From Gemmatimonadota bacterium (GTDB lineage: Bacteria > Gemmatimonadota > Gemmatimonadetes > Longimicrobiales > Gaopeijiaceae), in contig JBDHHQ010000018.1 of NCBI GenBank assembly GCA_039589315.1, positions 17,705 through 81,704 of the forward strand: a DNA stretch of 64,000 nucleotides, given 5' to 3'. The notes beneath the pieces are model-generated. The model ran no database searches. It had not been told where the DNA came from and was given only the letters and a program-made list of their open reading frames with translations. Positions 1-64,000 of this stretch are shown here, in pieces. Each line of letters begins with the position of its first letter. The first letter of the stretch is position 1. Position numbers and translations under genes: made by a program.

Positions 1-435
1 GGCGCGTTCCTCAACGGCCAGCCGATCAGAGTCTCGACCCAGCGTGAGCTCCGAGGCGCCCTCATTGGGACGGGGTTCCCGTTCAAGAGTCTCCCTCTGC
101 TTCCGCGCTACTTGCAGCAGATGGACAACGTGCTCCGCAACACGGCGGGGATTCGACGATTGGGATCGGCCGCTCTGGATCTCTGCTACCTGGCGACCGG
201 CAGACTGGACGCGTTCTGGGAGCTGCAGCTGGGCGCTTGGGACGTCGCGGCCGGACTCGTGATCGTCGAAGAAGCTGGGGGTATCGTGACCGACGTCGAC
301 GGCTGTGCGATCGAGCTCGTCGATTCCGGCTCCTACCTGGCGGCCAACTCGCCGACGCTGCATGAAGCCCTGCGCGGTCTCGTGAGGCAGGCCGACGTCG
401 CGGCCGATGCGCCTGAGGAGCCCGGTACGCAGTAG
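1..435 (+). CDS. suhB: Inositol monophosphatase family protein (5'-truncated by window edge)
   Basis: Frame 1 open from base 1: GAFLNG..TGFPF..GIRRLGSAALDLCYLATGRLDAFWE..WDVAAG motifs. Confidence 0.9.
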   Translation, partial: GAFLNGQPIRVSTQRELRGALIGTGFPFKSLPLLPRYLQQMDNVLRNTAGIRRLGSAALDLCYLATGRLDAFWELQLGAWDVAAGLVIVEEAGGIVTDVDGCAIELVDSGSYLAANSPTLHEALRGLVRQADVAADAPEEPGTQ

Positions 436-649
436 GCACGTTTGGAAGCACCGGCTCGTCCTCAGCCTTGCGGTCTGTCGCCGAAGGTCCGCAAGGTATT
501 GTCTCGTGGCTCTTGCCTATCGGCCGGGCTTTGCACCTTTGCGAGCCAGGACGCGTGGGTTACCAAGACCGGCGCTCTACGCTCGCTGGCGCCCTGGCCG
601 CCGCCCACTCTCTGGCGGACCCCGACCCTCCTCAATCAGGAACGAACCA

Positions 650-1132
650 ATGAGCAACCGCACCCTACGTGACCTGCACCTCCGCCTCGACGGCCTCGAG
701 CGCTCCAACCGCAGGTGGAAGGGGGCGGCCCTGATAGGACTGGCAATGTTGACGCTCGGCTGGGCGCTGCCGGCCGAGGACATCGTCCGCGCGGAGGCGT
801 TCGAGCTCATAGACCCGCAGGGGAACGTCAGGGCAGAGCTCATGCTCGAGGACTCGAACCCGGAGCTGCATCTCCTCGACGAAGACGGCGTTCGGCGGGC
901 CTCGCTCGTCCACGACGCTCAGCAGACGGGCCTGTTCCTTCAGGACGCCGAAGGGGACACGAGGGTTGGGGCCGCCCACTTCGCCCACGGCGGCGGTGGG
1001 TACGCCCTGCACGGACCCGGTGGCGAAGGCGCGCTCGTGCTCTATCTCAGGGAGACAGGCACGCTGACCCACTACGGTCCGGACGGGGAGGTGGTGGCCC
1101 GGTTTCCGGAGCGTGGCGAGGCCGGCCGCTAG
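650..1132 (+). CDS. Hypothetical membrane-anchored protein
   Basis: ATG at 650 after AGGA; short coiled-coil (LDGLERSNRRWK), one hydrophobic segment, then repeated L-x-D-x-x-G-x-x-R beta-hairpin-like units. Confidence 0.65.
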   Translation: MSNRTLRDLHLRLDGLERSNRRWKGAALIGLAMLTLGWALPAEDIVRAEAFELIDPQGNVRAELMLEDSNPELHLLDEDGVRRASLVHDAQQTGLFLQDAEGDTRVGAAHFAHGGGGYALHGPGGEGALVLYLRETGTLTHYGPDGEVVARFPERGEAGR

Positions 1133-1187
1133 TCGGTACGCGAAGGGGCGCGTAGGGCCTGCGCGGCGCCCAACCTGAGGGGTTGCC

Positions 1188-1220
1188 AAAACGGCCCGGG
1201 AGGAAGCTCCCCCCGGGCCG
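1188..1220 (-). terminator. Intrinsic terminator of Hsp20 gene
   Basis: Minus strand reads CGGCCCGGG-GGGAGCTTCCT-CCCGGGCCG-TTTT, 30 nt after the Hsp20 stop. Confidence 0.8.
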
Positions 1221-1249
1221 CCGCGCTGAGCCGCATCCGAGCCGAGTGA

Positions 1250-1711
1250 CTAGGCCTTCTTGCCGATGGAGATCTTCCTGCCCTTCGCCTCGGGCACCTT
1301 CGGCATGTGCACCGTCAGGATGCCGTTCTCGAAGACGGCGTTGATGTCCGTGGGCTTGACGGTCCGAGGCACCGTGAAGCTGCGCTGGAACGATCCGTAC
1401 CGCCGCTCCCAGAGGTGATAGCGGCTGTCGTCGTCGCCTTCCTCCCGCTCCTCGCGCTTTTCGCCCCGGATCGTGAGGATGTTGTTCTCCAACTCGATCT
1501 CGACGTCGTCATGACCGAGCCCCGGGAGCTCCGCGGTGAGGACGACCTCGTCCTTCTTCTCCTCGACGTTCACGGCCGGCATCCATCCCTTGTGGGTCGG
1601 CGCCAGGAACCAGCTGTCGTCGAGGGTCCTTCCGAGCCGGGACGTCAGCTCGTCCAAATCACGCCAGGGATTCGCCAGCGACTTGCCTCGGGTGTACCGT
1701 GTGATTGCCAT
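1250..1711 (-). CDS. Hsp20/alpha-crystallin small heat-shock protein
   Basis: PAVNVEE..AELPG..ERRYGSFQRSF..A.FENGILTVHMPK..GRKISI; GGAGG RBS before ATG 1711. Confidence 0.95.
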   Translation of the reverse strand: MAITRYTRGKSLANPWRDLDELTSRLGRTLDDSWFLAPTHKGWMPAVNVEEKKDEVVLTAELPGLGHDDVEIELENNILTIRGEKREEREEGDDDSRYHLWERRYGSFQRSFTVPRTVKPTDINAVFENGILTVHMPKVPEAKGRKISIGKKA

Positions 1712-1826
1712 GATTCTCCCCTCCGTTCGGGTAAGGCATCGATGTTGCGCTCTACGATGGTCAGGCGCTTCGTCGCACCGTGTTCGGGCACGTGACCCGA
1801 GGGGCGACCGCTGCCCCACTGTCGCG

Positions 1827-1842
1827 TGCATGCAGCGTGCCA
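1827..1842 (-). promoter_or_regulatory. Putative sigma-54 (-24/-12) promoter for Hsp20
   Basis: Minus strand TGGCACGCTGCATGCA: GG-N10-GC spacing, one mismatch to TGGCACG-N4-TTGCW. Confidence 0.6.
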
Positions 1843-2032
1843 CTCGAATTCGGGTGAAACTCTGCCAAAATGATGGTGTCAAAGAGCTTATGATACAGAA
1901 CGGACTGCCATTCAGGCTCCCCGTACGTCATTTCGACAAGGGTTCTGCCGGAGAGACGGGCACACCGGCCGCCACCCTGGCGAGGGCGAGGCCGTGCCGT
2001 TCCGCTACAGCCCTGACTCGGAGGTCCGAATC

Positions 2033-3106
2033 ATGATGAACCGGGTGCCCGAGCCCATCGAGGTGGGCGTGCTCGGTGCTACGGGAACCGTCGGCAGCCT
2101 GCTGGTTCGGATGCTGGATGGGCACCCGTGGTTTCGGCTGAGGGAAGTCGGGGCCTCGCCTGCTTCGGCGGGGATGCCCCTGGGTGACCGAACGCCCGCG
2201 GATTCGCTGGGGCCGCTGTCGATGGAGGCGTCCGGACTGGTTCTCAAGGCCCTGGACGACGAGTGGTCGTCGCCGCTGCTTCTTTCTGCGCTGCCCTCGA
2301 GCGCAGCTCGTCCAATCGAGGCGCTGCTGGCCGAGCGGGGACACCTCGTGGTCAGCAACGCCTCGGCGTACCGGCAGGACCCGGTGGTCCCACTGATCAT
2401 CCCGGAGGTCAACCCCGACCACCTGCGACTGCTCGAGGCGCAGGCGGACCGGTGGCCCGGCGGCATCGTCACCAACCCCAACTGTGTCACCGCCGGGTTG
2501 GCGACGGCCCTGGCCCCACTCCACCGGGCTTTTGGCCTGGAGACGGTCATCGCCACGTCCATGCAGGCCATCTCGGGAGCTGGTCGGCCCGGACCCGCGG
2601 CGGCGGAGCTCACGGACAACGTGATCCCGTTCATCGCCGACGAGGAAGAGAAGATCGCCGAGGAGTCCCAGAAGATCCTCGGCCACCGGAATCCTGACCG
2701 TATCGTGCATGGCGACTTCGTCGTCTCCGCCCATGCGAACCGAGTCCCGGTCCTCCATGGGCACCTCGTGGCGGTCTCGGCGTCGTTCCGGAACGGGGCC
2801 AGCCCCGAAGACGTCGAGGCGGCGTTCACGTCGTTCGAGCCACCCGAGGAGGCCCGAGGACTGCCCAGCGCGCCGGAGCGGCCCATCGAGCTGATTCCGG
2901 GCAATGCCCGGCCCCAGCCGCGCCTCGATCGGGACCGGGGCCAAGGTATGGTCGTGACAGTGGGAAGGGTGCGCCCATGCCCTGCGCTTCACGTACGCTT
3001 CCTCGTGCTTGCCCACAACCTGATCCGGGGCGCTGCCGGTGCGGCGCTCCTGAACGCAGAGCTCTGTCACGCCGTTGGCGTGACCTCCCGGATGTTGGCC
3101 CGATGA
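2033..3106 (+). CDS. asd: Aspartate-semialdehyde dehydrogenase
   Basis: GVLGATGTVG, SNASAYR, NPNC (catalytic Cys), MQAISGAG, RVPVLHGH, HNLIRGAAG; GGAGG RBS. Confidence 0.95.
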   Translation: MMNRVPEPIEVGVLGATGTVGSLLVRMLDGHPWFRLREVGASPASAGMPLGDRTPADSLGPLSMEASGLVLKALDDEWSSPLLLSALPSSAARPIEALLAERGHLVVSNASAYRQDPVVPLIIPEVNPDHLRLLEAQADRWPGGIVTNPNCVTAGLATALAPLHRAFGLETVIATSMQAISGAGRPGPAAAELTDNVIPFIADEEEKIAEESQKILGHRNPDRIVHGDFVVSAHANRVPVLHGHLVAVSASFRNGASPEDVEAAFTSFEPPEEARGLPSAPERPIELIPGNARPQPRLDRDRGQGMVVTVGRVRPCPALHVRFLVLAHNLIRGAAGAALLNAELCHAVGVTSRMLAR

Positions 3107-4635
3107 CACCCTGGCCCACGGAGGTCGTGGAGGGCGGCACGCCGGTGGAGCGGCCCAGGCCGGCTCCGGCGAGCGACGCTCTCGGGGCGGCCGTGATCGT
3201 TCACAAGTTCGGCGGCACGTCACTGGCGGACGCGCAACGCATCGGTCACGCCGCCGACCTCGTGGCCGCCGGGCCAGCGCAGGCCGTCGTGGTCGTGTCC
3301 GCCACCGCCGGAACGACCGACCAGCTCGCCGCCCTGATCGGTTGCCACCAGAGTGGCGACACGGACGGGATCCGAGCCGCCGTGGAGCACTTGCGCGACC
3401 GGCACCTGGGGGCGGCGCGGGCTCTGACCCCCGGCCTCGAAGACCTGCTGGCGGTGGAGGCTCGGACCGATCAGGTCCTGACCCGTCTGGAGGGTGTCCT
3501 CACGGCACCGGCCGCGGCCACAGGAGCGGCCGATCCGGTGCTCCACGCTCGCCTCGCCGACGAGGTGACCTCGGCGGGAGAGGATCTATCGGCGGAGCTC
3601 ATGGCCGCCGCCCTCGACGCGCGGGGCCGTCCGGCTCGGGTGGTCGACGCACGGACGCTGATTCGGAGCGATACCCGCTTCGGTCATGCCAGTCCGTTGG
3701 AAGACATCACGCAGCAGCAGATCAAGGACGCCATCGAGCCGCTGCTCGCCGAGGGCGTAGTGCCGGTGATCCAGGGCTTCGTGGCCGCCACCGTGAGCGG
3801 GGTGACCACCACGCTGGGTCGGGGCGGCTCCGACCTCACCGCAGCGATCCTGGGGTCGTCCCTCGGCGCGACGGAAGTCTGGATCTGGACCGACGTCGAC
3901 GGCATGCTATCGGCGGATCCCCGGGCCGTGGCCGGAGCACGGCACATCGCAGAGATCGGGTTCGAGGAGGCCGTGGAGCTGGCCTATTTCGGGGCCAAGG
4001 TCATCCACCCCAGGGCAGCCCAGTGGGCGGTGTCCCATGGCCTGTCGCTCCGGATCCGTAACTCGTTCGATCCAGGTGGGCGGGAGACCCGGATCCGGTG
4101 GGACCGCAGGGGCTCGCCGGAGGTGGCCGCGGTGGCGTACAAGCCCGGCGTCATCCTCATCAAGGTCCGAGCTCACGCCGCCTCGTTGCCCTACGGCTTC
4201 CTGGCGCGGGTGTTCGAGGTGCTCGCCCGACACGAGCTCCCGGTGGACCTGGTGGCTACCTCCCATTCGTCGACGGCTTTCACCATCGACGAGGACGAGG
4301 AAGTGACCCAGGTGGGCGTGGAGCTCAACGAGTTCGCGGACGTCGAAGTCGTACGCAGGTTGGCCACGGTCACCGTGGTCGGCCATGGACTCCTGCAGGA
4401 GCCGGGCGTGAGCGGACGCATGTTCGAGGCCGTGGGAAGCACGCCCATCCATCTGATCAGCCAGGCGTCGGACGTGAGCGTGAGCTTCCTCGTGGACCAG
4501 GAACGGGCACCCGCCGTGGTGCAGCGCATCCACGACCGCCTCGTCGAGAGGCGGAGCCCGGAGCAGCCGTCGCTGGACCCGTCGAGGCCACCAGACCCGT
4601 CGGTGCGGGCCTTGGCCAGGGATCCCTCGCCGTGA
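3103..4635 (+). CDS. lysC: Aspartate kinase
   Basis: KFGGTS, VVVSA, TTLGRGGSD, WTDVDG, C-terminal ACT-like repeats; ATGA overlap with asd (start could be slightly downstream). Confidence 0.93.
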   Translation: MTPWPTEVVEGGTPVERPRPAPASDALGAAVIVHKFGGTSLADAQRIGHAADLVAAGPAQAVVVVSATAGTTDQLAALIGCHQSGDTDGIRAAVEHLRDRHLGAARALTPGLEDLLAVEARTDQVLTRLEGVLTAPAAATGAADPVLHARLADEVTSAGEDLSAELMAAALDARGRPARVVDARTLIRSDTRFGHASPLEDITQQQIKDAIEPLLAEGVVPVIQGFVAATVSGVTTTLGRGGSDLTAAILGSSLGATEVWIWTDVDGMLSADPRAVAGARHIAEIGFEEAVELAYFGAKVIHPRAAQWAVSHGLSLRIRNSFDPGGRETRIRWDRRGSPEVAAVAYKPGVILIKVRAHAASLPYGFLARVFEVLARHELPVDLVATSHSSTAFTIDEDEEVTQVGVELNEFADVEVVRRLATVTVVGHGLLQEPGVSGRMFEAVGSTPIHLISQASDVSVSFLVDQERAPAVVQRIHDRLVERRSPEQPSLDPSRPPDPSVRALARDPSP

Positions 4636-5387
4636 ACCTGGCGCTGATGGGTTGCGGCCGAATGGGCAAGGTCGTCGAGGCGCTCGCGCCGCGGCTGGAC
4701 CACACGGTGGTGGCGTGGGTCGACTCCACGAGCCACCGGGAGGGGCTCGGCGTGGCCGCCATGCTCGCTTCCGGCGCCGAGGTGGCCATCGACTTCACGA
4801 CCGCGGACGCGGTGGTGGAAAACGTGCGGGCGGCCACGGGCGTCGGACTCGACGTGGTGGTGGGCACGACCGGGTGGTACGACCGTCTCGCCGAGGTGGA
4901 GGGTATCGTCGAAGCCTCTGGCAGGGGACTGATCTACGCGCCCAACTTCTCGTTGGGCGTGCAGCTTTTCGCCCGCCTTGCACGCCATGCCGCTCGGCTG
5001 GCCGAGAGGGCCGGAGACTACGACGTGCACGTGAGCGAGGCGCATCACCGCCACAAGGCGGATCATCCCAGCGGCACCGCCGTTCGGTTGGCCCAGGGGC
5101 TCGTCGACGAGCTCTCCGGGAAGGACCGGTGGTCCGCCGGCCTTCCGGAAGGCCCCGTGGACCCGTCAGTGCTCCAGGTCTCGGTCGTCCGGGCGGGTGA
5201 GGAGCCCGGCACGCACACGGTGGGACTGGACGGCCCCGACGATCGTATCGAGCTCCGGCACCGCGCCCGGGACAGAGCTGGCTTCGCCCGTGGCGCGCTG
5301 GCGGCGGCAGAGTGGATCCGGGGGCGGCCGGGCCTCTACACCCTGGACCACATGATGGCTGAGCGTTTCGGCCCTGAAGGAGGATGA
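4632..5387 (+). CDS. dapB: 4-hydroxy-tetrahydrodipicolinate reductase
   Basis: G.GRMG, IDFT, VVGTTG, APNFSLG, EAHHRHKADHPSGTA, R.GFARGAL; GTGA overlap. Confidence 0.93.
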   Translation: MNLALMGCGRMGKVVEALAPRLDHTVVAWVDSTSHREGLGVAAMLASGAEVAIDFTTADAVVENVRAATGVGLDVVVGTTGWYDRLAEVEGIVEASGRGLIYAPNFSLGVQLFARLARHAARLAERAGDYDVHVSEAHHRHKADHPSGTAVRLAQGLVDELSGKDRWSAGLPEGPVDPSVLQVSVVRAGEEPGTHTVGLDGPDDRIELRHRARDRAGFARGALAAAEWIRGRPGLYTLDHMMAERFGPEGG

Positions 5388-6280
5388 CCATGGCGGCAGG
5401 GCGCTGGAGGGGCCTGGGCGTGGCGCTCGTGACTCCATTTCACGAGGACGGGTCTCCGGATCTGGAGGGCTTCGCGCAACACGTCGAGTTCCAGATCGAG
5501 GGGGGCGTAGACTTCCTGGTTCCGTGCGGGACGACCGGCGAGAGCGCCACGCTGGATGACGCCGAGCAGCGGGCGGTCATCGAGGCGGCGGTTGCCGCGG
5601 CGGCTGGCCGGGTCCCGGTGATGGCAGGAGCGGGGACCAACGATACCGAGCACGCGACCCGGCTGGCCCGGAGCGCGCGAGCCGCGGGCGCCGACGGAGT
5701 GCTGTCGGTGAGCCCGTACTACAACAAGCCCTCGCCCGAAGGCCTGTTCCGCCATTATGAGGCGGTGGCGGAAGCGGCCGAGATCCCCCTCGTCGTGTAC
5801 AACGTGCCGGGCAGGACTGGCGGCAACATCGACCCGGCCACGCTCTTTCGCATCGCCGAGATCGAGAACGTCGTGGGCGTGAAGGAGGCGTCGGGGAATC
5901 TCGAGCAGATCATGACCGTCCTCCAGGGGCGACCCGACGGGCTTGTCGTCCTCTCCGGCGACGACGCGCTGACGCTTCCCATCGTGGCCGCCGGAGGCGA
6001 CGGTGTGATCTCGGTCGTCTCCAACGAAGCGCCGGACCTCATGTCGGCCCTGGTGTCCTCGGCACTGGCCGGAGACATTGCCGCGGCCCGTCAGGCGCAC
6101 TACCGCCTCTACCCCCTGATGAAGGCGAACTTCGTCGAGACGAACCCCGTGCCCGTGAAGACGGCGCTCCAGATGATGGGGCGCATGGACGCCCGCTTCC
6201 GCTTGCCGCTGGCTCCCATGACGGAGACGAATGCGGACGCGTTGGAGGACGCGCTCGTGGCGGCGGGGCTTCTGGAATGA
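5384..6280 (+). CDS. dapA: 4-hydroxy-tetrahydrodipicolinate synthase
   Basis: ALVTPF, GTTGES, PYYNKP, YNVPGRT, GVKEAS, SGDD, NPVPVK. Confidence 0.96.
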   Translation: MTMAAGRWRGLGVALVTPFHEDGSPDLEGFAQHVEFQIEGGVDFLVPCGTTGESATLDDAEQRAVIEAAVAAAAGRVPVMAGAGTNDTEHATRLARSARAAGADGVLSVSPYYNKPSPEGLFRHYEAVAEAAEIPLVVYNVPGRTGGNIDPATLFRIAEIENVVGVKEASGNLEQIMTVLQGRPDGLVVLSGDDALTLPIVAAGGDGVISVVSNEAPDLMSALVSSALAGDIAAARQAHYRLYPLMKANFVETNPVPVKTALQMMGRMDARFRLPLAPMTETNADALEDALVAAGLLE

Positions 6281-6346
6281 CGGGGCCGGCTGAGAGGGAG
6301 CTGTCTGAATGGCAATAGACGACTCGATAGCGGTGGGCCTCCCCGA

Positions 6347-7189
6347 ATGAGCGAGCTGGACGAGCTGCGCGCCGAGATCGAAGCACTCGCCGAAGAGGCC
6401 ACGCCTGTCGACGGTGACGCGGCCCGCAGCGCCGTCCGCCGCCTTCTGGACGCCCTCGAGACCGGTGCGATTCGCGCCGCCCGCAAGGGTCCTGACGGGT
6501 GGCAGGCCGTGGAGTGGGTCAAAGCCGGCATCCTGTTGGCGTTCCGGGTCGGTCGCACGCGCCGGTTCGCGGACCTCGGACCCGACTTCTTCGACCGCGA
6601 CACCCTCCCACTCCGAAAGACTCGGGGTGTGGAGGAGAACATCCGCATCGTCCCCGGCGGGACCACCGTGCGTGCGGGTGCCTACCTGGCGCCCAACGTG
6701 GTGATCATGCCGCCGGCCTACGTCAACGTGGGCGCCTGGGTGGGTGCGGGCACCATGGTGGACTCCCACGCACTGGTCGGGTCGTGCGCCCAGGTGGGCG
6801 AGCGGGTGCACCTGAGCGCCGGCGCACAGCTCGGTGGGGTGCTCGAGCCGGTGGGCATGCGCCCCGTGATCGTGGAGGACGACGTCATGGTCGGCGCCAA
6901 CACGGGCCTCTTCGAGGGGACGCTGGTCGAGACCCGGGCCGTCCTGGCTCCGGGCGTCAACCTGACCGCGTCGACGCCCCTATTCGACCTGGTGCGTGGC
7001 GAGATCCGGCGGGCGGGTCCGGCCAATCCGCTGACGGTGCCGGCCGGCGCGGTGGTCGTGCCCGGAACGCGGCCCGCGTCCAGCGACTTCGCCCGGGCCC
7101 ACGGGGTCGAGGTCTACGCGCCCGTGATCGTGAAGTACCGGGACGAGCGCACCGACGCGGCCACCGCCCTGGAGGAAGCGCTCCGGTAG
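6347..7189 (+). CDS. dapD: Tetrahydrodipicolinate N-succinyltransferase
   Basis: WVKAGILL.F, RIVPGG..VR.GAY, YVNVGA.V..GTMVDSH..VGSCAQVG, GGVLEP hexapeptide repeats. Confidence 0.93.
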   Translation: MSELDELRAEIEALAEEATPVDGDAARSAVRRLLDALETGAIRAARKGPDGWQAVEWVKAGILLAFRVGRTRRFADLGPDFFDRDTLPLRKTRGVEENIRIVPGGTTVRAGAYLAPNVVIMPPAYVNVGAWVGAGTMVDSHALVGSCAQVGERVHLSAGAQLGGVLEPVGMRPVIVEDDVMVGANTGLFEGTLVETRAVLAPGVNLTASTPLFDLVRGEIRRAGPANPLTVPAGAVVVPGTRPASSDFARAHGVEVYAPVIVKYRDERTDAATALEEALR

Positions 7190-7256
7190 CGGTGGCGCGT
7201 CGACAGTCCGAGGGCCGCCGAGACCGTCAGCCGATGCGTGGCCGGCAGGCCGCCCC

Positions 7257-7640
7257 TCAGGAGTCCGGTCTCGCCTCTATCGTGACCAGGGCGCCCGCCT
7301 CGGCCTCGGCGCCGCCGGAACGCGCCAGAGCGGTGATCTGGGCGGCGCCCGCGGAGACCCCGGTCACCAGCCCGCTCGAGCTCACCTCGGCGATCTCCGC
7401 GTTGCTCGTGGACCAGACGATCGACGCGCTTACGATCTCACTGCCGTCCGCCGCGAAGACGGTGGCCGTGAGCTGGGCGGTCTCTCCCTCCAGGATATTG
7501 CGTGTGAGCGGCGTCACGACCACTTGGGCCACGGGGGGTCCACTCACCACCAGGCCGCCCTCGTTCGAGCCGCCGCATCCGGCCAGGGTGACCAGCGCCA
7601 GGAGGGAGCCCGCGATGGGGCCTGCGAGGCGCTCCATCAT
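7257..7640 (-). CDS. Ig-like (Big_2-type) domain lipoprotein
   Basis: Lipobox LAGC; GETAQLTA..WSTSN.EIAEVSSSGLVTGV.AG.AQITA. Confidence 0.8.
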   Translation of the reverse strand: MMERLAGPIAGSLLALVTLAGCGGSNEGGLVVSGPPVAQVVVTPLTRNILEGETAQLTATVFAADGSEIVSASIVWSTSNAEIAEVSSSGLVTGVSAGAAQITALARSGGAEAEAGALVTIEARPDS

Positions 7641-7652
7641 GTCTCGTCTCCG

Positions 7653-9254
7653 TCAGGGGTAGTGGGCGACCGGGAGCACCACCGTGTTCTCGGCCACCGG
7701 CGACGTCTCCGGGTGATCGATGGTGTAGTGGAGGCCGCGGCTCTCCTTGCGGCGCCTCGCGCTCTGCACGATCAGCCACGCCACCTGGACCAGATTCCGG
7801 AGCTCCAGAAGGTCCTTGTTGGGGATCACACCCCAGTAGTACTCCTGCACCTCCTGTGCCAGGTTCGCGATCCGCCGCTCCGCCCGCTCCAGCCGCCTGT
7901 CGCTCCGAACGATGCCCACGTAGTTGCTCATCACGCGTCGCACCTCGTCCCAGTTGTGCGCCACGATGATCTGCTCGTCCGGGGGCACGGCGTCGCCGTA
8001 TTCCCAGTCGAGTCGGCCGTCCTCGGGCACGGCAGGGACCCGGAGCTCCCCCGCCAGGACGTCGTCCGCCGCGAAAGCGCCGAAGGCCAAACACTCCAGA
8101 AGGCTGTTGGACGCCATCCGGTTTGCGCCGTGAAAGCCGGTGAAGGCCACCTCGCCGATGGCGTACAGCCCAGGGAGGTCCGTGCGTCCGTTCTCGTCCG
8201 CCCACACGCCGCCGCACTGGTAGTGTGCCGCGGGCACCACCGGGACCGGCTCGTTCACCAGGTCGAAGCCGTAGCGGGCACAGGCGTCCACGAGGGTGGG
8301 AAAGCGGTCGCGGATTATCGACCGGGGCTTGTGGCTGATGTCCAGGTATACGCAGTCGGAGCCGCTCCGCTTGATCTCGGCGTCGATGGCACGGGCCACG
8401 ATGTCCCTCGGCGCGAGCTCCGCCATCTCGTGCACGTCCTCCATGAAGCGGCGCCCGTCCTCGCCCAACAGCACGCCTCCTTCTCCGCGGACGGCTTCGG
8501 ATATGAGGAAGCTCTTCGCCTCCGGATGATAGAGGCACGTCGGATGGAACTGGGTGAACTCCATGTTCACCACCGAGCAGCCCGCCCGGTACGCCATGGC
8601 CACGCCGTCGCCGGTCGCGACGTCGGGGTTGGAGGTGTAGAGGTAGACCTTGCCCGAGCCGCCCGTGGCCAGGATCGTCACGGACGCGAGGAGGGGCTCG
8701 ATGAGATTGGTGCCGGTATCCAACAGGTAGGCCCCGAGACAGCGGTCCTCCCGCTGTTTGAACCGCCGCCGGGCAGTGATCAGGTCGACGGCCATGCTGT
8801 GCTCGATCAGCCGGATGCCCGGATGCTCCCGGGCCCGCTCGAGGAGCACGCGCCCGATGCCGGGCCCCGTCATGTCTCCCACGTGGAGCACCCGCCGCAG
8901 CCCGTGGCCACCCTCCCGGCCCAGGTCGTACTCGCCTTGGTCCTGTCGGTCGAACTCGACGCCCCAGGCCTCGAGATCGAAAACGAGCCCGGGAGCGGCC
9001 TCCACGACCCTGCGCGCGACCTGCGCGTTCACCAGGCCGGCCCCAGCAGCCTCGGTGTCGGAGATGTGCCGCTCGAAGGAGTCCTCCGACGTCACCACGG
9101 CGGCGATCCCGCCCTGGGCCCACCACGTGTTGCTGGCCGGGAATTCGGTCTTGGTGACCACCGTGACCTGCTGGCGACCGGCCACCCGCAGGGCGAGGCT
9201 GAGGCCGGCCAGGCCGCCGCCCAGCACCAGGACGTCGGTGCGCTCGAAGCTCAT
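7653..9254 (-). CDS. nadB: L-aspartate oxidase
   Basis: GGGLAGL, SNT.WAQGGI, EGGH, QFHPT, ISEAVRGEG, AHYQCGG, HGANRMASNSLLE, RKESRGLH. Confidence 0.96.
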   Translation of the reverse strand: MSFERTDVLVLGGGLAGLSLALRVAGRQQVTVVTKTEFPASNTWWAQGGIAAVVTSEDSFERHISDTEAAGAGLVNAQVARRVVEAAPGLVFDLEAWGVEFDRQDQGEYDLGREGGHGLRRVLHVGDMTGPGIGRVLLERAREHPGIRLIEHSMAVDLITARRRFKQREDRCLGAYLLDTGTNLIEPLLASVTILATGGSGKVYLYTSNPDVATGDGVAMAYRAGCSVVNMEFTQFHPTCLYHPEAKSFLISEAVRGEGGVLLGEDGRRFMEDVHEMAELAPRDIVARAIDAEIKRSGSDCVYLDISHKPRSIIRDRFPTLVDACARYGFDLVNEPVPVVPAAHYQCGGVWADENGRTDLPGLYAIGEVAFTGFHGANRMASNSLLECLAFGAFAADDVLAGELRVPAVPEDGRLDWEYGDAVPPDEQIIVAHNWDEVRRVMSNYVGIVRSDRRLERAERRIANLAQEVQEYYWGVIPNKDLLELRNLVQVAWLIVQSARRRKESRGLHYTIDHPETSPVAENTVVLPVAHYP

Positions 9255-9321
9255 AGGTCGGGGCTGTCGGTTGGGGTGGGCCGGGGGCTGAGCCCCCGGA
9301 GCGGTCGCAGCGAGTACCCCC

Positions 9322-11448
9322 CTAGAAGACCGTGCGATCCTCCAGGTGCGCCTCGATCTCGGAGCGGGTGCGCCAGACGGGCCGTAGCTCCTTGCCGGAG
9401 AAGTAGCGCAGCTGATCGGTCCTGTGGGGCGAACCAGGCTGGGAAGCGTTGCCGTAACCGATCAATGCCATGGCGCGCACCGGATCCGAGAACTCCACTG
9501 CGGCGACGTAGCTGTCGCCGCCCATGATCTCGAACCGGCCGTTGCCCTGATCACGGTACCAGGCCGCTCGAAAAACGCCCACCGGGTCGGCAAAGCCGTT
9601 GCCAGGCAGATCGAGGTCGTCCCGCTGAAGTCGGTAGACGTGTCCGAACGCCACGGCCAGCTGTCCGTACCGGTCCCGTACCGCAGCGGCGGCCGCCTCC
9701 AGGGCGCTCACCGCCACGTCGGCGTTGGCCAGGCCGTTGGGCGTCTCCAGCGGGCGGTCCGGGTCCCAGCCGTGGGCGAAGATCTGGTCGAACCCACCGC
9801 TCCTCCGCGACAGCTCCTGGGCCCAGGCCAGGAAGAGGACGGCACCGCGGCTGTCCGCGTCGGCGAGCCTGTCCCAGCGCTCCAGCACGTCCGCAGCGTT
9901 TCTGGCGGTCGGGGATCCTCGGGTCCGGGCCAGGGGGAGCAGCTCAGGCAGGAGCCGGTCCGCGAGCTCGATCCTCGTGGAGTGCTTGTACGTGACCAGC
10001 TCCTCGAAGGAGAGCGCCTCGTCCTCGCGGAGCATGCGGGCGGAGCGTTGAGGTCGGAACGCCATCCCCCGAGGCGCCATGTAGTCGGGAAACGATCGTG
10101 GGTCCAGTGCGCGGGGCAAGGTGGTGGTCCACGGGGGATCGTTGGCGTTTTGCAGCCATCCGGACTCGGGACTGAGCACGCGAGGGAGCTCCTCGTACTG
10201 GTGGACGTCGTCCCACAGGGTGCCGTGGGTGGCGCCCGGGATGAGGCCCTGCCAGTAGGTAAAGTCACCCGCCTCGCGCTCGGGCACCCGCCCGTTGAAC
10301 AGGTGCAGGATGTTGCCGTCCCGGTCGGCGTAGATGGTCGTGAACATGGGCAACTGCAACATGGCCATGGCCGCTTCGAACGACTCGAGGTCCCTCGCAC
10401 GCAGCATGTCCCAGCTCTGGCGGAGCACTTGCGACGCGTCCAGCCCGGCGACCCGCAGCGCCACGGCCTCCTCGACGGTCTCGCCGATCACGGGTCCGTG
10501 CACGGACTCCCGTACGTTGAGCCATTCCTCCCTTGGGAGATCTCCCTCCTGGCGGATCTTCAGCAGCTCGGCGCGGACCTCGAAGGGCCGGGTCTCGCCA
10601 TCCATGACGTAGCCGGTGCCATCCAGCTCGAGCAGGTAGACGTCGGCTCCGTCGTACGTGTTGACTGTGTGCGTCCAGCCGAGGTGGTCGTTGAAGGCGA
10701 TGGGCAGGAGCGGCAGGCCTACGAGCACCGCACCATACGCGTCCACGCCGGGGCTCGTCAGCTGAGCCTCGAACCATGTGAAAAGCCCACGCCACGGAAG
10801 GTGGGGGTTGGCCAGGAGTAGCGCGTTGCCACTCATGGATCGCTCTGGCGCGATCGCCCAGGCGTTCGAGCCGGCGCGTGAAGGGGTGGGCCCAGGGAGA
10901 CTGGCCGGCTGAGCCGCTTCCGCATCGATGGCCGCCAGCGCTGCTGCTGCGAAGCCTTGGGGCACGAGGCCCGGGTTGGACACGAACGTGAAGTGCACGA
11001 TCCGCTGGAGATGAGCGAGCACGTCCGTGGGCTCCACGGGGAGCACGCGACGGACCGAGGCGTCGATCCGGTCTCCGTTCTCCTCGGCCCAGGCATTCAT
11101 GCCCTCGGCGAAGGCGTCCAGGAAACCGCGAACCTCGCTGTCCTGAGCCTCGTACCACTCCGCCGCTCGGCCGGGGACGTCCATGGTCCGCACCCACCAG
11201 TCGGACTGGAGGGCCTCCTCACCCCAGTACTCTGCGGCCCGGCCCCTGGCCTCGCCGTACAGCCGAAGCACGAGATTGGCATGGTTGTTCATCTGCGCCC
11301 AGCCGAATGCATGGAACAGAGCTTCATCGGTGGCGGCGAAGATGTGGGGGATGCCGTAATCGTCCCAGAGGATCTCGGTGGGCTGAGGCGCGCAGGCGGG
11401 TAGGAGGGCCACTACCACGGCGAGACCGATCGCACGGACGTGGGACAT
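9322..11448 (-). CDS. Penicillin acylase family Ntn-hydrolase (acylase), likely lipoprotein
   Basis: WDDYGIPHI, GSNAWAI (beta-subunit Ser), LANPHLPW, lipobox-like LLPAC; start chosen at ATG 11448. Confidence 0.9.
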   Translation of the reverse strand: MSHVRAIGLAVVVALLPACAPQPTEILWDDYGIPHIFAATDEALFHAFGWAQMNNHANLVLRLYGEARGRAAEYWGEEALQSDWWVRTMDVPGRAAEWYEAQDSEVRGFLDAFAEGMNAWAEENGDRIDASVRRVLPVEPTDVLAHLQRIVHFTFVSNPGLVPQGFAAAALAAIDAEAAQPASLPGPTPSRAGSNAWAIAPERSMSGNALLLANPHLPWRGLFTWFEAQLTSPGVDAYGAVLVGLPLLPIAFNDHLGWTHTVNTYDGADVYLLELDGTGYVMDGETRPFEVRAELLKIRQEGDLPREEWLNVRESVHGPVIGETVEEAVALRVAGLDASQVLRQSWDMLRARDLESFEAAMAMLQLPMFTTIYADRDGNILHLFNGRVPEREAGDFTYWQGLIPGATHGTLWDDVHQYEELPRVLSPESGWLQNANDPPWTTTLPRALDPRSFPDYMAPRGMAFRPQRSARMLREDEALSFEELVTYKHSTRIELADRLLPELLPLARTRGSPTARNAADVLERWDRLADADSRGAVLFLAWAQELSRRSGGFDQIFAHGWDPDRPLETPNGLANADVAVSALEAAAAAVRDRYGQLAVAFGHVYRLQRDDLDLPGNGFADPVGVFRAAWYRDQGNGRFEIMGGDSYVAAVEFSDPVRAMALIGYGNASQPGSPHRTDQLRYFSGKELRPVWRTRSEIEAHLEDRTVF

Positions 11449-11707
11449 CAGTGTCCTTCCATGAGGGGTGCCAGGTAGCGGACGCACCGGCCCGCCCCCA
11501 ACATGCAGACGCGCTTTCCCTACGCAAGGAAGAGACGCTTGGGTTCGCCCGGGAGTTGCCCGAGGTCCATGGTCTCTGACGTCGTGCACGCGCCGGGTCA
11601 CCCCCGACGGCTGCCGGACCGGGCGGCCGTGATCCGGCCCGGCCACGCGGCGACCCTCCTCCCGACGGGGGGAGCGGGGTCGTCCGACGTGGCGTCCAGC
11701 GCCCGGG

Positions 11708-12169
11708 TCAGTCCGAGTAGGCCCACAGCAGCTCCCTGCTCCGTGGGTCCAGCTCAGCGGGATTCGGCACGTGGTACAGGTCCCCCGCAACGTCCCGTAT
11801 CAACAATCCGCCGCCCGGCACCTCCCGGGGCCAGTCGTCAAGCCTGGTCTGGAAGGTCCGCGCACCCTGGCGCGTGTCCACCTGCCACGCCCGGATCTCT
11901 ACCTCGTCCTCCACACTGCGAATGGCCGTGACCTCGAGCACGAACCCGGCCTCTGCCAGCGCGCCCTCGAGTACGACTCGCGAGGCCTCATCCAGCTCCG
12001 CCAGCTCCGTGACCATGGCCAGCTCCCGCTCGTCGTCGTCCCGGAGCGAGACGAACCGCTCCGGCTCCGACCAGGGGAAGCACCGGTACACGCGCACCGG
12101 GTCTGCCCGCCCGTTCCGCACGACCCAGAGCTGGCCGTCCACTCTCCGCTCCAACCTCAACTCGCTCAC
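11708..12169 (-). CDS. DUF1854-like protein
   Basis: V...RCFPWS.P..FVSL.D....E....W.VDT.QG.R.F..RDV.GD.Y..P....LD..SR.LL pattern; downstream of cognate ABC exporter. Confidence 0.75.
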   Translation of the reverse strand: MSELRLERRVDGQLWVVRNGRADPVRVYRCFPWSEPERFVSLRDDDERELAMVTELAELDEASRVVLEGALAEAGFVLEVTAIRSVEDEVEIRAWQVDTRQGARTFQTRLDDWPREVPGGGLLIRDVAGDLYHVPNPAELDPRSRELLWAYSD

Positions 12170-12202
12170 GGGTTCTTCCCTCCTTTCTGCCGTTTGTGTT
12201 GT

Positions 12203-12340
12203 GGGGTGAGTCGGAGCTGTCTCCCCCGCTGCTCGCGCTCGCGGCTCGCCGGCGGGCACCCGAAGGCTCACTCCGCATGCGAGCTACGGCTGCTACGCGC
12301 AGCCGACTTCGCTGCGGGGGAGACCGACCCGCCTCACCTC
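12203..12340. repeat. Long nested inverted-repeat (REP-like) element
   Basis: GTCTCCCCCGC (12219-12229) / GCGGGGGAGAC (12314-12324), outer GGGGTGAG/CTCACCTC, inner CGGCTGC-N5-GCAGCCG. Confidence 0.55.
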
Positions 12341-12424
12341 CACCCTGCCGGTCGTCGTCCAGATTCCATGTCGCTCGTTTCCAGTCACCCCGCCCAGCCA
12401 GCCACCCCCCCGAACGCACCGCGA

Positions 12425-12589
12425 GACGCTCGCGGAGCGGGCCAACCATCCCGTCCACTCCACAAAGGCCCGAGCCATGGTGTGTGGAGCGCCCGTGGAG
12501 CGCGCGACCATCGCCGCCACTCCACCGGCCCCCACCGTGGTGGGCAGGACGCTCGCGGAACGGGCCGTCCACCATCCCGCCCACTCCAC
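12425..12589. repeat. Degenerate ~62-64 bp tandem repeat, 3 copies
   Basis: Core ACCATC(C/G)C(G/C)..CCACTCCAC ending at 12463, 12525 and 12589; GACGCTCGCGGARCGGGCC shared by copies 1 and 3. Confidence 0.65.
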
Positions 12590-12711
12590 CCATCCCCCCT
12601 ACCGGTTGGAAAGGGCAGGGCGAATCGATCTCTCCTGCAGCGACTGTCTGCCGCGCGTAGCGGCAGAGCGAGGCAGGCGGAACACGCATGCAATCGCCGA
12701 ACGACCTGCGG

Positions 12712-12816
12712 CCGAGCGCAGGCGCTACAGGCGAGTCTCGATCGCCCTGCCCCACCACCAACTCCGAACGCAGGCGCTACAGGCGAGCTCGACCGCCCTG
12801 CCCCACCACCAACTCC
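12712..12816. repeat. ~52 bp tandem duplication of the ABC gene 3' end
   Basis: CCGARCGCAGGCGCTACAGGCGAG(T)CTCGAYCGCCCTGCCCCACCACCAACTCC at 12712-12765 and 12764-12816. Confidence 0.85.
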
Positions 12817-15083
12817 AGCTGCAGCTCGTGGAGCTTGCGGTACAGTCCATCCTCGCGTTCGAGGAGCTCCGCGTGCGTCCCGCTCTCCACCAACCTCCCC
12901 TGCTTCATCACGAACAGGCGTGACGCTTTGTGGAGCGTGGACAAGCGGTGGGCGATGGCGAATACGGTCCGCCCCGCCACCAACCGGTCCAGCGCCAGCT
13001 GGATGTTCCGCTCCGTCTCGGTGTCCACGGCGCTGGTGGCTTCGTCCAGGATCAGGATCCGGGGATCCTGGAGGATCGCCCGGGCGATCGAGATCCGCTG
13101 CCGCTCGCCCCCCGACAACGTCTGGCCACGCTCGCCGACCACGGTGTCGTAGCCGTGAGCCAGGTGCAGGATGAAGTCGTGGGCGTTCGCCGCCTGCGCG
13201 GCCTCGATCACCTGATCCAGCGACGCCTCGGGCACGCCGTAGCGGACGTTCTCCAGGATCGTCCCGTGGAACAGATACGGGTCCTGAAGCACCATCCCGA
13301 TCTGGCGACGGTAGTGGCCCATCTCCAGGCGGCTGACGTCCACGCCGTCGATGAGCACGCGTCCGCCGGTGGCGTCGTAGAACCTCGCGATCAGGTTGAT
13401 GACGGTAGTCTTCCCCCCTCCGCTCGGCCCCACGAGCCCGATCATCTCGCCCGGCGCCACGTCGAAGGTCACACCCTTGAGCACCTGACGGACGCCGTCG
13501 TACCCGAAGCTCACGTTCTCGAACGTGACCCGGCCCGACACCGGATCGAGACGCACCGGGTCGGGCACGTCCACGATCTCCGGCTCGGTGTCCAGCACCT
13601 CGAACACCCGGTGCGCCGAGCTCGTCGCCCGGTTCACGGTCCGGGCCATCTGACCGATGACCTCCATCGGCCCCACGAACATGGTCGTGTAGAGCAGGAA
13701 CGAGACGAACGTCCCTGCCGACAGGCTCGCCGCCTCGTCAACACCACCCACCAGGCGCGGAACGGCGAAGGCCCACACGGCCACGGTGGTCCCGTGCACG
13801 GCCAGCATCAGCGCCGGCCAGAACGTGGTCCAGTGCGCGTGGATCCGGTTGAACTCCTCCGTTGCCTCCCGATTCCGGGAACCGAACCGTGACTTCTCTC
13901 TCTCCTCCTGGTTGAATGCCTTCACCACCCGGACACCCGGGATCGTGTCCGACAGCACGTCGGTCAGCGCCGACCACTTCCGCCAGGCCCGGGTGAACAG
14001 CCTGTTGATGCGCTCCCCGTGCTTGAAGATGGCCCAGCAGAACACCGGTACCGGCAACGCCATGACCAGGCCCAGACGCCAGTCCAGGCTCAGCAGCACG
14101 GCGCTCAAGCCCATCAGCATCACCGCCGACAGCGACACGTCCACGATGCCGAACGCCAGGAACTCCCAGAGCCGGTCCGTATCCGAGCTCACCCGCGTGA
14201 TCAGGCCTCCCGTCTTCTTTCGCGAGAAGAACCCCAGGCTCAACCGCTGTAGGTGCTCGTACAGCTCGGTCCTCAGATCCCGGGCCACGAGCTCACCCAG
14301 CACCGACATCAGGCGCAGGCGCACGAGGGCAGCCCCCTGACGGATCAGGTACACGGCTGCCATGGCCAGCACGGCGATCCATGCCATCCTCCCCGCTGCT
14401 GACACGTCCAGGCGCCTTTCCTGGGCCGGCCTCACGACCTCGTCGATGAGGTAGCCGGCCAGGTACGGCGGGACGAGGCTCACGGCCGTGATGACACCGG
14501 CCGCGGCGAACCCCAGGGCCACCTGCCGCCTGTACGGCTTCAAGTACGACAGCAGTCGCCAGAGCACGCGAGCCTTGTTCCCAGCCACCAGCGCCTGGGC
14601 CTCCCGGATGGGGGCCGCCACCGAATCGGCGTACTCCCGGTCTGCGTCCTCGGAGCTCACCGAGCGACCCCGGAGCTGCTCCTCGAGCACGAACCGGAGG
14701 TTTTCCACGGCCCGGCGCTGACGGTGCGTGTACCGCAGGATGGCCAGGGCCGGATCGCCGGGAGCACCCAGAACGGTGAGCACGCTCCCGCTCAGCCCCG
14801 GGGCTTCCCTCAGCTCCCGGACCTGGCTGCGCGGCACGCTCCGCACCACCCAATCCCGTCTCGACCGCTTCTCCGTCGCGATCGCCAGGTGCTCGGGCCC
14901 GAGTGCCACCCAGCTGCGCACCAGATTCATGGACGCGTCCAGATCAACCAGCGTGTACAGCTGAACCGGACGTCCCCCCCACTCGGCCTCGATCCGCTTG
15001 CGCAGCTCGACCGGCAACCTCGCGGGCTGATCCGTGTACCGCCTGATGATCTCCTGGTCCATCCGACTGCGATGCTCCGACAT
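12777..15083 (-). CDS. ABC exporter (fused TMD+NBD) with ~190 aa N-terminal extension
   Basis: Walker A GPSGGGKT, LSGGERQR, ILILDEATS, IAHRLST; multi-helix TMD; GGGGAGAGG RBS. Confidence 0.93.
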   Translation of the reverse strand: MSEHRSRMDQEIIRRYTDQPARLPVELRKRIEAEWGGRPVQLYTLVDLDASMNLVRSWVALGPEHLAIATEKRSRRDWVVRSVPRSQVRELREAPGLSGSVLTVLGAPGDPALAILRYTHRQRRAVENLRFVLEEQLRGRSVSSEDADREYADSVAAPIREAQALVAGNKARVLWRLLSYLKPYRRQVALGFAAAGVITAVSLVPPYLAGYLIDEVVRPAQERRLDVSAAGRMAWIAVLAMAAVYLIRQGAALVRLRLMSVLGELVARDLRTELYEHLQRLSLGFFSRKKTGGLITRVSSDTDRLWEFLAFGIVDVSLSAVMLMGLSAVLLSLDWRLGLVMALPVPVFCWAIFKHGERINRLFTRAWRKWSALTDVLSDTIPGVRVVKAFNQEEREKSRFGSRNREATEEFNRIHAHWTTFWPALMLAVHGTTVAVWAFAVPRLVGGVDEAASLSAGTFVSFLLYTTMFVGPMEVIGQMARTVNRATSSAHRVFEVLDTEPEIVDVPDPVRLDPVSGRVTFENVSFGYDGVRQVLKGVTFDVAPGEMIGLVGPSGGGKTTVINLIARFYDATGGRVLIDGVDVSRLEMGHYRRQIGMVLQDPYLFHGTILENVRYGVPEASLDQVIEAAQAANAHDFILHLAHGYDTVVGERGQTLSGGERQRISIARAILQDPRILILDEATSAVDTETERNIQLALDRLVAGRTVFAIAHRLSTLHKASRLFVMKQGRLVESGTHAELLEREDGLYRKLHELQLELVVGQGGRARL

Positions 15084-15130
15084 CGTCCTCTCCCCCGTCC
15101 CGGAGCCCCTGTGGCTCCCGATTTCGACCT

Positions 15131-15180
15131 GCAAGAGAAACGCGGCCTCCCGGGTCCCGAAGGATCCGGAAGGCCGCGTT
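15131..15180 (-). terminator. Strong hairpin/terminator (possible attenuator) between small ORF and ABC exporter
   Basis: Minus strand AACGCGGCCTTCCGGATCC-TTCG-GGACCCGGGAGGCCGCGTT-TCTCTT; C(UUCG)G tetraloop. Confidence 0.8.
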
Positions 15181-15212
15181 GGCTATGCGGCCGAAACGCG
15201 AGAAACCCGGTC

Positions 15213-15356
15213 CTAAGGCACCCCCTCCACTTCCGCCTGCGTGGCGGCCGGCACGACGCTGCCGATCATGCCCTTGGGCACGATCCGCCCGTACCGCAGT
15301 CCCGCCCAGGGGCGGTCCGCGACAGCGTCGAAGCCGGAGTTGGTGAGGATTCTCAT
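15213..15356 (-). CDS. 47-aa small ORF (leader or precursor peptide), absent from the supplied ORF track
   Basis: MRILTNSGFDAVADRPWAGLRYGRIVPKGMIGSVVPAATQAEVEGVP*; AGGA upstream; GC-rich third codon positions; directly precedes hairpin and ABC gene. Confidence 0.6.
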   Translation of the reverse strand: MRILTNSGFDAVADRPWAGLRYGRIVPKGMIGSVVPAATQAEVEGVP

Positions 15357-15769
15357 CACTCGGGTTTCCTGTATGGGATCGGACTCCAGCGCCCGGGCGT
15401 CAGGTGACGCCAGGCGGATACCACTTCCGGGGGCTGGCCCCTACGCGGAGTCGGATCACTGGTGCATCTCGCGATCACTCGTGTCGGCGTCCACCTCGGA
15501 CGCCGGTCTGTGCAAGCTACGTACGTGGAGGGGGCCCATCAAGTTTCTCGTCGAGCGTGGTGCAGCCTTGACTCAGAAGATGCCCTATCCTCGTCGAAGC
15601 GGATGTGTGCTGCTTCGTGAGTGGGGTCGTGGTTCGGTGAGCGACGCCTAGCTCGTTCGGTTGCGTGACGGTTCCCAGGTCGGCCGACCTTCCTCGGAGC
15701 GACCCACTGCTCGTGCCCACGCCCCACCCGGCCTTGCCCGACCCACCCCCATCCCTACCTTCGCCCCTC

Positions 15770-16906
15770 ATGAGCCAAGTCAGCATGGTATCGCCGGAGG
15801 ACCAGGGCGCGACGTTCGTCGAGCTCTTCTTCGACCTGGTATTCGTGTTCGCGATCACCCAGGTGACCCACTACGCGGCCCATCACCTGGATGCCCACGG
15901 GATCTTCCGCGCGGTGGTCGTCTTCTGGCTCATCTGGTGGGGATGGACCCAGTTCACGTGGGCCCTGAACTCTGCCAACACACAGCACCACCACGTCCGG
16001 GTCGGCACGCTCGTCTCCACGGGCGTCGCGTTCGTGATGGCGGTGTCGTTGGACGACGCCTTCTCCGATACGACGGGGGCACTCTGGTTCGCGTTGTCCT
16101 ATGTGGGCGTTCGCACCCTGGGGTTGGGCCTCTACTACCAGGTGCTCACCGACGGCGCGCAGAGATCCTCGGTTCGCGCCTTCGCCATGCTCTCGATCGG
16201 AGGTCTGGTCGCCGTGCTGGTCGGCAGCCTGGTCGATCCGTCTCTGCGAGATTGGATCTGGCTCGCGGCCATAGCCATGGACTTCGGAGCGGCCTGGCTG
16301 GCTGGAAACAAGTGGTCGTGGGGCGTCCACGCCGGCCACTTCGCCGAGCGGCACGGTCTCATCATCATCATCGCTCTCGGCGAGTCGCTCATCGTCGCCG
16401 GCGGCGCGCTCGTGTCGGGCGTCACGCTGCCCGTCCTGGTGACCGGCTCGATCGCGGTGGTGCTGACCTGCCTCCTGTGGTGGACCTACTTCGGGTGGGT
16501 GCAGGGGGTGCTCGAAGAGTCCTTGATCGCCATCGAGGGTCCGGCGCGCTCCCAACTCGCGCGGGACGCCTATTCCTTCGGACACTTCCCGCTGGTGAGC
16601 GGGATCATCGCACTGGCCGTGGGCTTCGAGGCGTCGTTCCATCCGGAGGCCTACGGGCTCGTCCAGATCGCCGCAGCCGTCGGGGTGGGGCTCACCCTGT
16701 TCCTGGTATCGACTGCGGCCTCGCTCTGGCGCGCGCTTCGCTGCGTGCTGTGGAACCGCTTGATGGTCCTGGCGCTTACGCTGGGCGCGCTCGCCTTCAG
16801 CGCTGGGTCCTCCGTCAACGTGATCCTCGGCGTCGCCGCCGCAGGACTCGCCGTGATCGTGGTCATCGAGCAGTTGACGGTGCGCCGGCGTCTGGCGAGC
16901 CACTGA
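15770..16906 (+). CDS. ltrA: Low temperature requirement protein A family membrane protein
   Basis: TFVELFFDLVFVFAITQ, WWGW, HFAERHGLIIIIALGES, LWWTYF, Y..GHFP; start uncertain. Confidence 0.9.
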   Translation: MSQVSMVSPEDQGATFVELFFDLVFVFAITQVTHYAAHHLDAHGIFRAVVVFWLIWWGWTQFTWALNSANTQHHHVRVGTLVSTGVAFVMAVSLDDAFSDTTGALWFALSYVGVRTLGLGLYYQVLTDGAQRSSVRAFAMLSIGGLVAVLVGSLVDPSLRDWIWLAAIAMDFGAAWLAGNKWSWGVHAGHFAERHGLIIIIALGESLIVAGGALVSGVTLPVLVTGSIAVVLTCLLWWTYFGWVQGVLEESLIAIEGPARSQLARDAYSFGHFPLVSGIIALAVGFEASFHPEAYGLVQIAAAVGVGLTLFLVSTAASLWRALRCVLWNRLMVLALTLGALAFSAGSSVNVILGVAAAGLAVIVVIEQLTVRRRLASH

Positions 16907-16937
16907 CGTCCACCACCCTCCCACCCCGGGCACTCGG

Positions 16938-18035
16938 ATGTTCGATCGGAGCTTCGCCACCGCTCATGGACCCCGCGGTACCACCGTGACACGATCTTCA
17001 TGGCGCAGGGGCCCTTCGAGGGGAGTTCTGGGCTCGCTGTGCTTCTGCGCCGTTGCCCTCGGGTGTGACCCGGATGCGCCGCGCGCTGAAGGTGACCTGA
17101 TCCCGCTCAGCGTCGAGTTGGGGTCCCGGTCCGTCAGCAAGCTGCCCTTCGTGATCGCCGCAGATCAGGGTCTCTACGAGAAGCACGGTCTCGCCGTCCG
17201 GCTGTGGATGCCGGAGCCCGACTTTCGCGGTGGTTGGGAGCCGTCCACCGAGAGACCCCGTCGCCCCGACATCAGCGTGGACGGCGGAACCCCCATGATG
17301 GTCGACATGGTCACCAAAGCGACGGCCTTCACCCGCGTAATGCTGGCCTCGACCGACTGTGTCGTGCGGGCCCACATCGTCGCACGACCCGAGATCGAGA
17401 CCCTCGAGGACCTGAAAGGCAAGCGTCTGGGCATCTCCTCGGGAACGCACACCACAACCGGCTTCGTGGCCCTGAGACTGGCAGAGCGCATGGGCTGGGA
17501 CCCGGTACAGGACATCTCGATCATGCTCGGCGGTCGTACGATGCGCGCGCTTCGCGACGGCCGCGTGGACGCGATCGTGGCGAGTGAGCGGCGATTGGCG
17601 CAGGCTCGGCGGGAGGGCTTCCCGAGCCTGGTCGACACACGGACCTGGGACCTGCCGGTCGCCGGCAACAGCGTGCGCGTCGAACCGGGGTGGTTGGAGA
17701 CCGAGGCGAACCGTGACGCAGCACGCCGCTTCCTCCAGGCGACGATCGAGGGCATCGCGCTGTTTCATGCCGACCGCGAGCTGGCGCTCGAGGTCCTGGA
17801 GGAGTGGCACGGCGTCACGGACGCGGCCTACGCGGCGACATTCTACGACGGGGGTCGTTGGATTCCCCGTGAGCCCTACCCCTGCTACGACGGCATCGAC
17901 GCCACGCTCGAGCTCTACGACTCGAACGAGATGCGCAAGCACGTCGCGGGCGACTTCTATGACGACTCCCTGATGCGGGAGATCGACGAAAGCGGGTTCA
18001 TCGACAGCGTCTACGCCGCCGTCGCGGAGCGGTGA
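16938..18035 (+). CDS. ABC-type substrate-binding protein (NMT1/SsuA-like), orphan
   Basis: LPF.IA.DQG..EKHGL.V, IETLEDLKGKRLGIS, AL..G.VDA; lipobox-like ALGC; true start probably downstream. Confidence 0.8.
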   Translation: MFDRSFATAHGPRGTTVTRSSWRRGPSRGVLGSLCFCAVALGCDPDAPRAEGDLIPLSVELGSRSVSKLPFVIAADQGLYEKHGLAVRLWMPEPDFRGGWEPSTERPRRPDISVDGGTPMMVDMVTKATAFTRVMLASTDCVVRAHIVARPEIETLEDLKGKRLGISSGTHTTTGFVALRLAERMGWDPVQDISIMLGGRTMRALRDGRVDAIVASERRLAQARREGFPSLVDTRTWDLPVAGNSVRVEPGWLETEANRDAARRFLQATIEGIALFHADRELALEVLEEWHGVTDAAYAATFYDGGRWIPREPYPCYDGIDATLELYDSNEMRKHVAGDFYDDSLMREIDESGFIDSVYAAVAER

Positions 18036-18224
18036 GCTCCTTCGCCCGGTTGCTGCGAAGGTGCAGCGCCGATCCAGCGCCGGGGCAGCCTCAGCGGTAG
18101 AGGCCCAGGTGAGCGCCGCACCGGAGGCAGACGCCCGGCGCCCGGAGAGCGGCACCACCGCGATCCGCGGCGGCGCCGCTCACCCGAGGCCCTCACGCGT
18201 GTGGCGCTCCGTCGGCAAGAGCCT

Positions 18225-19703
18225 CTAGACGCCGACCGGCTCCCGCCCCTCCACCTCGAACTCCACGTCCAGGCCGAGCCTGCGAGCCACCCCCTCGCCG
18301 TACGCCGGATCGCACTGATAGAAGAGTGCGAGCTGGCGATGGACGATCGCCTCGGGCACGCCCTCCATGGCCTCGGCGATGTTGTGGAACAGCTGTTCCT
18401 TCTGACTCTCGCTCATGAGCCGGAAGAGGTTGCCGGGCTGGGTGAAGTCATCGTTCCCTTCCCGATGGTCGAACCTGTCCGCCATGGCGAAGTCGATCCC
18501 GAGGGCCGGCTCCTTGAGCGAGGGATCCTCCACCGGCCCGCCGAAGCTGTTCGGCTCGTAATGCACCTTGCCGCCCTCGTTGGCGTCAAAGCGCATGGCG
18601 CCGTCCCGGATATAGTTGTGCACGGGGCAGCGCGGCCTGTTCACGGGCAGCATCTCGTAGTTCGTGCCGACGCGGTAGCGGTGGGCGTCGGCGTACGAGA
18701 AGATACGGGCCTGCAGCATCTTGTCCGGCGACCAGCTGATGCCGGGAACCACGTTCGAGGGTGAGAACGAGGACTGCTCGACCTCGGCGAAGTAGTTCTC
18801 GGGGTTCCGGTTGAGCTCCAGAACGCCCACCTCGACCAGAGGGTAATCGGCGTGCGGCCAGACCTTGGTGAGGTCGAAGGGATTGACGTGGTACTTCGCC
18901 GCTTCGACTTCGGGCATGATCTGTACCATGAGCCGCCACCGCGGATACTCGCCTCCCTCGATGGCTTCGTATAGATCACGCTGGTGCGTCTCGCGGTCCT
19001 GGCCCACGAGCGTCGCGGCTTCGGCGTTGGGCACGGTCTCGATGCCCTGGAGGGTCTTGAAGTGGAACTTGACCCAGACGCGCTCCCCATCGGCGTTGAT
19101 GAAGCTGTAGGTGTGGCTGCCGTACCCGTTCATGTGCCGGTACGAACGCGGCAGGCCGCGGTCGCTGAACAGGATCGTCAGCTGGTGCAGGCTCTCCGGC
19201 GACAGGGACCAGAAGTCCCACATCGCGGTGTTGGACCGCAGGTTCGTCTTCGGGTCCCGCTTCTGTGTCCGGATGAAGTCCGGGAACTTGTACGGATCGC
19301 GGACGAAGAAGACGGGCGTGTTGTTCCCAACCAGGTCCCAGTTGCCCTGATCCGTGTAGAACTTCACGGCGAACCCGCGCACGTCCCGCTCCGCGTCCGC
19401 AGCGCCCCGCTCGCCCGCCACCGTGGAGAAGCGAAGGAAGACCTCGGTCTCCTTCCCGACGCGAGAGAAGATGGATGCCTTGGTGTACTGGGAGAGGTCG
19501 TTGGTGACGGTGAATGTCCCGAAGGCACCCGAGCCCTTGGCGTGGACGACGCGTTCGGGAATCCGCTCGCGATTCTGATGGGCCAGCTTCTCCAGAAGCT
19601 GATAGTCCTGCATCAGGAGCGGTCCACGGGGCCCGACGGTGAGGCTGTTCTGGTTGTCGGCGACGGGACTTCCGCCGGTGGTCGTGAGTGTCTCTCGGTT
19701 CAT
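18225..19703 (-). CDS. katA: Monofunctional heme catalase (small subunit)
   Basis: [40 protein letters not shown]. Confidence 0.96.
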
Positions 19704-19936
19704 GTTCCCCCTCCTTCCAGGTGCTTCCTGCGGTCCTCCTCCCCTGTGTCCGCCGGCGTCATGCCTCCTTCGGCCCGAGGGTCAGGCCGGCACTCGTCAA
19801 TGGTAGGCTTCCAGCGCCGACATGTCTGTCGGGAAGTGGATGAAATGCGCGAGGGAATGTGCCACCGGCACCGCGGGCACCGCGGGGCCGGCGGCCACGT
19901 CTCGGGACGAAGCCGCGACGTCGGGAGGCTGAGCCG

Positions 19937-21532
19937 TTAGAGCCCGAAGACGAAGAGAGACGACCCGGCCGCGATGGCCACGTGCTGCTGGCCATCGATC
20001 TCGAAGGAGACCGGATTCGTCCGGACCGCGGCCCCCGCCTGGAACTCCCAGAGCGCTTCGCCGGTCTCGGCGTCGAGGGCAAACACGTTGCCCTCGTTGG
20101 AGCCGCCGAACACCAACCCTCCGGCTGTGGCCATCACCCCCGACCACGGGGGCGTGAGCAGCCGGAACTCCCAGCGGCGCTCGCCGGTCCTGACGTCGAG
20201 GGCGCGCACGGCCCCGTAGGCCTCGTCGCCGTCCAGCGCGCTCTCCCCCCCGCCCATGTAGGGGGCACCGGCCTCGTACTCCACCTCGGTCTTGTAGTAC
20301 ACCGCCCCCATCTCCCGGACCGGCACGTAGAAGAGCTCCGTCCGGGGGCTGTAGGAGGGACTGGGCCAGTTGGTGGCGCCCTGCAGGCTCGGATAGACCA
20401 GCGTGCCCTCTTCCGTGGGCTCGGTGCCCGGCTTGACGATCGGGCGGCCGCTCTCGTCCAGCCCCTCGGCCCAGGTCTGCGTTGCGTAGGGCGCGCCCAT
20501 CAGGAACTCGCCGGTCTCTCGGTCGAGGAGGTAGTAGAAGGCGTTGCGGTTGGCTGTTGCCAGGACCTTCCGCCGCTGGCCGTCCAGCTCCAGATCCACC
20601 AGCACCGGGATCTGGTTGGCGTCCCAGTCGTGCGTGTCATGAGGCGTGAACTGAAAGTGCCAGACCAGCTCGCCGGTATCCGGATTCAGCGCGACCACCG
20701 AGCAGGTGTAGAGGTTGTCGCCGGGTCGGACGTCTCCATTCCAGTCCGGCCCCGGGTTGCCGATCCCCCAGTACAGGAGGTCCAGTGCGGGGTCGTACGA
20801 TCCGGTGAGCCAGGTGGCGCCGGCACCGTATCTCCAACTCTCGCCGCCCCAGGTGTCGTTGCCCGGCTCCCCCGGACCGGGGACGGTCCAGAAGCGCCAC
20901 AGGCGATCGCCCGAGGTTGGATCGTACGCATCCACGAAGCCGCGGATGCCGGCCTCACCGCCGCTGGTCCCTATGATGATCTTCCCGTCGAGGGCCAGGG
21001 GTGCCAAGGTCAGGGAATGACCCGTGGCATTGTCGGCCACCTGGGTCTCCCATCGCACGGCGCCGGAGCGGGCGTCCAGCGCCACCAACCGCGCGTCCAG
21101 CGTGCCGACGAAGAGGGTTTCGTCCAGGATGGCCACGCCCCGGTTCACGCGGGGAAAGCCGATGTTGCGGAGCTCGGTGGGAAGCTCTGCCGCCCAGCTC
21201 CAGAGCTTGCGGCCCGTGCGCAAATCCAGCGCGGTGACCTTGGTGGGCGGCTCGGTGATGTACATGACCGAGTCGGCGACGATAGGCGTGGTTTCAACCA
21301 GTCCGGGGCCGGTCATCTGGTAGACCCAGCGCACCCTCAGCTCGTGAGCGTTGTTCCGGTCGATCTGATCGAGACCGGAGAACCGGCGCGAGTCGTACGT
21401 CCCCGAGTACGTCAGCCAGCTTCGCGGCTCGGCCGCGGCTTCACGAATGCGCTCGAACGGCACCTGCCCGGCGCCAGCGGACACGGCGCCCACCAGCAGG
21501 GCGCCCGCGCCGAGGATGGAGCGAACGGTCAT
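19937..21532 (-). CDS. PQQ-dependent dehydrogenase, methanol/ethanol-like family
   Basis: Signal peptide; Trp-docking repeats (ALD..TG..LW), SGGE.GIRG, GIGNPGP, PHDTHDWD, GATNW. Confidence 0.88.
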   Translation of the reverse strand: MTVRSILGAGALLVGAVSAGAGQVPFERIREAAAEPRSWLTYSGTYDSRRFSGLDQIDRNNAHELRVRWVYQMTGPGLVETTPIVADSVMYITEPPTKVTALDLRTGRKLWSWAAELPTELRNIGFPRVNRGVAILDETLFVGTLDARLVALDARSGAVRWETQVADNATGHSLTLAPLALDGKIIIGTSGGEAGIRGFVDAYDPTSGDRLWRFWTVPGPGEPGNDTWGGESWRYGAGATWLTGSYDPALDLLYWGIGNPGPDWNGDVRPGDNLYTCSVVALNPDTGELVWHFQFTPHDTHDWDANQIPVLVDLELDGQRRKVLATANRNAFYYLLDRETGEFLMGAPYATQTWAEGLDESGRPIVKPGTEPTEEGTLVYPSLQGATNWPSPSYSPRTELFYVPVREMGAVYYKTEVEYEAGAPYMGGGESALDGDEAYGAVRALDVRTGERRWEFRLLTPPWSGVMATAGGLVFGGSNEGNVFALDAETGEALWEFQAGAAVRTNPVSFEIDGQQHVAIAAGSSLFVFGL

Positions 21533-22416
21533 GGTGTCCCCCTGAGGCTGGCCAGATACGCGACGAGATCCTCGAGCTCGGAATCCGTGAAGACTCCCTC
21601 GTAGCTCGGCATTGCGCTTTCGTCGAAGAGCCGTTCCACGTCCCGCAGCTCGTCCTTCCTGAGCGAGTAGGATCTGCCCAGATCGTCACGGAGCTGGAGC
21701 GTGAAGTCGTCCTCGTTGATCCGCATGCCCTCGACGCTGCTCCCGTCGGCCAGCACGGCCCGGACCAGCAGGTATCCGTCGAACCCGCTGCTCCCCATGG
21801 TGTTGATGGCGCTGGGCCTCCGGGCGCCCGGCTGCATGATCGCCTCCAGGAGGTGCGCGGCGCCGCGGCGGGCCCCCACGTCCGTGAGCTCCGGACCGAT
21901 CCCGGTGCCGACGCCGGACACGATGTGACAAGCCGTGCAGTCGGCGTCGCCCATGAACATGGCCGCGCCCCGGGCCGAGTCCCCTGGGAGCTCGACGACC
22001 TCGGTCCGGCCGAGCGTGCGGATGTAGGCGGCGACCTGGCGCACGTCCTCCGCGCTCATGACCCACGCGCCTCCCATGTCAGTGCCCGGAATCCCGCCGG
22101 AGATGACTGCCACGAGGGCTTCGTCATCGGGGGCGCTCCTGAGGGACGGACGGTTCAGCGCCGGCCCCTCGCCACCAGTGCCCCCCACCCCGTGACAGCG
22201 GGAGCACTGAGCGGTGAAGATCCGCTCTCCCCTGGCCAGCTCCACGGGGTCGGTGGGGAGCCCGGCCTCCACGGGCCCTTGCTGCCGGGCAGCGCGGAGC
22301 GGTGTCGGCACCGTGATCAGGAGCGCCAGAGCGCCCCCCAGGGTGGACAGACGAAGACCGCGGGTGATGCGGTGCGTTCCACCCACGGATGTCGGGGAGA
22401 CGGAGGTGTGGGTCAC
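21529..22416 (-). CDS. Di-heme c-type cytochrome
   Basis: CSRCH and CTACH, GPELT, SAMP..DLVAYL; ATGA overlap with PQQ gene; start uncertain. Confidence 0.82.
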   Translation of the reverse strand: MTHTSVSPTSVGGTHRITRGLRLSTLGGALALLITVPTPLRAARQQGPVEAGLPTDPVELARGERIFTAQCSRCHGVGGTGGEGPALNRPSLRSAPDDEALVAVISGGIPGTDMGGAWVMSAEDVRQVAAYIRTLGRTEVVELPGDSARGAAMFMGDADCTACHIVSGVGTGIGPELTDVGARRGAAHLLEAIMQPGARRPSAINTMGSSGFDGYLLVRAVLADGSSVEGMRINEDDFTLQLRDDLGRSYSLRKDELRDVERLFDESAMPSYEGVFTDSELEDLVAYLASLRGTP

Positions 22417-22420
22417 GGAG

Positions 22421-22451
22421 CTAGCGTGGTGCTGCAAAAGCACCACACTAG
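22421..22451. mobile_element. Collapsed copy of CTAG-flanked MITE-like element
   Basis: CTAGCGTGGTGCTGCAAAAGCACCACACTAG; both ends match the termini of the element at 63327-63499. Confidence 0.65.
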
Positions 22452-24085
22452 CGCCCGTCGGTGACGCTGCCCGCCCCCTCCTGCTGCACGTACCAGAGGA
22501 CCTCGCGCAGGAGGGCCGGAGCGTCGTAGACGACGCCGTCCTTGATGGTCCAACGGATGCCGCCGTGCTGCCACTGTTCATCGGGAGGCACGATGCCGAA
22601 GAACCCGAAGCCCAGGCCGTACATGACCTTCAGATTGTCGATCGGGTTCCCGTTCACGACGGCCAGGTCCGCCGCGCAGCCCACCCGGATTCCGCAGTGC
22701 TCCTCCATCCCCAGAACCTCGTATGCATTCACCGTCGCGGTGCGGATGATGTCGATGGGGTGGAGTCCGGCTTCCTGGAACAGCTCCATCTCGCGCACCA
22801 TGGCGAGACCGCCCCAGGGACTCGTGTCAGTGCCCACGGTGAGCTTGCCACCCCGCTCGTGGAACTCGTCCACCCAGTCCATCCAGATGCGGAAGTTCTC
22901 CTTCCAGCGGATCTCGTCGGACGTCTTCCACTCGGTGTGGTACGCCCCGTGCCTCTCGGGATCGGGCCACATCTGATCGATGACGGAAGGGTGGTAGAAC
23001 GCCACCTGCCACGGCAGCGTGAGCACCCGGGCCAGGTCGCGGTTGTCCTCGTACACCACCATCGTGGGGTTCCACGCGGTGCCGTTGGCGATCAGCGTGT
23101 CGAGCACGGCCGACAGACGCTCCGGATACGCGTTGGCCTCGGCCCACAGGGCTCCGGCCCAGCGGAAGCGGTCCAACTCCTCCCAGTAGTTGTATTCTTC
23201 GGGAAAGTCCTGTGTGTGGGGGAGGGCCGCGTCGGGCACGCCGTACCAGTGCTCGATGCTGGCCACGCCGGCTTGGGAGGCCGTCACCGCGTCGGTCTCC
23301 GAGACCTTCAGGTCCACCATGACCTGCATGCCGAGGGTGCGACCCTCGTCGACGGCCGCCGCGAGCACGTCGGGGTAATGGCCGGGACTCTTGCTGATCT
23401 TCACGCAGTCGGCGCCCTGCTCGTGGAAGCTCCGGACCATTTCACGGGCTCGCTCCGGGGTGTTGCCCACGTCCCAACGCCGGAGCGGCAGCGGCCAACG
23501 CTGGCAGAGCACGAGGCGGGGCGCCACGATGTCGTGGGTCTCGGAGAGCGCGCGCTGCTCGGTCATGACGTCTAGGCTGGCCCCCGTACCCGCATCCCGG
23601 ATCGTCGTGACCCCGTGGCCCATCCACAGCCGGTACTGGTAGTCCAGGGCCCTCGGACCCAGCGGGCCGTCGTTTCCCCGAAGGTGGACGTGCATGTCCA
23701 CGAGTCCCGGCATCACGTACATGCCGCTGACGTCGATGATATGGCCTGCCCCGGCTTCGCCTGCGTTCGCCCCGTAGCCGGCTGCATTCACCGGATCCAC
23801 CGGGACCATGTCCACGATGCGGCCGTTCTCGATGACGATGTCGATGGGCCCTTCGGGGGGCATTGCACGATTGGACCGGGGCGTTCCTCGGCCGCTCACG
23901 ACCACCGCGTTCTTGAGGATCAGTCGCTCGTAGCGCTCGCCCTGGGTGGTGCCCATGGGGATCGGGTCGGGGAGCGTCACGCGGGTAGCCGAGGCCTCCT
24001 GGGCGCTCGCCTTGCCGGCAGCAGTCAGAGCGGTCCCGATGGCAAGCATGACGACCGTCAAGGTGCGGGGAGCTGGGACGAACAT
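22448..24085 (-). CDS. Secreted amidohydrolase-superfamily protein
   Basis: ID.SG.YVMPGLVDMHVH, GVTTIRD, SIEH, GTD, G..ADL.VV.GNP; signal peptide; GGAGG RBS. Confidence 0.88.
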   Translation of the reverse strand: MFVPAPRTLTVVMLAIGTALTAAGKASAQEASATRVTLPDPIPMGTTQGERYERLILKNAVVVSGRGTPRSNRAMPPEGPIDIVIENGRIVDMVPVDPVNAAGYGANAGEAGAGHIIDVSGMYVMPGLVDMHVHLRGNDGPLGPRALDYQYRLWMGHGVTTIRDAGTGASLDVMTEQRALSETHDIVAPRLVLCQRWPLPLRRWDVGNTPERAREMVRSFHEQGADCVKISKSPGHYPDVLAAAVDEGRTLGMQVMVDLKVSETDAVTASQAGVASIEHWYGVPDAALPHTQDFPEEYNYWEELDRFRWAGALWAEANAYPERLSAVLDTLIANGTAWNPTMVVYEDNRDLARVLTLPWQVAFYHPSVIDQMWPDPERHGAYHTEWKTSDEIRWKENFRIWMDWVDEFHERGGKLTVGTDTSPWGGLAMVREMELFQEAGLHPIDIIRTATVNAYEVLGMEEHCGIRVGCAADLAVVNGNPIDNLKVMYGLGFGFFGIVPPDEQWQHGGIRWTIKDGVVYDAPALLREVLWYVQQEGAGSVTDGR

Positions 24086-24206
24086 GAGCGCCTCCGGCAG
24101 GGGTGCAAGCATCGACACGACAACGGTACGGGGGGTGCGCCCTCCGCCGAAAGGCCCTCGCGGCGTCGGGCCTTCCGCGCGACGACGTAGGGCCGGTCCT
24201 CGACGT

Positions 24207-24322
24207 ATCCCGGCCACGACGTCGGGACCGGGTCATCGACGATCCCGGCCACAGCGTCAGGACCCGGTCCCCGAAACATCCCGGCTACGGCGTCAGGAGC
24301 CGGCCGGCGACGTATCCCGGCT
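24207..24322. repeat. ~36 bp degenerate tandem repeat spanning the GH57 stop codon
   Basis: ATCCCGGCY at 24207, 24242, 24278 and 24314; CGTCRGGA recurs in the first three units. Confidence 0.7.
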
Positions 24323-26167
24323 GGGCGCGGGAAGGGTCAGGGAGGCCCGCCCCAGGCGCGCCGGCCACCGTGGCGTCACGGACACGCCCTGCTCGATCGG
24401 CTCGAAGCCGTCGGGGCACTTCGATATCGTGACGATGGGATACGTCCAGGTCTCGGTGGGGGGCGTCAGCTCGACCGGAGCCGGGCGGCCCAACGACAGC
24501 TCCGGAGCGAACCAGGCGTCGGCTGGGAAGGCGCCAGGATCCCAGCGCCACGCGATCTCTACCCCGCCGTCCGCGTCCACGCGAATCGTCTTTCGAACCC
24601 GCGGCCCTTCGTGAGCCTCGAACGACCACGTCAGGGTGCCCCCCTCCATCTCGGGTCCGGACGATCGAGCGGGTGGCCAGCTCCAGACGGGGGTGGCGTC
24701 GCCCTCCCGATAGGTGCCCAGGTCCAGGTCGCCACCGAGGACCCGGTCGACGACGAGGGTGCGGGGCTCCGGGTCCGCCGCCGGGAGTCGGGTCAGGGTC
24801 GCCATCGCTTCGGTGTCGTGGATCGACGGCGCGGAGTCCGGGACTGCCTGCGCGACCCCATCGCCGCCCTCGCGGGACCGACTCACGGCTTCCTCGTGGT
24901 AGGCCTCCCTGCGCCGCGTGAGCACGTCGGTCAGATCGGGCGCTGTGCCGAAGTGGATCAGCTCGGTGATGGTTCCGCCCCCCAACGGGCTCACCCAGGC
25001 CGAAAACCGGTCACTGTGGACCCACCACTCGAGCGCACCGTCACCGTCGAGATCCGCTCGCTCCCACGCGAGGCCCTGCCCCCGGCGGAGCACGGCCTCG
25101 GCCGCGGCCAATTCCCGGCGAACGCCCTCCCTGAGGTGCTTCATGTAGAGCCCGCCGAAGACACCGTGCCAGTACGCGTCGTTGCATTGGGCGCGGCCCA
25201 CGGCCCGGCGCGCTTCGTGGGGATCCCCGGCGGCGCGGCACAGCCGGCTCACGGACAGCATCCGCTTGTGCAAGCGGTTCGCCTCCGAGTAGCGCGTCAG
25301 GAAGTTTTTCCAGTTTCCGCCCGACCACTCCTCCATTTCCGGATAGGAGCCGACCGGCAGGTACACCGGTCCCCTTGCCGGGAGCTCGGCACGCGCCTGC
25401 GCGGGCGTGACCAGGCGGATCGACCCGTCGTCCCGCAACCCGTCCAGGACGTCGCCGAAGGACTCCAGCCACCCCTGCTCGTAGAGCCAGGGGCGGGTGC
25501 GAGGCCAGCCGCCGAACTTCTCGCCGTCGTCGCCGAAGAGAGCCAGTGGCTCGCCCGCGGCGTGCCGACGGCGTAGCTCTTCGCCGATCTCGGCGGCCGG
25601 CCGAAAGGGAATCAGGTACCGGAGCTGCTCGTCGATGGCCAGAAGGTCCACGTAACGGCCTTCCGACTCGGTGCGGAGGGGCCCCAGCAGATCCCGAGGG
25701 GCCGCGCCGGCCCTGAGGGCGAGGTGGTCGTCCACCAGGACGTACTCCACGCCCGCCGCCGCCAGGTCACGTACCAGCCCGGGCTCCCACACCCGCTCCG
25801 TCAGCCAGATGCCCGCCGGCGTGACTCCGAACCGGCGCTCCAGCCTCTCCCGCGTCCACGCCAGCTGGGTCCGGCGGTCTTCCGCGGGCAGCGCCACCAG
25901 GATGGGCTCATACCACCCGGCGCCCAGGAGCTCCACGCGGCCGTCGGCCACCAGGGTCCCGATGCGGTCCAAGAGCGCCGTGTCGTGCGCCTCCATCCAC
26001 TCCACCAGCGGACCCGAGACGTGGAGGCCGATGGGTAGCACCTCCCGGTCCTCCAGGAAGTCCAGAAACGGCCGGTAGACGTCGGCGGCGTGCTCCCGGA
26101 AGACATGGTCGAAGTTCCCCACGGGCTGGTGGACGTGGAGGACGAAACAGAAGCGCAGCGGCGTCAC
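24293..26167 (-). CDS. GH57 alpha-amylase/4-alpha-glucanotransferase
   Basis: H.HQPVGNF, Y.PFL, WLTERVWEP (nucleophile Glu), DDGEKFG, QCNDAYWHGVFGGLY; GTGA overlap. Confidence 0.9.
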   Translation of the reverse strand: MTPLRFCFVLHVHQPVGNFDHVFREHAADVYRPFLDFLEDREVLPIGLHVSGPLVEWMEAHDTALLDRIGTLVADGRVELLGAGWYEPILVALPAEDRRTQLAWTRERLERRFGVTPAGIWLTERVWEPGLVRDLAAAGVEYVLVDDHLALRAGAAPRDLLGPLRTESEGRYVDLLAIDEQLRYLIPFRPAAEIGEELRRRHAAGEPLALFGDDGEKFGGWPRTRPWLYEQGWLESFGDVLDGLRDDGSIRLVTPAQARAELPARGPVYLPVGSYPEMEEWSGGNWKNFLTRYSEANRLHKRMLSVSRLCRAAGDPHEARRAVGRAQCNDAYWHGVFGGLYMKHLREGVRRELAAAEAVLRRGQGLAWERADLDGDGALEWWVHSDRFSAWVSPLGGGTITELIHFGTAPDLTDVLTRRREAYHEEAVSRSREGGDGVAQAVPDSAPSIHDTEAMATLTRLPAADPEPRTLVVDRVLGGDLDLGTYREGDATPVWSWPPARSSGPEMEGGTLTWSFEAHEGPRVRKTIRVDADGGVEIAWRWDPGAFPADAWFAPELSLGRPAPVELTPPTETWTYPIVTISKCPDGFEPIEQGVSVTPRWPARLGRASLTLPAPSRDTSPAGS

Positions 26168-28257
26168 GGCGCTTCCGTGGCAAAGCCCAACCGACGACGC
26201 AGGCCCTGGATCACCGAGTCGGAGGGGTCCCGCCCATCCACGCGCTCGCGATCGCCCAGCAGTCGCCACAGGCGCGTCTCCGCGTCGTAGGGGACTCCCT
26301 CGTCGAGGGCCTCCAATGCGTCCAGGATCCGCTCGAGCCGGGCCCCCTCGGCTCCATCCGCGGACGGACCGGAAGGCGCCGGGCCTGGGCGTTCTTCGAG
26401 GACGGCGATCGCCTGATTCAGGGATTGGTGCAAGCGGTGAATCTGCACCGCCCGTGGGCCGGTGTGGGTGAATGAGCCATCCGTATCCGGGGAGAGCCCC
26501 TGGGCCGACAGCGCCAGCGCACCGGCCAAGCGCTCCTGCACGGCAACGGGGAGATCGGTCCAGCGGATCACCCGGGAGCCGGCCTCCGTGGGCATCGTGA
26601 CCCGGGCCTCGAGCGTCGTCGGCCCGGCGCCCACCACCTCCACCACCCCCTTCCACGACCGGCCCGTGGGCCCGTGCAACACCGACGCCTCGCCCGACGC
26701 CACCGAGGCGGTGTAGGCGCCCCACCGCTGCACCGCACGCCCCCCCAGCCTCCGGAACACCTGGGCAGCGGCCGCCACGGTGAGCGGAACCGGCACGGCG
26801 GGCGCGACCGCCGTGACATACAGCTGGCCGGCCGTGTCCACCTCGGCGTCGTTGCTGGCGGCTTTCTCGAGGCGGGTGACCAGGCCGTCCTCGAGTCGCC
26901 CAGCCCCATCTCCGTACAGGTCGATGGCCCGGGCCGCGTAGGTCAGGACCTGACGCGCCTCGATGCCCGCCACGTCGTCGAAGAACCAGGCGCACGAGGT
27001 GAACAGTCTCAGGGCGTTGCGCTCCATCTCCAGCATCTCGACGACATGGCGGCGCTCCTCGCCCGTGAGCTCCCGGGCGGACCACCGCTCCAGGAACGGC
27101 TGGAGGGCCGCCTCACGGTCCGGAGCGAGCGTGCCGACGTACCCATCCCGCGCGGACCACGGATCCGTCAACAACGGTCGGGTCTCGCGCTCATACCGGC
27201 GGTGCAGCTCGTTGGCCAGCCACGTCAGGGCGTGCCGCAGCGGGCCCCGCCAGGACTGGTCGCTCGCCGTTTCGGGAGACGCCTTGCAGCCACAGTCGGA
27301 TCGCCAGCGCTCGACGCCGTGGGCGCAGCTCCACGCCGTCGGGGCCACCAGCTCGACCTCTTCCCGGGGCTCATGGCGAGCGAGGAACGACGCGAAGCTC
27401 TCCACCACCACATCGTCCCGTGCGCGCAGGCGCTCCAGCGCAGTAGCCAGGGCCATCTCGCCGAAGCGGTGGTGGTGGCCGAACGTCTCGCCGTCGGTGG
27501 CCATGGAGCGCAGCAGGCGCGCCGGGGCGCCCTTCTTCTTCTCCCCCTCCGGAGGCGTGGCCAAGCGGTCCGCCCACGCGGCGCCGTCCTTCAGCAGGTG
27601 ACCGAACGCCACGTCGTGGGCCACGCCCCCGTCGTACACGAAGACAGCGATGTCCCGCCCGCTCGGGGTGACGTACCGACCGGGCAGCCCACCCGCCGGC
27701 ACGGTCCGCACCTGGTGAGGAGCGAGGACGGTGAAGCGGATACCCTCGGCGGCGAGGACGTCGAGCGTCTGGGCGTCGACTGCCGTCTCCGGCAGCCACA
27801 TACCCTCCGGGTCTCGACCGAAGCGACGACGAAAGTCGGCGATGCCCCAGCGGACCTCGGTCACGCGGTCCCGGGCGTCGGAGAGCGGCAGGATGGGATG
27901 GTGGTACGCCATCGCCATGGCGTTGCCATGCCCGTCGAGGCGCCGGCAGCTCTCCAGGTCCGCCTCCAACACCGCGGCGTAGGTGTCAGGCGCTTCGCGC
28001 TCGAGCCAGCTCAGGAGCGTCGGTCCGAAGTCGAAGCTCAACCACTCGAGGGCGTTGACGATACCGCGGATGTGCCCATCTCGGTCGAGGATGCGGCTCG
28101 CCACGACGGCTCTGTAGCACTCGTGCTCGACCCGCTCGTTCCAGTCGTGGTACGGGGCAGCCGCCGGCTGGTGGGGGACCTCTTCCAGCCACGGATCTTC
28201 ACGGGGCGGCTGATAGAAGTGCCCGTGAATGACGACGGAGAGGAGTTCCTTGCGCAA
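26164..28257 (-). CDS. GH57 family glycoside hydrolase (DUF3536-type)
   Basis: IHGHFYQPPRE.PW, WNER...ECY, WLPETA, TDGETFGHH, WSCAHGVERW, FTSCAWFFDD; TTG start assumed. Confidence 0.88.
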   Translation of the reverse strand: MRKELLSVVIHGHFYQPPREDPWLEEVPHQPAAAPYHDWNERVEHECYRAVVASRILDRDGHIRGIVNALEWLSFDFGPTLLSWLEREAPDTYAAVLEADLESCRRLDGHGNAMAMAYHHPILPLSDARDRVTEVRWGIADFRRRFGRDPEGMWLPETAVDAQTLDVLAAEGIRFTVLAPHQVRTVPAGGLPGRYVTPSGRDIAVFVYDGGVAHDVAFGHLLKDGAAWADRLATPPEGEKKKGAPARLLRSMATDGETFGHHHRFGEMALATALERLRARDDVVVESFASFLARHEPREEVELVAPTAWSCAHGVERWRSDCGCKASPETASDQSWRGPLRHALTWLANELHRRYERETRPLLTDPWSARDGYVGTLAPDREAALQPFLERWSARELTGEERRHVVEMLEMERNALRLFTSCAWFFDDVAGIEARQVLTYAARAIDLYGDGAGRLEDGLVTRLEKAASNDAEVDTAGQLYVTAVAPAVPVPLTVAAAAQVFRRLGGRAVQRWGAYTASVASGEASVLHGPTGRSWKGVVEVVGAGPTTLEARVTMPTEAGSRVIRWTDLPVAVQERLAGALALSAQGLSPDTDGSFTHTGPRAVQIHRLHQSLNQAIAVLEERPGPAPSGPSADGAEGARLERILDALEALDEGVPYDAETRLWRLLGDRERVDGRDPSDSVIQGLRRRLGFATEAP

Positions 28258-28268
28258 GCGTGGACCGC

Positions 28269-29717
28269 TCAAGCCGCCCGGTGCGCGGCCAACGCCTTGG
28301 CGTACACGTCCAGGTAGGCCTGTGCCGGCCGTTCCCAGCCGAAGTCCCGGCTCATGGCCTCGCGCATGTGGGTCTCCCACGCCTCCCGATCCGGATAGAG
28401 GGCGATGGCCCGTCGGATGGCCCTCTCCAGGGCCGTTGAGGTGAACTCGTCGAAGACGAAGCCGGTGACCTGGTCGTCGACGGTGTCGGAAAGCCCTCCC
28501 ACTCGTCGGACGACCGGGAGCGCACCATAGCGTTGCGCCCGCATCTGGGTCAGGCCGCAGGGCTCGTATTGGGACGGCATGAGCAGGCCGTCGGCACCGG
28601 CAAGCAGCCTGTGCTCGCGACGCTCCGTGAAATCGAAGCGCACGGTCACCCGATGCGGCATCTGGCGTGCCGCCTCCGCGAGCGCGTGCTGATACCCGGC
28701 CTCACCCTCGCCCACGAACACGAACTGGGCCTCCGGAATCCGAGAGAGCAGGCCGTCCCCCACGATGAGGTCGAAGCCCTTCTGCTTCACGAGGCGGGCA
28801 GTCATGCCGAAGAGCGGGATGTCGTCGCGCACGGGCAGACCGCAGGCGGCCTGCAGGTCAGCCTTGCACGCCCACTTCCCGGCCAGCTCCTCCCTTGAGT
28901 AGGTCTGCGGCAGATCGGGGTCCGTTTCGGGATTCCAGATGTCGAGATCGATCCCGTTCAGAATCCCCACCAAGCGGTCCCCCAGGGCGATGAACGAGTC
29001 GTGCAGGCCGAACCCGCCTGCGGGCGTGCGGAGCTCGTGGGCGTGGGTCGGGCTCACCGTGCCCACGTAGTCCGAGTACGCCAGCGCCCCCTTGAGCCAG
29101 TTGACCTGGCCGTAGTATTCCATGAGGCTCCAGTGAAAGAGCTCATTGGGGAGCCCCAGCTCGTCCAGGACGTCGGGTCCGAACAGACCCTGATAGCCGG
29201 CGTTGTGGACCGACAGGATCCTGGCGATCCGTCCGTAGACGTCCTGATCGGCCGCCAGCGTCGTCTCGAGGAGAATGGGCGCCAGCGCGGTGTGCCAGTC
29301 GTGGGCGTGGAGCACGACCGGCTCCTCCACCAGATCCGGCAGCGCCTGGAGCGCCGCTTTCGCGAAGAAGGCGAACCGGATGTGGTTGTCCGGATAGTCG
29401 CCCCCGCCCTCTCCGTAGAGGCCGTCCCGATCGAACAGCTCGGGCTGGTCGATGAAGATCACCCGGGGACCGGGAGGCGGGTCGCCGAGCTGGTACAGGC
29501 GAGCGCTTCCGGCCCACCGTCCCACCGATACGGCGAAGGGCTCGCCCAGAGGCACGAGCCCCGGCGTGTTCTGCCGTACCACGCGGTACAGGGGCATGAT
29601 GGCCGTGGTTGGGAAACCCGACTTGGCCTGGAAGGTGGCGATCCCTCGCACGGCTTCGGCGAGGCCGCCGGACCGGGCAAAGGGCCAGTACTCGGCCACG
29701 AGGTGGACGATGTTCAT
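28269..29717 (-). CDS. glgA: Glycogen/starch synthase (GT5)
   Basis: E..PFARSGGLA, HAHDWH, HNAGYQG, GILNGID, RL..QKG, MPS.YEPCGLTQM; AGGAG RBS. Confidence 0.93.
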   Translation of the reverse strand: MNIVHLVAEYWPFARSGGLAEAVRGIATFQAKSGFPTTAIMPLYRVVRQNTPGLVPLGEPFAVSVGRWAGSARLYQLGDPPPGPRVIFIDQPELFDRDGLYGEGGGDYPDNHIRFAFFAKAALQALPDLVEEPVVLHAHDWHTALAPILLETTLAADQDVYGRIARILSVHNAGYQGLFGPDVLDELGLPNELFHWSLMEYYGQVNWLKGALAYSDYVGTVSPTHAHELRTPAGGFGLHDSFIALGDRLVGILNGIDLDIWNPETDPDLPQTYSREELAGKWACKADLQAACGLPVRDDIPLFGMTARLVKQKGFDLIVGDGLLSRIPEAQFVFVGEGEAGYQHALAEAARQMPHRVTVRFDFTERREHRLLAGADGLLMPSQYEPCGLTQMRAQRYGALPVVRRVGGLSDTVDDQVTGFVFDEFTSTALERAIRRAIALYPDREAWETHMREAMSRDFGWERPAQAYLDVYAKALAAHRAA

Positions 29718-29911
29718 CCGTGCCGACTCCTGGCCTGGCGAGGGAAGTGGGGAAGAGGTATCGGGTCGTGAAGCCGACCCGGGCCTGACGGCCGTCGTGG
29801 ACGCCATCGGACGGTCCATTCGGTGGTGATCGGAACGCGTGCGAGGTAACGTAGACCCCGGACGGGTCTCTGATCAACGCCGGTTACTCATTACCCCGAC
29901 GTGTGGTTCAC

Positions 29912-32185
29912 ATGAAGGTCGATCTGGTCGATTCGCTGCACGCCATCGCCGACGGACGCAACGCGACGCCCTTCGACGTGCTGGGCATGCACCCCACCGA
30001 CGACGTGGTGGACCGTGGCATGACGATCCGGGCCTGGCTCCCCGAAGCCTCCACCGCGGAGGTGCTCTGGAAGGGGCGTTCCGCGCCCATGAGCCGGGTG
30101 CACCCGAAGGGCGTCTACGAGGTCGTCGTGCCAGAGCCCGAACCCGTGACCTACCGCCTACGCGTGGATGGCGGCGCACCGTTCGAGGATCCGTATCGCT
30201 TCTCTCCGGTCTTCGACGACGATGAGCTGGCGCCGATCCGGGAGGTGGACGGCCGCCCGCACCGCGTGCTCGGCGCCCACGTCATGGAGCATGAAGGCGT
30301 CTCGGGAACGGTCTTCGCCGTGTGGGCCCCGGGCGCGAGGGCGGTGAGCCTGGTCGGGGACTTCAACGGGTGGCGCGCCGGGCGGCATCCCATGCGGGCC
30401 CGGGCCTCCACCGGGGTGTGGGAGCTGTTCGTCCCCGACCTCGCCGCCGGAGAGCTGTACAAATACCGCATCCTCAGCCACGTCGAGGGGAAGGTGCTTC
30501 TGAAGACCGATCCCTACGCCCGTTCGATGCAGCTGCGGCCGGAGACGGCGTCGGTCGTGGTGGCGCCGAGCACCCATGTCTGGACGGACGGGCCATGGAC
30601 CGCAGAGCGGGCCGAACGTCAGGCGGACGGACGGCCCATATCCGTCTACGAGGTCCACCTGGGCTCGTGGAAACGAGAGCCGGGTGCGAGGCCCCGAGAC
30701 GGCGCGCCGGGTTGGCAGGGCTACCGGGCGCTGGCGGCCGAGCTCATCCCGTACGTGAAGCGCCTCGGCTTCACGCACCTGGAGCTGCTGCCCGTTACGG
30801 AGCATCCCTACGACGCCTCCTGGGGCTATCAGACTGTCGGTTACTTCGCCCCAACGGCGCGCTACGGCACGCCCGACGACCTCCGCTACTTCGTGGACGA
30901 GGCGCACCGGGCCGGTCTCGGCGTGATCCTGGACTGGGTGCCGGCCCACTTTCCTCGCGACGCTCACGGCCTGGGCGTGTTCGACGGCACGCACCTCTAC
31001 GAGCACGCCGACCCGAGGAAGGGCGTCCATCCGGACTGGGGCACCTACATCTTCAACTACGCCCGGCCGGAGGTGACCGCGTTCTTGATATCGAGCGCGC
31101 TGTACTGGATCGAGGAGTTCCACATCGACGGGCTGCGCCTCGACGCCGTCGCGTCCATGCTCTACCTCGACTACTCCCGGGACGAGGGACAATGGGTGCC
31201 CAACCAGTACGGTGGTCGGGAGAACCTCGAGGCGAGCCGGTTCCTTCGTCAACTCAACGAGACGGTGCACCGAGAGCACCCTGGCGTCCTGGTAATGGCC
31301 GAGGAATCCACTGCCTGGCCGGGCGTCACGCACCCCGTCACAGCAGGCGGACTGGGCTTCGACGTGAAGTGGAACATGGGTTGGATGCACGACACGCTCG
31401 AGGTCATTCAATCGGATCCGCTGTTCCGGAAGGGGGTGTACGACAAGCTCACCTTTGGCATCACCTACGCGTTCTCCGAGCGCTTCCTGCTGGCGTTCTC
31501 CCATGACGAGGTCGTGCACCTCAAGGGCTCGATGCTCACCAAGATGCCCGGGCAGGTGCTGGACCAGTTCGCCAACCTGCGTCTGCTCTACGGCTACATG
31601 TGGGCCCACCCTGGCAAGAAGCTGCTGTTCATGGGAGCGGAGCTTGCGGTGTGGCAGGAGTGGGACGTGGAGGGTGAGCTCGACTGGGCCGTGGCCAAGG
31701 AGCCTCTCCACGCCGGGATCCAGCGCTGGATCACCGAGCTGAACCACTTCTACGCCCGGGAGCCCGCCCTCCATGAGAGTGACTGGGACGGGAGGGGCTT
31801 CGAGTGGCTCGACTGCCACGACCAGGCTCGGACGACCTTGTCGTTCCTGCGCTGGTCCGGGGAGTGGAAGGACCACGTGGCGGTTGCCTGCAACTTCACG
31901 CCAGTCACGTGGGAGGGGTACCGGCTCGCGGTTCCCCACGCGGGCTCGTACGAGGTGGTGCTGAGCTCGGACGATCGGCGCTTCGGGGGCAGCGGGTCGG
32001 TGGAGCACACGGTCTTCGGCACCGTCGAGGGAGAGCTCTTCGGCCGCGACCAGTTCGTGGAGCTGACGCTGCCGCCCCTGTCGATGCTCTTCCTCAAGCA
32101 GGTGGCGCCGCCGGTCGACGCCAGGGGCTCCAGCAAGCCGTCCAGGGCGGGCCGCGCCAGGAAGGGCGGCGACACGGGCGGCTGA
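29912..32185 (+). CDS. glgB: 1,4-alpha-glucan branching enzyme (GH13)
   Basis: YEVHLGSW, SWGYQ, LDWVPAHF, GLRLDAVASM, AEES, SHDEVVH, HPGKKLLFMG. Confidence 0.96.
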   Translation: MKVDLVDSLHAIADGRNATPFDVLGMHPTDDVVDRGMTIRAWLPEASTAEVLWKGRSAPMSRVHPKGVYEVVVPEPEPVTYRLRVDGGAPFEDPYRFSPVFDDDELAPIREVDGRPHRVLGAHVMEHEGVSGTVFAVWAPGARAVSLVGDFNGWRAGRHPMRARASTGVWELFVPDLAAGELYKYRILSHVEGKVLLKTDPYARSMQLRPETASVVVAPSTHVWTDGPWTAERAERQADGRPISVYEVHLGSWKREPGARPRDGAPGWQGYRALAAELIPYVKRLGFTHLELLPVTEHPYDASWGYQTVGYFAPTARYGTPDDLRYFVDEAHRAGLGVILDWVPAHFPRDAHGLGVFDGTHLYEHADPRKGVHPDWGTYIFNYARPEVTAFLISSALYWIEEFHIDGLRLDAVASMLYLDYSRDEGQWVPNQYGGRENLEASRFLRQLNETVHREHPGVLVMAEESTAWPGVTHPVTAGGLGFDVKWNMGWMHDTLEVIQSDPLFRKGVYDKLTFGITYAFSERFLLAFSHDEVVHLKGSMLTKMPGQVLDQFANLRLLYGYMWAHPGKKLLFMGAELAVWQEWDVEGELDWAVAKEPLHAGIQRWITELNHFYAREPALHESDWDGRGFEWLDCHDQARTTLSFLRWSGEWKDHVAVACNFTPVTWEGYRLAVPHAGSYEVVLSSDDRRFGGSGSVEHTVFGTVEGELFGRDQFVELTLPPLSMLFLKQVAPPVDARGSSKPSRAGRARKGGDTGG

Positions 32186-32188
32186 GCT

Positions 32189-32250
32189 CTCCGCCGCTCC
32201 AGTGCCCGAGTCTCCCCCCTCAATCGGGGAGACGGGGGCTCGAGGCGGAG
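32189..32250. terminator. Hairpin between convergent glgB and ATP-grasp genes
   Basis: GTCTCCCC/GGGGAGAC (32210-32233) with outer CTCCGCC/GGCGGAG; no clear U-tract. Confidence 0.45.
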
Positions 32251-32297
32251 CAACGACGGCTACTTCGACCCCTTTGTTGGGGCGTGGACGCGGGGGT

Positions 32298-33515
32298 CTA
32301 CCCCGCCACCACCTGGAACCGGCTCGCCACCTTCCCGGCCATGTCGATCGTGGTCTGCAGGTCGGGATGGCGGACGACGAGCATGCCGTCGCCCACCAGG
32401 ACCTTGCGCCAGTCGCGCCGCGGCGCGCCGATGGGATTGAGGTCCATGGCACACACGTGCTGCCCGATCTCCGACAGTAGAGGCTCGAGACCCTCGTACC
32501 TCTGGATGTTCCCTCTTCCGCGAGCTCTCTTGAAGATCCACGCGGCGTTGAACTTGCGCTCCGCCGGCTGACTGAAGCTGCCGTGGACCACGGCCTCCGC
32601 CCAACCGGTGTACGTGTCGATGTCCGACGCGAAGTTGATGAGATCGACGAGGTACGCACCGGGCGGGCGACCCCCGATCTCGCCAAACACCGCCTCCCCC
32701 TCCTGCGTCCGGTACCACTCCATGTGGGTGTATCCGGTGCGGAACCCCAGCGCCTGGAGAACGGCCTCTCCCATCTTCTTGCCCGCGGCCAGCTCGGGCG
32801 TATCCGGATCCCGGTAGACCAGGGTGATGGGACTCACCCACTCGTTCTCCTTCATGACCAGCGCGCGGGGGATGTACGTAGCGATGGAGTAGTGCTGGAT
32901 CCGCCCGTCGATGCAGATCGTCTCGTAGGTCATGTCGTCGCCCTCGACGAACTCCTCGACGCTGATCTCGTTCACGGACCTCAGAGCGGGCAGCACGCCG
33001 TCGAGCTGTTCCCGGGACTCGATGCGATAGGTGTGCTCGGACCCGGCCCCGGCGATGGGCTTGACGATCACGGGATAGCCGATGTTCTCCGCAGCCTCCA
33101 CGACCTGGGCGGCGGTGGTCGCGCTGTAGTGGTGGGGCGTGCGGATCCCAGCCTGGTCCAAGACGCGCTTCATGATCTCCTTGTCCCGAAACGGGATCGT
33201 CTCCTGCACCGTCATCCCGGCCAAGCCGAGCATCTCCCGGATCCGGGCGGCCAACACCATGTACGGCTCCCACAGGCACTCGACGCGGTGGATCGTCACC
33301 CTCCGGGCGAGGTCGGCGACTTGCCCGAGGATGGCGTCCTCGTCCAGGAAGGAGCGCACCTGGATGTGCGCCTTCACCGCCGAACGTGCCGGCTCTTCCA
33401 GGGCCGTTTCCGGCTGGTCTCCGAGCCCGATCACGTTGGCGCCCACGGCAGCGAGACCGCGGGTGAAGTAGCGCATCTCCCGAGGGAAGCTGGGAGAGAT
33501 CATCAACACGTTCAT
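32298..33515 (-). CDS. ATP-grasp ligase A (L-amino-acid-ligase-like)
   Basis: FRDKEIMK, VIVKPIAGAGS, EEFVEG, THMEWY, EIGGRPPG; GAGGA RBS. Confidence 0.88.
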   Translation of the reverse strand: MNVLMISPSFPREMRYFTRGLAAVGANVIGLGDQPETALEEPARSAVKAHIQVRSFLDEDAILGQVADLARRVTIHRVECLWEPYMVLAARIREMLGLAGMTVQETIPFRDKEIMKRVLDQAGIRTPHHYSATTAAQVVEAAENIGYPVIVKPIAGAGSEHTYRIESREQLDGVLPALRSVNEISVEEFVEGDDMTYETICIDGRIQHYSIATYIPRALVMKENEWVSPITLVYRDPDTPELAAGKKMGEAVLQALGFRTGYTHMEWYRTQEGEAVFGEIGGRPPGAYLVDLINFASDIDTYTGWAEAVVHGSFSQPAERKFNAAWIFKRARGRGNIQRYEGLEPLLSEIGQHVCAMDLNPIGAPRRDWRKVLVGDGMLVVRHPDLQTTIDMAGKVASRFQVVAG

Positions 33516-33585
33516 GGTATCCTCTATCCTCCGGCGCAGCCGGGGTCTGAAGCGACGTGCCACGCACCGGCACGCCGCGGTTCGG

Positions 33586-34803
33586 TCATTCCAGCTCCAC
33601 CCGGATCCCGGTGACGATTCGATGCAAGGCCTTCCGCACAAGCTCCGTCTCCGGATGCCGCACGATCAGGTAGCCCTCGCCTTCGTAGGTGCTGGAAGAG
33701 GGCTGGCCGACGCGCGGAAGTCGAGCCTCCACCACGAGGCTGCCCAGCTCGGCGAGCACCTCCGTGACGCCGTGAACGCGGGCGACCCTTCCCCTCCCCT
33801 GGCCGCGCAGGTATGCCGCCCCGGCGGCGTACGGGCGGGGGCCCGCCTCGAACACGTCGAAGACGACGAGGCGGGCCCAGGCGTGGAATAGGTCGAAATC
33901 CTGCGCCCGCGAGATCAGGTTGACGAAACGGGCGCCGGGCGGTCGGGCGCCGACCTCCGAGATGGCCACGCTTCCATCGGGGCGCCGGAACCACTCCATG
34001 TGGCTCATGCCGGTGTGCATGCCGAGGGCGTCGAGCGCCTGCCCGGCCACCGCCCGGATGCCGTCGTAGCGGGCGTCGTCCACATCCCGCGGCGTGAGGA
34101 CGCACCACTGGATCCAGGGCTCCTCGACCACCCGAAGGGCGGCGGGCAGATAGTCGTTCACGGAGTGCCAGACCACCCGCCCGCCGATGCTGACCGAGTC
34201 GAACGAATGCTCCTCGCCCGCCACGAACTCCTCCATCATCACGGGCCGTTGGAGGGAAGCGGGCATGGCTTGCAGGAAAGCCGTCAGGTCGTCGACGCTC
34301 TCGAGCCGGTAGGTGCCCCGGGCGCCGGAGCCCGCCTGAGGCTTGACGATCACCGGATAGCCGACGGCGGCGGTGAACGCGGCCGCTTCGTCGCCGGAGC
34401 GGGCCAGACCGTGTTGAGCACAGGGCAGATGGTGCGCGCGCAGCACCCGCTTCATGCGGGCCTTGTCGCGGAAGTTCTCGGCCACGTCGGCGCTCATCCC
34501 GGCGATCCCAAGCCGGTCGCGTACGTGGCCCAGTGGCACCTGCAGCTCCTCGAGGGTTCCGAGAAGGCGGTGAATCCGGCCGCGCGTCGCCAGGCGCTCC
34601 ACGGCAGTGGCGAGCTGGTCGGGATCCAGCGCGTCTCCCACTCGCAGATGGAACGCGAGCCGCCCTCTGAGGCCGGCCGGCAGCTTCCGAGGCGGTTCCT
34701 GGCTGATCAAGGTGGCGCGGACGCCGTCGAGCCTGGAGACTGCGTCGATGAAGCGCAGCGTGGTCTCGGCGAAGAAGGGCGCGACAAAGACGACGTTCTT
34801 CAT
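33586..34803 (-). CDS. ATP-grasp ligase B (paralog of A)
   Basis: FRDKARMK, VIVKPQAGSGA, EEFVAG, SHMEWF, EVGARPPG. Confidence 0.88.
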   Translation of the reverse strand: MKNVVFVAPFFAETTLRFIDAVSRLDGVRATLISQEPPRKLPAGLRGRLAFHLRVGDALDPDQLATAVERLATRGRIHRLLGTLEELQVPLGHVRDRLGIAGMSADVAENFRDKARMKRVLRAHHLPCAQHGLARSGDEAAAFTAAVGYPVIVKPQAGSGARGTYRLESVDDLTAFLQAMPASLQRPVMMEEFVAGEEHSFDSVSIGGRVVWHSVNDYLPAALRVVEEPWIQWCVLTPRDVDDARYDGIRAVAGQALDALGMHTGMSHMEWFRRPDGSVAISEVGARPPGARFVNLISRAQDFDLFHAWARLVVFDVFEAGPRPYAAGAAYLRGQGRGRVARVHGVTEVLAELGSLVVEARLPRVGQPSSSTYEGEGYLIVRHPETELVRKALHRIVTGIRVELE

Positions 34804-35003
34804 TCGGAGTGCCGGCAAGCACGGGGGAAGCCGGCGTCTGTCGGGTGATCTCGGTCCGGCGGAGGCCGGAGAAGAGTAAGGAAGGTAAACCCGCACAGGC
34901 CAGGGGGGTACCTCGGCCGTCCCGTTTCGCTATCTTTGGCGCCGTTTCGCGGCCTATCGGCATCGGTCGCGCCAGTCCACCCCGACGACGGACACATCGA
35001 CTC

Positions 35004-36227
35004 ATGCACGCGGTCTTCGTCGAGCCGGCCTTCCCGTCGAACCAGAAGGAATTCGTTCGCGCTCTGCACCAGGCCGGTGCCCAGGTCACGGCCGTCGGCG
35101 AGCGCCCCAGGGAGGCGCTGGACGACGACCTCGAGCGCTGGCTACTCCACTACGAACAGGTCCCCTCGGTCGTCGACGCCCAAGACCTCGCACGGGTGGT
35201 GGGCGCCATTCACGCCCGCAAGCCGGTGGGGCGGTTGGAGACGACGGTCGAGGCCCACATCATGGCTGCAGCCCAGGTCCGCGAAGCCCTGGGCATACCC
35301 GGCACGTCCGTGCGCACGGCTTTCCTTTGCCGGGACAAGCCGGCCATGAAGGAGGTCCTGCGAGAGGGTGGTGTAGCGTGTGCTCAATCCATGGGCAGCG
35401 GCGACTCCGAGGCCATCCGGTCCTTCGCCGAGAGCGTCGGCTATCCATTGGTCCTGAAACCCAGGGCGGCCGCGGGAGCCTCGGGCACGTATCGGGTGGA
35501 CGACCGGGAGCAACTGGACGGCGTCTTGACTCAGTTGGGCGTGGGTCACGGAGGCCAGGTGGCCGTCGAGGAGTTCATCGAGGGTCACGAGGCCTTCTAC
35601 GACACGATCACCATCGGGGGTAGCGTCGCCCACGAGTTCATCACGCACTACTACCCGAACGTCCTCGAGGCCATGCGCACGCGCTGGATCTCGCCGCAGT
35701 TCATCACCACGAACCGCATCGAGTCCGCTCCAGACTACCAGGAGGTGCTGGAGCTGGGGCGCAAGGTCATCCGCGTGCTCGAGATCGACACCTCCGCGAC
35801 CCACATGGAGTGGTTCTTCGGGTCCAAGGGCCTGAAGTTCTCGGAGATCGGCTGTCGACCGCCCGGCGTCCGGGCGTGGGACCTCTACGCCGCAGCCAAC
35901 GAGATCGACATCTACTACGAATGGGCCATGGCCGTGCTCTGGGGCCGGACGTCGCGCAAGGCGTCTCGGGCGTATTCGGCCGGAATCGTCGCGCTGCGGC
36001 CGGACCAAGACGGCCGGATTCGTGGCTACGACGGCCTCGATGAGGTTCGCCGGCGCTTCGGCGAGTGGATTCTCGACCACCACCTTCCCCCTGAGGGGAC
36101 ACCCACCCAGCCCGTGGAGGGCGGGTACATGGCCAACGCCTGGATCCGCATGCGCCATCCCGACTACGACGCGCTACGCTCCATGCTCGATCAGGTCGGC
36201 GAAATCGTGCAGGTGAGGGCAGGGTGA
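35004..36227 (+). CDS. ATP-grasp ligase C (paralog of A and B)
   Basis: CRDKPAMK, LVLKPRAAAGA, EEFIEG, THMEWF, EIGCRPPG. Confidence 0.88.
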   Translation: MHAVFVEPAFPSNQKEFVRALHQAGAQVTAVGERPREALDDDLERWLLHYEQVPSVVDAQDLARVVGAIHARKPVGRLETTVEAHIMAAAQVREALGIPGTSVRTAFLCRDKPAMKEVLREGGVACAQSMGSGDSEAIRSFAESVGYPLVLKPRAAAGASGTYRVDDREQLDGVLTQLGVGHGGQVAVEEFIEGHEAFYDTITIGGSVAHEFITHYYPNVLEAMRTRWISPQFITTNRIESAPDYQEVLELGRKVIRVLEIDTSATHMEWFFGSKGLKFSEIGCRPPGVRAWDLYAAANEIDIYYEWAMAVLWGRTSRKASRAYSAGIVALRPDQDGRIRGYDGLDEVRRRFGEWILDHHLPPEGTPTQPVEGGYMANAWIRMRHPDYDALRSMLDQVGEIVQVRAG

Positions 36228-37159
36228 GCAACGGTCCTGCCCGGGTCGTTCTGCTGGGGTCCCACTCGGGCGTCCCGACGGGGGGGCCCTCCTTGGACGA
36301 GCTCGGCCTCGACGGACCCGTGGCCACGGTACGAGCTGGCTGGCAGGAGTGGGAAGGGGAGCCCCATTCGTTGACCCTGGCAGCGGACGGCTGGAATCTC
36401 CGCCTGTGGGAGCGGGCGGAGCGGATCTGGGCCGAGGACCCCGAGCTCACCCAGGCGCACCACGCGATGCAGGAGAAGATCCGCCTCCTCCGGCGCATCT
36501 ACAACGTCCGCCTCTCCCACCTCGCCGACGCCTACCTCGACATCGACGCCCGGGAGGGGCCGGCAGACGTGCTGGACCCGGAGCGTCACGCCGCGTTCGA
36601 GGCCGTGCGGGAGCTGGACCGACGCCAGGTGCAGCGGGTGGCCGGCATCCGCCGGGAGTTCGAGGAGCGCTACCGCCCCGGAGACCGACACGCCGTCGCG
36701 CGCGAACGCGCCGAGGTGGCGCGTATCCTGACCGACACGCCGGTGGTGGCGGTCGACGGCGGCCACGTCGCCATCCTCCTCAACCGGCTGCGTCTGTTCG
36801 GCCTGGCCGAGCTGCTGGCCGGCCGTGCGGTGGTCGCTTGCTCGGGCGGAGCCATGGTTCTTTCGGAGCGCCTCGTCCTCTTCCACGACTCACCTCCCTG
36901 GGGGCCCGGGCACGCCGAGGTGGCGGAAGCCGGCCTCGGCCTCTTCCCTGACGTCGTCGTCCTGCCCCACGCCGAGACGCGCCTGCGACTGGACGATCCC
37001 ACCCGGGTGAGCCGGCTCGCCCGCCGCGTGGCTCCGGCACCGTGTGTCCTCCTCGACCGGGACGCCCGGCTCGAGTGGGACGGCCGGCGCTGGACGGTTG
37101 CCCGGGCTCGGCATCTCACCGCTTCAGGGACAGTGACACTCTGGGAGGTGGCGGCGTGA
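36224..37159 (+). CDS. Peptidase S51-like (cyanophycinase/PepE; class I GATase fold) protein
   Basis: GGHVAILLNRL, CSGGAM nucleophile elbow, GLGL.P...LPH; GTGA overlap. Confidence 0.7.
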   Translation: MSNGPARVVLLGSHSGVPTGGPSLDELGLDGPVATVRAGWQEWEGEPHSLTLAADGWNLRLWERAERIWAEDPELTQAHHAMQEKIRLLRRIYNVRLSHLADAYLDIDAREGPADVLDPERHAAFEAVRELDRRQVQRVAGIRREFEERYRPGDRHAVARERAEVARILTDTPVVAVDGGHVAILLNRLRLFGLAELLAGRAVVACSGGAMVLSERLVLFHDSPPWGPGHAEVAEAGLGLFPDVVVLPHAETRLRLDDPTRVSRLARRVAPAPCVLLDRDARLEWDGRRWTVARARHLTASGTVTLWEVAA

Positions 37160-38343
37160 GGGGCATGCCCAAGGATCGGGAACGCGCCTCCGGGAGGGTC
37201 GATCACCACGGGTTGGCAATCGCCGAGCTGGTGGATGCCTCGCCGCCGGACGCGGACGCCGTGAGCCGATTCATCGAGGAACACGAGTTCCCCATCGTCG
37301 AGGGAACGCGTTGTACGTTCGTGTTCCAGGGCAAAGCCCGGGAGGTGCGACTTCGGCACTGGATCTTCGGACTGGCCACCGCCGAGCGCTTCCATCGCGT
37401 ACCGGGCACGGATCTCTGGTACCACGTCATGGAGATCCCCGACGGCTCCAGGGTCGAGTACAAGCTCGAGGTGGAAGACGGTCGCCCGGCCCACTGGATC
37501 ACGGATCCGCTGAACCCTCACCTGGCCCACGACCCCTTCGGCGCCAACTCCGTGTGCTACGGGCAGGGATACGAGGTGCCGGCGTGGTCCCGCGAGGATC
37601 CCCTGGCGGCACCGGGCAGCCTGGAGGAGCGGGTGTTTCACAGCGACGCCCTGGACTCGCCGAGGCGGGTGACGCTGTTCAGGCCAGCCCGGTTCAAGGA
37701 GACCCGGCGCTACCCCCTGCTCGTGGTGCACGACGGTGGTGACTACCTCCGGTTCGCCAACCTGGAGACGGTCCTGAACAACCTGATCCACCGCCTCGAG
37801 GTTCCGGGCGTGGTGGCCGCGTTGACGCACCCGGCCGACCGGATGGAGCAGTACCGGGACTCCGAGAGTCACGCCCGCTTCCTGACCGAGGAGCTGGTGC
37901 CTATGCTCGAGGAGGAGCTGCCCCTCCTGGGGACCCCGGCCGGACGCTGTCTGATGGGTGCGAGCCTGGGCGCCGTGGCCTGCCTCTCCACGGCCATCCG
38001 GCACCCCGGCTTCTACGGCCGACTCCTGCTCCAGTCGGGCTCGTTCGCGTTCTCGGACATCGGCAACCACGACCGTGGCCCGGCTTTCGACCCCATCGCT
38101 GACATGGTGAACCGGTACCGGAGCCAGCCGTTCGCCGTGAGCGACCGCGTGTTCGTGAGCTGCGGCATGTACGAGTCGCTCATCTACGAGAACCGGTCCC
38201 TCGTCCCCCTCCTGCGCGAGACCGGAATGGACATCCGCTACGTCGAGGCGAGGGACGGGCACAATTGGGAGAACTGGCGGGACCGGCTGCGCGAGGGTCT
38301 GTCGTTCCTGTTCCCCGGACCCCTCTGGTGGGTCTACGATTGA
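37156..38343 (+). CDS. Fes/enterochelin-esterase-like alpha/beta hydrolase with N-terminal E-set (CBM48-like) domain
   Basis: N-terminal RV.GTDLW...EYKL....DPLNP; YPLLVVHDG, GASLG, GHNWENW; GGAGGTG RBS. Confidence 0.82.
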   Translation: MRGMPKDRERASGRVDHHGLAIAELVDASPPDADAVSRFIEEHEFPIVEGTRCTFVFQGKAREVRLRHWIFGLATAERFHRVPGTDLWYHVMEIPDGSRVEYKLEVEDGRPAHWITDPLNPHLAHDPFGANSVCYGQGYEVPAWSREDPLAAPGSLEERVFHSDALDSPRRVTLFRPARFKETRRYPLLVVHDGGDYLRFANLETVLNNLIHRLEVPGVVAALTHPADRMEQYRDSESHARFLTEELVPMLEEELPLLGTPAGRCLMGASLGAVACLSTAIRHPGFYGRLLLQSGSFAFSDIGNHDRGPAFDPIADMVNRYRSQPFAVSDRVFVSCGMYESLIYENRSLVPLLRETGMDIRYVEARDGHNWENWRDRLREGLSFLFPGPLWWVYD

Positions 38344-38404
38344 GAGGCCCGTCGGGACGGGCGCCCGTCGCTCGGATCCGAACCGCTCGACACGAGGAAT
38401 CTCG

Positions 38405-39646
38405 ATGGCTGACGTAACCCGAAAGATCGGTCTGTCACTGGGCGCCGACATCTGCTGGCCCATCGCCTACACCGAGGTGCTCCGGCGCTTGGACCTGGCG
38501 ATCCCCATCGGAGACGATACGATCAGGCTCGACGTGGAGCGGATGACGATCGAGCCGTTCGACCTCCGGGAGCACACGCCGTACGACCTGGTGATCGACC
38601 GGCTGACGCACTGGTATCACCCGCGCCGGGAGTGGATCAAGAAGGCCGTGCTGCTCGACGACGTCTACGTGTTCAACAACCCCTGGTCCGTGCAGTCGAT
38701 GGAGAAGCTCAGCTCGTACTGCGCCATGATCAGGCTGGGGCTTCCCATTCCGGAGACGTGGCTCATTCCGCCGAAAACGTACTTCGATCACTCCCAGGAG
38801 CTGCAGACCACGTTAGAGCGCTACGCACGGTATTTCGACCTGCCCGCAATCGGCGGCGAGGTTGGCTACCCGCTGTTCATGAAGCCCTACGACGGCGGCG
38901 GCTGGCGGGCGGTGTCCAGGATCGCCAACGCCGAGGAGCTCGAGACGGCGTACGAGGAGAGTGGCGATGCCGTGATGCACCTACAGGAAGGCATCGAGCC
39001 GTTCGACCGCTTCGTCCGGTGCATCGGCCTCGGGCCCCAGACCCGCATCGTGCTCTACGACATCGATGCCCCAATCCACGACCGATACACGATGGAGCGG
39101 GGCTTCCTCGAGGACGAGGAGCACAAGCTCATCCGCGACATGACCCTGGTGATCAACGCCTTCTTCGCCTGGGACTTCAACTCGTGCGAGCTGATCCACC
39201 GCGACGGCGTGTGGCACGCCATCGACTTTGCCAATCCCTGCCCGGACTCGCAGGTGACGTCGCTGCACTATCACTTCCCGTGGCTGATCAAGGCCAATAT
39301 CCGATGGTCCGTATACGCTGCCGCCACCGGTCGCAGAATGAAGCCCATGGGCTGGGAGCGCTTCTTCAACGCCGTCGACGACGACATGACCTTGCGGGAG
39401 CGTCTGGACTCCCTCCTGCACCTCGTGCACGAGCGCTACGAGACCGAGCGCTTCGAGGCGTTCTGCCACCGTCACCTGCCCCACCTGGACGAGGTGACGC
39501 ACGAGTTCTTCGGTACGGAGGTGGCGCACGACGCAGTGCGGCAGAAGGTGGCGGCCCTGTTCCCCGAGCACGAAGTGGAGGAGTTCACGGAGCTGATGTG
39601 GAGTCGCATCCAGACCTGGCGGGACGTTGAAGGGGCCTCGGCATGA
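38405..39646 (+). CDS. ATP-grasp ligase D (RimK/GshB-like, distinct subfamily)
   Basis: NNPW....K, GLPIPET..IP.K, YPLFMKPYDGGGW, HLQE, IDFANPCPD; GAGGA RBS. Confidence 0.8.
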   Translation: MADVTRKIGLSLGADICWPIAYTEVLRRLDLAIPIGDDTIRLDVERMTIEPFDLREHTPYDLVIDRLTHWYHPRREWIKKAVLLDDVYVFNNPWSVQSMEKLSSYCAMIRLGLPIPETWLIPPKTYFDHSQELQTTLERYARYFDLPAIGGEVGYPLFMKPYDGGGWRAVSRIANAEELETAYEESGDAVMHLQEGIEPFDRFVRCIGLGPQTRIVLYDIDAPIHDRYTMERGFLEDEEHKLIRDMTLVINAFFAWDFNSCELIHRDGVWHAIDFANPCPDSQVTSLHYHFPWLIKANIRWSVYAAATGRRMKPMGWERFFNAVDDDMTLRERLDSLLHLVHERYETERFEAFCHRHLPHLDEVTHEFFGTEVAHDAVRQKVAALFPEHEVEEFTELMWSRIQTWRDVEGASA

Positions 39647-40371
39647 AGCGGACCGAAACCTGGCATTCTTCCCGGCTCGAACGGGAGATCACGGCCGTGC
39701 GGTGGGGGGAGACGGGGATCCCGGTGCTGATCTTCCCCACGGCGGGTGGCGACGCAGAGGAGATCGAGCGGTTCCTGATCATCCAGACATTGGCGCCGTT
39801 CCTCGACGCGGGGCGCATCAAGGTCTACTCGTGCGACTCGCTCGCGGGACAGGCCATGTTGGCCGGGGAGGGATCTCCCCAGCACCAGATGGCCATGATT
39901 AACCGCTACCAGCAGTACATCGGCGAGGAGCTCGTGCCCATGATCCGCGCCGATTGTCGGAGCGAGGACATCGGAGTCGTCGCCGCAGGCGCCTCCATCG
40001 GGGCGTTCACGGCCCTGGCGGCCCTCTGCAGATACCCGGAGGCCTTCACCCACGCCATGTGCCTGAGCGGCACGTTCGACCTGTCGCGGTTCGTGGATGC
40101 CCCTATCACTGGCGACTTCTACGTTTCGTCGCCGGTCCACTACCTCCCCGAGCTCCACGGTCCCGGCCTGGAGGCGATCCAGCGGCGGTTCATCCTGCTG
40201 GCGTCGGGTGAGGGCCGCGCGGAGGATATCGGCGAGTCGTGGCGGGTCGCCAACGTGCTCGGGCAGAAGGGCATCCCGAACAGGGTAGACTCGTGGGGAC
40301 CGGACTGGCACCACGACTGGCCGACCTGGCGGAACATGCTCCACAAGTACCTGGACGAGCTGGCGCCCTGA
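39643..40371 (+). CDS. Putative esterase (alpha/beta hydrolase)
   Basis: G.PVLIFPT.GG, GASIG, LSG.FD, WG.DW.HDWPTW; ATGA overlap. Confidence 0.82.
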   Translation: MKRTETWHSSRLEREITAVRWGETGIPVLIFPTAGGDAEEIERFLIIQTLAPFLDAGRIKVYSCDSLAGQAMLAGEGSPQHQMAMINRYQQYIGEELVPMIRADCRSEDIGVVAAGASIGAFTALAALCRYPEAFTHAMCLSGTFDLSRFVDAPITGDFYVSSPVHYLPELHGPGLEAIQRRFILLASGEGRAEDIGESWRVANVLGQKGIPNRVDSWGPDWHHDWPTWRNMLHKYLDELAP

Positions 40372-40475
40372 AGCCACGCTGGTGCGGGCGCTCCCGCCCT
40401 GGCCTGATCAACCCCAAGGTGTCGTGCCGGCGCTCCCGCCCCGACCGACCCCGTCGGGCGAACCTCCCGGCGTGG

Positions 40476-42641
40476 TCAGGCCGTGGGCGGGTCGCCCCCG
40501 TCTCCCTCGCCCGTCATGGCCGGGACGTAGTACAGGTTGGCGTATTCCTTCAGCATCCGGTCGGTGGCGAACTGGCGGCCCGCTACCCACAGGGCGTGCT
40601 TCATCCGCTGGACCCACCCCACCGGGATGCCTCTTCGGTCCCGTAGGTGATACAACGGGACTACCTCGTCCTCGAGCAGATTGAACAGTTGGTCCCAGTC
40701 GTCCTCGTCGGGGTCCGTGAGGTCGGGCGCGGTGGGAATCGCCCAGCCGTTGATGCCGCTGAAGCCCTCGGCCCACCAGCCGTCCAACGTCCCGAGCTGT
40801 GGGACCATGTTCAGCGCCGCCTTCATGCCGCTGGTGCCCGAGGCCTCTTTCGGCACGCGGGGCAGGTTCAGCCACACGTCCACGCCTTCGTAGAGGGCGT
40901 GGGCCAGGTGCATCTCGTAGTCCTCCACGAAGGCGATGCGGCCTCCGAACCTGGGGTCCCGGGCCAGCATGTAGACCTTCTGCAGGATGCGCTTGCCATC
41001 GTCGTCCGCCGGGTGCGCCTTCCCGGCGAACACGATCTGCACCGGGCGCCAGGGGTTGGTGACCAGGCGGTGCAAGCGCGATTCGACCCGCAGGAACAGG
41101 TCGGCCCGCTTGTAGGCCGCGAACCGGCGGGCGAAGCCGAGGGTCAGGGCCTCGGGGTCCAGCAGGGGGCCGGCAGCAGCCAGGTGTCCCGCCGCGGGCC
41201 ACCGGTCCTTCCAGCGGCGCCTCGCTTGCTCCCGGATGAACCGGAAGGTCTGGAGCTTGAGCTTCTGGTGCAGCTCCCAGACGTGGACGTCGTCCAGAGA
41301 CAATACGCGGTCCCATAGGCCGGGCTCGTCCATGCGGCTGGCCCATCCCTTGCCCAACGCGCCGTCCAGGAGATGCTCCACGCCGGAGGACATCCAGGTC
41401 GAACGATGCACCCCGTTGGTCACGTGCCCGATGGGAACGTCCTCGGCTCGCCGACCCGGCCAGAGCTCCGTCCACATGCGTCGGCTCTCCGCGCCGTGCC
41501 GCTTCGACACGCCGTTCACGCCCCTGCTGAGTCGAATCGCGCACGCCGTCATATGGAACCGAGCGCCATCCGAGACGGGGGCATGCCCCAGCTTCATGAA
41601 GGTGGCCTCGTCGACGCCCAGGTCTTCCCAGACGGGGCCCACGCACCGCTCGATCTGCTCGACCGTGAAGGTGTCGTGACCCGCCGGCACGGGAGTGTGG
41701 GTCGTGAACACAGAGCGCGTCCGCACCTCCGACACGGCGTCCTCGAAGGCCATACCTGCCTGGATGAGCTCACGGATGCGCTCCACCATCATGAACGCCG
41801 CGTGGCCTTCGTTGGCGTGCCAGCACGATGGCTCGATCCCGAGGGCGCGGAGCACCCGTACCCCCCCCACTCCCAGGATCCACTCCTGCCTGAGCCTCAG
41901 CTCTTCGCCAGTACCGTACAGCTTGCCGGTCAGGTCCCGGTCCTCTGTGTCGTTGGCCTCGAGGTTCGTGTCCAAGAGGAACACTCGGGTCCGGCCGACC
42001 CGCATCTCCCAGACCGCGAGCTCCACCGACCGGCCCTCGGTGACGACCGTCGCCAGGGTCTCGCCGCCCTCGGCGTTTCGCAGCCGCGTTAGTGGCATGG
42101 CTTCGGGCTTGAACGACTCGTCTTCGGCCACTTGCCAACCCTCCTCGTCGATCCGCTGGTCGAAGTAGCCGCGGGCGTAGAGGAGGCCCACGCCCACCAT
42201 GGGGATCCCGAGGTCGGAGGCCGTCTTCACGTGGTCCCCGGCCAGGATCCCCAGCCCCCCCGAGTAGATGGGGACCGAGTTGTGGATCCCGAACTCGGCA
42301 CAGAAGTACGCCACGGGCCGATCGTCCCGGGCCTTCACCTCTCGGTAGGCATCGGCGAACCACGTGTCGGCCGTGGTCTCCAGGGCGCCCATGGACTGCA
42401 TCACGGACCGGTATAGGTGCAGGAAGTCCGGGTCGTGGGCGCACGCCGCCAGTCGAGCCGGCTCCACGCGGTGCAGCAGCTGGATGGGGTCGTGGTGGGT
42501 CAGCGACCACAGGGTCGGGTCGATCCGCTTGAACATGCGGCGCGCGGAGGCGTTCCACGACCACGCGAGGTTCAAAGCGATGTCGGCGAGCCCCTGGATG
42601 GGGTCCGGGAGATACGGGATCTTGCGTCGGGCAGCGTTCAT
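40476..42641 (-). CDS. glgP: Alpha-glucan (glycogen/maltodextrin) phosphorylase, GT35
   Basis: NL.WSW, YFCAEFG..YSGGLG.LAGDH.K, NEGH, FTTHTP, ARRFA.YKR, EASGTSGMK (PLP Lys). Confidence 0.95.
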   Translation of the reverse strand: MNAARRKIPYLPDPIQGLADIALNLAWSWNASARRMFKRIDPTLWSLTHHDPIQLLHRVEPARLAACAHDPDFLHLYRSVMQSMGALETTADTWFADAYREVKARDDRPVAYFCAEFGIHNSVPIYSGGLGILAGDHVKTASDLGIPMVGVGLLYARGYFDQRIDEEGWQVAEDESFKPEAMPLTRLRNAEGGETLATVVTEGRSVELAVWEMRVGRTRVFLLDTNLEANDTEDRDLTGKLYGTGEELRLRQEWILGVGGVRVLRALGIEPSCWHANEGHAAFMMVERIRELIQAGMAFEDAVSEVRTRSVFTTHTPVPAGHDTFTVEQIERCVGPVWEDLGVDEATFMKLGHAPVSDGARFHMTACAIRLSRGVNGVSKRHGAESRRMWTELWPGRRAEDVPIGHVTNGVHRSTWMSSGVEHLLDGALGKGWASRMDEPGLWDRVLSLDDVHVWELHQKLKLQTFRFIREQARRRWKDRWPAAGHLAAAGPLLDPEALTLGFARRFAAYKRADLFLRVESRLHRLVTNPWRPVQIVFAGKAHPADDDGKRILQKVYMLARDPRFGGRIAFVEDYEMHLAHALYEGVDVWLNLPRVPKEASGTSGMKAALNMVPQLGTLDGWWAEGFSGINGWAIPTAPDLTDPDEDDWDQLFNLLEDEVVPLYHLRDRRGIPVGWVQRMKHALWVAGRQFATDRMLKEYANLYYVPAMTGEGDGGDPPTA

Positions 42642-43036
42642 CGAGTCCGGCGGGACGGTTTCGTGATGGAGGGAGCGGCGCCGGTGCCGGCGCCGTACGT
42701 CCGAGAGTGCGGAGCGGTATAATCTGTCACGAAGTGTCCTCGAGTTGAAGCGGCAGCGCGCTTCGACCGCAGGCCCGCGGACCGCGCCCGGTGGGAGCTC
42801 CAGACCCGGCGTCGTCCTCCGGTCAGCGGCCGCTCCGCTTCCACCGTCTTCGCCCCTTCCCAAATCTCCGATTCTCGATAGCATACGGATGACGGAATAG
42901 ACTCGCCGCCGCCCGACGGGCGCGGCGGGGTCGGAGGATCCTTCGTGACGCGCTCGTGACGTCCCGCTGCGAAAGCGTCATGCAAGCCTCGGTATCATTC
43001 GGATAGACGACAACGCCATTTGGAATGAGGAGTTTC

Positions 43037-43363
43037 ATGAGCATCCGTGAGCAGCTTACCGCGTTCATCGAAGACCACACCGACGGATGGGACCACGCCC
43101 AATGGATCGGGTTCCTGCAGACCCTGGACCAGCAGGGCATCGACGTAAGCGACCCGGACGATCTGGGCGTGAAGCTGGAGAGCGCCCGGCTGGGATGGGA
43201 GCTTCGGCGCCGTGCGGTCCCGGGGCTGGGCCCCAAGCGCATCGATGCCGTGGTGGGCCGCTTCGGGTCTCTGTGGAGCCTCAAGCAGGCGACACCGGAC
43301 GAGATCGCCGAGATCCCGACGATCCACAAAGGCCTGGCGGAGAAGCTGAGCGACGCTCTCTAG
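43037..43363 (+). CDS. Small protein with C-terminal (HhH)2 DNA-binding-like domain
   Basis: VPGLGPKR...RFGSL..LKQAT.DEIAEIP.I...LAEK resembles the UvrC C-terminus; GAGGAG RBS. Confidence 0.75.
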   Translation: MSIREQLTAFIEDHTDGWDHAQWIGFLQTLDQQGIDVSDPDDLGVKLESARLGWELRRRAVPGLGPKRIDAVVGRFGSLWSLKQATPDEIAEIPTIHKGLAEKLSDAL

Positions 43364-43390
43364 TCCACCTGTTTCCGACCCGCATGGCCT

Positions 43391-44989
43391 TCACTCCATT
43401 GAGGCCACGGAGGGTTCGAACAGGGACCGGGGGACGCCGTGGGTGTCCCGATTCGCCCCCGTCTCCCGATCCAGGATGGCCACCGTCGTCCGATAGAGGC
43501 GATCCGCCTCCTCCCGGCTGTTCCCGATGGACGTCACCCCCACTTTCCCGTACTGGGAAAGGGCGCCGATCATGAAGAATATGACGCCCTTGAGTGTCGA
43601 GTGGTTGAAGTGGATCCCGTGAGCCACCGTCAGATCGAAGAGGTCCTCGGGCAGCAGGCCACGATACGCCGGTGACTTGAGGTTGTCGGTGGCGTAGTAG
43701 TACTTGGCCTGGCCGTCCTCGGCCGTATACAGGCCGCTTTCCCTGTCGAACCGGCCACGGGCCAGGAACTCCAGGGCCATGAACGGCGGCGTGGTCCCGC
43801 CCATGCGCAGATTGATCTCCACGGCGTAGCTCTTCCAGGGCCGACCCTCGGATCTGGTGACGAGGAAGTCCACGCCGAAGCGCCCGATGACCCCGTTCCC
43901 CGCGAGCACTTGCCCGATGCGCTCCGCGTCGGCGCAGATCAGGGCGCGATAGTCGGCGTGGGCCGGAAACCGACATCCCAGGTAGACTTGTCCGGTGCTG
44001 CCCCCGAGGACCTGATCGTGGGTCGAGAGCACCGAGAGCTCGCCGTGGGGGTGGATGCGGAGCTGGACGCTCGGAGACACCACCTCGTCGTCCTCGATCC
44101 ACTCCTCGACGATGCCTGCCATCTCGCCGAGCTTGCCGAAGAAGCGATCCGGTGTCTCTCGTCCCCCCGGCCACTCGAGCTCCTCCAGACCTGCGCTCAG
44201 CGCGGCTCGCCGCTCCGGTCCCCCTACCGGAAGCTCGGCCGGGAACCGGTACACGCCGTTGCCCTCTCCGGCGAAGCTTTCGTTGAGCTTGAGGACCGCC
44301 TTGCGGAGGGTCGGACGCCCCGTGACCAGGTCGTCGAGGGCGTCCACCACCTGATCCCGCGTGCGCAGATCGTTGACGCCCCGCGCGAGCGACACGCCTG
44401 CCTGTGCGAACACCTTGCGCGACCCCGATTTGGTGCCCATCCAGAGCAGTTCGGGATCGACCGAGTTCAAGGGAATGCCGAGCTCCACCGCCAGCCGGCG
44501 CTCCAGAATCGTGGAATTGTAGACGGTGAGGTAGGCCCGCTCGGGTGGCCCCATCCAGGACCGGATCCTCTCGATCACCCGGGGCCGGTCCAGGATCTTC
44601 GCCGTGAGGGGCCTGGGGCTCGCATCGTAGAGGCAGAGCACCAGCAGACGGCTCAGGGCCCGGCCCAGGGGCACACCGGGGAGATGCTGCAGATAGTACT
44701 CGAGCGTTTCGGCATGGATGGGTTGGCTGGTGACGTAGACGGCACGGCCCGCGGGGTCGGCCAACCGGATCAGCGTGAAGAGGAGCCGTTCCTCGTAGAA
44801 GGCGGCACCCTCGACCTTCGCCAGCTCCTCCTGGTTGACGCTGACCGAGGGCACCACGACCGACGTGTGCGGCCAGGCCGGGTTGCTCCGCAGCCTTTCC
44901 GAGATGACCGGCAGGTGGGCCTTGAGCTCCTGAAAGCGGGCCAACTCCTCCGGCGAGCCCAGCTCACCGTACGGGGAGTCTGTGATCAT
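43391..44989 (-). CDS. PGM1-like ATP-grasp peptide ligase (ligase E)
   Basis: YEERLLF.L, GTKSGSR..F, LKLNESFAGEGN, SPSVQ, STHDQVLGG, GRFGVDF, EINLRMGGTT, ATDNL, GK.G.T.IG. Confidence 0.8.
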   Translation of the reverse strand: MITDSPYGELGSPEELARFQELKAHLPVISERLRSNPAWPHTSVVVPSVSVNQEELAKVEGAAFYEERLLFTLIRLADPAGRAVYVTSQPIHAETLEYYLQHLPGVPLGRALSRLLVLCLYDASPRPLTAKILDRPRVIERIRSWMGPPERAYLTVYNSTILERRLAVELGIPLNSVDPELLWMGTKSGSRKVFAQAGVSLARGVNDLRTRDQVVDALDDLVTGRPTLRKAVLKLNESFAGEGNGVYRFPAELPVGGPERRAALSAGLEELEWPGGRETPDRFFGKLGEMAGIVEEWIEDDEVVSPSVQLRIHPHGELSVLSTHDQVLGGSTGQVYLGCRFPAHADYRALICADAERIGQVLAGNGVIGRFGVDFLVTRSEGRPWKSYAVEINLRMGGTTPPFMALEFLARGRFDRESGLYTAEDGQAKYYYATDNLKSPAYRGLLPEDLFDLTVAHGIHFNHSTLKGVIFFMIGALSQYGKVGVTSIGNSREEADRLYRTTVAILDRETGANRDTHGVPRSLFEPSVASME

Positions 44990-45908
44990 GACGGATCCGC
45001 GCCGGCGGAGGGATTTCGATCCACCACGAGATCCAGTGCCAGGAGGCCGGCCCCCCTGGCTCCGTCCACGCCCGCGTCGACGATGCCCAGCCCCGCGTCC
45101 GACAGAAGCGACCCCACCCGCTCACGCAGCGGGCCGCCGGGCGAGAGCAGGCCACCTGCCAGGGCGACGGGAGGGGACGCGACCTTCCACGGACCGAGGC
45201 GGTCCGCCAAGGTGGTCGCCTGGACAGCCAACGCCACGGCGGCCGCGACGAGCAGGCGGCCCGCCACGTCGTCGCTGGCCGCGGCCTCCGCCACGACGGG
45301 CGCCAGGGCCGCGATGTCGCCCTTGCCCGCCTGGGACGCCCATGGGATCAACCCCTCCGGCGCGTCGACTCCGGCCGCTTCGAGGAGCAAGCGGGTGAGC
45401 TCGGTGGCGGGGCCGCGTCCGTCCCGGGCCCGAGCCACGGCTCGGAGACCCTCGAGACCCAGGTCGTACCCGCTGCCCTCGTCGCCCAGCAGGCTTCCCC
45501 ACCCACCCACCCGGGCGACCCGGCCAGATTCGTTCCGGCCCCAGGCGATGGAGCCGGTGCCGGCGAGAAGCACGATGCCCGGACCGGTGCCCAAGGCGTC
45601 CCTGGCCGCAGCGGCCACGCCTCTCCCACGCCGGCGGTCGCCAGCGCAACGCGCAGGGCCGCCTTCACCTCGGGGCGCCCTCCCCCGGCGACCCCGGCGA
45701 AGAGCGCGGCGGCCGGGAGCGTCAGGCCCGCCTCGGCAGCGGCCGCCTCGGCCACCTGGTGGATGGAGCGAGCCACCTCCGCGGCGTTCGTCACGTCCAG
45801 CAGGGCGGCGCCACCGACGGCGCGACCCAGGAGCTGACCGTGGAGGCCCAGGGCCACCGCTTGCGTCCGGGTTCCACCGCCGTCCACTCCCACGACGAAG
45901 GTGCTCAC
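44986..45908 (-). pseudogene. BadF/BadG-family GlcNAc/MurNAc kinase, frameshifted near 45619
   Basis: N-half VGVDGGGTRT..AGVAG (from GTG 45908) and C-half AGTGS..RVGGWG.LLGDEGSG..GGL lie in different frames; the linker Asp motif is missing. Confidence 0.8.
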
Positions 45909-47410
45909 GACGGGCCTCCGCCGCGGGCGGACCCCGGGTCCGGGGAAGCCGGCTCGACGCGCCGCGCCGAGGCGTGCGTGGCCGAAGCTCCTCGGCCGAG
46001 CACGCTCCCTACCACGAAGGTCACCACCGTGCCGATGAGCACGAACCACGGCCACGCCACGGCCTCGCGGGCGAAGACCCAGATCAGGGTCACGCTCCCG
46101 ATGCCGGTGGCCATCCCGATGATGGCGCTCCGCTGGTCGGCCCGCGGAACCAGCACGCCCAGGGCGAACGCCCCGAGCAGGCCGCCGTAGACCAGGGACG
46201 CGACGCCCAGCGCCACCTCCACGGCAGGTGTGCCCTCCGAGAGCGGAATGAACAGCACGGCGCCCAGGACGAGCAGCGCGGACCAGAGCAAGGTGAAGCG
46301 CTTGCCGGCAGTGAGGATGCGCGCTTCGTCACCTTCCGCCCCCTTGGCCGGCGCCCAGAAATCGTAGGCAGATGCCGAGGCCAGGGAGTTGATCGACGAC
46401 GAGAGCGAGGACATGGCGGCGGCGAACACCCCGGCGATCAGCAACCCGCGCAGGCCGGCCGGGAGCTGCTCCACGATGAAGGTGGCGAAAATGGCATCGG
46501 GCGTGTCGAAGTTCCGGCCTCCGTAGAAGCTCCACAAGCCCAGCCCCACCAGTAGAAACACCGCGAACTGCGCGATCACGGCCAGTCCGCTGCCCACCAG
46601 GGCCTTCTGGCTGTCCTTCATCGTGCGGCAGGTCAGCAGCCGCTGGACGATCAGCTGATCGGTGCCATGTGACGCCATGGACAGGAAGCCGCCACCCACC
46701 AGCCCCGCCCAGAACGTGTACGCCACCGAGGGGTCGGAGGAGAAGTCCAGCACCTGGAGCTTGCCCGCGTCGCCGGCCTGCGCGAAGATGCTCGCCCAGC
46801 CCCCCGGCACCGCGGCCTGTAGCGCCACCACGGCCACGAGCGCGCCGAACAGGTACAGACCCATCTGAACGACGTCGACCCAGACGACGGCCCGGATCCC
46901 CCCGGCGTAGGTGTAGATGACGGTGAGCACGCCGATGACCGCGATGGAGACCGGGTACGGCCAGCCGGTGATCAGCGCCAGTGGGATGGCCGTGGCGAAA
47001 AGGCGTACGGAGTCGGCCAGCAGTCGAGTGATCATGAAGATCCCCGACGTGAAGCGACGGGCGCCGGTCCCGAACCGAGTCTGCAGCAGGCCGTAGGCGG
47101 TGCTCAGCTCGCCCCGGTAGTATGCCGGCAGCAGCAGTTGCGCCACGACGAGGCGCCCGGCCAGGTATCCCAGGGTCAGCTGCAGGAAGGCCAGCGTCCC
47201 GAAGTAGGAGACGCCGGGCACGCTCAGAAACGTGAGGGTGCTGGTCTCCGTGGCGACGACGGAAAGCATGACCGCCGGCCACGGCAGCTCGCGGTTTCCC
47301 AGGAAGTAGTCCGAGCCACTGGTCAGCCCCCGGCCGAGCCAAGCTCCCCAGACGGTGACGCCCAACAGGTAGAGGGCCAGAACGGCGAAGTCGAATCCCC
47401 CGAACGCCAT
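45905..47410 (-). CDS. Sodium:solute symporter (SSS) family transporter
   Basis: YFLG.R.LPW, SVVATETS.LTF, GG..AVVW.D..Q, GTDQ..VQR.L, AAAMSS.SS.INSL. Confidence 0.93.
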   Translation of the reverse strand: MAFGGFDFAVLALYLLGVTVWGAWLGRGLTSGSDYFLGNRELPWPAVMLSVVATETSTLTFLSVPGVSYFGTLAFLQLTLGYLAGRLVVAQLLLPAYYRGELSTAYGLLQTRFGTGARRFTSGIFMITRLLADSVRLFATAIPLALITGWPYPVSIAVIGVLTVIYTYAGGIRAVVWVDVVQMGLYLFGALVAVVALQAAVPGGWASIFAQAGDAGKLQVLDFSSDPSVAYTFWAGLVGGGFLSMASHGTDQLIVQRLLTCRTMKDSQKALVGSGLAVIAQFAVFLLVGLGLWSFYGGRNFDTPDAIFATFIVEQLPAGLRGLLIAGVFAAAMSSLSSSINSLASASAYDFWAPAKGAEGDEARILTAGKRFTLLWSALLVLGAVLFIPLSEGTPAVEVALGVASLVYGGLLGAFALGVLVPRADQRSAIIGMATGIGSVTLIWVFAREAVAWPWFVLIGTVVTFVVGSVLGRGASATHASARRVEPASPDPGSARGGGPS

Positions 47411-47493
47411 GGCTCAGTCGCCCCCGCCGATCGAGCCCCAAAACAGGGGAAACCGGGCGGTTCTGGCCAACGAGCGAACAGGGCCGGTCGGGC

Positions 47494-50400
47494 TCACGGC
47501 TCCCGTCGCTCCACGGCCTGGTCCGTGATGGCCAGCGCCACGGCGTCGTGCACGGCCCGTCGCAGCGGAACGTGTAGGCCGTTTTCTCTCGTGGGATTCA
47601 CGCGCGTCGTGAGGAGCACGACGAAGACGTCCCGCTCCGGATCGATCCACAGCGACGTGCCCGTATAGCCGGTGTGGCCGAAGGCGTCCCGGGTAAAGTA
47701 GTCGCCCGCCGAAGAACGGTCCGACGGCGTGTCCCACCCCAGGGCTCGGCTGGCCGTGTCGTCGAAGCGCGCGGTGAACGACGCCACGGTCCCCGCTTCC
47801 AGGATGCGTGCCGCCCCCCCGCCGCGGGCGGCGCAGAGGCCGGTGTCACCGTCGCCGTGTGGGCAGGGTCCGGACTCGCCGCCATTCAGCATCATCTGAG
47901 CGAAGGCCGCCAGATCGGCGGCCGACGAGAACAGGCCGGCGTGGCCGGCCACACCCCCCATGGCGTAGGCGTTCTCGTCGTGGACCACGCCGTGGACGTG
48001 AACGTGACGGAATACCGTGTCGACCTCGGTCGGCGCGATGCGGGGCAGGAGGGAGCCATCGGGCGTGAAGCCCGAGTCGGCCATTCCCAGTGGATCGAGG
48101 ATCCGCTCGGACACGAAGTCGTCCAGCGGCCGGCCCGAGATCTCCGCGACGATGAACCCCAGCGTCATGAGGCCGATGTCCGAGTACACGGTGCGCTCGC
48201 CGGGCACGTACTCCAGCGGCTCGGCGCCGATGGCGTCCCGGTAGGCTGTCTCCCCCTCCACCTCGAAGTAGAACCGGCGGAAGGGCGGCAGCCCCGCTCG
48301 GTGGATCAGGAGCTGCCGGACCGTGACGCCTGCCTTTGCAGGGTCGCCGTCGTCCCACCAGGGCAGGTAGTCAACCACGCGCGCGTCCAGGTCCAGACGC
48401 CCCTCGTCGACGAGCAACATGGCGGCGGTGGTGGTAGCCACCACCTTGGTCACCGACGCCATGTCGTAGATGGAGCGGGGTCCAGCCGGCGGTGCGCCGT
48501 CGTCCCAGTCCAGTCGGCCGTAGCCCCGCAGGCGCACGATCCGACCGTGGCGGCCCACGGCCAACACCGCTCCCGGCGTGGCCCCGTCACCGATCGCCCG
48601 AAGGATCAGCGTGTCCACCGTCTGCAGGGCACCGCCGTCCATCCCGGCCCTCTCCGGGTCGACCTCGGCCGGGGAGACGGTCATCACGGACGTTCGCGGA
48701 CACTCGGCAGGCGGCGTGTCCGCGCTGACCTCCGAGCCCGGCCACGACCAGCACCGGGACGGGGCCGCCAGCACCCGGGCCACGTCCGGCGCGACGCGCG
48801 GCCCCGCCACCATGCCCGCCTCCACCAGCGGGTCGCCCGCCGGCCGGAGTGACCGGAGCTGGGCGGCTCGATCCAGTCCGTCGCCGGCGGCGTGCAGGGG
48901 AGGAATCGACACGGGGAGCCGGCCTCCGATGGCGTTCTGCCCCACGAGCGCACGGGCCGCGGCGGTCTGCGACACCTCACGATCCCCCCACGCCACCAGG
49001 TACGTCCCCACCTCGGGGAAGCCCGTGAGCACGTACGGGCTCCCGAACGAGATCACCACAGTCGGGGCGGTACCGTCCACGTGGCTGACGAGAGCCGCGA
49101 AGCCTTCGGGCACGCCCACGGAGCCAGCCCCCGAGCGGGGGGGCATATAAGCGCTCACCACGACCAGGTCGTAGGCCTCGGCCAACGCCCGGGCCGAGTC
49201 GTATTGCGGGGCCGTGGTGGCCGGCCCGAACCGGAGCCGCTCCACCCGGTCGACATAGCGGGCCAGGAGTGGCTCGAATGCCGAGCCGGCCAGCAGGTCG
49301 TCGTTCCGAGCCCAGGTGACGCTGAGCACGCGACGCGTGCGGGCCGGATCCAGGGGCACCAGGCCGTCCCGGTCCCTGGGCAGGGTGACGGCCCGGGACG
49401 CCATGTCGTCGGCCACCGCCAGGTGGGGGCCGGTCCCCACCTTCTCGGACACCTCGTCCAGGGGGACGGTGGCCCAGCGGTGCAGGCCGGTTCGGGCCTT
49501 CAGCTGTAGAATCCGGCGCGCCGACGACTCCAGACGAGCCCGGGACAGCCGTCCGGACTCCACGGCCGCGACGACCGCGTCGATGGCGCCGGGGACGTCG
49601 GCCGGGGCCAACAGGACGTCGGAGCCTGCCTCCAGCGCCAGGACCGCGGCCTCGCCGGCGCCGTACGCCTCGGTGATGGCGCCCATGCGCAGCGCGTCCG
49701 TGAACAGGACGCCGTCGAAGCCCATCTCCTCTCTCAGCAGCCCCGTCATGAGCTCTGGTGACAGGGTAGCCGGAGGCGCGTCCTCTCCCAGCAGGGCGGG
49801 CATGGCTACGTGCGCTGTCATGACCGCGTCCACCTCGGCGTCGATGCCGGCCTGGAACGGGACCAGCTCCACGGCGTTCAGACGGGAACGGTCGGCGGCT
49901 ACCACCGGCACGGCGATATGGGAGTCGACGCTCGTGTCCCCGTGCCCGGGAAAGTGCTTGGCCGTGCTGAGGGCGCCCCCTTCCCTGACGCCCCGGATGA
50001 AGGCCGTGCCGAGGCGGGCAACCGCCTTGGGGTCCTCCCCGAAGGCCCGCGTGTTGATGACCGGGTTCAGCGGGTTGGAGTTCACGTCCAACACCGGCGC
50101 GAAGATCATGTGGACGCCCACCGCCCGCGCCTCCACCGCCGTGATCCGTCCGTACTCGAAGGCCGCCTCGTCTTCGCCGATGGCGCCGAACGCCATGGTG
50201 GGGGGAAAGCTCGTGCCGCCACCCTGCGGTAAGAGCGAAGGAATGGCATAGGCGTGGTTGATCCGCATCCCCGGTCCCCCGTTCTCGAAGTCCGAGGTCA
50301 CCAGCAGCGGCACGCGGGCGATCTCCTGCAGGTGGTTGAGCTTGTCCGCGTAGCTGTGGGGCAGCCCGATGGAGATGGAGACGCCGCCGATCCCACGCTC

Positions 50401-50676
50401 CACCCAGTCGGCCAGCTCCTGGAACTCGGGACTGGAGGGCGACGTGTACGAGCCGGCAATCCAGGGGATCACGAGCTGCGCGGCGAGGGCGTCCAGCTCC
50501 AGCGAGACCAAGGTGGAATCCACCCAACTGCGGGCCTCCGGCGCCAGGGCATCGAGGGGAGTGACGCCGGCCGGCGGACGGGGGGGCCGGGAAGGTGGAG
50601 TCTCGGTTCTGGAGCTGCACGCCGCAGCCAGCAGGACACCCGCCAAACAGACGGCAGGCGTCCTTCTACCGATCAC
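47494..50676 (-). CDS. GH3 beta-N-acetylglucosaminidase fused to serine hydrolase (AmiE/beta-lactamase-like) domain, lipoprotein
   Basis: Lipobox AAAC; KHFPGHGD...DSH, FTDAL; C-terminal SVTK (SxxK), YSD, GHTG. Confidence 0.9.
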   Translation of the reverse strand: MIGRRTPAVCLAGVLLAAACSSRTETPPSRPPRPPAGVTPLDALAPEARSWVDSTLVSLELDALAAQLVIPWIAGSYTSPSSPEFQELADWVERGIGGVSISIGLPHSYADKLNHLQEIARVPLLVTSDFENGGPGMRINHAYAIPSLLPQGGGTSFPPTMAFGAIGEDEAAFEYGRITAVEARAVGVHMIFAPVLDVNSNPLNPVINTRAFGEDPKAVARLGTAFIRGVREGGALSTAKHFPGHGDTSVDSHIAVPVVAADRSRLNAVELVPFQAGIDAEVDAVMTAHVAMPALLGEDAPPATLSPELMTGLLREEMGFDGVLFTDALRMGAITEAYGAGEAAVLALEAGSDVLLAPADVPGAIDAVVAAVESGRLSRARLESSARRILQLKARTGLHRWATVPLDEVSEKVGTGPHLAVADDMASRAVTLPRDRDGLVPLDPARTRRVLSVTWARNDDLLAGSAFEPLLARYVDRVERLRFGPATTAPQYDSARALAEAYDLVVVSAYMPPRSGAGSVGVPEGFAALVSHVDGTAPTVVISFGSPYVLTGFPEVGTYLVAWGDREVSQTAAARALVGQNAIGGRLPVSIPPLHAAGDGLDRAAQLRSLRPAGDPLVEAGMVAGPRVAPDVARVLAAPSRCWSWPGSEVSADTPPAECPRTSVMTVSPAEVDPERAGMDGGALQTVDTLILRAIGDGATPGAVLAVGRHGRIVRLRGYGRLDWDDGAPPAGPRSIYDMASVTKVVATTTAAMLLVDEGRLDLDARVVDYLPWWDDGDPAKAGVTVRQLLIHRAGLPPFRRFYFEVEGETAYRDAIGAEPLEYVPGERTVYSDIGLMTLGFIVAEISGRPLDDFVSERILDPLGMADSGFTPDGSLLPRIAPTEVDTVFRHVHVHGVVHDENAYAMGGVAGHAGLFSSAADLAAFAQMMLNGGESGPCPHGDGDTGLCAARGGGAARILEAGTVASFTARFDDTASRALGWDTPSDRSSAGDYFTRDAFGHTGYTGTSLWIDPERDVFVVLLTTRVNPTRENGLHVPLRRAVHDAVALAITDQAVERREP

Positions 50677-52573
50677 CCGCCCTGCTCCTGGTCGGGATCT
50701 GGATCCCGTCGCCGATCTCGAAGAAGGGGGGGATGCGGGTCGGGGTGCGACCTTCCACGGGTACCGAGCCCAGGAGCGCCCGCGCGGCTGCCCGCTGGCT
50801 CACGCGGGCCGAGCTCCACGCCAGGACGTACGCCCGCACGTCCGGGAACTCCCGGAGCAGGTAGGGATTGCCGAAGGACACCACCACGTGTGGGATCCGT
50901 GCCTCGGCAAGATCCTGGATGAAGCCGGAGAACTCCTCCGGAAGCGTCATCTTGCCCTGATACGAGATGCCGGCCACGTGCAGCGAGACCACGACCAGGT
51001 TCGCTCGCCGGGCCCTTTGTAGTAGCGGCTCGTAGACGTCGGGGTCCGTGTCACGCTCAACGGTGGCCGTGCGGAGGCGCGGGTACGTGGCCCGGAGCGT
51101 GCCGTCGAAGTAGCGTCCCGCCAGGAGGTCGTTTCGCCTGCGGTACGTGATGGACAGCACGCTGGCGCTCCGGGTGCCCGCCAGCGGCAGCAGGTTCCCG
51201 TCGTTCTTCATCAGGGCGATGGAGCGATTGGCGACCTCCTGGGCCAGCTCCGTGTGTGAGGGGATCCCGACCTTGCGGGGGACCGCCTCGATGTCCACGA
51301 GGGGGTTCCGGTCCAGGCCCAGATCCTGCTTGGCTCTGAGGATCCGGAGCACGGACGCGTCGATGCGCGCAACGGTGATCCTGCCGTTCCGTACTGCTGC
51401 CACCACGCCCTCGATGGCCCGGCGGGCGGAGGGCGGCATGAGGATCACGTCGGCCCCCGCGAGCACGGCCCGGACAGCCGCCTCCTGGCGACTGTGCCGG
51501 CGGGCGATGGCCGCCATGTCCATGGCGTCGGTGAAGATGAGCCCCTTGAAGCCCATCTCGCCCCGGAGCAACGTCGTGAGGACGTTCTCGCTCAGTGTCG
51601 CCGGCGTCCCGTTGTCCTCTGTGATCGACGGCACCGCGATATGGGCCGTCATGATGCCCCCTACGCCTTCCTCGATCGCACGCTTGAACGGAACCAACTC
51701 GATGGAGTCGAGGCGGAGGCGGTCCACGGTGATGAGCGGCAGATCCATGTGGGAGTCCACGTCGGTGTCGCCATGTCCCGGAAAGTGCTTCCCGGTGGCG
51801 ATGCCCCCGTTGTCCTGGATCCCCCGCACGAACATGGCGCCCATGGAAGAGACGGCGGCGGGGTCTTCGCCGAACGCCCGCACGTTGATGACGGGATTGT
51901 CGGGGTTGTTGTTGACGTCGAGCACCGGCGCGAACGGCACGTGGATCCCCACCGCCCGGGCCTCCCTGGCGGTGACCGCCCCGACCTGATAGGCCAGCTC
52001 AGCGTCGCCGGTGGCACCGATGGCCATCATGGACGGGAACATGGTCGCGCCGCCCAGCGGAATCGTGCTGGGCAGATGGACGGCCCCTTGCATGCGGAAG
52101 CCGGCCCCGGTCTCGAGGTCGGCGGCCACCAGGAGAGGCAACGTGGACCGACGCTGCAAGGCGTTGAGCTTGACCGCAACGTCCACGGGTGTGCCCACCG
52201 AAGTGATCACCCCGCCGATCTGTTGGGAGTCGACCATCTCCGTGATGCGTGCCCAACCGCTGCTCCCGTTCGGCGAGAAGTCGCCCAGCACGAACGGCAT
52301 GAGCATCTGCCCTACCTTCTGCTCCAGCGTCAGCCGTCGAAGGGTAGCTTCGGCCCAGTCGGCGGGGGGCGGAAGCTCCGGCTCAGCCGGCGGCTCCGGA
52401 GTCGGGTCGGGGTCGGACGGGACCAGAGCCTCGTCGGGGGGTACGAGCTCAGGCGCCGAGGGCTCGGCAGGTGGCTGTGGCGGCGGCGGGGCCGAGCACC
52501 CGGCCAGTAGCACGGGCCAGATCAGAGCAGTCAACGGGAGCGGGAGACGGTGGCGGCTGGAAGGGGACCGCAT
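50666..52573 (-). CDS. nagZ: GH3 beta-N-acetylglucosaminidase (NagZ-type), lipoprotein
   Basis: Lipobox LAGC, Pro-rich linker, FAPVLDVN.NP.NPVIN.R, KHFPGHGDTDVDSH, FTDAM. Confidence 0.88.
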   Translation of the reverse strand: MRSPSSRHRLPLPLTALIWPVLLAGCSAPPPPQPPAEPSAPELVPPDEALVPSDPDPTPEPPAEPELPPPADWAEATLRRLTLEQKVGQMLMPFVLGDFSPNGSSGWARITEMVDSQQIGGVITSVGTPVDVAVKLNALQRRSTLPLLVAADLETGAGFRMQGAVHLPSTIPLGGATMFPSMMAIGATGDAELAYQVGAVTAREARAVGIHVPFAPVLDVNNNPDNPVINVRAFGEDPAAVSSMGAMFVRGIQDNGGIATGKHFPGHGDTDVDSHMDLPLITVDRLRLDSIELVPFKRAIEEGVGGIMTAHIAVPSITEDNGTPATLSENVLTTLLRGEMGFKGLIFTDAMDMAAIARRHSRQEAAVRAVLAGADVILMPPSARRAIEGVVAAVRNGRITVARIDASVLRILRAKQDLGLDRNPLVDIEAVPRKVGIPSHTELAQEVANRSIALMKNDGNLLPLAGTRSASVLSITYRRRNDLLAGRYFDGTLRATYPRLRTATVERDTDPDVYEPLLQRARRANLVVVSLHVAGISYQGKMTLPEEFSGFIQDLAEARIPHVVVSFGNPYLLREFPDVRAYVLAWSSARVSQRAAARALLGSVPVEGRTPTRIPPFFEIGDGIQIPTRSRAGDR

Positions 52574-52689
52574 CGTGGCTCGTTCGTCTCCTTCGCGTAC
52601 GGTTGCGTGCTCGTTTGACGGTGCCGGTGTTCCGGCGGATGTTGACCGCCCGCCAAGCTCGTCCGGTGTAGCTATCCCGGGGGAAACAT

Positions 52690-54036
52690 ATGACGTCAAC
52701 GACCCGCCCACAATCGTTATTTACCCTCTTCCCGCTCCTGGGAGCCCTCGCGTGCGGCGCGTCCGGAGACGCGTCGGCAGCACGGGCTCCCGGCGCAGAG
52801 GCCGGTGACCCGGCGCCGGTAGCCGCCGTCTCCGGCGTTGAAGCCGCCGATTCCCAATCCCCCTCGGCAAGTCCCGTGCGCGTGGGGATCGACGTGCTCC
52901 TCTCCGACTCGATCCACGTGGTGCGCGGTCGCCGTGTCGGTGTGGTCACGAACCACACCGGCATCTCCCACGACTCCGACGGTGGGCTGATCCACACGAT
53001 CGACCGTCTGGTCGCCCACCCCGAGATCGATCTCGTGGCCATATTCGGGCCCGAGCACGGATACCGAGGCGAGGCGGAGGCCGGTGAGCACGTGGCAAGC
53101 GGCCGTGACCCGGTCACCGGGCTCCCGGTGCACTCCCTCTACGGATCGAGCGACCGACGAAAGCCCACGCCCGACATGATGAAGGGTATCGACCTGATGC
53201 TCTTCGATATCCAGGACATCGGCGCTCGTTACTACACCTACGTATCCACGATGGCGCTGGCCATGGAGGCTGCGGGCGAAGCGGGGATCCCCTTCGTCGT
53301 TCTCGACCGGCCCAACCCCATCGGTGGCGTCGCCGTCCAGGGGACCGTGCTGGATCCGGAATTCGCGACCTTCGTCGGGATGTTCCCGGTGCCGATGCGC
53401 CACGGGTTGACCCCAGGCGAGCTGGCGCGGCTCATGGCGGGCGAGTTCGGGGTGGAGGCTTCGCTGATCGTGATTCCAGTCGATGGTTGGCGGCGCGGCA
53501 TGTCCTTCGACGAGACGGGCCTACCGTGGGTCGCACCGTCGCCCAACATGCCCAACATCGTGAGCGCCCTTCACTACCCGGGCACGTGCCTGTTCGAGGG
53601 GACGAGCCTGTCGGTGGGACGGGGCACGGACCGACCTTTTCAACAGGTCGGCGCCCCCTGGATCGATGGCGAGGCCCTGGCCAGCAGCCTCAACGCCGTG
53701 GGCCTTCCCGGCGTGCGCTTCGAGGCCACCACGTTCACGCCCGAACGACCTGGTGACCGGAAGTTCCCCGAAACGGCGGTTCAAGGTGTCCGCTTCGTGG
53801 CGCTGGACGAGTCCTACGACCCAACGCGCACGGCGGTGGCCGCGCTGGAGGCCGCCCGGTTCCAGTCCGGTGAGCACTGGGAGTGGCGCGTCAGCCACTT
53901 CGACCGACTGGCCGGCACGGACGAGCTGCGGCGATCGTTGGATGCCGGGTGGACGTGGGAGCGAGCCGTGGCTTCGTGGACCGAGCCGCTGCAGGCGTTC
54001 ATCGCGCTCCGGACCCCGTACCTGATCTATCCCTGA
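52690..54036 (+). CDS. namZ: Exo-beta-N-acetylmuramidase NamZ (DUF1343)
   Basis: GID.L, VTNHTG, FGPEHG, FDIQDIG.RYYTY, LDRPNP, RHG.T.GEL, PSPNMP, SVGRGT. Confidence 0.9.
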   Translation: MTSTTRPQSLFTLFPLLGALACGASGDASAARAPGAEAGDPAPVAAVSGVEAADSQSPSASPVRVGIDVLLSDSIHVVRGRRVGVVTNHTGISHDSDGGLIHTIDRLVAHPEIDLVAIFGPEHGYRGEAEAGEHVASGRDPVTGLPVHSLYGSSDRRKPTPDMMKGIDLMLFDIQDIGARYYTYVSTMALAMEAAGEAGIPFVVLDRPNPIGGVAVQGTVLDPEFATFVGMFPVPMRHGLTPGELARLMAGEFGVEASLIVIPVDGWRRGMSFDETGLPWVAPSPNMPNIVSALHYPGTCLFEGTSLSVGRGTDRPFQQVGAPWIDGEALASSLNAVGLPGVRFEATTFTPERPGDRKFPETAVQGVRFVALDESYDPTRTAVAALEAARFQSGEHWEWRVSHFDRLAGTDELRRSLDAGWTWERAVASWTEPLQAFIALRTPYLIYP

Positions 54037-54128
54037 CGGGCCGGCGGCCTCCGCCAGCACCTCAGCGGCAGGGCCCCTGCGACGTCACGGGCGCAGGGTG
54101 CCTGCGGGGCGCTCGACTCCCGTTCCGC

Positions 54129-54998
54129 TCAGGTAACGCCCTCTCCCACCGGCTTGGGCGTCACGGCGTCCATGAAGACGGCGTGGAGCCGGCGCGTGAC
54201 CGGTCCCACTCGCCCGTCGCCAAGGGGTTGGCCGTCCACCTCCACGGTCGGGTATACCTCGGTCGTGGTGCCGGTGTAGAAGAGCTCGTCCGCATCCTTC
54301 AGCGCCTCGGCCGAGAAGGCCCGCTCCTCCACGGGCACGCCGAGCTCACGGGCAAGCTCCAGGACGAATCCCCGAGTGATCCCGTGCAGGATCAGGTTGT
54401 TCGCCGGGTGCGTGACCAGCGTGCCGTCGAAGACGGCGAAGACGTTGGCGTGGCCGCCTTCGGTCACCACGCCGTCCCGTACGAAGATTACGTTCTGCGC
54501 CCCGGCCTCGGCCGCAGCCTGCATGGCCAGGGCGTTGGGGAGGAGCTGGATGGTCTTGATGTCCACCCGGTGCCAACGCTCGTCCGGCCACGTGATGGCA
54601 CGGAAGCCCTGCTCCCACCGCTCCCGAGCGGGGCGCTGGAAGGCCTTGGCGAAGCCGTAGACAGTCGGCTGTACCGGATCCGTGGGGAAAGCGTGGGTTC
54701 GAGGCGCCGCGCCTCGCGTGACCTGCATGTAGACCAGGGACGTCTCGGCATCCCCCAGGTCATTCCGGCTGAGCAGGCCCCGGTGGATGTCCTCCCAACC
54801 CGACAGGTCGAGGTCGATGCGTAGCTCGGACAGACCCCGCTGGAGACGTGCAGCGTGGCGGTCGAAGAGGAAGAGCCGACCCCGATAGACCGGCGTGACC
54901 TCATAGACACCGTCGGCAAGCACGAACCCGCGATCGTTCACGGATACGGTGGCCTGGTCGGCCGGCAGGTACTCCCCGTTCAGATAGACCGTGGACAT
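54129..54998 (-). CDS. dat: D-amino-acid transaminase (PLP fold IV)
   Basis: DRGF..ADGVYE, YMQVTRG...R.H.FP, RW.R.DIKT..LL.N, EG...N, L.GITR, TGTT.E. Confidence 0.88.
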   Translation of the reverse strand: MSTVYLNGEYLPADQATVSVNDRGFVLADGVYEVTPVYRGRLFLFDRHAARLQRGLSELRIDLDLSGWEDIHRGLLSRNDLGDAETSLVYMQVTRGAAPRTHAFPTDPVQPTVYGFAKAFQRPARERWEQGFRAITWPDERWHRVDIKTIQLLPNALAMQAAAEAGAQNVIFVRDGVVTEGGHANVFAVFDGTLVTHPANNLILHGITRGFVLELARELGVPVEERAFSAEALKDADELFYTGTTTEVYPTVEVDGQPLGDGRVGPVTRRLHAVFMDAVTPKPVGEGVT

Positions 54999-55027
54999 CG
55001 TTGCGCTCCTGGGCCTCCAGATTCACG

Positions 55028-55071
55028 AGAAACGGTCGGGACGCGGAGGGAGCCCTCCGCGTCCCGACCGT
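55028..55071 (-). terminator. Terminator downstream of pspA
   Basis: Perfect 18-bp stem ACGGTCGGGACGCGGAGG/CCTCCGCGTCCCGACCGT followed by TTCTC on minus strand. Confidence 0.75.
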
Positions 55072-55147
55072 CGACTTGTCTGGCCGCGGCGGCGCAAGAC
55101 CGACCCGACCGCTACCGAACATCGAGACCGTCGCACCGGGCCGACGC

Positions 55148-56032
55148 CTAGTTCAGGTCCTTCTCCAGGCGCTCGAATTCCTCGATGAGCTCGGCCTCGT
55201 GGATCACCGCGTCGCCTTCACCTTCCTCGGCCGTCTCGGCCTCGAGGGTCGGAGGCTCGGCCTTCTCGTCGCCTTCCCCCGCGGTGGCCTCGGCTTCCGC
55301 GCCGTCGCCGGTACCGATCTGCTTCGGCTCCTCGGACGGCGGCGCGGCGATGAGCCCCATCTCTGCCTTCAGCGCCATGAGCCGGTCCTCGACCTCCGAG
55401 CCGCCACCGGTGCCGGCCTCGATGCGCAGGAACTCGTCTTCCAGGGTGTCGCCGCCCAGCGCCTGATCCACCTCTGCCGCGGCCAGGGTACGCCGCTCCG
55501 ACTCCTCGATCTTCTCCGCCATGCGGTTGAAGGCATCGAATGCAGAGGTGTCGCTGAGACCCGACATGGTCTCGTGGATCCGCTTCTGGGCTTGTGCTCG
55601 CTTCTGCTTGGCGATCAGCAGGTTCCGCTTACGCTTAGCCTCTTCGATCTTGTCGTTGAGCTGCCGGAGAGAGTTCTTGAGCTTCTCGGTCTCGGTAGCC
55701 TGAGCTTGCCAGGTCTGTTGGAGCACATGGGCGCGCTGCGCGTGCTCCTGCTGCCGAACCAACGCCTGCTTCGCGAGCTCGTCCCTGCCCTGCTTGACCG
55801 CGAGCATCGCGCGGTGCTCCCAGTCCCGGGCCTGTTTGACCTCGTCGTCCAGCTGAGACCTGAGCTTCCGCTCGTCGGCAATCGCACCTGCGACCTCGCG
55901 CTTGGCGCTGGCGAGCTGATCGCGCATGTCCAGGATGATCTGGTTCAACATCTTCTCCGGGTTCTCGGCCCTGGAGATGAGATCGTTGATGTTGGACTTG
56001 ATCAGGGTGGACAGCTTGGTGAATATGCTCAT
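55148..56032 (-). CDS. pspA: PspA/IM30 family protein with acidic tail
   Basis: MSIF.KL..LIKSNINDLI..AENPEKML.Q.I.DM, long coiled coil, AF.RM.EKI. Confidence 0.93.
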   Translation of the reverse strand: MSIFTKLSTLIKSNINDLISRAENPEKMLNQIILDMRDQLASAKREVAGAIADERKLRSQLDDEVKQARDWEHRAMLAVKQGRDELAKQALVRQQEHAQRAHVLQQTWQAQATETEKLKNSLRQLNDKIEEAKRKRNLLIAKQKRAQAQKRIHETMSGLSDTSAFDAFNRMAEKIEESERRTLAAAEVDQALGGDTLEDEFLRIEAGTGGGSEVEDRLMALKAEMGLIAAPPSEEPKQIGTGDGAEAEATAGEGDEKAEPPTLEAETAEEGEGDAVIHEAELIEEFERLEKDLN

Positions 56033-56036
56033 CGCT

Positions 56037-56438
56037 TTAGCCCTCCACGGCGGAGCCCATGAGGGACTTGATCTCCTCGAGATGGCTCGACGCCGCGAGC
56101 TGGATGCTCTCGGCGGACGACTGCAGCTCATGGAAGTCCAGGGTCTCCAGCTCGAGCGTATCGCTCAGGATCAGCTCTCCCTCCTCGATGCCGTAGGCGC
56201 CGTGGACCACATCCGTCGCGTTGAGCTCCAGCAGGCGGCGGTACAGATCCATCAACCCCTGATCCTGCTGGGGCATGTCTACGACCTTCAAACGAACGAG
56301 GAGAAGAGGCGGTGAATGATGTACGACCATGGGCGCCCCATTGGCCTTGCTCTTGACCAGGAACATCCCCTCTTCCAGCTCTTCGTAATCCGCATCCATG
56401 CGGATCAGGAAGCTCTCGAGATCTTCTCGGGTGACCAT
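56037..56438 (-). CDS. CesT/YbjN-like chaperone-fold protein
   Basis: 133 aa acidic; LYRRLLELNA...HGAYG; 4 nt upstream of pspA. Confidence 0.7.
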   Translation of the reverse strand: MVTREDLESFLIRMDADYEELEEGMFLVKSKANGAPMVVHHSPPLLLVRLKVVDMPQQDQGLMDLYRRLLELNATDVVHGAYGIEEGELILSDTLELETLDFHELQSSAESIQLAASSHLEEIKSLMGSAVEG

Positions 56439-56652
56439 GCCGTCTCCATGAGGTTGGGCCGCAGCGTCGTCGTGCGGCCGCAGGCTGATCGTGGGTTGTG
56501 GTACCTGGCCCTACGATGCCCGGGAGGCGCCGGTTTCCGACACCTCCGGCCCACGGGGCGTCGAAGGTAACACGCCTTCCGGAGGCCGGCGAGCCGAATC
56601 AGCGTGTCTGCCGCCCCCGGCCGCGCCCCTCGCGAAATCCCCGTCTTGCCTG

Positions 56653-59541
56653 CTAAAGAACCCCCACTACCCCGAGGAGATCCGAGAGGTACCTGCCGGT
56701 GTAGGACTCCGCCGCTTCCGCGATCGTCTCCGGAGGACCCGCAGCTATGATACGCCCGCCACCCTCACCGCCTTCAGGTCCCAGATCGATGATCCAGTCC
56801 GACGTCTTGACCACGTGGAGGTTGTGCTCGATGACCACCACGGTGTTGCCCCGGTCCACGAGCTGGTGCAGAACCTCGAGGAGGACCCGGACGTCCTCGA
56901 AGTGCAGACCGGTGGTGGGCTCGTCCAGGATGTACAGCGTCTTGCCGGTGGCCTTCTTCGAGAGCTCGGTGGCCAGCTTGACCCGTTGGGCCTCCCCACC
57001 CGACAAGGTCGTGGCCGACTGACCCAGGTGGATGTAGCCGAGACCGACGTCGGAAAGGGTCGCCAGCTTGCCCTTGATGCGCGGCACCGCGCCGAAGAAC
57101 TCGAGGGCGTCGTCCACGGTCATGTCCAGGACGTCGGCGATGTTCTTACCCTTGTAGAAGACGTCCAGGGTCTCCCGGTTGTAGCGACGCCCCCGGCACA
57201 CATCGCAGGGGACGTACACATCGGGCAGGAAGTGCATCTCGATCTTCACCAGGCCGTCGCCCGAACACGCCTCGCATCGTCCCCCCTTCACATTGAACGA
57301 AAAGCGGCCCGGTCCATAGCCTCGAATCTGGGACTCGGGCAGGGAGGCGAAGAGCTCGCGGATAGGCGTGAAGAGGCCGGTGTACGTCGCCGGGTTCGAG
57401 CGGGGCGTCCGCCCGATGGGCGACTGGTCGACATCGATGACCTTGTCCACCAGGTCCAGGCCCGCGATCCCCTCATGGGCTCCCGGCACCACCTTGGAGC
57501 GGTAGAGCCGCCGGGCCAGGGCCCGGTAGAGCGTCTCGGTGACGAGCGTCGACTTGCCCGAACCGCTCACGCCCGTGACGCAGACGAAGCAGCCCAGCGG
57601 GAACGGCACGTCCAGGTTCTGCAGGTTGTGCTCCCGCGCGCCCCGGACCACGAGCTGGCGCTCGGGATCCGCCGGGCGCCGCTCCGACGCGACCGGGATC
57701 TCCCGGGCACCTCGCAGGTAGGCGCCGGTAAGCGACCGCGGCTCCGTCAACACGTCCTCCAGGGTGCCCTCCACCACCACGTCACCTCCGGCCCGTCCGG
57801 CACCGGGGCCCAGGTCGACGATGTGATCGGCAGCCCGGATGGTGTCCTCGTCGTGCTCGACCACGATCACCGTGTTGCCCAGATCCCGGAGTTGCCGGAG
57901 GGTCTCGAGGAGGCGGGCGTTGTCCCTCTGGTGGAGACCGACCGAGGGTTCGTCGAGAATGTACAGCACGCCCACGAGCCGGCTGCCGATCTGGGTGGCC
58001 AGCCGAATGCGCTGCGCCTCGCCGCCTGAGAGGCTGTCGGCCGACCGGCCCAGCGTCAGGTAGCCCAACCCCACATTGGCCAGGAACCCGAGTCGCTCGC
58101 GGACTTCCTTCAGGATCGGTCCCGCGATCTCGGCCGGCAGCAGGTGTCCGCCCGGCGCCTTCTTCGCAGGAACGCCGGAGCCCGACAGGGGAAGGGACGT
58201 GAAGAACTCGACGGCTGCGGCGATGGACAGCTCCGCCACGCTGCCGAGGGAGCGGCCGCCCACGGTCACCGCCCTCGACGCGGGACCGAGCCGTGTGCCC
58301 CCGCACGCCGTGCACGGCAGCGTCGACATGTACTCTTCCAGCTGCTGCCGTACCTGCTCGGATTTCGTGTCCTTGTAGCGGCGCTCGACGTTGGTGACGA
58401 CCCCCTCCCACACATCCTCGTAGTGGGCGTCCCACTTTGCGGTGCGGTAGGGAAAGCGGATCTTCATCTTGCCGGATCCGTACAGCACCGCCAGCCGGGC
58501 CTCGCCGTCGAGCTCCGACCACGGCGTGCCCGGGTCGAACTCGTATGCCTCGGCCAACCCGGGGATCACCGAGCGCCGCAGGTATCCGCTGGGCTCACCC
58601 CATGGCAGGACCACACCTTCGAGGATCGACACCGACCCGTCTGCCACCATGAGGTCCGGATTCACCTCTTTGCGTGTGCCCAGCCCCCCACACTCCTCGC
58701 ACGCACCGTACGGCGAGTTGAAGGAGAACTGCCGGGGCTCGAGCTCCGGCAGGTTGGTGCCGCAGTGGGTGCAGGCGTAGCGTTCGCTGAAGAGGTGGCT
58801 GTGCGGGTCACTCCTCCGCTTGCGGTACTCGAGCACCTCGAGGATCCCGCCGGCCGTCCGGAGCGCCGTTTCCACCGAGTCGGCCAGGCGTGCCCGGTCC
58901 GAAGCGCGGACCACGAGGCGGTCCACGACCACGGAGATCTCGTGGTTCTCGTACCGGTTCAAGGCGGGCGGGTCCGAGACCTCCACGACCTGTCCGTCCA
59001 CCCTGGCCCGGACGAAGCCCTCCTTCCTGGCCCGCTCGAAGAGCTCCTTGAACTCGCCCTTGCGGCCCCGGACCAGAGGCGCCAGGACCTCGATCCGCAC
59101 GCCTTCGTCCAGCTCCAGGAGCCGGTCCACGATCTGGGTCGCCGACTGGCGAAGCACCGGCTCGCCGCACTCCGGGCAGTGCGGGATCCCGGCACGCGCC
59201 CAGAGGAGCCGGAGATAGTCGTAGATCTCGGTGACCGTGCCGACCGTCGAGCGTGGATTCCTGGATACGGTCTTCTGCTCGATGGAGATGGCGGGCGACA
59301 GGCCCTCGATGGTGTCGACGTCCGGCTTTTCCATCAGCCCCAGGAACTGTCGGGCGTAGGCCGACAGGGATTCCACGTACCGGCGCTGGCCTTCGGCGTA
59401 GATGGTGTCGAAGGCCAGGGACGACTTTCCTGAACCGGAGAGCCCCGTGATGACGATCAGCTTCCCCCGGGGAAGCTCGACGTCGATATCGCGGAGATTG
59501 TGCTCCCGGGCGCCCCGGACGACGAGGTACTCTTGAGGCAT
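56653..59541 (-). CDS. uvrA: Excinuclease ABC subunit A
   Basis: [21 protein letters not shown], zinc-finger Cys pairs, two LSGGEAQR, second GVSGSGKS. Confidence 0.98.
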
Positions 59542-59724
59542 GTCCTTCGGCAGACTCGGGCCTTTGGACGGGCCCGGCGGCTTGGGCGTCATGACGGGTC
59601 CCGGGCTTGATCGGGCCCCGTCGCCATCTTTCTGGATCGAGTCAGGCTCAGATCGAATCGTGTAAGGTAACCGGTCCGTCAACTCGAAAGCGACGGGGCC
59701 CTGCCCCTGGCGCGGGGCCCGGGG

Positions 59725-60570
59725 TCAGGCGCCGGGGGCCTGAGACTCCAGCCGGCCGACCCGCTCCTCGGTGGGCGGATGGGTGCTGAATAAGCGGTAG
59801 AAACCCCTGCCTCGGCCGCCGGCCAGCGGGTTCACGATGGCCAGCTGGGCAGCAGCGGGATTGATGTCCATGGGGATCTGGCGGGAGTAGGCGTCCAGGC
59901 GCTTCAAGGCGTTGGCCAGATCGCTGGGCGCACCCGTGATCTGACCTGCGGTCCGGTCCGCCTGGAACTCGTTCTGCCGGCTGATGGCGAACTGGATGAC
60001 CATGGCCGCGAGAGGTGCCACGATGGCTACGACGATGAGCTCGAGGGGATTCCGGTCCCGGTCTCCACCCCCCAGGATGGCACCCCACCGGGCGATGCTG
60101 GCCAGTATGCCAATGGCCCCGGCGATGGTAGCGGCCAGCGTGCCGACGAGCATGTGGCGGTGCTTGATGTGGGCGAGCTCGTGGGCGATCACGCCCTCCA
60201 GCTCCCGGGGAGGCATCAACCTGAGGATCCCCGCCGTCATACACACCACGGCGTTCTGGGGGCTACGCCCGGTGGCGAACGCGTTGGGCTGCTCGGAGGG
60301 CGCGATGGCCACCGTGGGCATCGGTAGGCCGGCCCGCTGACGGAGTCGGTCCACCATGCCGTACAGCTCGGGCGCGTCTTCGGGACCGACGACCTTGGCC
60401 TTGTACATGCGTAACACGACCTTGTCGCTCGCCCAGTACATCCCGAAGTTCATGACGGCGGCGATCACGAAGAACAGGACGGCCCCCTGCCGTCCGCCCA
60501 GGTAGCCGCCGAGCACCACGAACAGGGCCGTCAGGCCCGCCATCATCCCGAAGACCTTCATCTGCTGCAT
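59725..60570 (-). CDS. htpX: Zinc metalloprotease HtpX
   Basis: PNAFATGR, HELAH, SR.NEF.AD, FSTHPP.EER; GAGGAGG RBS. Confidence 0.95.
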   Translation of the reverse strand: MQQMKVFGMMAGLTALFVVLGGYLGGRQGAVLFFVIAAVMNFGMYWASDKVVLRMYKAKVVGPEDAPELYGMVDRLRQRAGLPMPTVAIAPSEQPNAFATGRSPQNAVVCMTAGILRLMPPRELEGVIAHELAHIKHRHMLVGTLAATIAGAIGILASIARWGAILGGGDRDRNPLELIVVAIVAPLAAMVIQFAISRQNEFQADRTAGQITGAPSDLANALKRLDAYSRQIPMDINPAAAQLAIVNPLAGGRGRGFYRLFSTHPPTEERVGRLESQAPGA

Positions 60571-60653
60571 CTGGCCAGTTCCTCCTCTTCCGTTCTCACC
60601 GTTCTCACGTTGGAGATGCCAGACTCGATACCCCTGATCCTTTGTCCGTGTGC

Positions 60654-62654
60654 CTACTCGGGATAGGTGTAGCCCTCCAGAGCATCGTGGTAGAAGCGAC
60701 GGACGAGATTGCCCTCGTTCACCGTAAGGCGACCGTTGCGGATCGCTCGTTCCACGCTTCGCCGCATGCTGGCCCGCATCTCGTCGACGTCGAACTGCAC
60801 GTAGCCCAGAACCTCCCGCACGGTGTCCCCTTCCACGACGGTGTCCAGGTTCCAACCGCCTTGCGGGTCGAGGGACACGTGCACCGCGTGGACGTCGCCG
60901 AGCAGGTTGTGCAGATCGCCCAGCGTCTCCTGGTAGGCCCCGACGAGGAAGATGCCCAGGTAGTAGGGGTCGCTTCGAGCAGATGCCCCGTCGCTCAGCG
61001 AATGGAGCTCGAGGCTCCGCTTCACGGTGCCGCCACTGACGAAACGCTCGATCTTCCCGTCCGAGTCACAGGTGACGTCGGCGAGAATGCCGTGACGCGA
61101 GGGCCGCTCGTCCAGGCGGTGGATCGGCATGATGGGGAACAGCTGATCGATGGCCCACGAGTCGGGGAGCGACTGAAACAGGCTGAAGTTACAGAAGTAG
61201 ATGTCGCTCAGGGTGTCGGGCAGCCCCTCCAACTCGGCAGGCAGGGGAGCGTCGTCCAGGTGGAGCATCCCGCGGAAGATCGCCCACGACAGCTCTTCCG
61301 CATGTGCGTGGTCGGCTAGGCTCAGGTAGCCCAGTCTGAACAGGCTTATAGCCCCGTCCCGCGCGTGGGTGGTGTCGTGGTAGACCTCGACCAGATCGCC
61401 GGCGCCGAGGCGATCATGCGCGTCCAGGAGATCGACCATGGGGAGCGGAGGATCTTTCCGCCCGGTCAGGTCGGCCCTGATGGCGTCCACGTCCGGAGTC
61501 GGATCGAAGACTCGCGCGCCCAGAACTTCGCAAACCAGGACACTCGAGTAGGCGGTCATGGCTCGACCGGACTCGGAGATGAGGTTGGGATGGGGGACCC
61601 CTGCGCTGTCACAGACCGCTCCCACCCGGTACACGATGTCCTGGGCGTATTCCTCCAAGTCGTAGTTGGCCGAGAACTCCGTGGGCGAAGCCGATCCGTC
61701 GTAGTCGATCCCGGCGCCGCCGCCGAAGTCCAGCCATCCCATGGGCGCGCCGAGCCGTACGAGCTCGACGTAGATGTACGCCAGCTCGGACACGGCGTCC
61801 TTGACGTTGCGGATGTCAGAGACCTGGGACCCGATATGGGAGTGCAGGAGGCAGAGACAGTCGAGCATCCCGCGCTCGTGCAGCAGATCCACTGCGGTGA
61901 GCATTTCGCTCGTCGCCAATCCGAACTTCCCCCGTCCGCCCGCGGACGACTGCCACCGCCCGCCCCCCTGTGAGGCGAGCTTGGCACGAACTCCGATCCG
62001 TGGCCGCACGCCCGCTTTCTCCGCGAGCGGCAGCAGCATCTCCAGCTCCACGAAACGCTCGATCACCGGGTAGATCGTGCGCCCGAGCTTCGTCGCGAGG
62101 ACGGTCGCCTCGAGGAACTCCTCATCCTTGAAGCCGTTGCACACGATCGGCATCGCGTCGAGCCCCTCGGTGAGCGCCAATGCAGCCAGAAGCTCGGGCT
62201 TGGTGCCCACCTCGAGGCCGTAGCCCAACGGTGCCCCGATGTCCCTCACCTCGTCGCACACGTGTCGGGACTGGTTCACCTTGATGGGATACACGCAGGC
62301 GTACTCGCCCTCGTAACCGACGTCGTCGATCGCCCGCTCGAAGGCGCCCTTGAGCTCGGTCATGCGGTGGGCGGTCACGTCCGGAAACCGAATCAGCACG
62401 GGCGGGGCCAGGTCTCGGTCCCGGAGGCCGCGGACGACCTCGAGTAGGTCGATGGCTCCCCCAGGCGTCCTCCCGGGTCGAACGGCGACCGTGCCCTCTG
62501 GGGTGACCTCGAAATAACCCTGGCTCCACTCCGCCACCCTGTACAACCGCGCCGCGTCCTCCGGGCCCCACCCCATGCTCTCCCCGGGTGAGAGAACGCT
62601 GCACGGGGCCGAGGCAGGAGCCGCGTTGTCGGGTAGCGTGGTTTTGGTGGTCAT
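60654..62654 (-). CDS. speA: Biosynthetic arginine decarboxylase
   Basis: YPIKVNQ (PLP Lys), GLE.GTKPEL, CNGFKD, H.GSQ, GGG.GIDYDG, ESGRA, TCDSDG, GAYQE.LG.LHNL. Confidence 0.95.
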   Translation of the reverse strand: MTTKTTLPDNAAPASAPCSVLSPGESMGWGPEDAARLYRVAEWSQGYFEVTPEGTVAVRPGRTPGGAIDLLEVVRGLRDRDLAPPVLIRFPDVTAHRMTELKGAFERAIDDVGYEGEYACVYPIKVNQSRHVCDEVRDIGAPLGYGLEVGTKPELLAALALTEGLDAMPIVCNGFKDEEFLEATVLATKLGRTIYPVIERFVELEMLLPLAEKAGVRPRIGVRAKLASQGGGRWQSSAGGRGKFGLATSEMLTAVDLLHERGMLDCLCLLHSHIGSQVSDIRNVKDAVSELAYIYVELVRLGAPMGWLDFGGGAGIDYDGSASPTEFSANYDLEEYAQDIVYRVGAVCDSAGVPHPNLISESGRAMTAYSSVLVCEVLGARVFDPTPDVDAIRADLTGRKDPPLPMVDLLDAHDRLGAGDLVEVYHDTTHARDGAISLFRLGYLSLADHAHAEELSWAIFRGMLHLDDAPLPAELEGLPDTLSDIYFCNFSLFQSLPDSWAIDQLFPIMPIHRLDERPSRHGILADVTCDSDGKIERFVSGGTVKRSLELHSLSDGASARSDPYYLGIFLVGAYQETLGDLHNLLGDVHAVHVSLDPQGGWNLDTVVEGDTVREVLGYVQFDVDEMRASMRRSVERAIRNGRLTVNEGNLVRRFYHDALEGYTYPE

Positions 62655-63033
62655 CGTGGTCCTCCCGGCGATGCGTGAAGGCCCATTCTGCCTGCCCGTC
62701 ACTCCGAGCGAAAGTACCGGACGTGGGGAGAAAAGGCTGGTGCGCAGGCGGGGGATCGTTGCAGATTTCCCCGTGTCAGGATCGCCGTTCCAGTTCCCGG
62801 GTTTCAGAGCGCCTTACCGAAGCCTTCATCACTCCCATGATGACCCGCCCCGGACGCCGTCCGTCTGGCTTGGGAAGCGCCCTGGCGCTCTCTCCCCAGC
62901 ATATCCCCGGATCAGGTCGGGGCCTGCCCCTCCGAGGGCGTCCGGACCGCGGTAGGAGGCCCATACACCCCATTCTCCCCGCCGGATTCGCCGGCGCGGG
63001 AGCAACCACAACGTGCCCGCATGGAGGACACGA

Positions 63034-63330
63034 ATGAGCCAGAACGTTGGACCCCTCGACGCGGTGACAGGTCTCTGGATGCCTGTCGACGATTCCCACA
63101 CCGTCCAAGGCACCCGTGGGCTGATCGACGGACCAGCCCGCCTCGCGTGGGGAGACGAGGAGGAAGACTGGGACGATGAGGAGGATTGGGACGAGGACGA
63201 CGACGCGGACGAGGACGACGAAAACGAGCGGGCCGAGGCGGGGGACTTCGACGACGACTGGGACTCGAGGTTCGACAGCGCACCCCGGGAGCCGCTCCAC
63301 CGCCGTCGACACTTCCGGGACGACGACTAG
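63034..63330 (+). CDS. Small highly acidic hypothetical protein
   Basis: GGAGG RBS; D/E/W-rich core GDEEEDWDDEEDWDEDDDADEDDENE; basic C-terminal HRRRH. Confidence 0.65.
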   Translation: MSQNVGPLDAVTGLWMPVDDSHTVQGTRGLIDGPARLAWGDEEEDWDDEEDWDEDDDADEDDENERAEAGDFDDDWDSRFDSAPREPLHRRRHFRDDD

Positions 63331-63499
63331 TGTGTGGTGCTGCGGAAACCTAGTAGCTACCGAGGGGGCCGATGCGCCCGAGCCGGCAAGGCGCGGAGAC
63401 GAGTAATAGCAGCGCCATTGGGAGGAACCGCAACGCCGCCGGACGGGATGCAGCGGCTCTCGAATAGCATCACGACTTTTGCAGCACCACACACACTAG
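63327..63499. mobile_element. Non-autonomous MITE/REPIN-like element flanked by CTAG
   Basis: Left CTAGTGTGTGGTGCTGCGGAA, right TTTTGCAGCACCACACACACTAG; imperfect internal palindrome; no transposase. Confidence 0.75.
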
Positions 63500-63504
63500 C
63501 GTGT

Positions 63505-63542
63505 GCATCGGGGGGCGGTCCCCTGCAGCCGCCCCCCGATGC
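63505..63542. terminator. 14-bp GC hairpin (probable terminator of acidic ORF)
   Basis: GCATCGGGGGGCGG-N10-CCGCCCCCCGATGC. Confidence 0.55.
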
Positions 63543-63749
63543 TTGCCGGTCCGTGCGGCCCCACGCCACTCTTCTGGAGGGCCCCCCTCACCCGAGCCCG
63601 GAGAGCTTCGTGTCGGATCCCCCCGCGGTTGAACCCGGACGGACGTTCTCTCTGCACCCGACCCACGCGCTGCGCGTTCTCGGCCGGCGTCTCGGAGGAC
63701 TCTCGTTCCCCCTCCCGACCGGGGCGAAGGGCCTCCCACGCTGCGTTTG

Positions 63750-64000
63750 CTGGCCTACGGGGAGATCACGTGGAGGAGACCGAGATCGACTCCATGGACG
63801 AGGTCATGGCGTCGGCTCTTCCGGTCCGGCGTCCTGGAGCGCCTCGGGAATGCGGCCGCGCGCCTCGACGACGAGATCGCCGATGACCCCACTCCCGACA
63901 CGGCTCGCCGACTCACGCCCTCAAGCGCGAGGTGCTGGTCGTGCGTCGGTCCATCTGGCCCGTGCGCGAACTCGTCTCGGGCCTCCTTCGGAGCGAGGCC
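63750..64000 (+). pseudogene. corA: Degraded CorA Mg2+/Co2+ transporter fragment
   Basis: Segments DHVEETEIDSMDE, VLERLG...LDDEIADDPTPDT and HALKREVLVVRRSIWPVRELVSGLLRSE; consecutive segments are separated by frameshifts, with a large part missing. Confidence 0.7.

Follow-up and report, generated by a model that had tools for sequence, protein, structure and literature searches.

A recurrent module of ATP-grasp ligase and serine esterase genes associated with alpha-glucan synthesis in bacteria

Seven genes encoding four ATP-grasp ligases (hereafter AG1 to AG4), a protein resembling peptidases of family S51 and two serine esterases (Est1 and Est2) lie between the glycogen genes glgB and glgP of a Gemmatimonadota bacterium. 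The recurring unit is AG4 with the two esterases, whereas AG1-3 and the S51-like protein form an accessory set, one of several that can replace each other. At least eight phyla contain the module. Tentatively, and with somewhat less than even confidence, we propose that the alpha-glucan is reversibly esterified with acyl or peptidyl groups by AG4 and the esterases, the donor being built by the exchangeable accessory ligases.

The window, i.e. the whole stretch of 64,000 nucleotides that was analysed, corresponds to positions 17,705-81,704 of the forward strand of contig JBDHHQ010000018.1 (GCA_039589315.1), and all coordinates given here follow its own numbering. The seven genes are AG1 (32298-33515, minus strand), AG2 (33586-34803, minus), AG3 (35004-36227, plus), the gene of the S51-like protein (36224-37159, plus), Est1 (37165-38343, plus), AG4 (38405-39646, plus) and Est2 (39643-40371, plus). 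On one side they are bordered by the branching enzyme gene glgB (29912-32185, plus; above the cut-offs of TIGR01515 and NF003811) and by glgA, encoding a GT5 glycogen synthase (28269-29717, minus; TIGR02095, 476 bits, cut-off 328), and on the other by the alpha-glucan phosphorylase gene glgP (40476 to about 42641, start uncertain, minus; TIGR02094, 748 bits, cut-off 192). The glgA of the window has an RSGGL motif, belongs to a native Gemmatimonadota clade in the tree and is the only GT5 glgA in the genome. It is flanked by a GH57/DUF3536 glucan enzyme gene (26164-28272, minus; PF12055, PF03065) and a second GH57 gene of the 4-alpha-glucanotransferase/amylase type (24293-26167, minus; PF03065, PF09094, PF09095), the 930-amino-acid ORF of which is over-extended, a GTG start overlapping the upstream stop being likely. 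Every gene named in the earlier note was present at its position, with refined starts, and the partial translational coupling described there was seen as stop/start overlaps at AG3/S51 (GTGA) and AG4/Est2 (ATGA); glgA/GH57 (TTGA) and GH57/GH57 (GTGA) overlap in the same manner. Scans for sigma-70 promoters and terminators gave matches at chance level only.

Beyond glgP lie a gene for a small helix-hairpin-helix protein (43037-43363, plus; PF14520), which lies outside the module and was seen at none of 80 related loci, and a BesA/PGM1-like ATP-grasp gene (43391-44989, minus), which matches the BesA structure 8yi6 with an E value of 4.6e-39. The latter scores 147 bits with NF042917 (cut-off 750), which makes it a homologue of BesA only, and is here coupled to an upstream N-acetylglucosamine-kinase-like gene. 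The earlier note had placed this fifth ligase and the GH57 genes at the flanks of the module; they are mostly local company, occurring in 4 and 2, respectively, of the 80 related loci.

The seven-gene order is identical in all four Gemmatimonadota genomes examined that have a long-type AG4, and because the set also recurs across phyla, the arrangement is not due to chance. Est2 adjoins AG4 in 70 of the 80 loci. Within 10 kb, glgA is present at 34/80 loci overall; for the 35 full-length loci the figure is 20, while 15 have no glycogen gene within this distance. AG3 immediately follows glgA in 21 loci, which come from five named phyla and one unassigned genome, and at 8 of these 21 junctions stop and start overlap. 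The neighbourhood comparison suggested in the earlier note, once carried out, thus revealed strong enrichment of the homologues beside glgA, and in the tree the link was seen with two separate glgA lineages. Another accessory set consists of a circularly permuted ATP-grasp protein, a GCS2 gamma-glutamyl ligase and a C26 hydrolase, and in a further variant a GCS2-CBS ligase is added to AG1-3/S51. S51 is absent from 18 of 19 loci in Actinomycetota, where a glucan gene was found within 20 kb in 4 of the 19 examined and GH13 genes stand beside the core in 2. The ligase/hydrolase system that the earlier note described as one module of seven genes therefore stands as a system, with AG1-3/S51 as its replaceable part.

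AG4 was detected solely in genomes that encode an alpha-glucan synthase. Among 300 Gemmatimonadota genomes it was found in 89 (30 %), GT5 GlgA being present in 77 of these and GlgE in each of the remaining 12, and in 0 of the 96 genomes in which neither synthase was present, whereas 6 of 23 carriers of the control gene catalase were among those 96. Among 301 Actinomycetota genomes 40 (13 %) carry AG4, 37 with GlgE and the other 3 with GT5 GlgA, the background of GlgE being 125/301 genomes. In both phyla together 129/129 AG4 carriers have an alpha-glucan synthase, a count inflated by kinship since related genomes are not independent. The tie to alpha-glucan made in the earlier note is thus borne out in two phyla. 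AG4 is absent from 115 of 204 glucan-making Gemmatimonadota genomes, and the module is therefore dispensable. That the module is unrelated to glucan and merely co-located or co-inherited appears very improbable: the full-length loci without a nearby glycogen gene and the effect of kinship would fit such an origin, but AG4 is missing from the glucan-less genomes in which catalase does occur, the pattern is repeated in the second phylum, and the overlapping glgA-AG3 junctions persist through many rearrangements.

Since some carriers have GlgE only, the link is to glucan metabolism and not to the GlgA protein, and GlgA was rejected as an obligatory protein partner. One such genome (G412) has all seven genes together with GlgE, and GT5 glgA was not found in it. 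The co-occurrence itself does not tell between the polymer, a maltosyl metabolite and an enzyme in common, for example GlgB or GlgP.

AG4, the core marker, has no Pfam match. Its predicted model (pLDDT 94.6) has an ATP-grasp fold with a helical C-terminal tail of about 100 amino acids and is closest to RimK (4iwx; Z 20.4, rmsd 2.9, 265 residues aligned), ArgX giving Z 19.8. Its scores with the curated models TIGR00768 (17.6, cut-off 143.4) and TIGR02144 (27.2, cut-off 275.6) are low. Residues K101, K160, E262, D274 and N277 are invariant in 81/81 sequences, and 6726 homologues were identified among 8000 scored candidates; a comparison of AG4 with plasmids gave no match. Prediction of an AG4-Est2 complex scored 0.00 in two runs, which counts neither for nor against binding.

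The nearest folds, RimK, ArgX and LysX, all act on proteins, and AG3 is coupled to one broad glgA group, suggesting a reading in which AG4 and AG3 would tail a protein of glycogen metabolism (GlgA, GlgB, GlgP or one of the granule) in the manner of RimK/LysX. The tail would serve as a primer or a regulatory switch and be taken off again by the hydrolases. We consider this reading rather improbable, as the full module occurs with GlgE where GT5 GlgA was undetected, and a different glgA lineage stands beside the module in the window, though GlgB or GlgP could conceivably be the target. Nor was a conserved gene for a carrier or precursor peptide found among the 1920 small ORFs near the module in 80 loci, where the ten largest clusters that recur seem to be shadows of other genes, read antisense or out of frame; this negative search also led to rejection of a RiPP cluster. 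An apparent GlgA-AG3 fusion (P0274), which would have favoured protein tailing, contains out-of-frame stretches and looks like a frameshift artefact. It was one of nine longer proteins found in a fusion search with AG3, four of which were inspected: the AG3-esterase fusion P0276 is likewise an artefact with out-of-frame stretches, P0271 is longer only through a spurious N-terminal extension, and P0273 appears to be a clean AG2-AG1 fusion, represented by one sequence only.

AG1, AG2 and AG3, of about 405 amino acids each, are mutually paralogous (31-33 % identity) and belong to an L-amino-acid-ligase-like branch; AG1 and AG2 have Pfam ATP-grasp matches, and the best profile match of AG3 is RizA (E 1.5e-23). 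The residues K112, K152, E266, E279 and R283 of AG1 (32/32 rows) and K114, K154, E270, E283 and R287 of AG2 (31/31 rows) are invariant, as is the ATP-grasp Lys/Glu/Glu/Arg set of AG3 (47 rows). The HME motif of AG3 aligns with HTE of BacD. The Glu with which BacD binds the alpha-amino group aligns with Ser in AG3, and at the same motif position AG1 has Ser and AG2 Gln. RizA likewise lacks a Glu in the corresponding stretch. None of AG1-4 reaches any NCBIfam cut-off, and the best score with housekeeping ATP-grasp models (Ddl, PurD, PurK, PurT, CarB, AccC) was 86.5 bits against 625. Identity with housekeeping ligases, named in the earlier note as a reading contrary to its own, was rejected because AG1-4 fall below every listed cut-off and map to no such family.

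The S51-like protein (PepE/cyanophycinase type) of the window scores 23.7 bits with PF03575, just under the cut-off of 23.9, and 46 of 60 members match this family at E<=0.01; among its Atlas neighbours PF03575 is found on 21-43 % of members. Its profile matched PdxT alone among PDB sequences (E 0.06). Ser207 and His249, which we presume from known motifs to be catalytic, are both present in the window copy, and in the homologues Ser207 is kept in 55/60, His249 in 33/60 and another histidine (221) in 58/60. From these sequences the catalytic status of the protein appears doubtful, and the peptidase role given to it in the earlier note is not reliable, His249 being so poorly kept.

Four ligases beside an S51-like protein, together with the GCS2/C26 or GCS2-CBS/deacylase genes of other versions, which point to peptide or gamma-glutamyl chemistry, recall a cyanophycin-like store. 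Identity with the cyanophycin system was rejected, as AG1-3 score 24.5-44.7 bits with the synthetase model TIGR02068 (cut-off 850), the cyanophycinase model TIGR02069 gives 17.1 bits (cut-off 126.6), and the true CphA of the same genome is on another contig (C64). It is also rather unlikely that the ligases make a reserve polymer of their own, a peptide or amide regulated or stored together with glycogen, which the esterases and the S51-like protein would degrade: a free peptide store would need no glucan synthase, yet each of the 129 AG4 carriers has one, the ever-present hydrolases are esterases, and the S51-like protein is missing from nearly all of the 19 Actinomycetota loci and poorly keeps its histidine. 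Of the two branches left by the earlier note, decoration of the glucan is accordingly the stronger and the peptide reserve, with a true cyanophycin synthetase elsewhere in the genome, the weaker.

The nearest solved relatives of the hydrolases that always accompany AG4 include carbohydrate esterases. The model of Est1 (pLDDT 92) consists of an Ig-like N-domain resembling CBM48/CBM20 and an alpha/beta hydrolase of the CE1/Fes type, matching Fes and CBM48-CE1 esterases with a TM of about 0.6-0.7 at 16-22 % identity, and Ser267 and His366 are kept in 66/66. The best PDB match of the N-domain profile is the starch-binding domain of glucoamylase (CBM20, E 0.005). Its family matches are all weak: 65/65 members match the enterochelin-esterase domain, 38 match CBM20 and 20 match CBM48, and Enterochelin_N scores better. 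Four of its positions, Trp-Lys-Trp-Asn, presumably correspond to the glucan-binding sites expected of CBM20/CBM48: K100 is present in 66/66 and N117 in 65/66, W66 is Trp or Phe in 66/66 and W111 is Trp in 45/66. The first esterase of the short variant (269-281 amino acids) is without the CBM-like domain. Est2 (PF00756), a small serine esterase or transacylase, keeps Ser118, Glu194 and His224 in 69/69.

In the proposed esterification, AG4 would use ATP to convert a carboxylate to an acyl-phosphate, as expected from the chemistry of its family, and the acyl group could be transferred as an ester to a glucan hydroxyl, directly or with Est2 as a transacylase that carries the group on its catalytic serine. 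Est1, targeted to the particle by its CBM-like domain, would strip the ester so that phosphorylase and debranching could proceed, much as the kinase/CBM-phosphatase pairs handle starch phosphate. Building and trimming of the donor, which is probably short and acidic and made of an amino acid or peptide, would fall to the accessory set, in the window AG1-3 and the S51-like protein. Such decoration would probably serve to adjust how soluble or charged the store is or how fast it is turned over, or else to deposit nitrogen on it. Against this explanation, the closest solved relatives of AG3 and AG4 form amides, not esters; ester formation is possible for ATP-grasp enzymes (PMC8939145).

The dependence on GlgA or GlgE would be explained equally well if a small sugar-amino-acid conjugate, such as an acylated maltose, malto-oligosaccharide, trehalose or glucosyl-acid protectant, were made and recycled from glucan turnover while the polymer itself stayed unmodified. 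The GH13 genes beside the core in Actinomycetota and the missing CBM-like domain of the short variant agree with this, as does the use of small molecules by L-amino-acid-ligase-type enzymes (PMC9486568). Two features point instead to the polymer, namely the CBM-like domain of Est1 and the direct coupling of AG3 to the gene of the elongating enzyme, glgA, and no transporter or trehalose gene was recurrent among the 80 loci, so that a small conjugate seems unlikely, if less so than a peptide store or protein tailing.

Bacterial glycogen is currently regarded as an unmodified polymer. It is possible, though we hold this with less confidence than the esterification itself, that the glycogen of many phyla is not pure glucose, and that an ATP-grasp/CBM-esterase writer and eraser adds base-labile amino-acid or peptide esters which would make the granule a regulated store of carbon and nitrogen. 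Glycogen is usually extracted with hot alkali, and putative esters would for this reason have been missed. No paper on the module was found in the literature searched, and a 2009 amidoligase survey in Mol Biosyst (Iyer) or its supplement may list the neighbourhood of the short variant; the term 'ATP-grasp' gave no hit in a 2024 review of prokaryotic alpha-glucan enzymes, nor did 'esterase' or 'acylat' in 300,000 of its 445,374 characters (PMC11046441). If the proposal is true, carbon storage would gain a further layer and starch phosphorylation a bacterial counterpart, and enzymes for esterifying glucans in water would become available. Should one of the rival readings hold instead, the module would still mark an unknown pathway that branches from glycogen, and its three-gene core makes it directly testable.

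Among known systems, AG4 shares its fold with RimK, LysX and ArgX (Z 19-20) but differs from them in its identity of about 15 %, its 100-amino-acid helical tail, the missed HMM cut-offs and the lack of a detectable LysW-like carrier. The L-amino-acid ligases RizA, BacD and BL00235 are the best solved relatives of AG3, and their ATP- and metal-binding residues are kept in AG1-3; the similarity is nevertheless remote, and unlike these ligases the module has three paralogues together, a tie to glucan genes and no antibiotic-cluster or exporter context. With the cyanophycin system (CphA and the S51 enzyme CphB) it has in common an ATP-grasp ligase beside an S51-family protein in a storage context, but it lacks the fused ATP-grasp/Mur-ligase synthetase of about 860-870 amino acids and has esterases as its core. 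Est1 has the two-domain fold of CBM48-CE1 esterases and of the enterochelin esterase Fes, at low identity (16-22 %) and outside any xylan or siderophore context.

The proposed product would resemble acylated polymers such as mycobacterial methylglucose lipopolysaccharide, succinylated periplasmic glucans and D-alanylated teichoic acid in that a carbohydrate polymer of bacteria bears acyl or aminoacyl groups in ester linkage. Those polymers are made by CoA-, carrier- or membrane-linked transferases and not by ATP-grasp enzymes, and they are not the glycogen store. A parallel in logic would be glucan phosphorylation, with the kinase GWD, the phosphatases SEX4 and laforin, and their CBMs. Both would pair a writer with a CBM-bearing eraser of a removable ester on a storage glucan, and reversible phosphorylation of starch and glycogen is described as controlling solubility and turnover (PMC13666283). 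Glucan phosphorylation, however, is eukaryotic and places a phosphate ester by means of unrelated enzymes, whereas the module consists of carboxylate-activating ligases and serine esterases.

Gene calling by codon bias, together with Pfam and NCBIfam scans, recovered all the genes which the earlier note, made from the sequence alone, had named in the glycogen locus of the window. The order is a GH57 gene, a GH57/DUF3536 gene and glgA (all minus strand), glgB (plus), the ATP-grasp genes AG1 and AG2 (minus), their paralogue AG3, an S51-like gene, the serine esterase gene Est1, a fourth ATP-grasp gene, AG4, and the second esterase gene Est2 (all plus), followed by glgP (minus), a small HhH gene and a BesA/PGM1-like gene. 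The seven genes between glgB and glgP are hereafter called the module. Stop and start codons overlap at AG3/S51, AG4/Est2, glgA/GH57 and GH57/GH57, and glgA, glgB and the module genes each occur in one copy in the assembly, which has a high GC content. In the spacer between the divergent AG2 and AG3 (34804-35003), back-to-back boxes of the TAnnnT type, AAGGTA and TATCTT, which recur in several related loci, were read by eye as probable divergent -10 elements. The start of the BesA-like ligase gene is overlapped by a gene for an N-acetylglucosamine-kinase-like protein of the BadF family (44986 to about 45908, minus strand), the last of a string of GH3, GH3-beta-lactamase-domain and sodium-symporter genes, which is in two frames split near 45620 and contains a sequencing error or is a pseudogene. 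Genes encoding catalase, a PQQ dehydrogenase, cytochrome c and an amidohydrolase lie just beyond the locus (18225-24217, minus strand), with no link to the module seen.

The ligases AG1-3 share 31-33 % identity, and their ATP- and metal-binding residues are invariant within each family. The best solved relatives of the AG3 profile are the L-amino-acid ligases RizA (E 1.5e-23), BacD and BL00235. AG4, named close homologues of which are from Gemmatimonadota, had no match in Pfam; its structural model (pLDDT 94.6) matches the folds of RimK, ArgX and LysX (Z 19-20, about 15 % identity). In genome G211 (locus L031, 12737-15313) AG3 is interrupted by an integrase-type insertion, the other module genes being intact.

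The Est1 model has a fold like those of Fes and the CBM48-CE1 carbohydrate esterases. The profile of its N-domain matches the glucoamylase starch-binding domain (E 0.005), and members of the family matched Enterochelin_N (65/65), CBM20 (38) and CBM48 (20), so that putative glucan binding by Est1 is plausible. The catalytic Ser and His are kept in every aligned row of both esterases. In the S51-like protein Ser is kept in 55/60 rows and His in only 33/60, suggesting that many lineages may have it as a partner that is non-catalytic or altered.

A scan of GTDB genomes matched at least 603 stretches, the best 80 loci of which were analysed. These belong to Gemmatimonadota, Myxococcota, Pseudomonadota, Planctomycetota, Acidobacteriota, Eisenbacteria and Actinomycetota; Atlas clusters added Chloroflexota and Vulcanimicrobiota. 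The flanks of the 80 loci contained Est1 (71), Est2 (70), S51 (61), AG3 (49), AG1 (34), AG2 (34), glgA (34), GCS2-CBS (16), glgB (7), the PGM1-like gene (4) and GH57 (2), and 10 glgP matches of two types. Many of the contigs are short; among the 35 loci that span at least 20 kb, glgA was present in 20, and 15 were without any glycogen gene. A one- or two-copy gene would be expected by chance in such a stretch in an estimated <1 % of cases. Mere co-location of the module with glycogen genes, which would accommodate those 15, is very improbable; glgA directly precedes AG3 in 21 loci (five named phyla and one unassigned genome), with stop/start overlap in 8. The glgA of the window falls in the native clade of Gemmatimonadota (support 100/99), and the sequences preceding AG3 group apart from it, support of the module-linked group being only 88/53; the module thus appears to be linked to glgA of two separate lineages. 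The GlgA of the window (28269-29717) has RSGGL where most GlgA have KTGGL, and no glgC above the cut-off was found in the whole 95 %-complete source genome; this GlgA clade may use a sugar-nucleotide donor other than ADP-glucose.

The module is accompanied by a GCS2-CBS ligase in 16 loci, among them L081 (224-2197), mostly with the ligase gene immediately behind Est2 in Myxococcota; an AstE/AspA deacylase is also found in 4 of these and an N-formylglutamate amidohydrolase in 3. A short AG4 (about 320 aa, 30-36 % identity), present in 75/300 genomes of Gemmatimonadota, was accompanied in the scanned loci by Est2, a circularly permuted ATP-grasp, a GCS2 ligase and a C26 hydrolase, often with a second esterase of 230-284 aa. 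GCS2 enzymes make gamma-glutamyl amides and C26 hydrolases cut them. A stand-alone GCS2 and C26 pair elsewhere in the source genome (L131 on contig C22, 8047-9956), 70 % and 41 % identical to the short-variant counterparts, may still serve the module. Actinomycetota loci contained AG4 and both esterases in 16/19 cases and AG1-3 with S51 in only 1/19. Three Gammaproteobacteria keep S51-Est1-AG4-Est2, with glgA on the same contig about 14-26 kb away and no AG1-3 found in their genomes. These compositions indicate a core of AG4 and two esterases, the other ligase and hydrolase genes being exchangeable accessories. A glpX fructose-1,6-bisphosphatase gene near the three-gene core in five Actinomycetota loci (L179, L181, L182, L183, L188) may reflect simple synteny among kin.

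Alpha-glucan is made by two alternative routes, GlgA (GT5) and GlgE. Among 300 other Gemmatimonadota genomes, 89 were found to carry AG4 of the long or short type, 178 GT5 glgA and 40 GlgE. Of the AG4 carriers 77 had glgA and the other 12 all had GlgE, the background of which is only 26/122 in glgA-less genomes of the phylum; AG4 was found in 0/96 genomes with neither synthase. Catalase, a neutral accessory gene used as control, had 6/23 of its carriers among those 96 genomes (close to the expected 32 %), so the exclusion of AG4 is, by this one control gene, not simply genome streamlining. In 301 Actinomycetota genomes AG4 occurred in 40, 37 with GlgE (background 125/301) and the remaining 3 with GT5 GlgA. 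One genome, G412, carried all seven module genes and GlgE, GT5 glgA not being detected. The pattern stayed (88/88 and 36/36) when unpublished genomes were removed, i.e. G156, one of the 12 GlgE-only carriers, and G318, G365, G405 and G437, four of the 40. The Fisher values for the co-occurrence overstate it, since related genomes do not count as independent and a gene scored as absent is one not found in the genomes searched. With its composition, conserved active sites, linkage to glgA and dependence on alpha-glucan synthesis, whichever of the two routes provides it, the module is a real, widespread system dependent on alpha-glucan metabolism. The ligase/hydrolase system that the earlier note had tied to alpha-glucan is thereby borne out, and none of its ligases reached an NCBIfam cut-off.

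ATP-grasp enzymes yield acyl-phosphates, and esters are the product of some of them (PMC9486568 and PMC8939145, respectively, in the parts covered). From family chemistry and context we infer, with close to an even chance of being right, that the core would add an ester to the glucan and remove it, and that the accessory genes would make its donor. Three features favour this: the constant hydrolases are esterases, there is a CBM-like domain, and either synthase can supply the polymer. Amides, however, are the products of the nearest solved ligases. The CBM assignment is also weak, and the short variant lacks the domain; nor does co-occurrence distinguish the polymer from metabolites derived from it or from enzymes that are shared. 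Among the alternatives, a soluble sugar conjugate is conceivable though unlikely, and a peptide reserve and modification of a glycogen enzyme are both somewhat less likely.

A cyanophycin system was rejected, HMM scores being far under the cut-off and the true cyanophycin synthetase, CphA, being encoded on another contig of the source genome, which also has a second partial match (C64, 12260-16754). A LysW-type or graspetide system was rejected because a search near the module in the 80 loci turned up no conserved gene for a small peptide. No published description of the module was found in the literature searched, as far as its texts were covered, in which sense it is uncharacterised, and the part covered of a 2024 review on the alpha-glucan enzymes of prokaryotes (PMC11046441) contains neither 'esterase' nor 'acylat'. 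Closest to the module in its proposed logic, although the enzymes are unrelated, is reversible starch phosphorylation, as presented in the part covered of PMC13666283.
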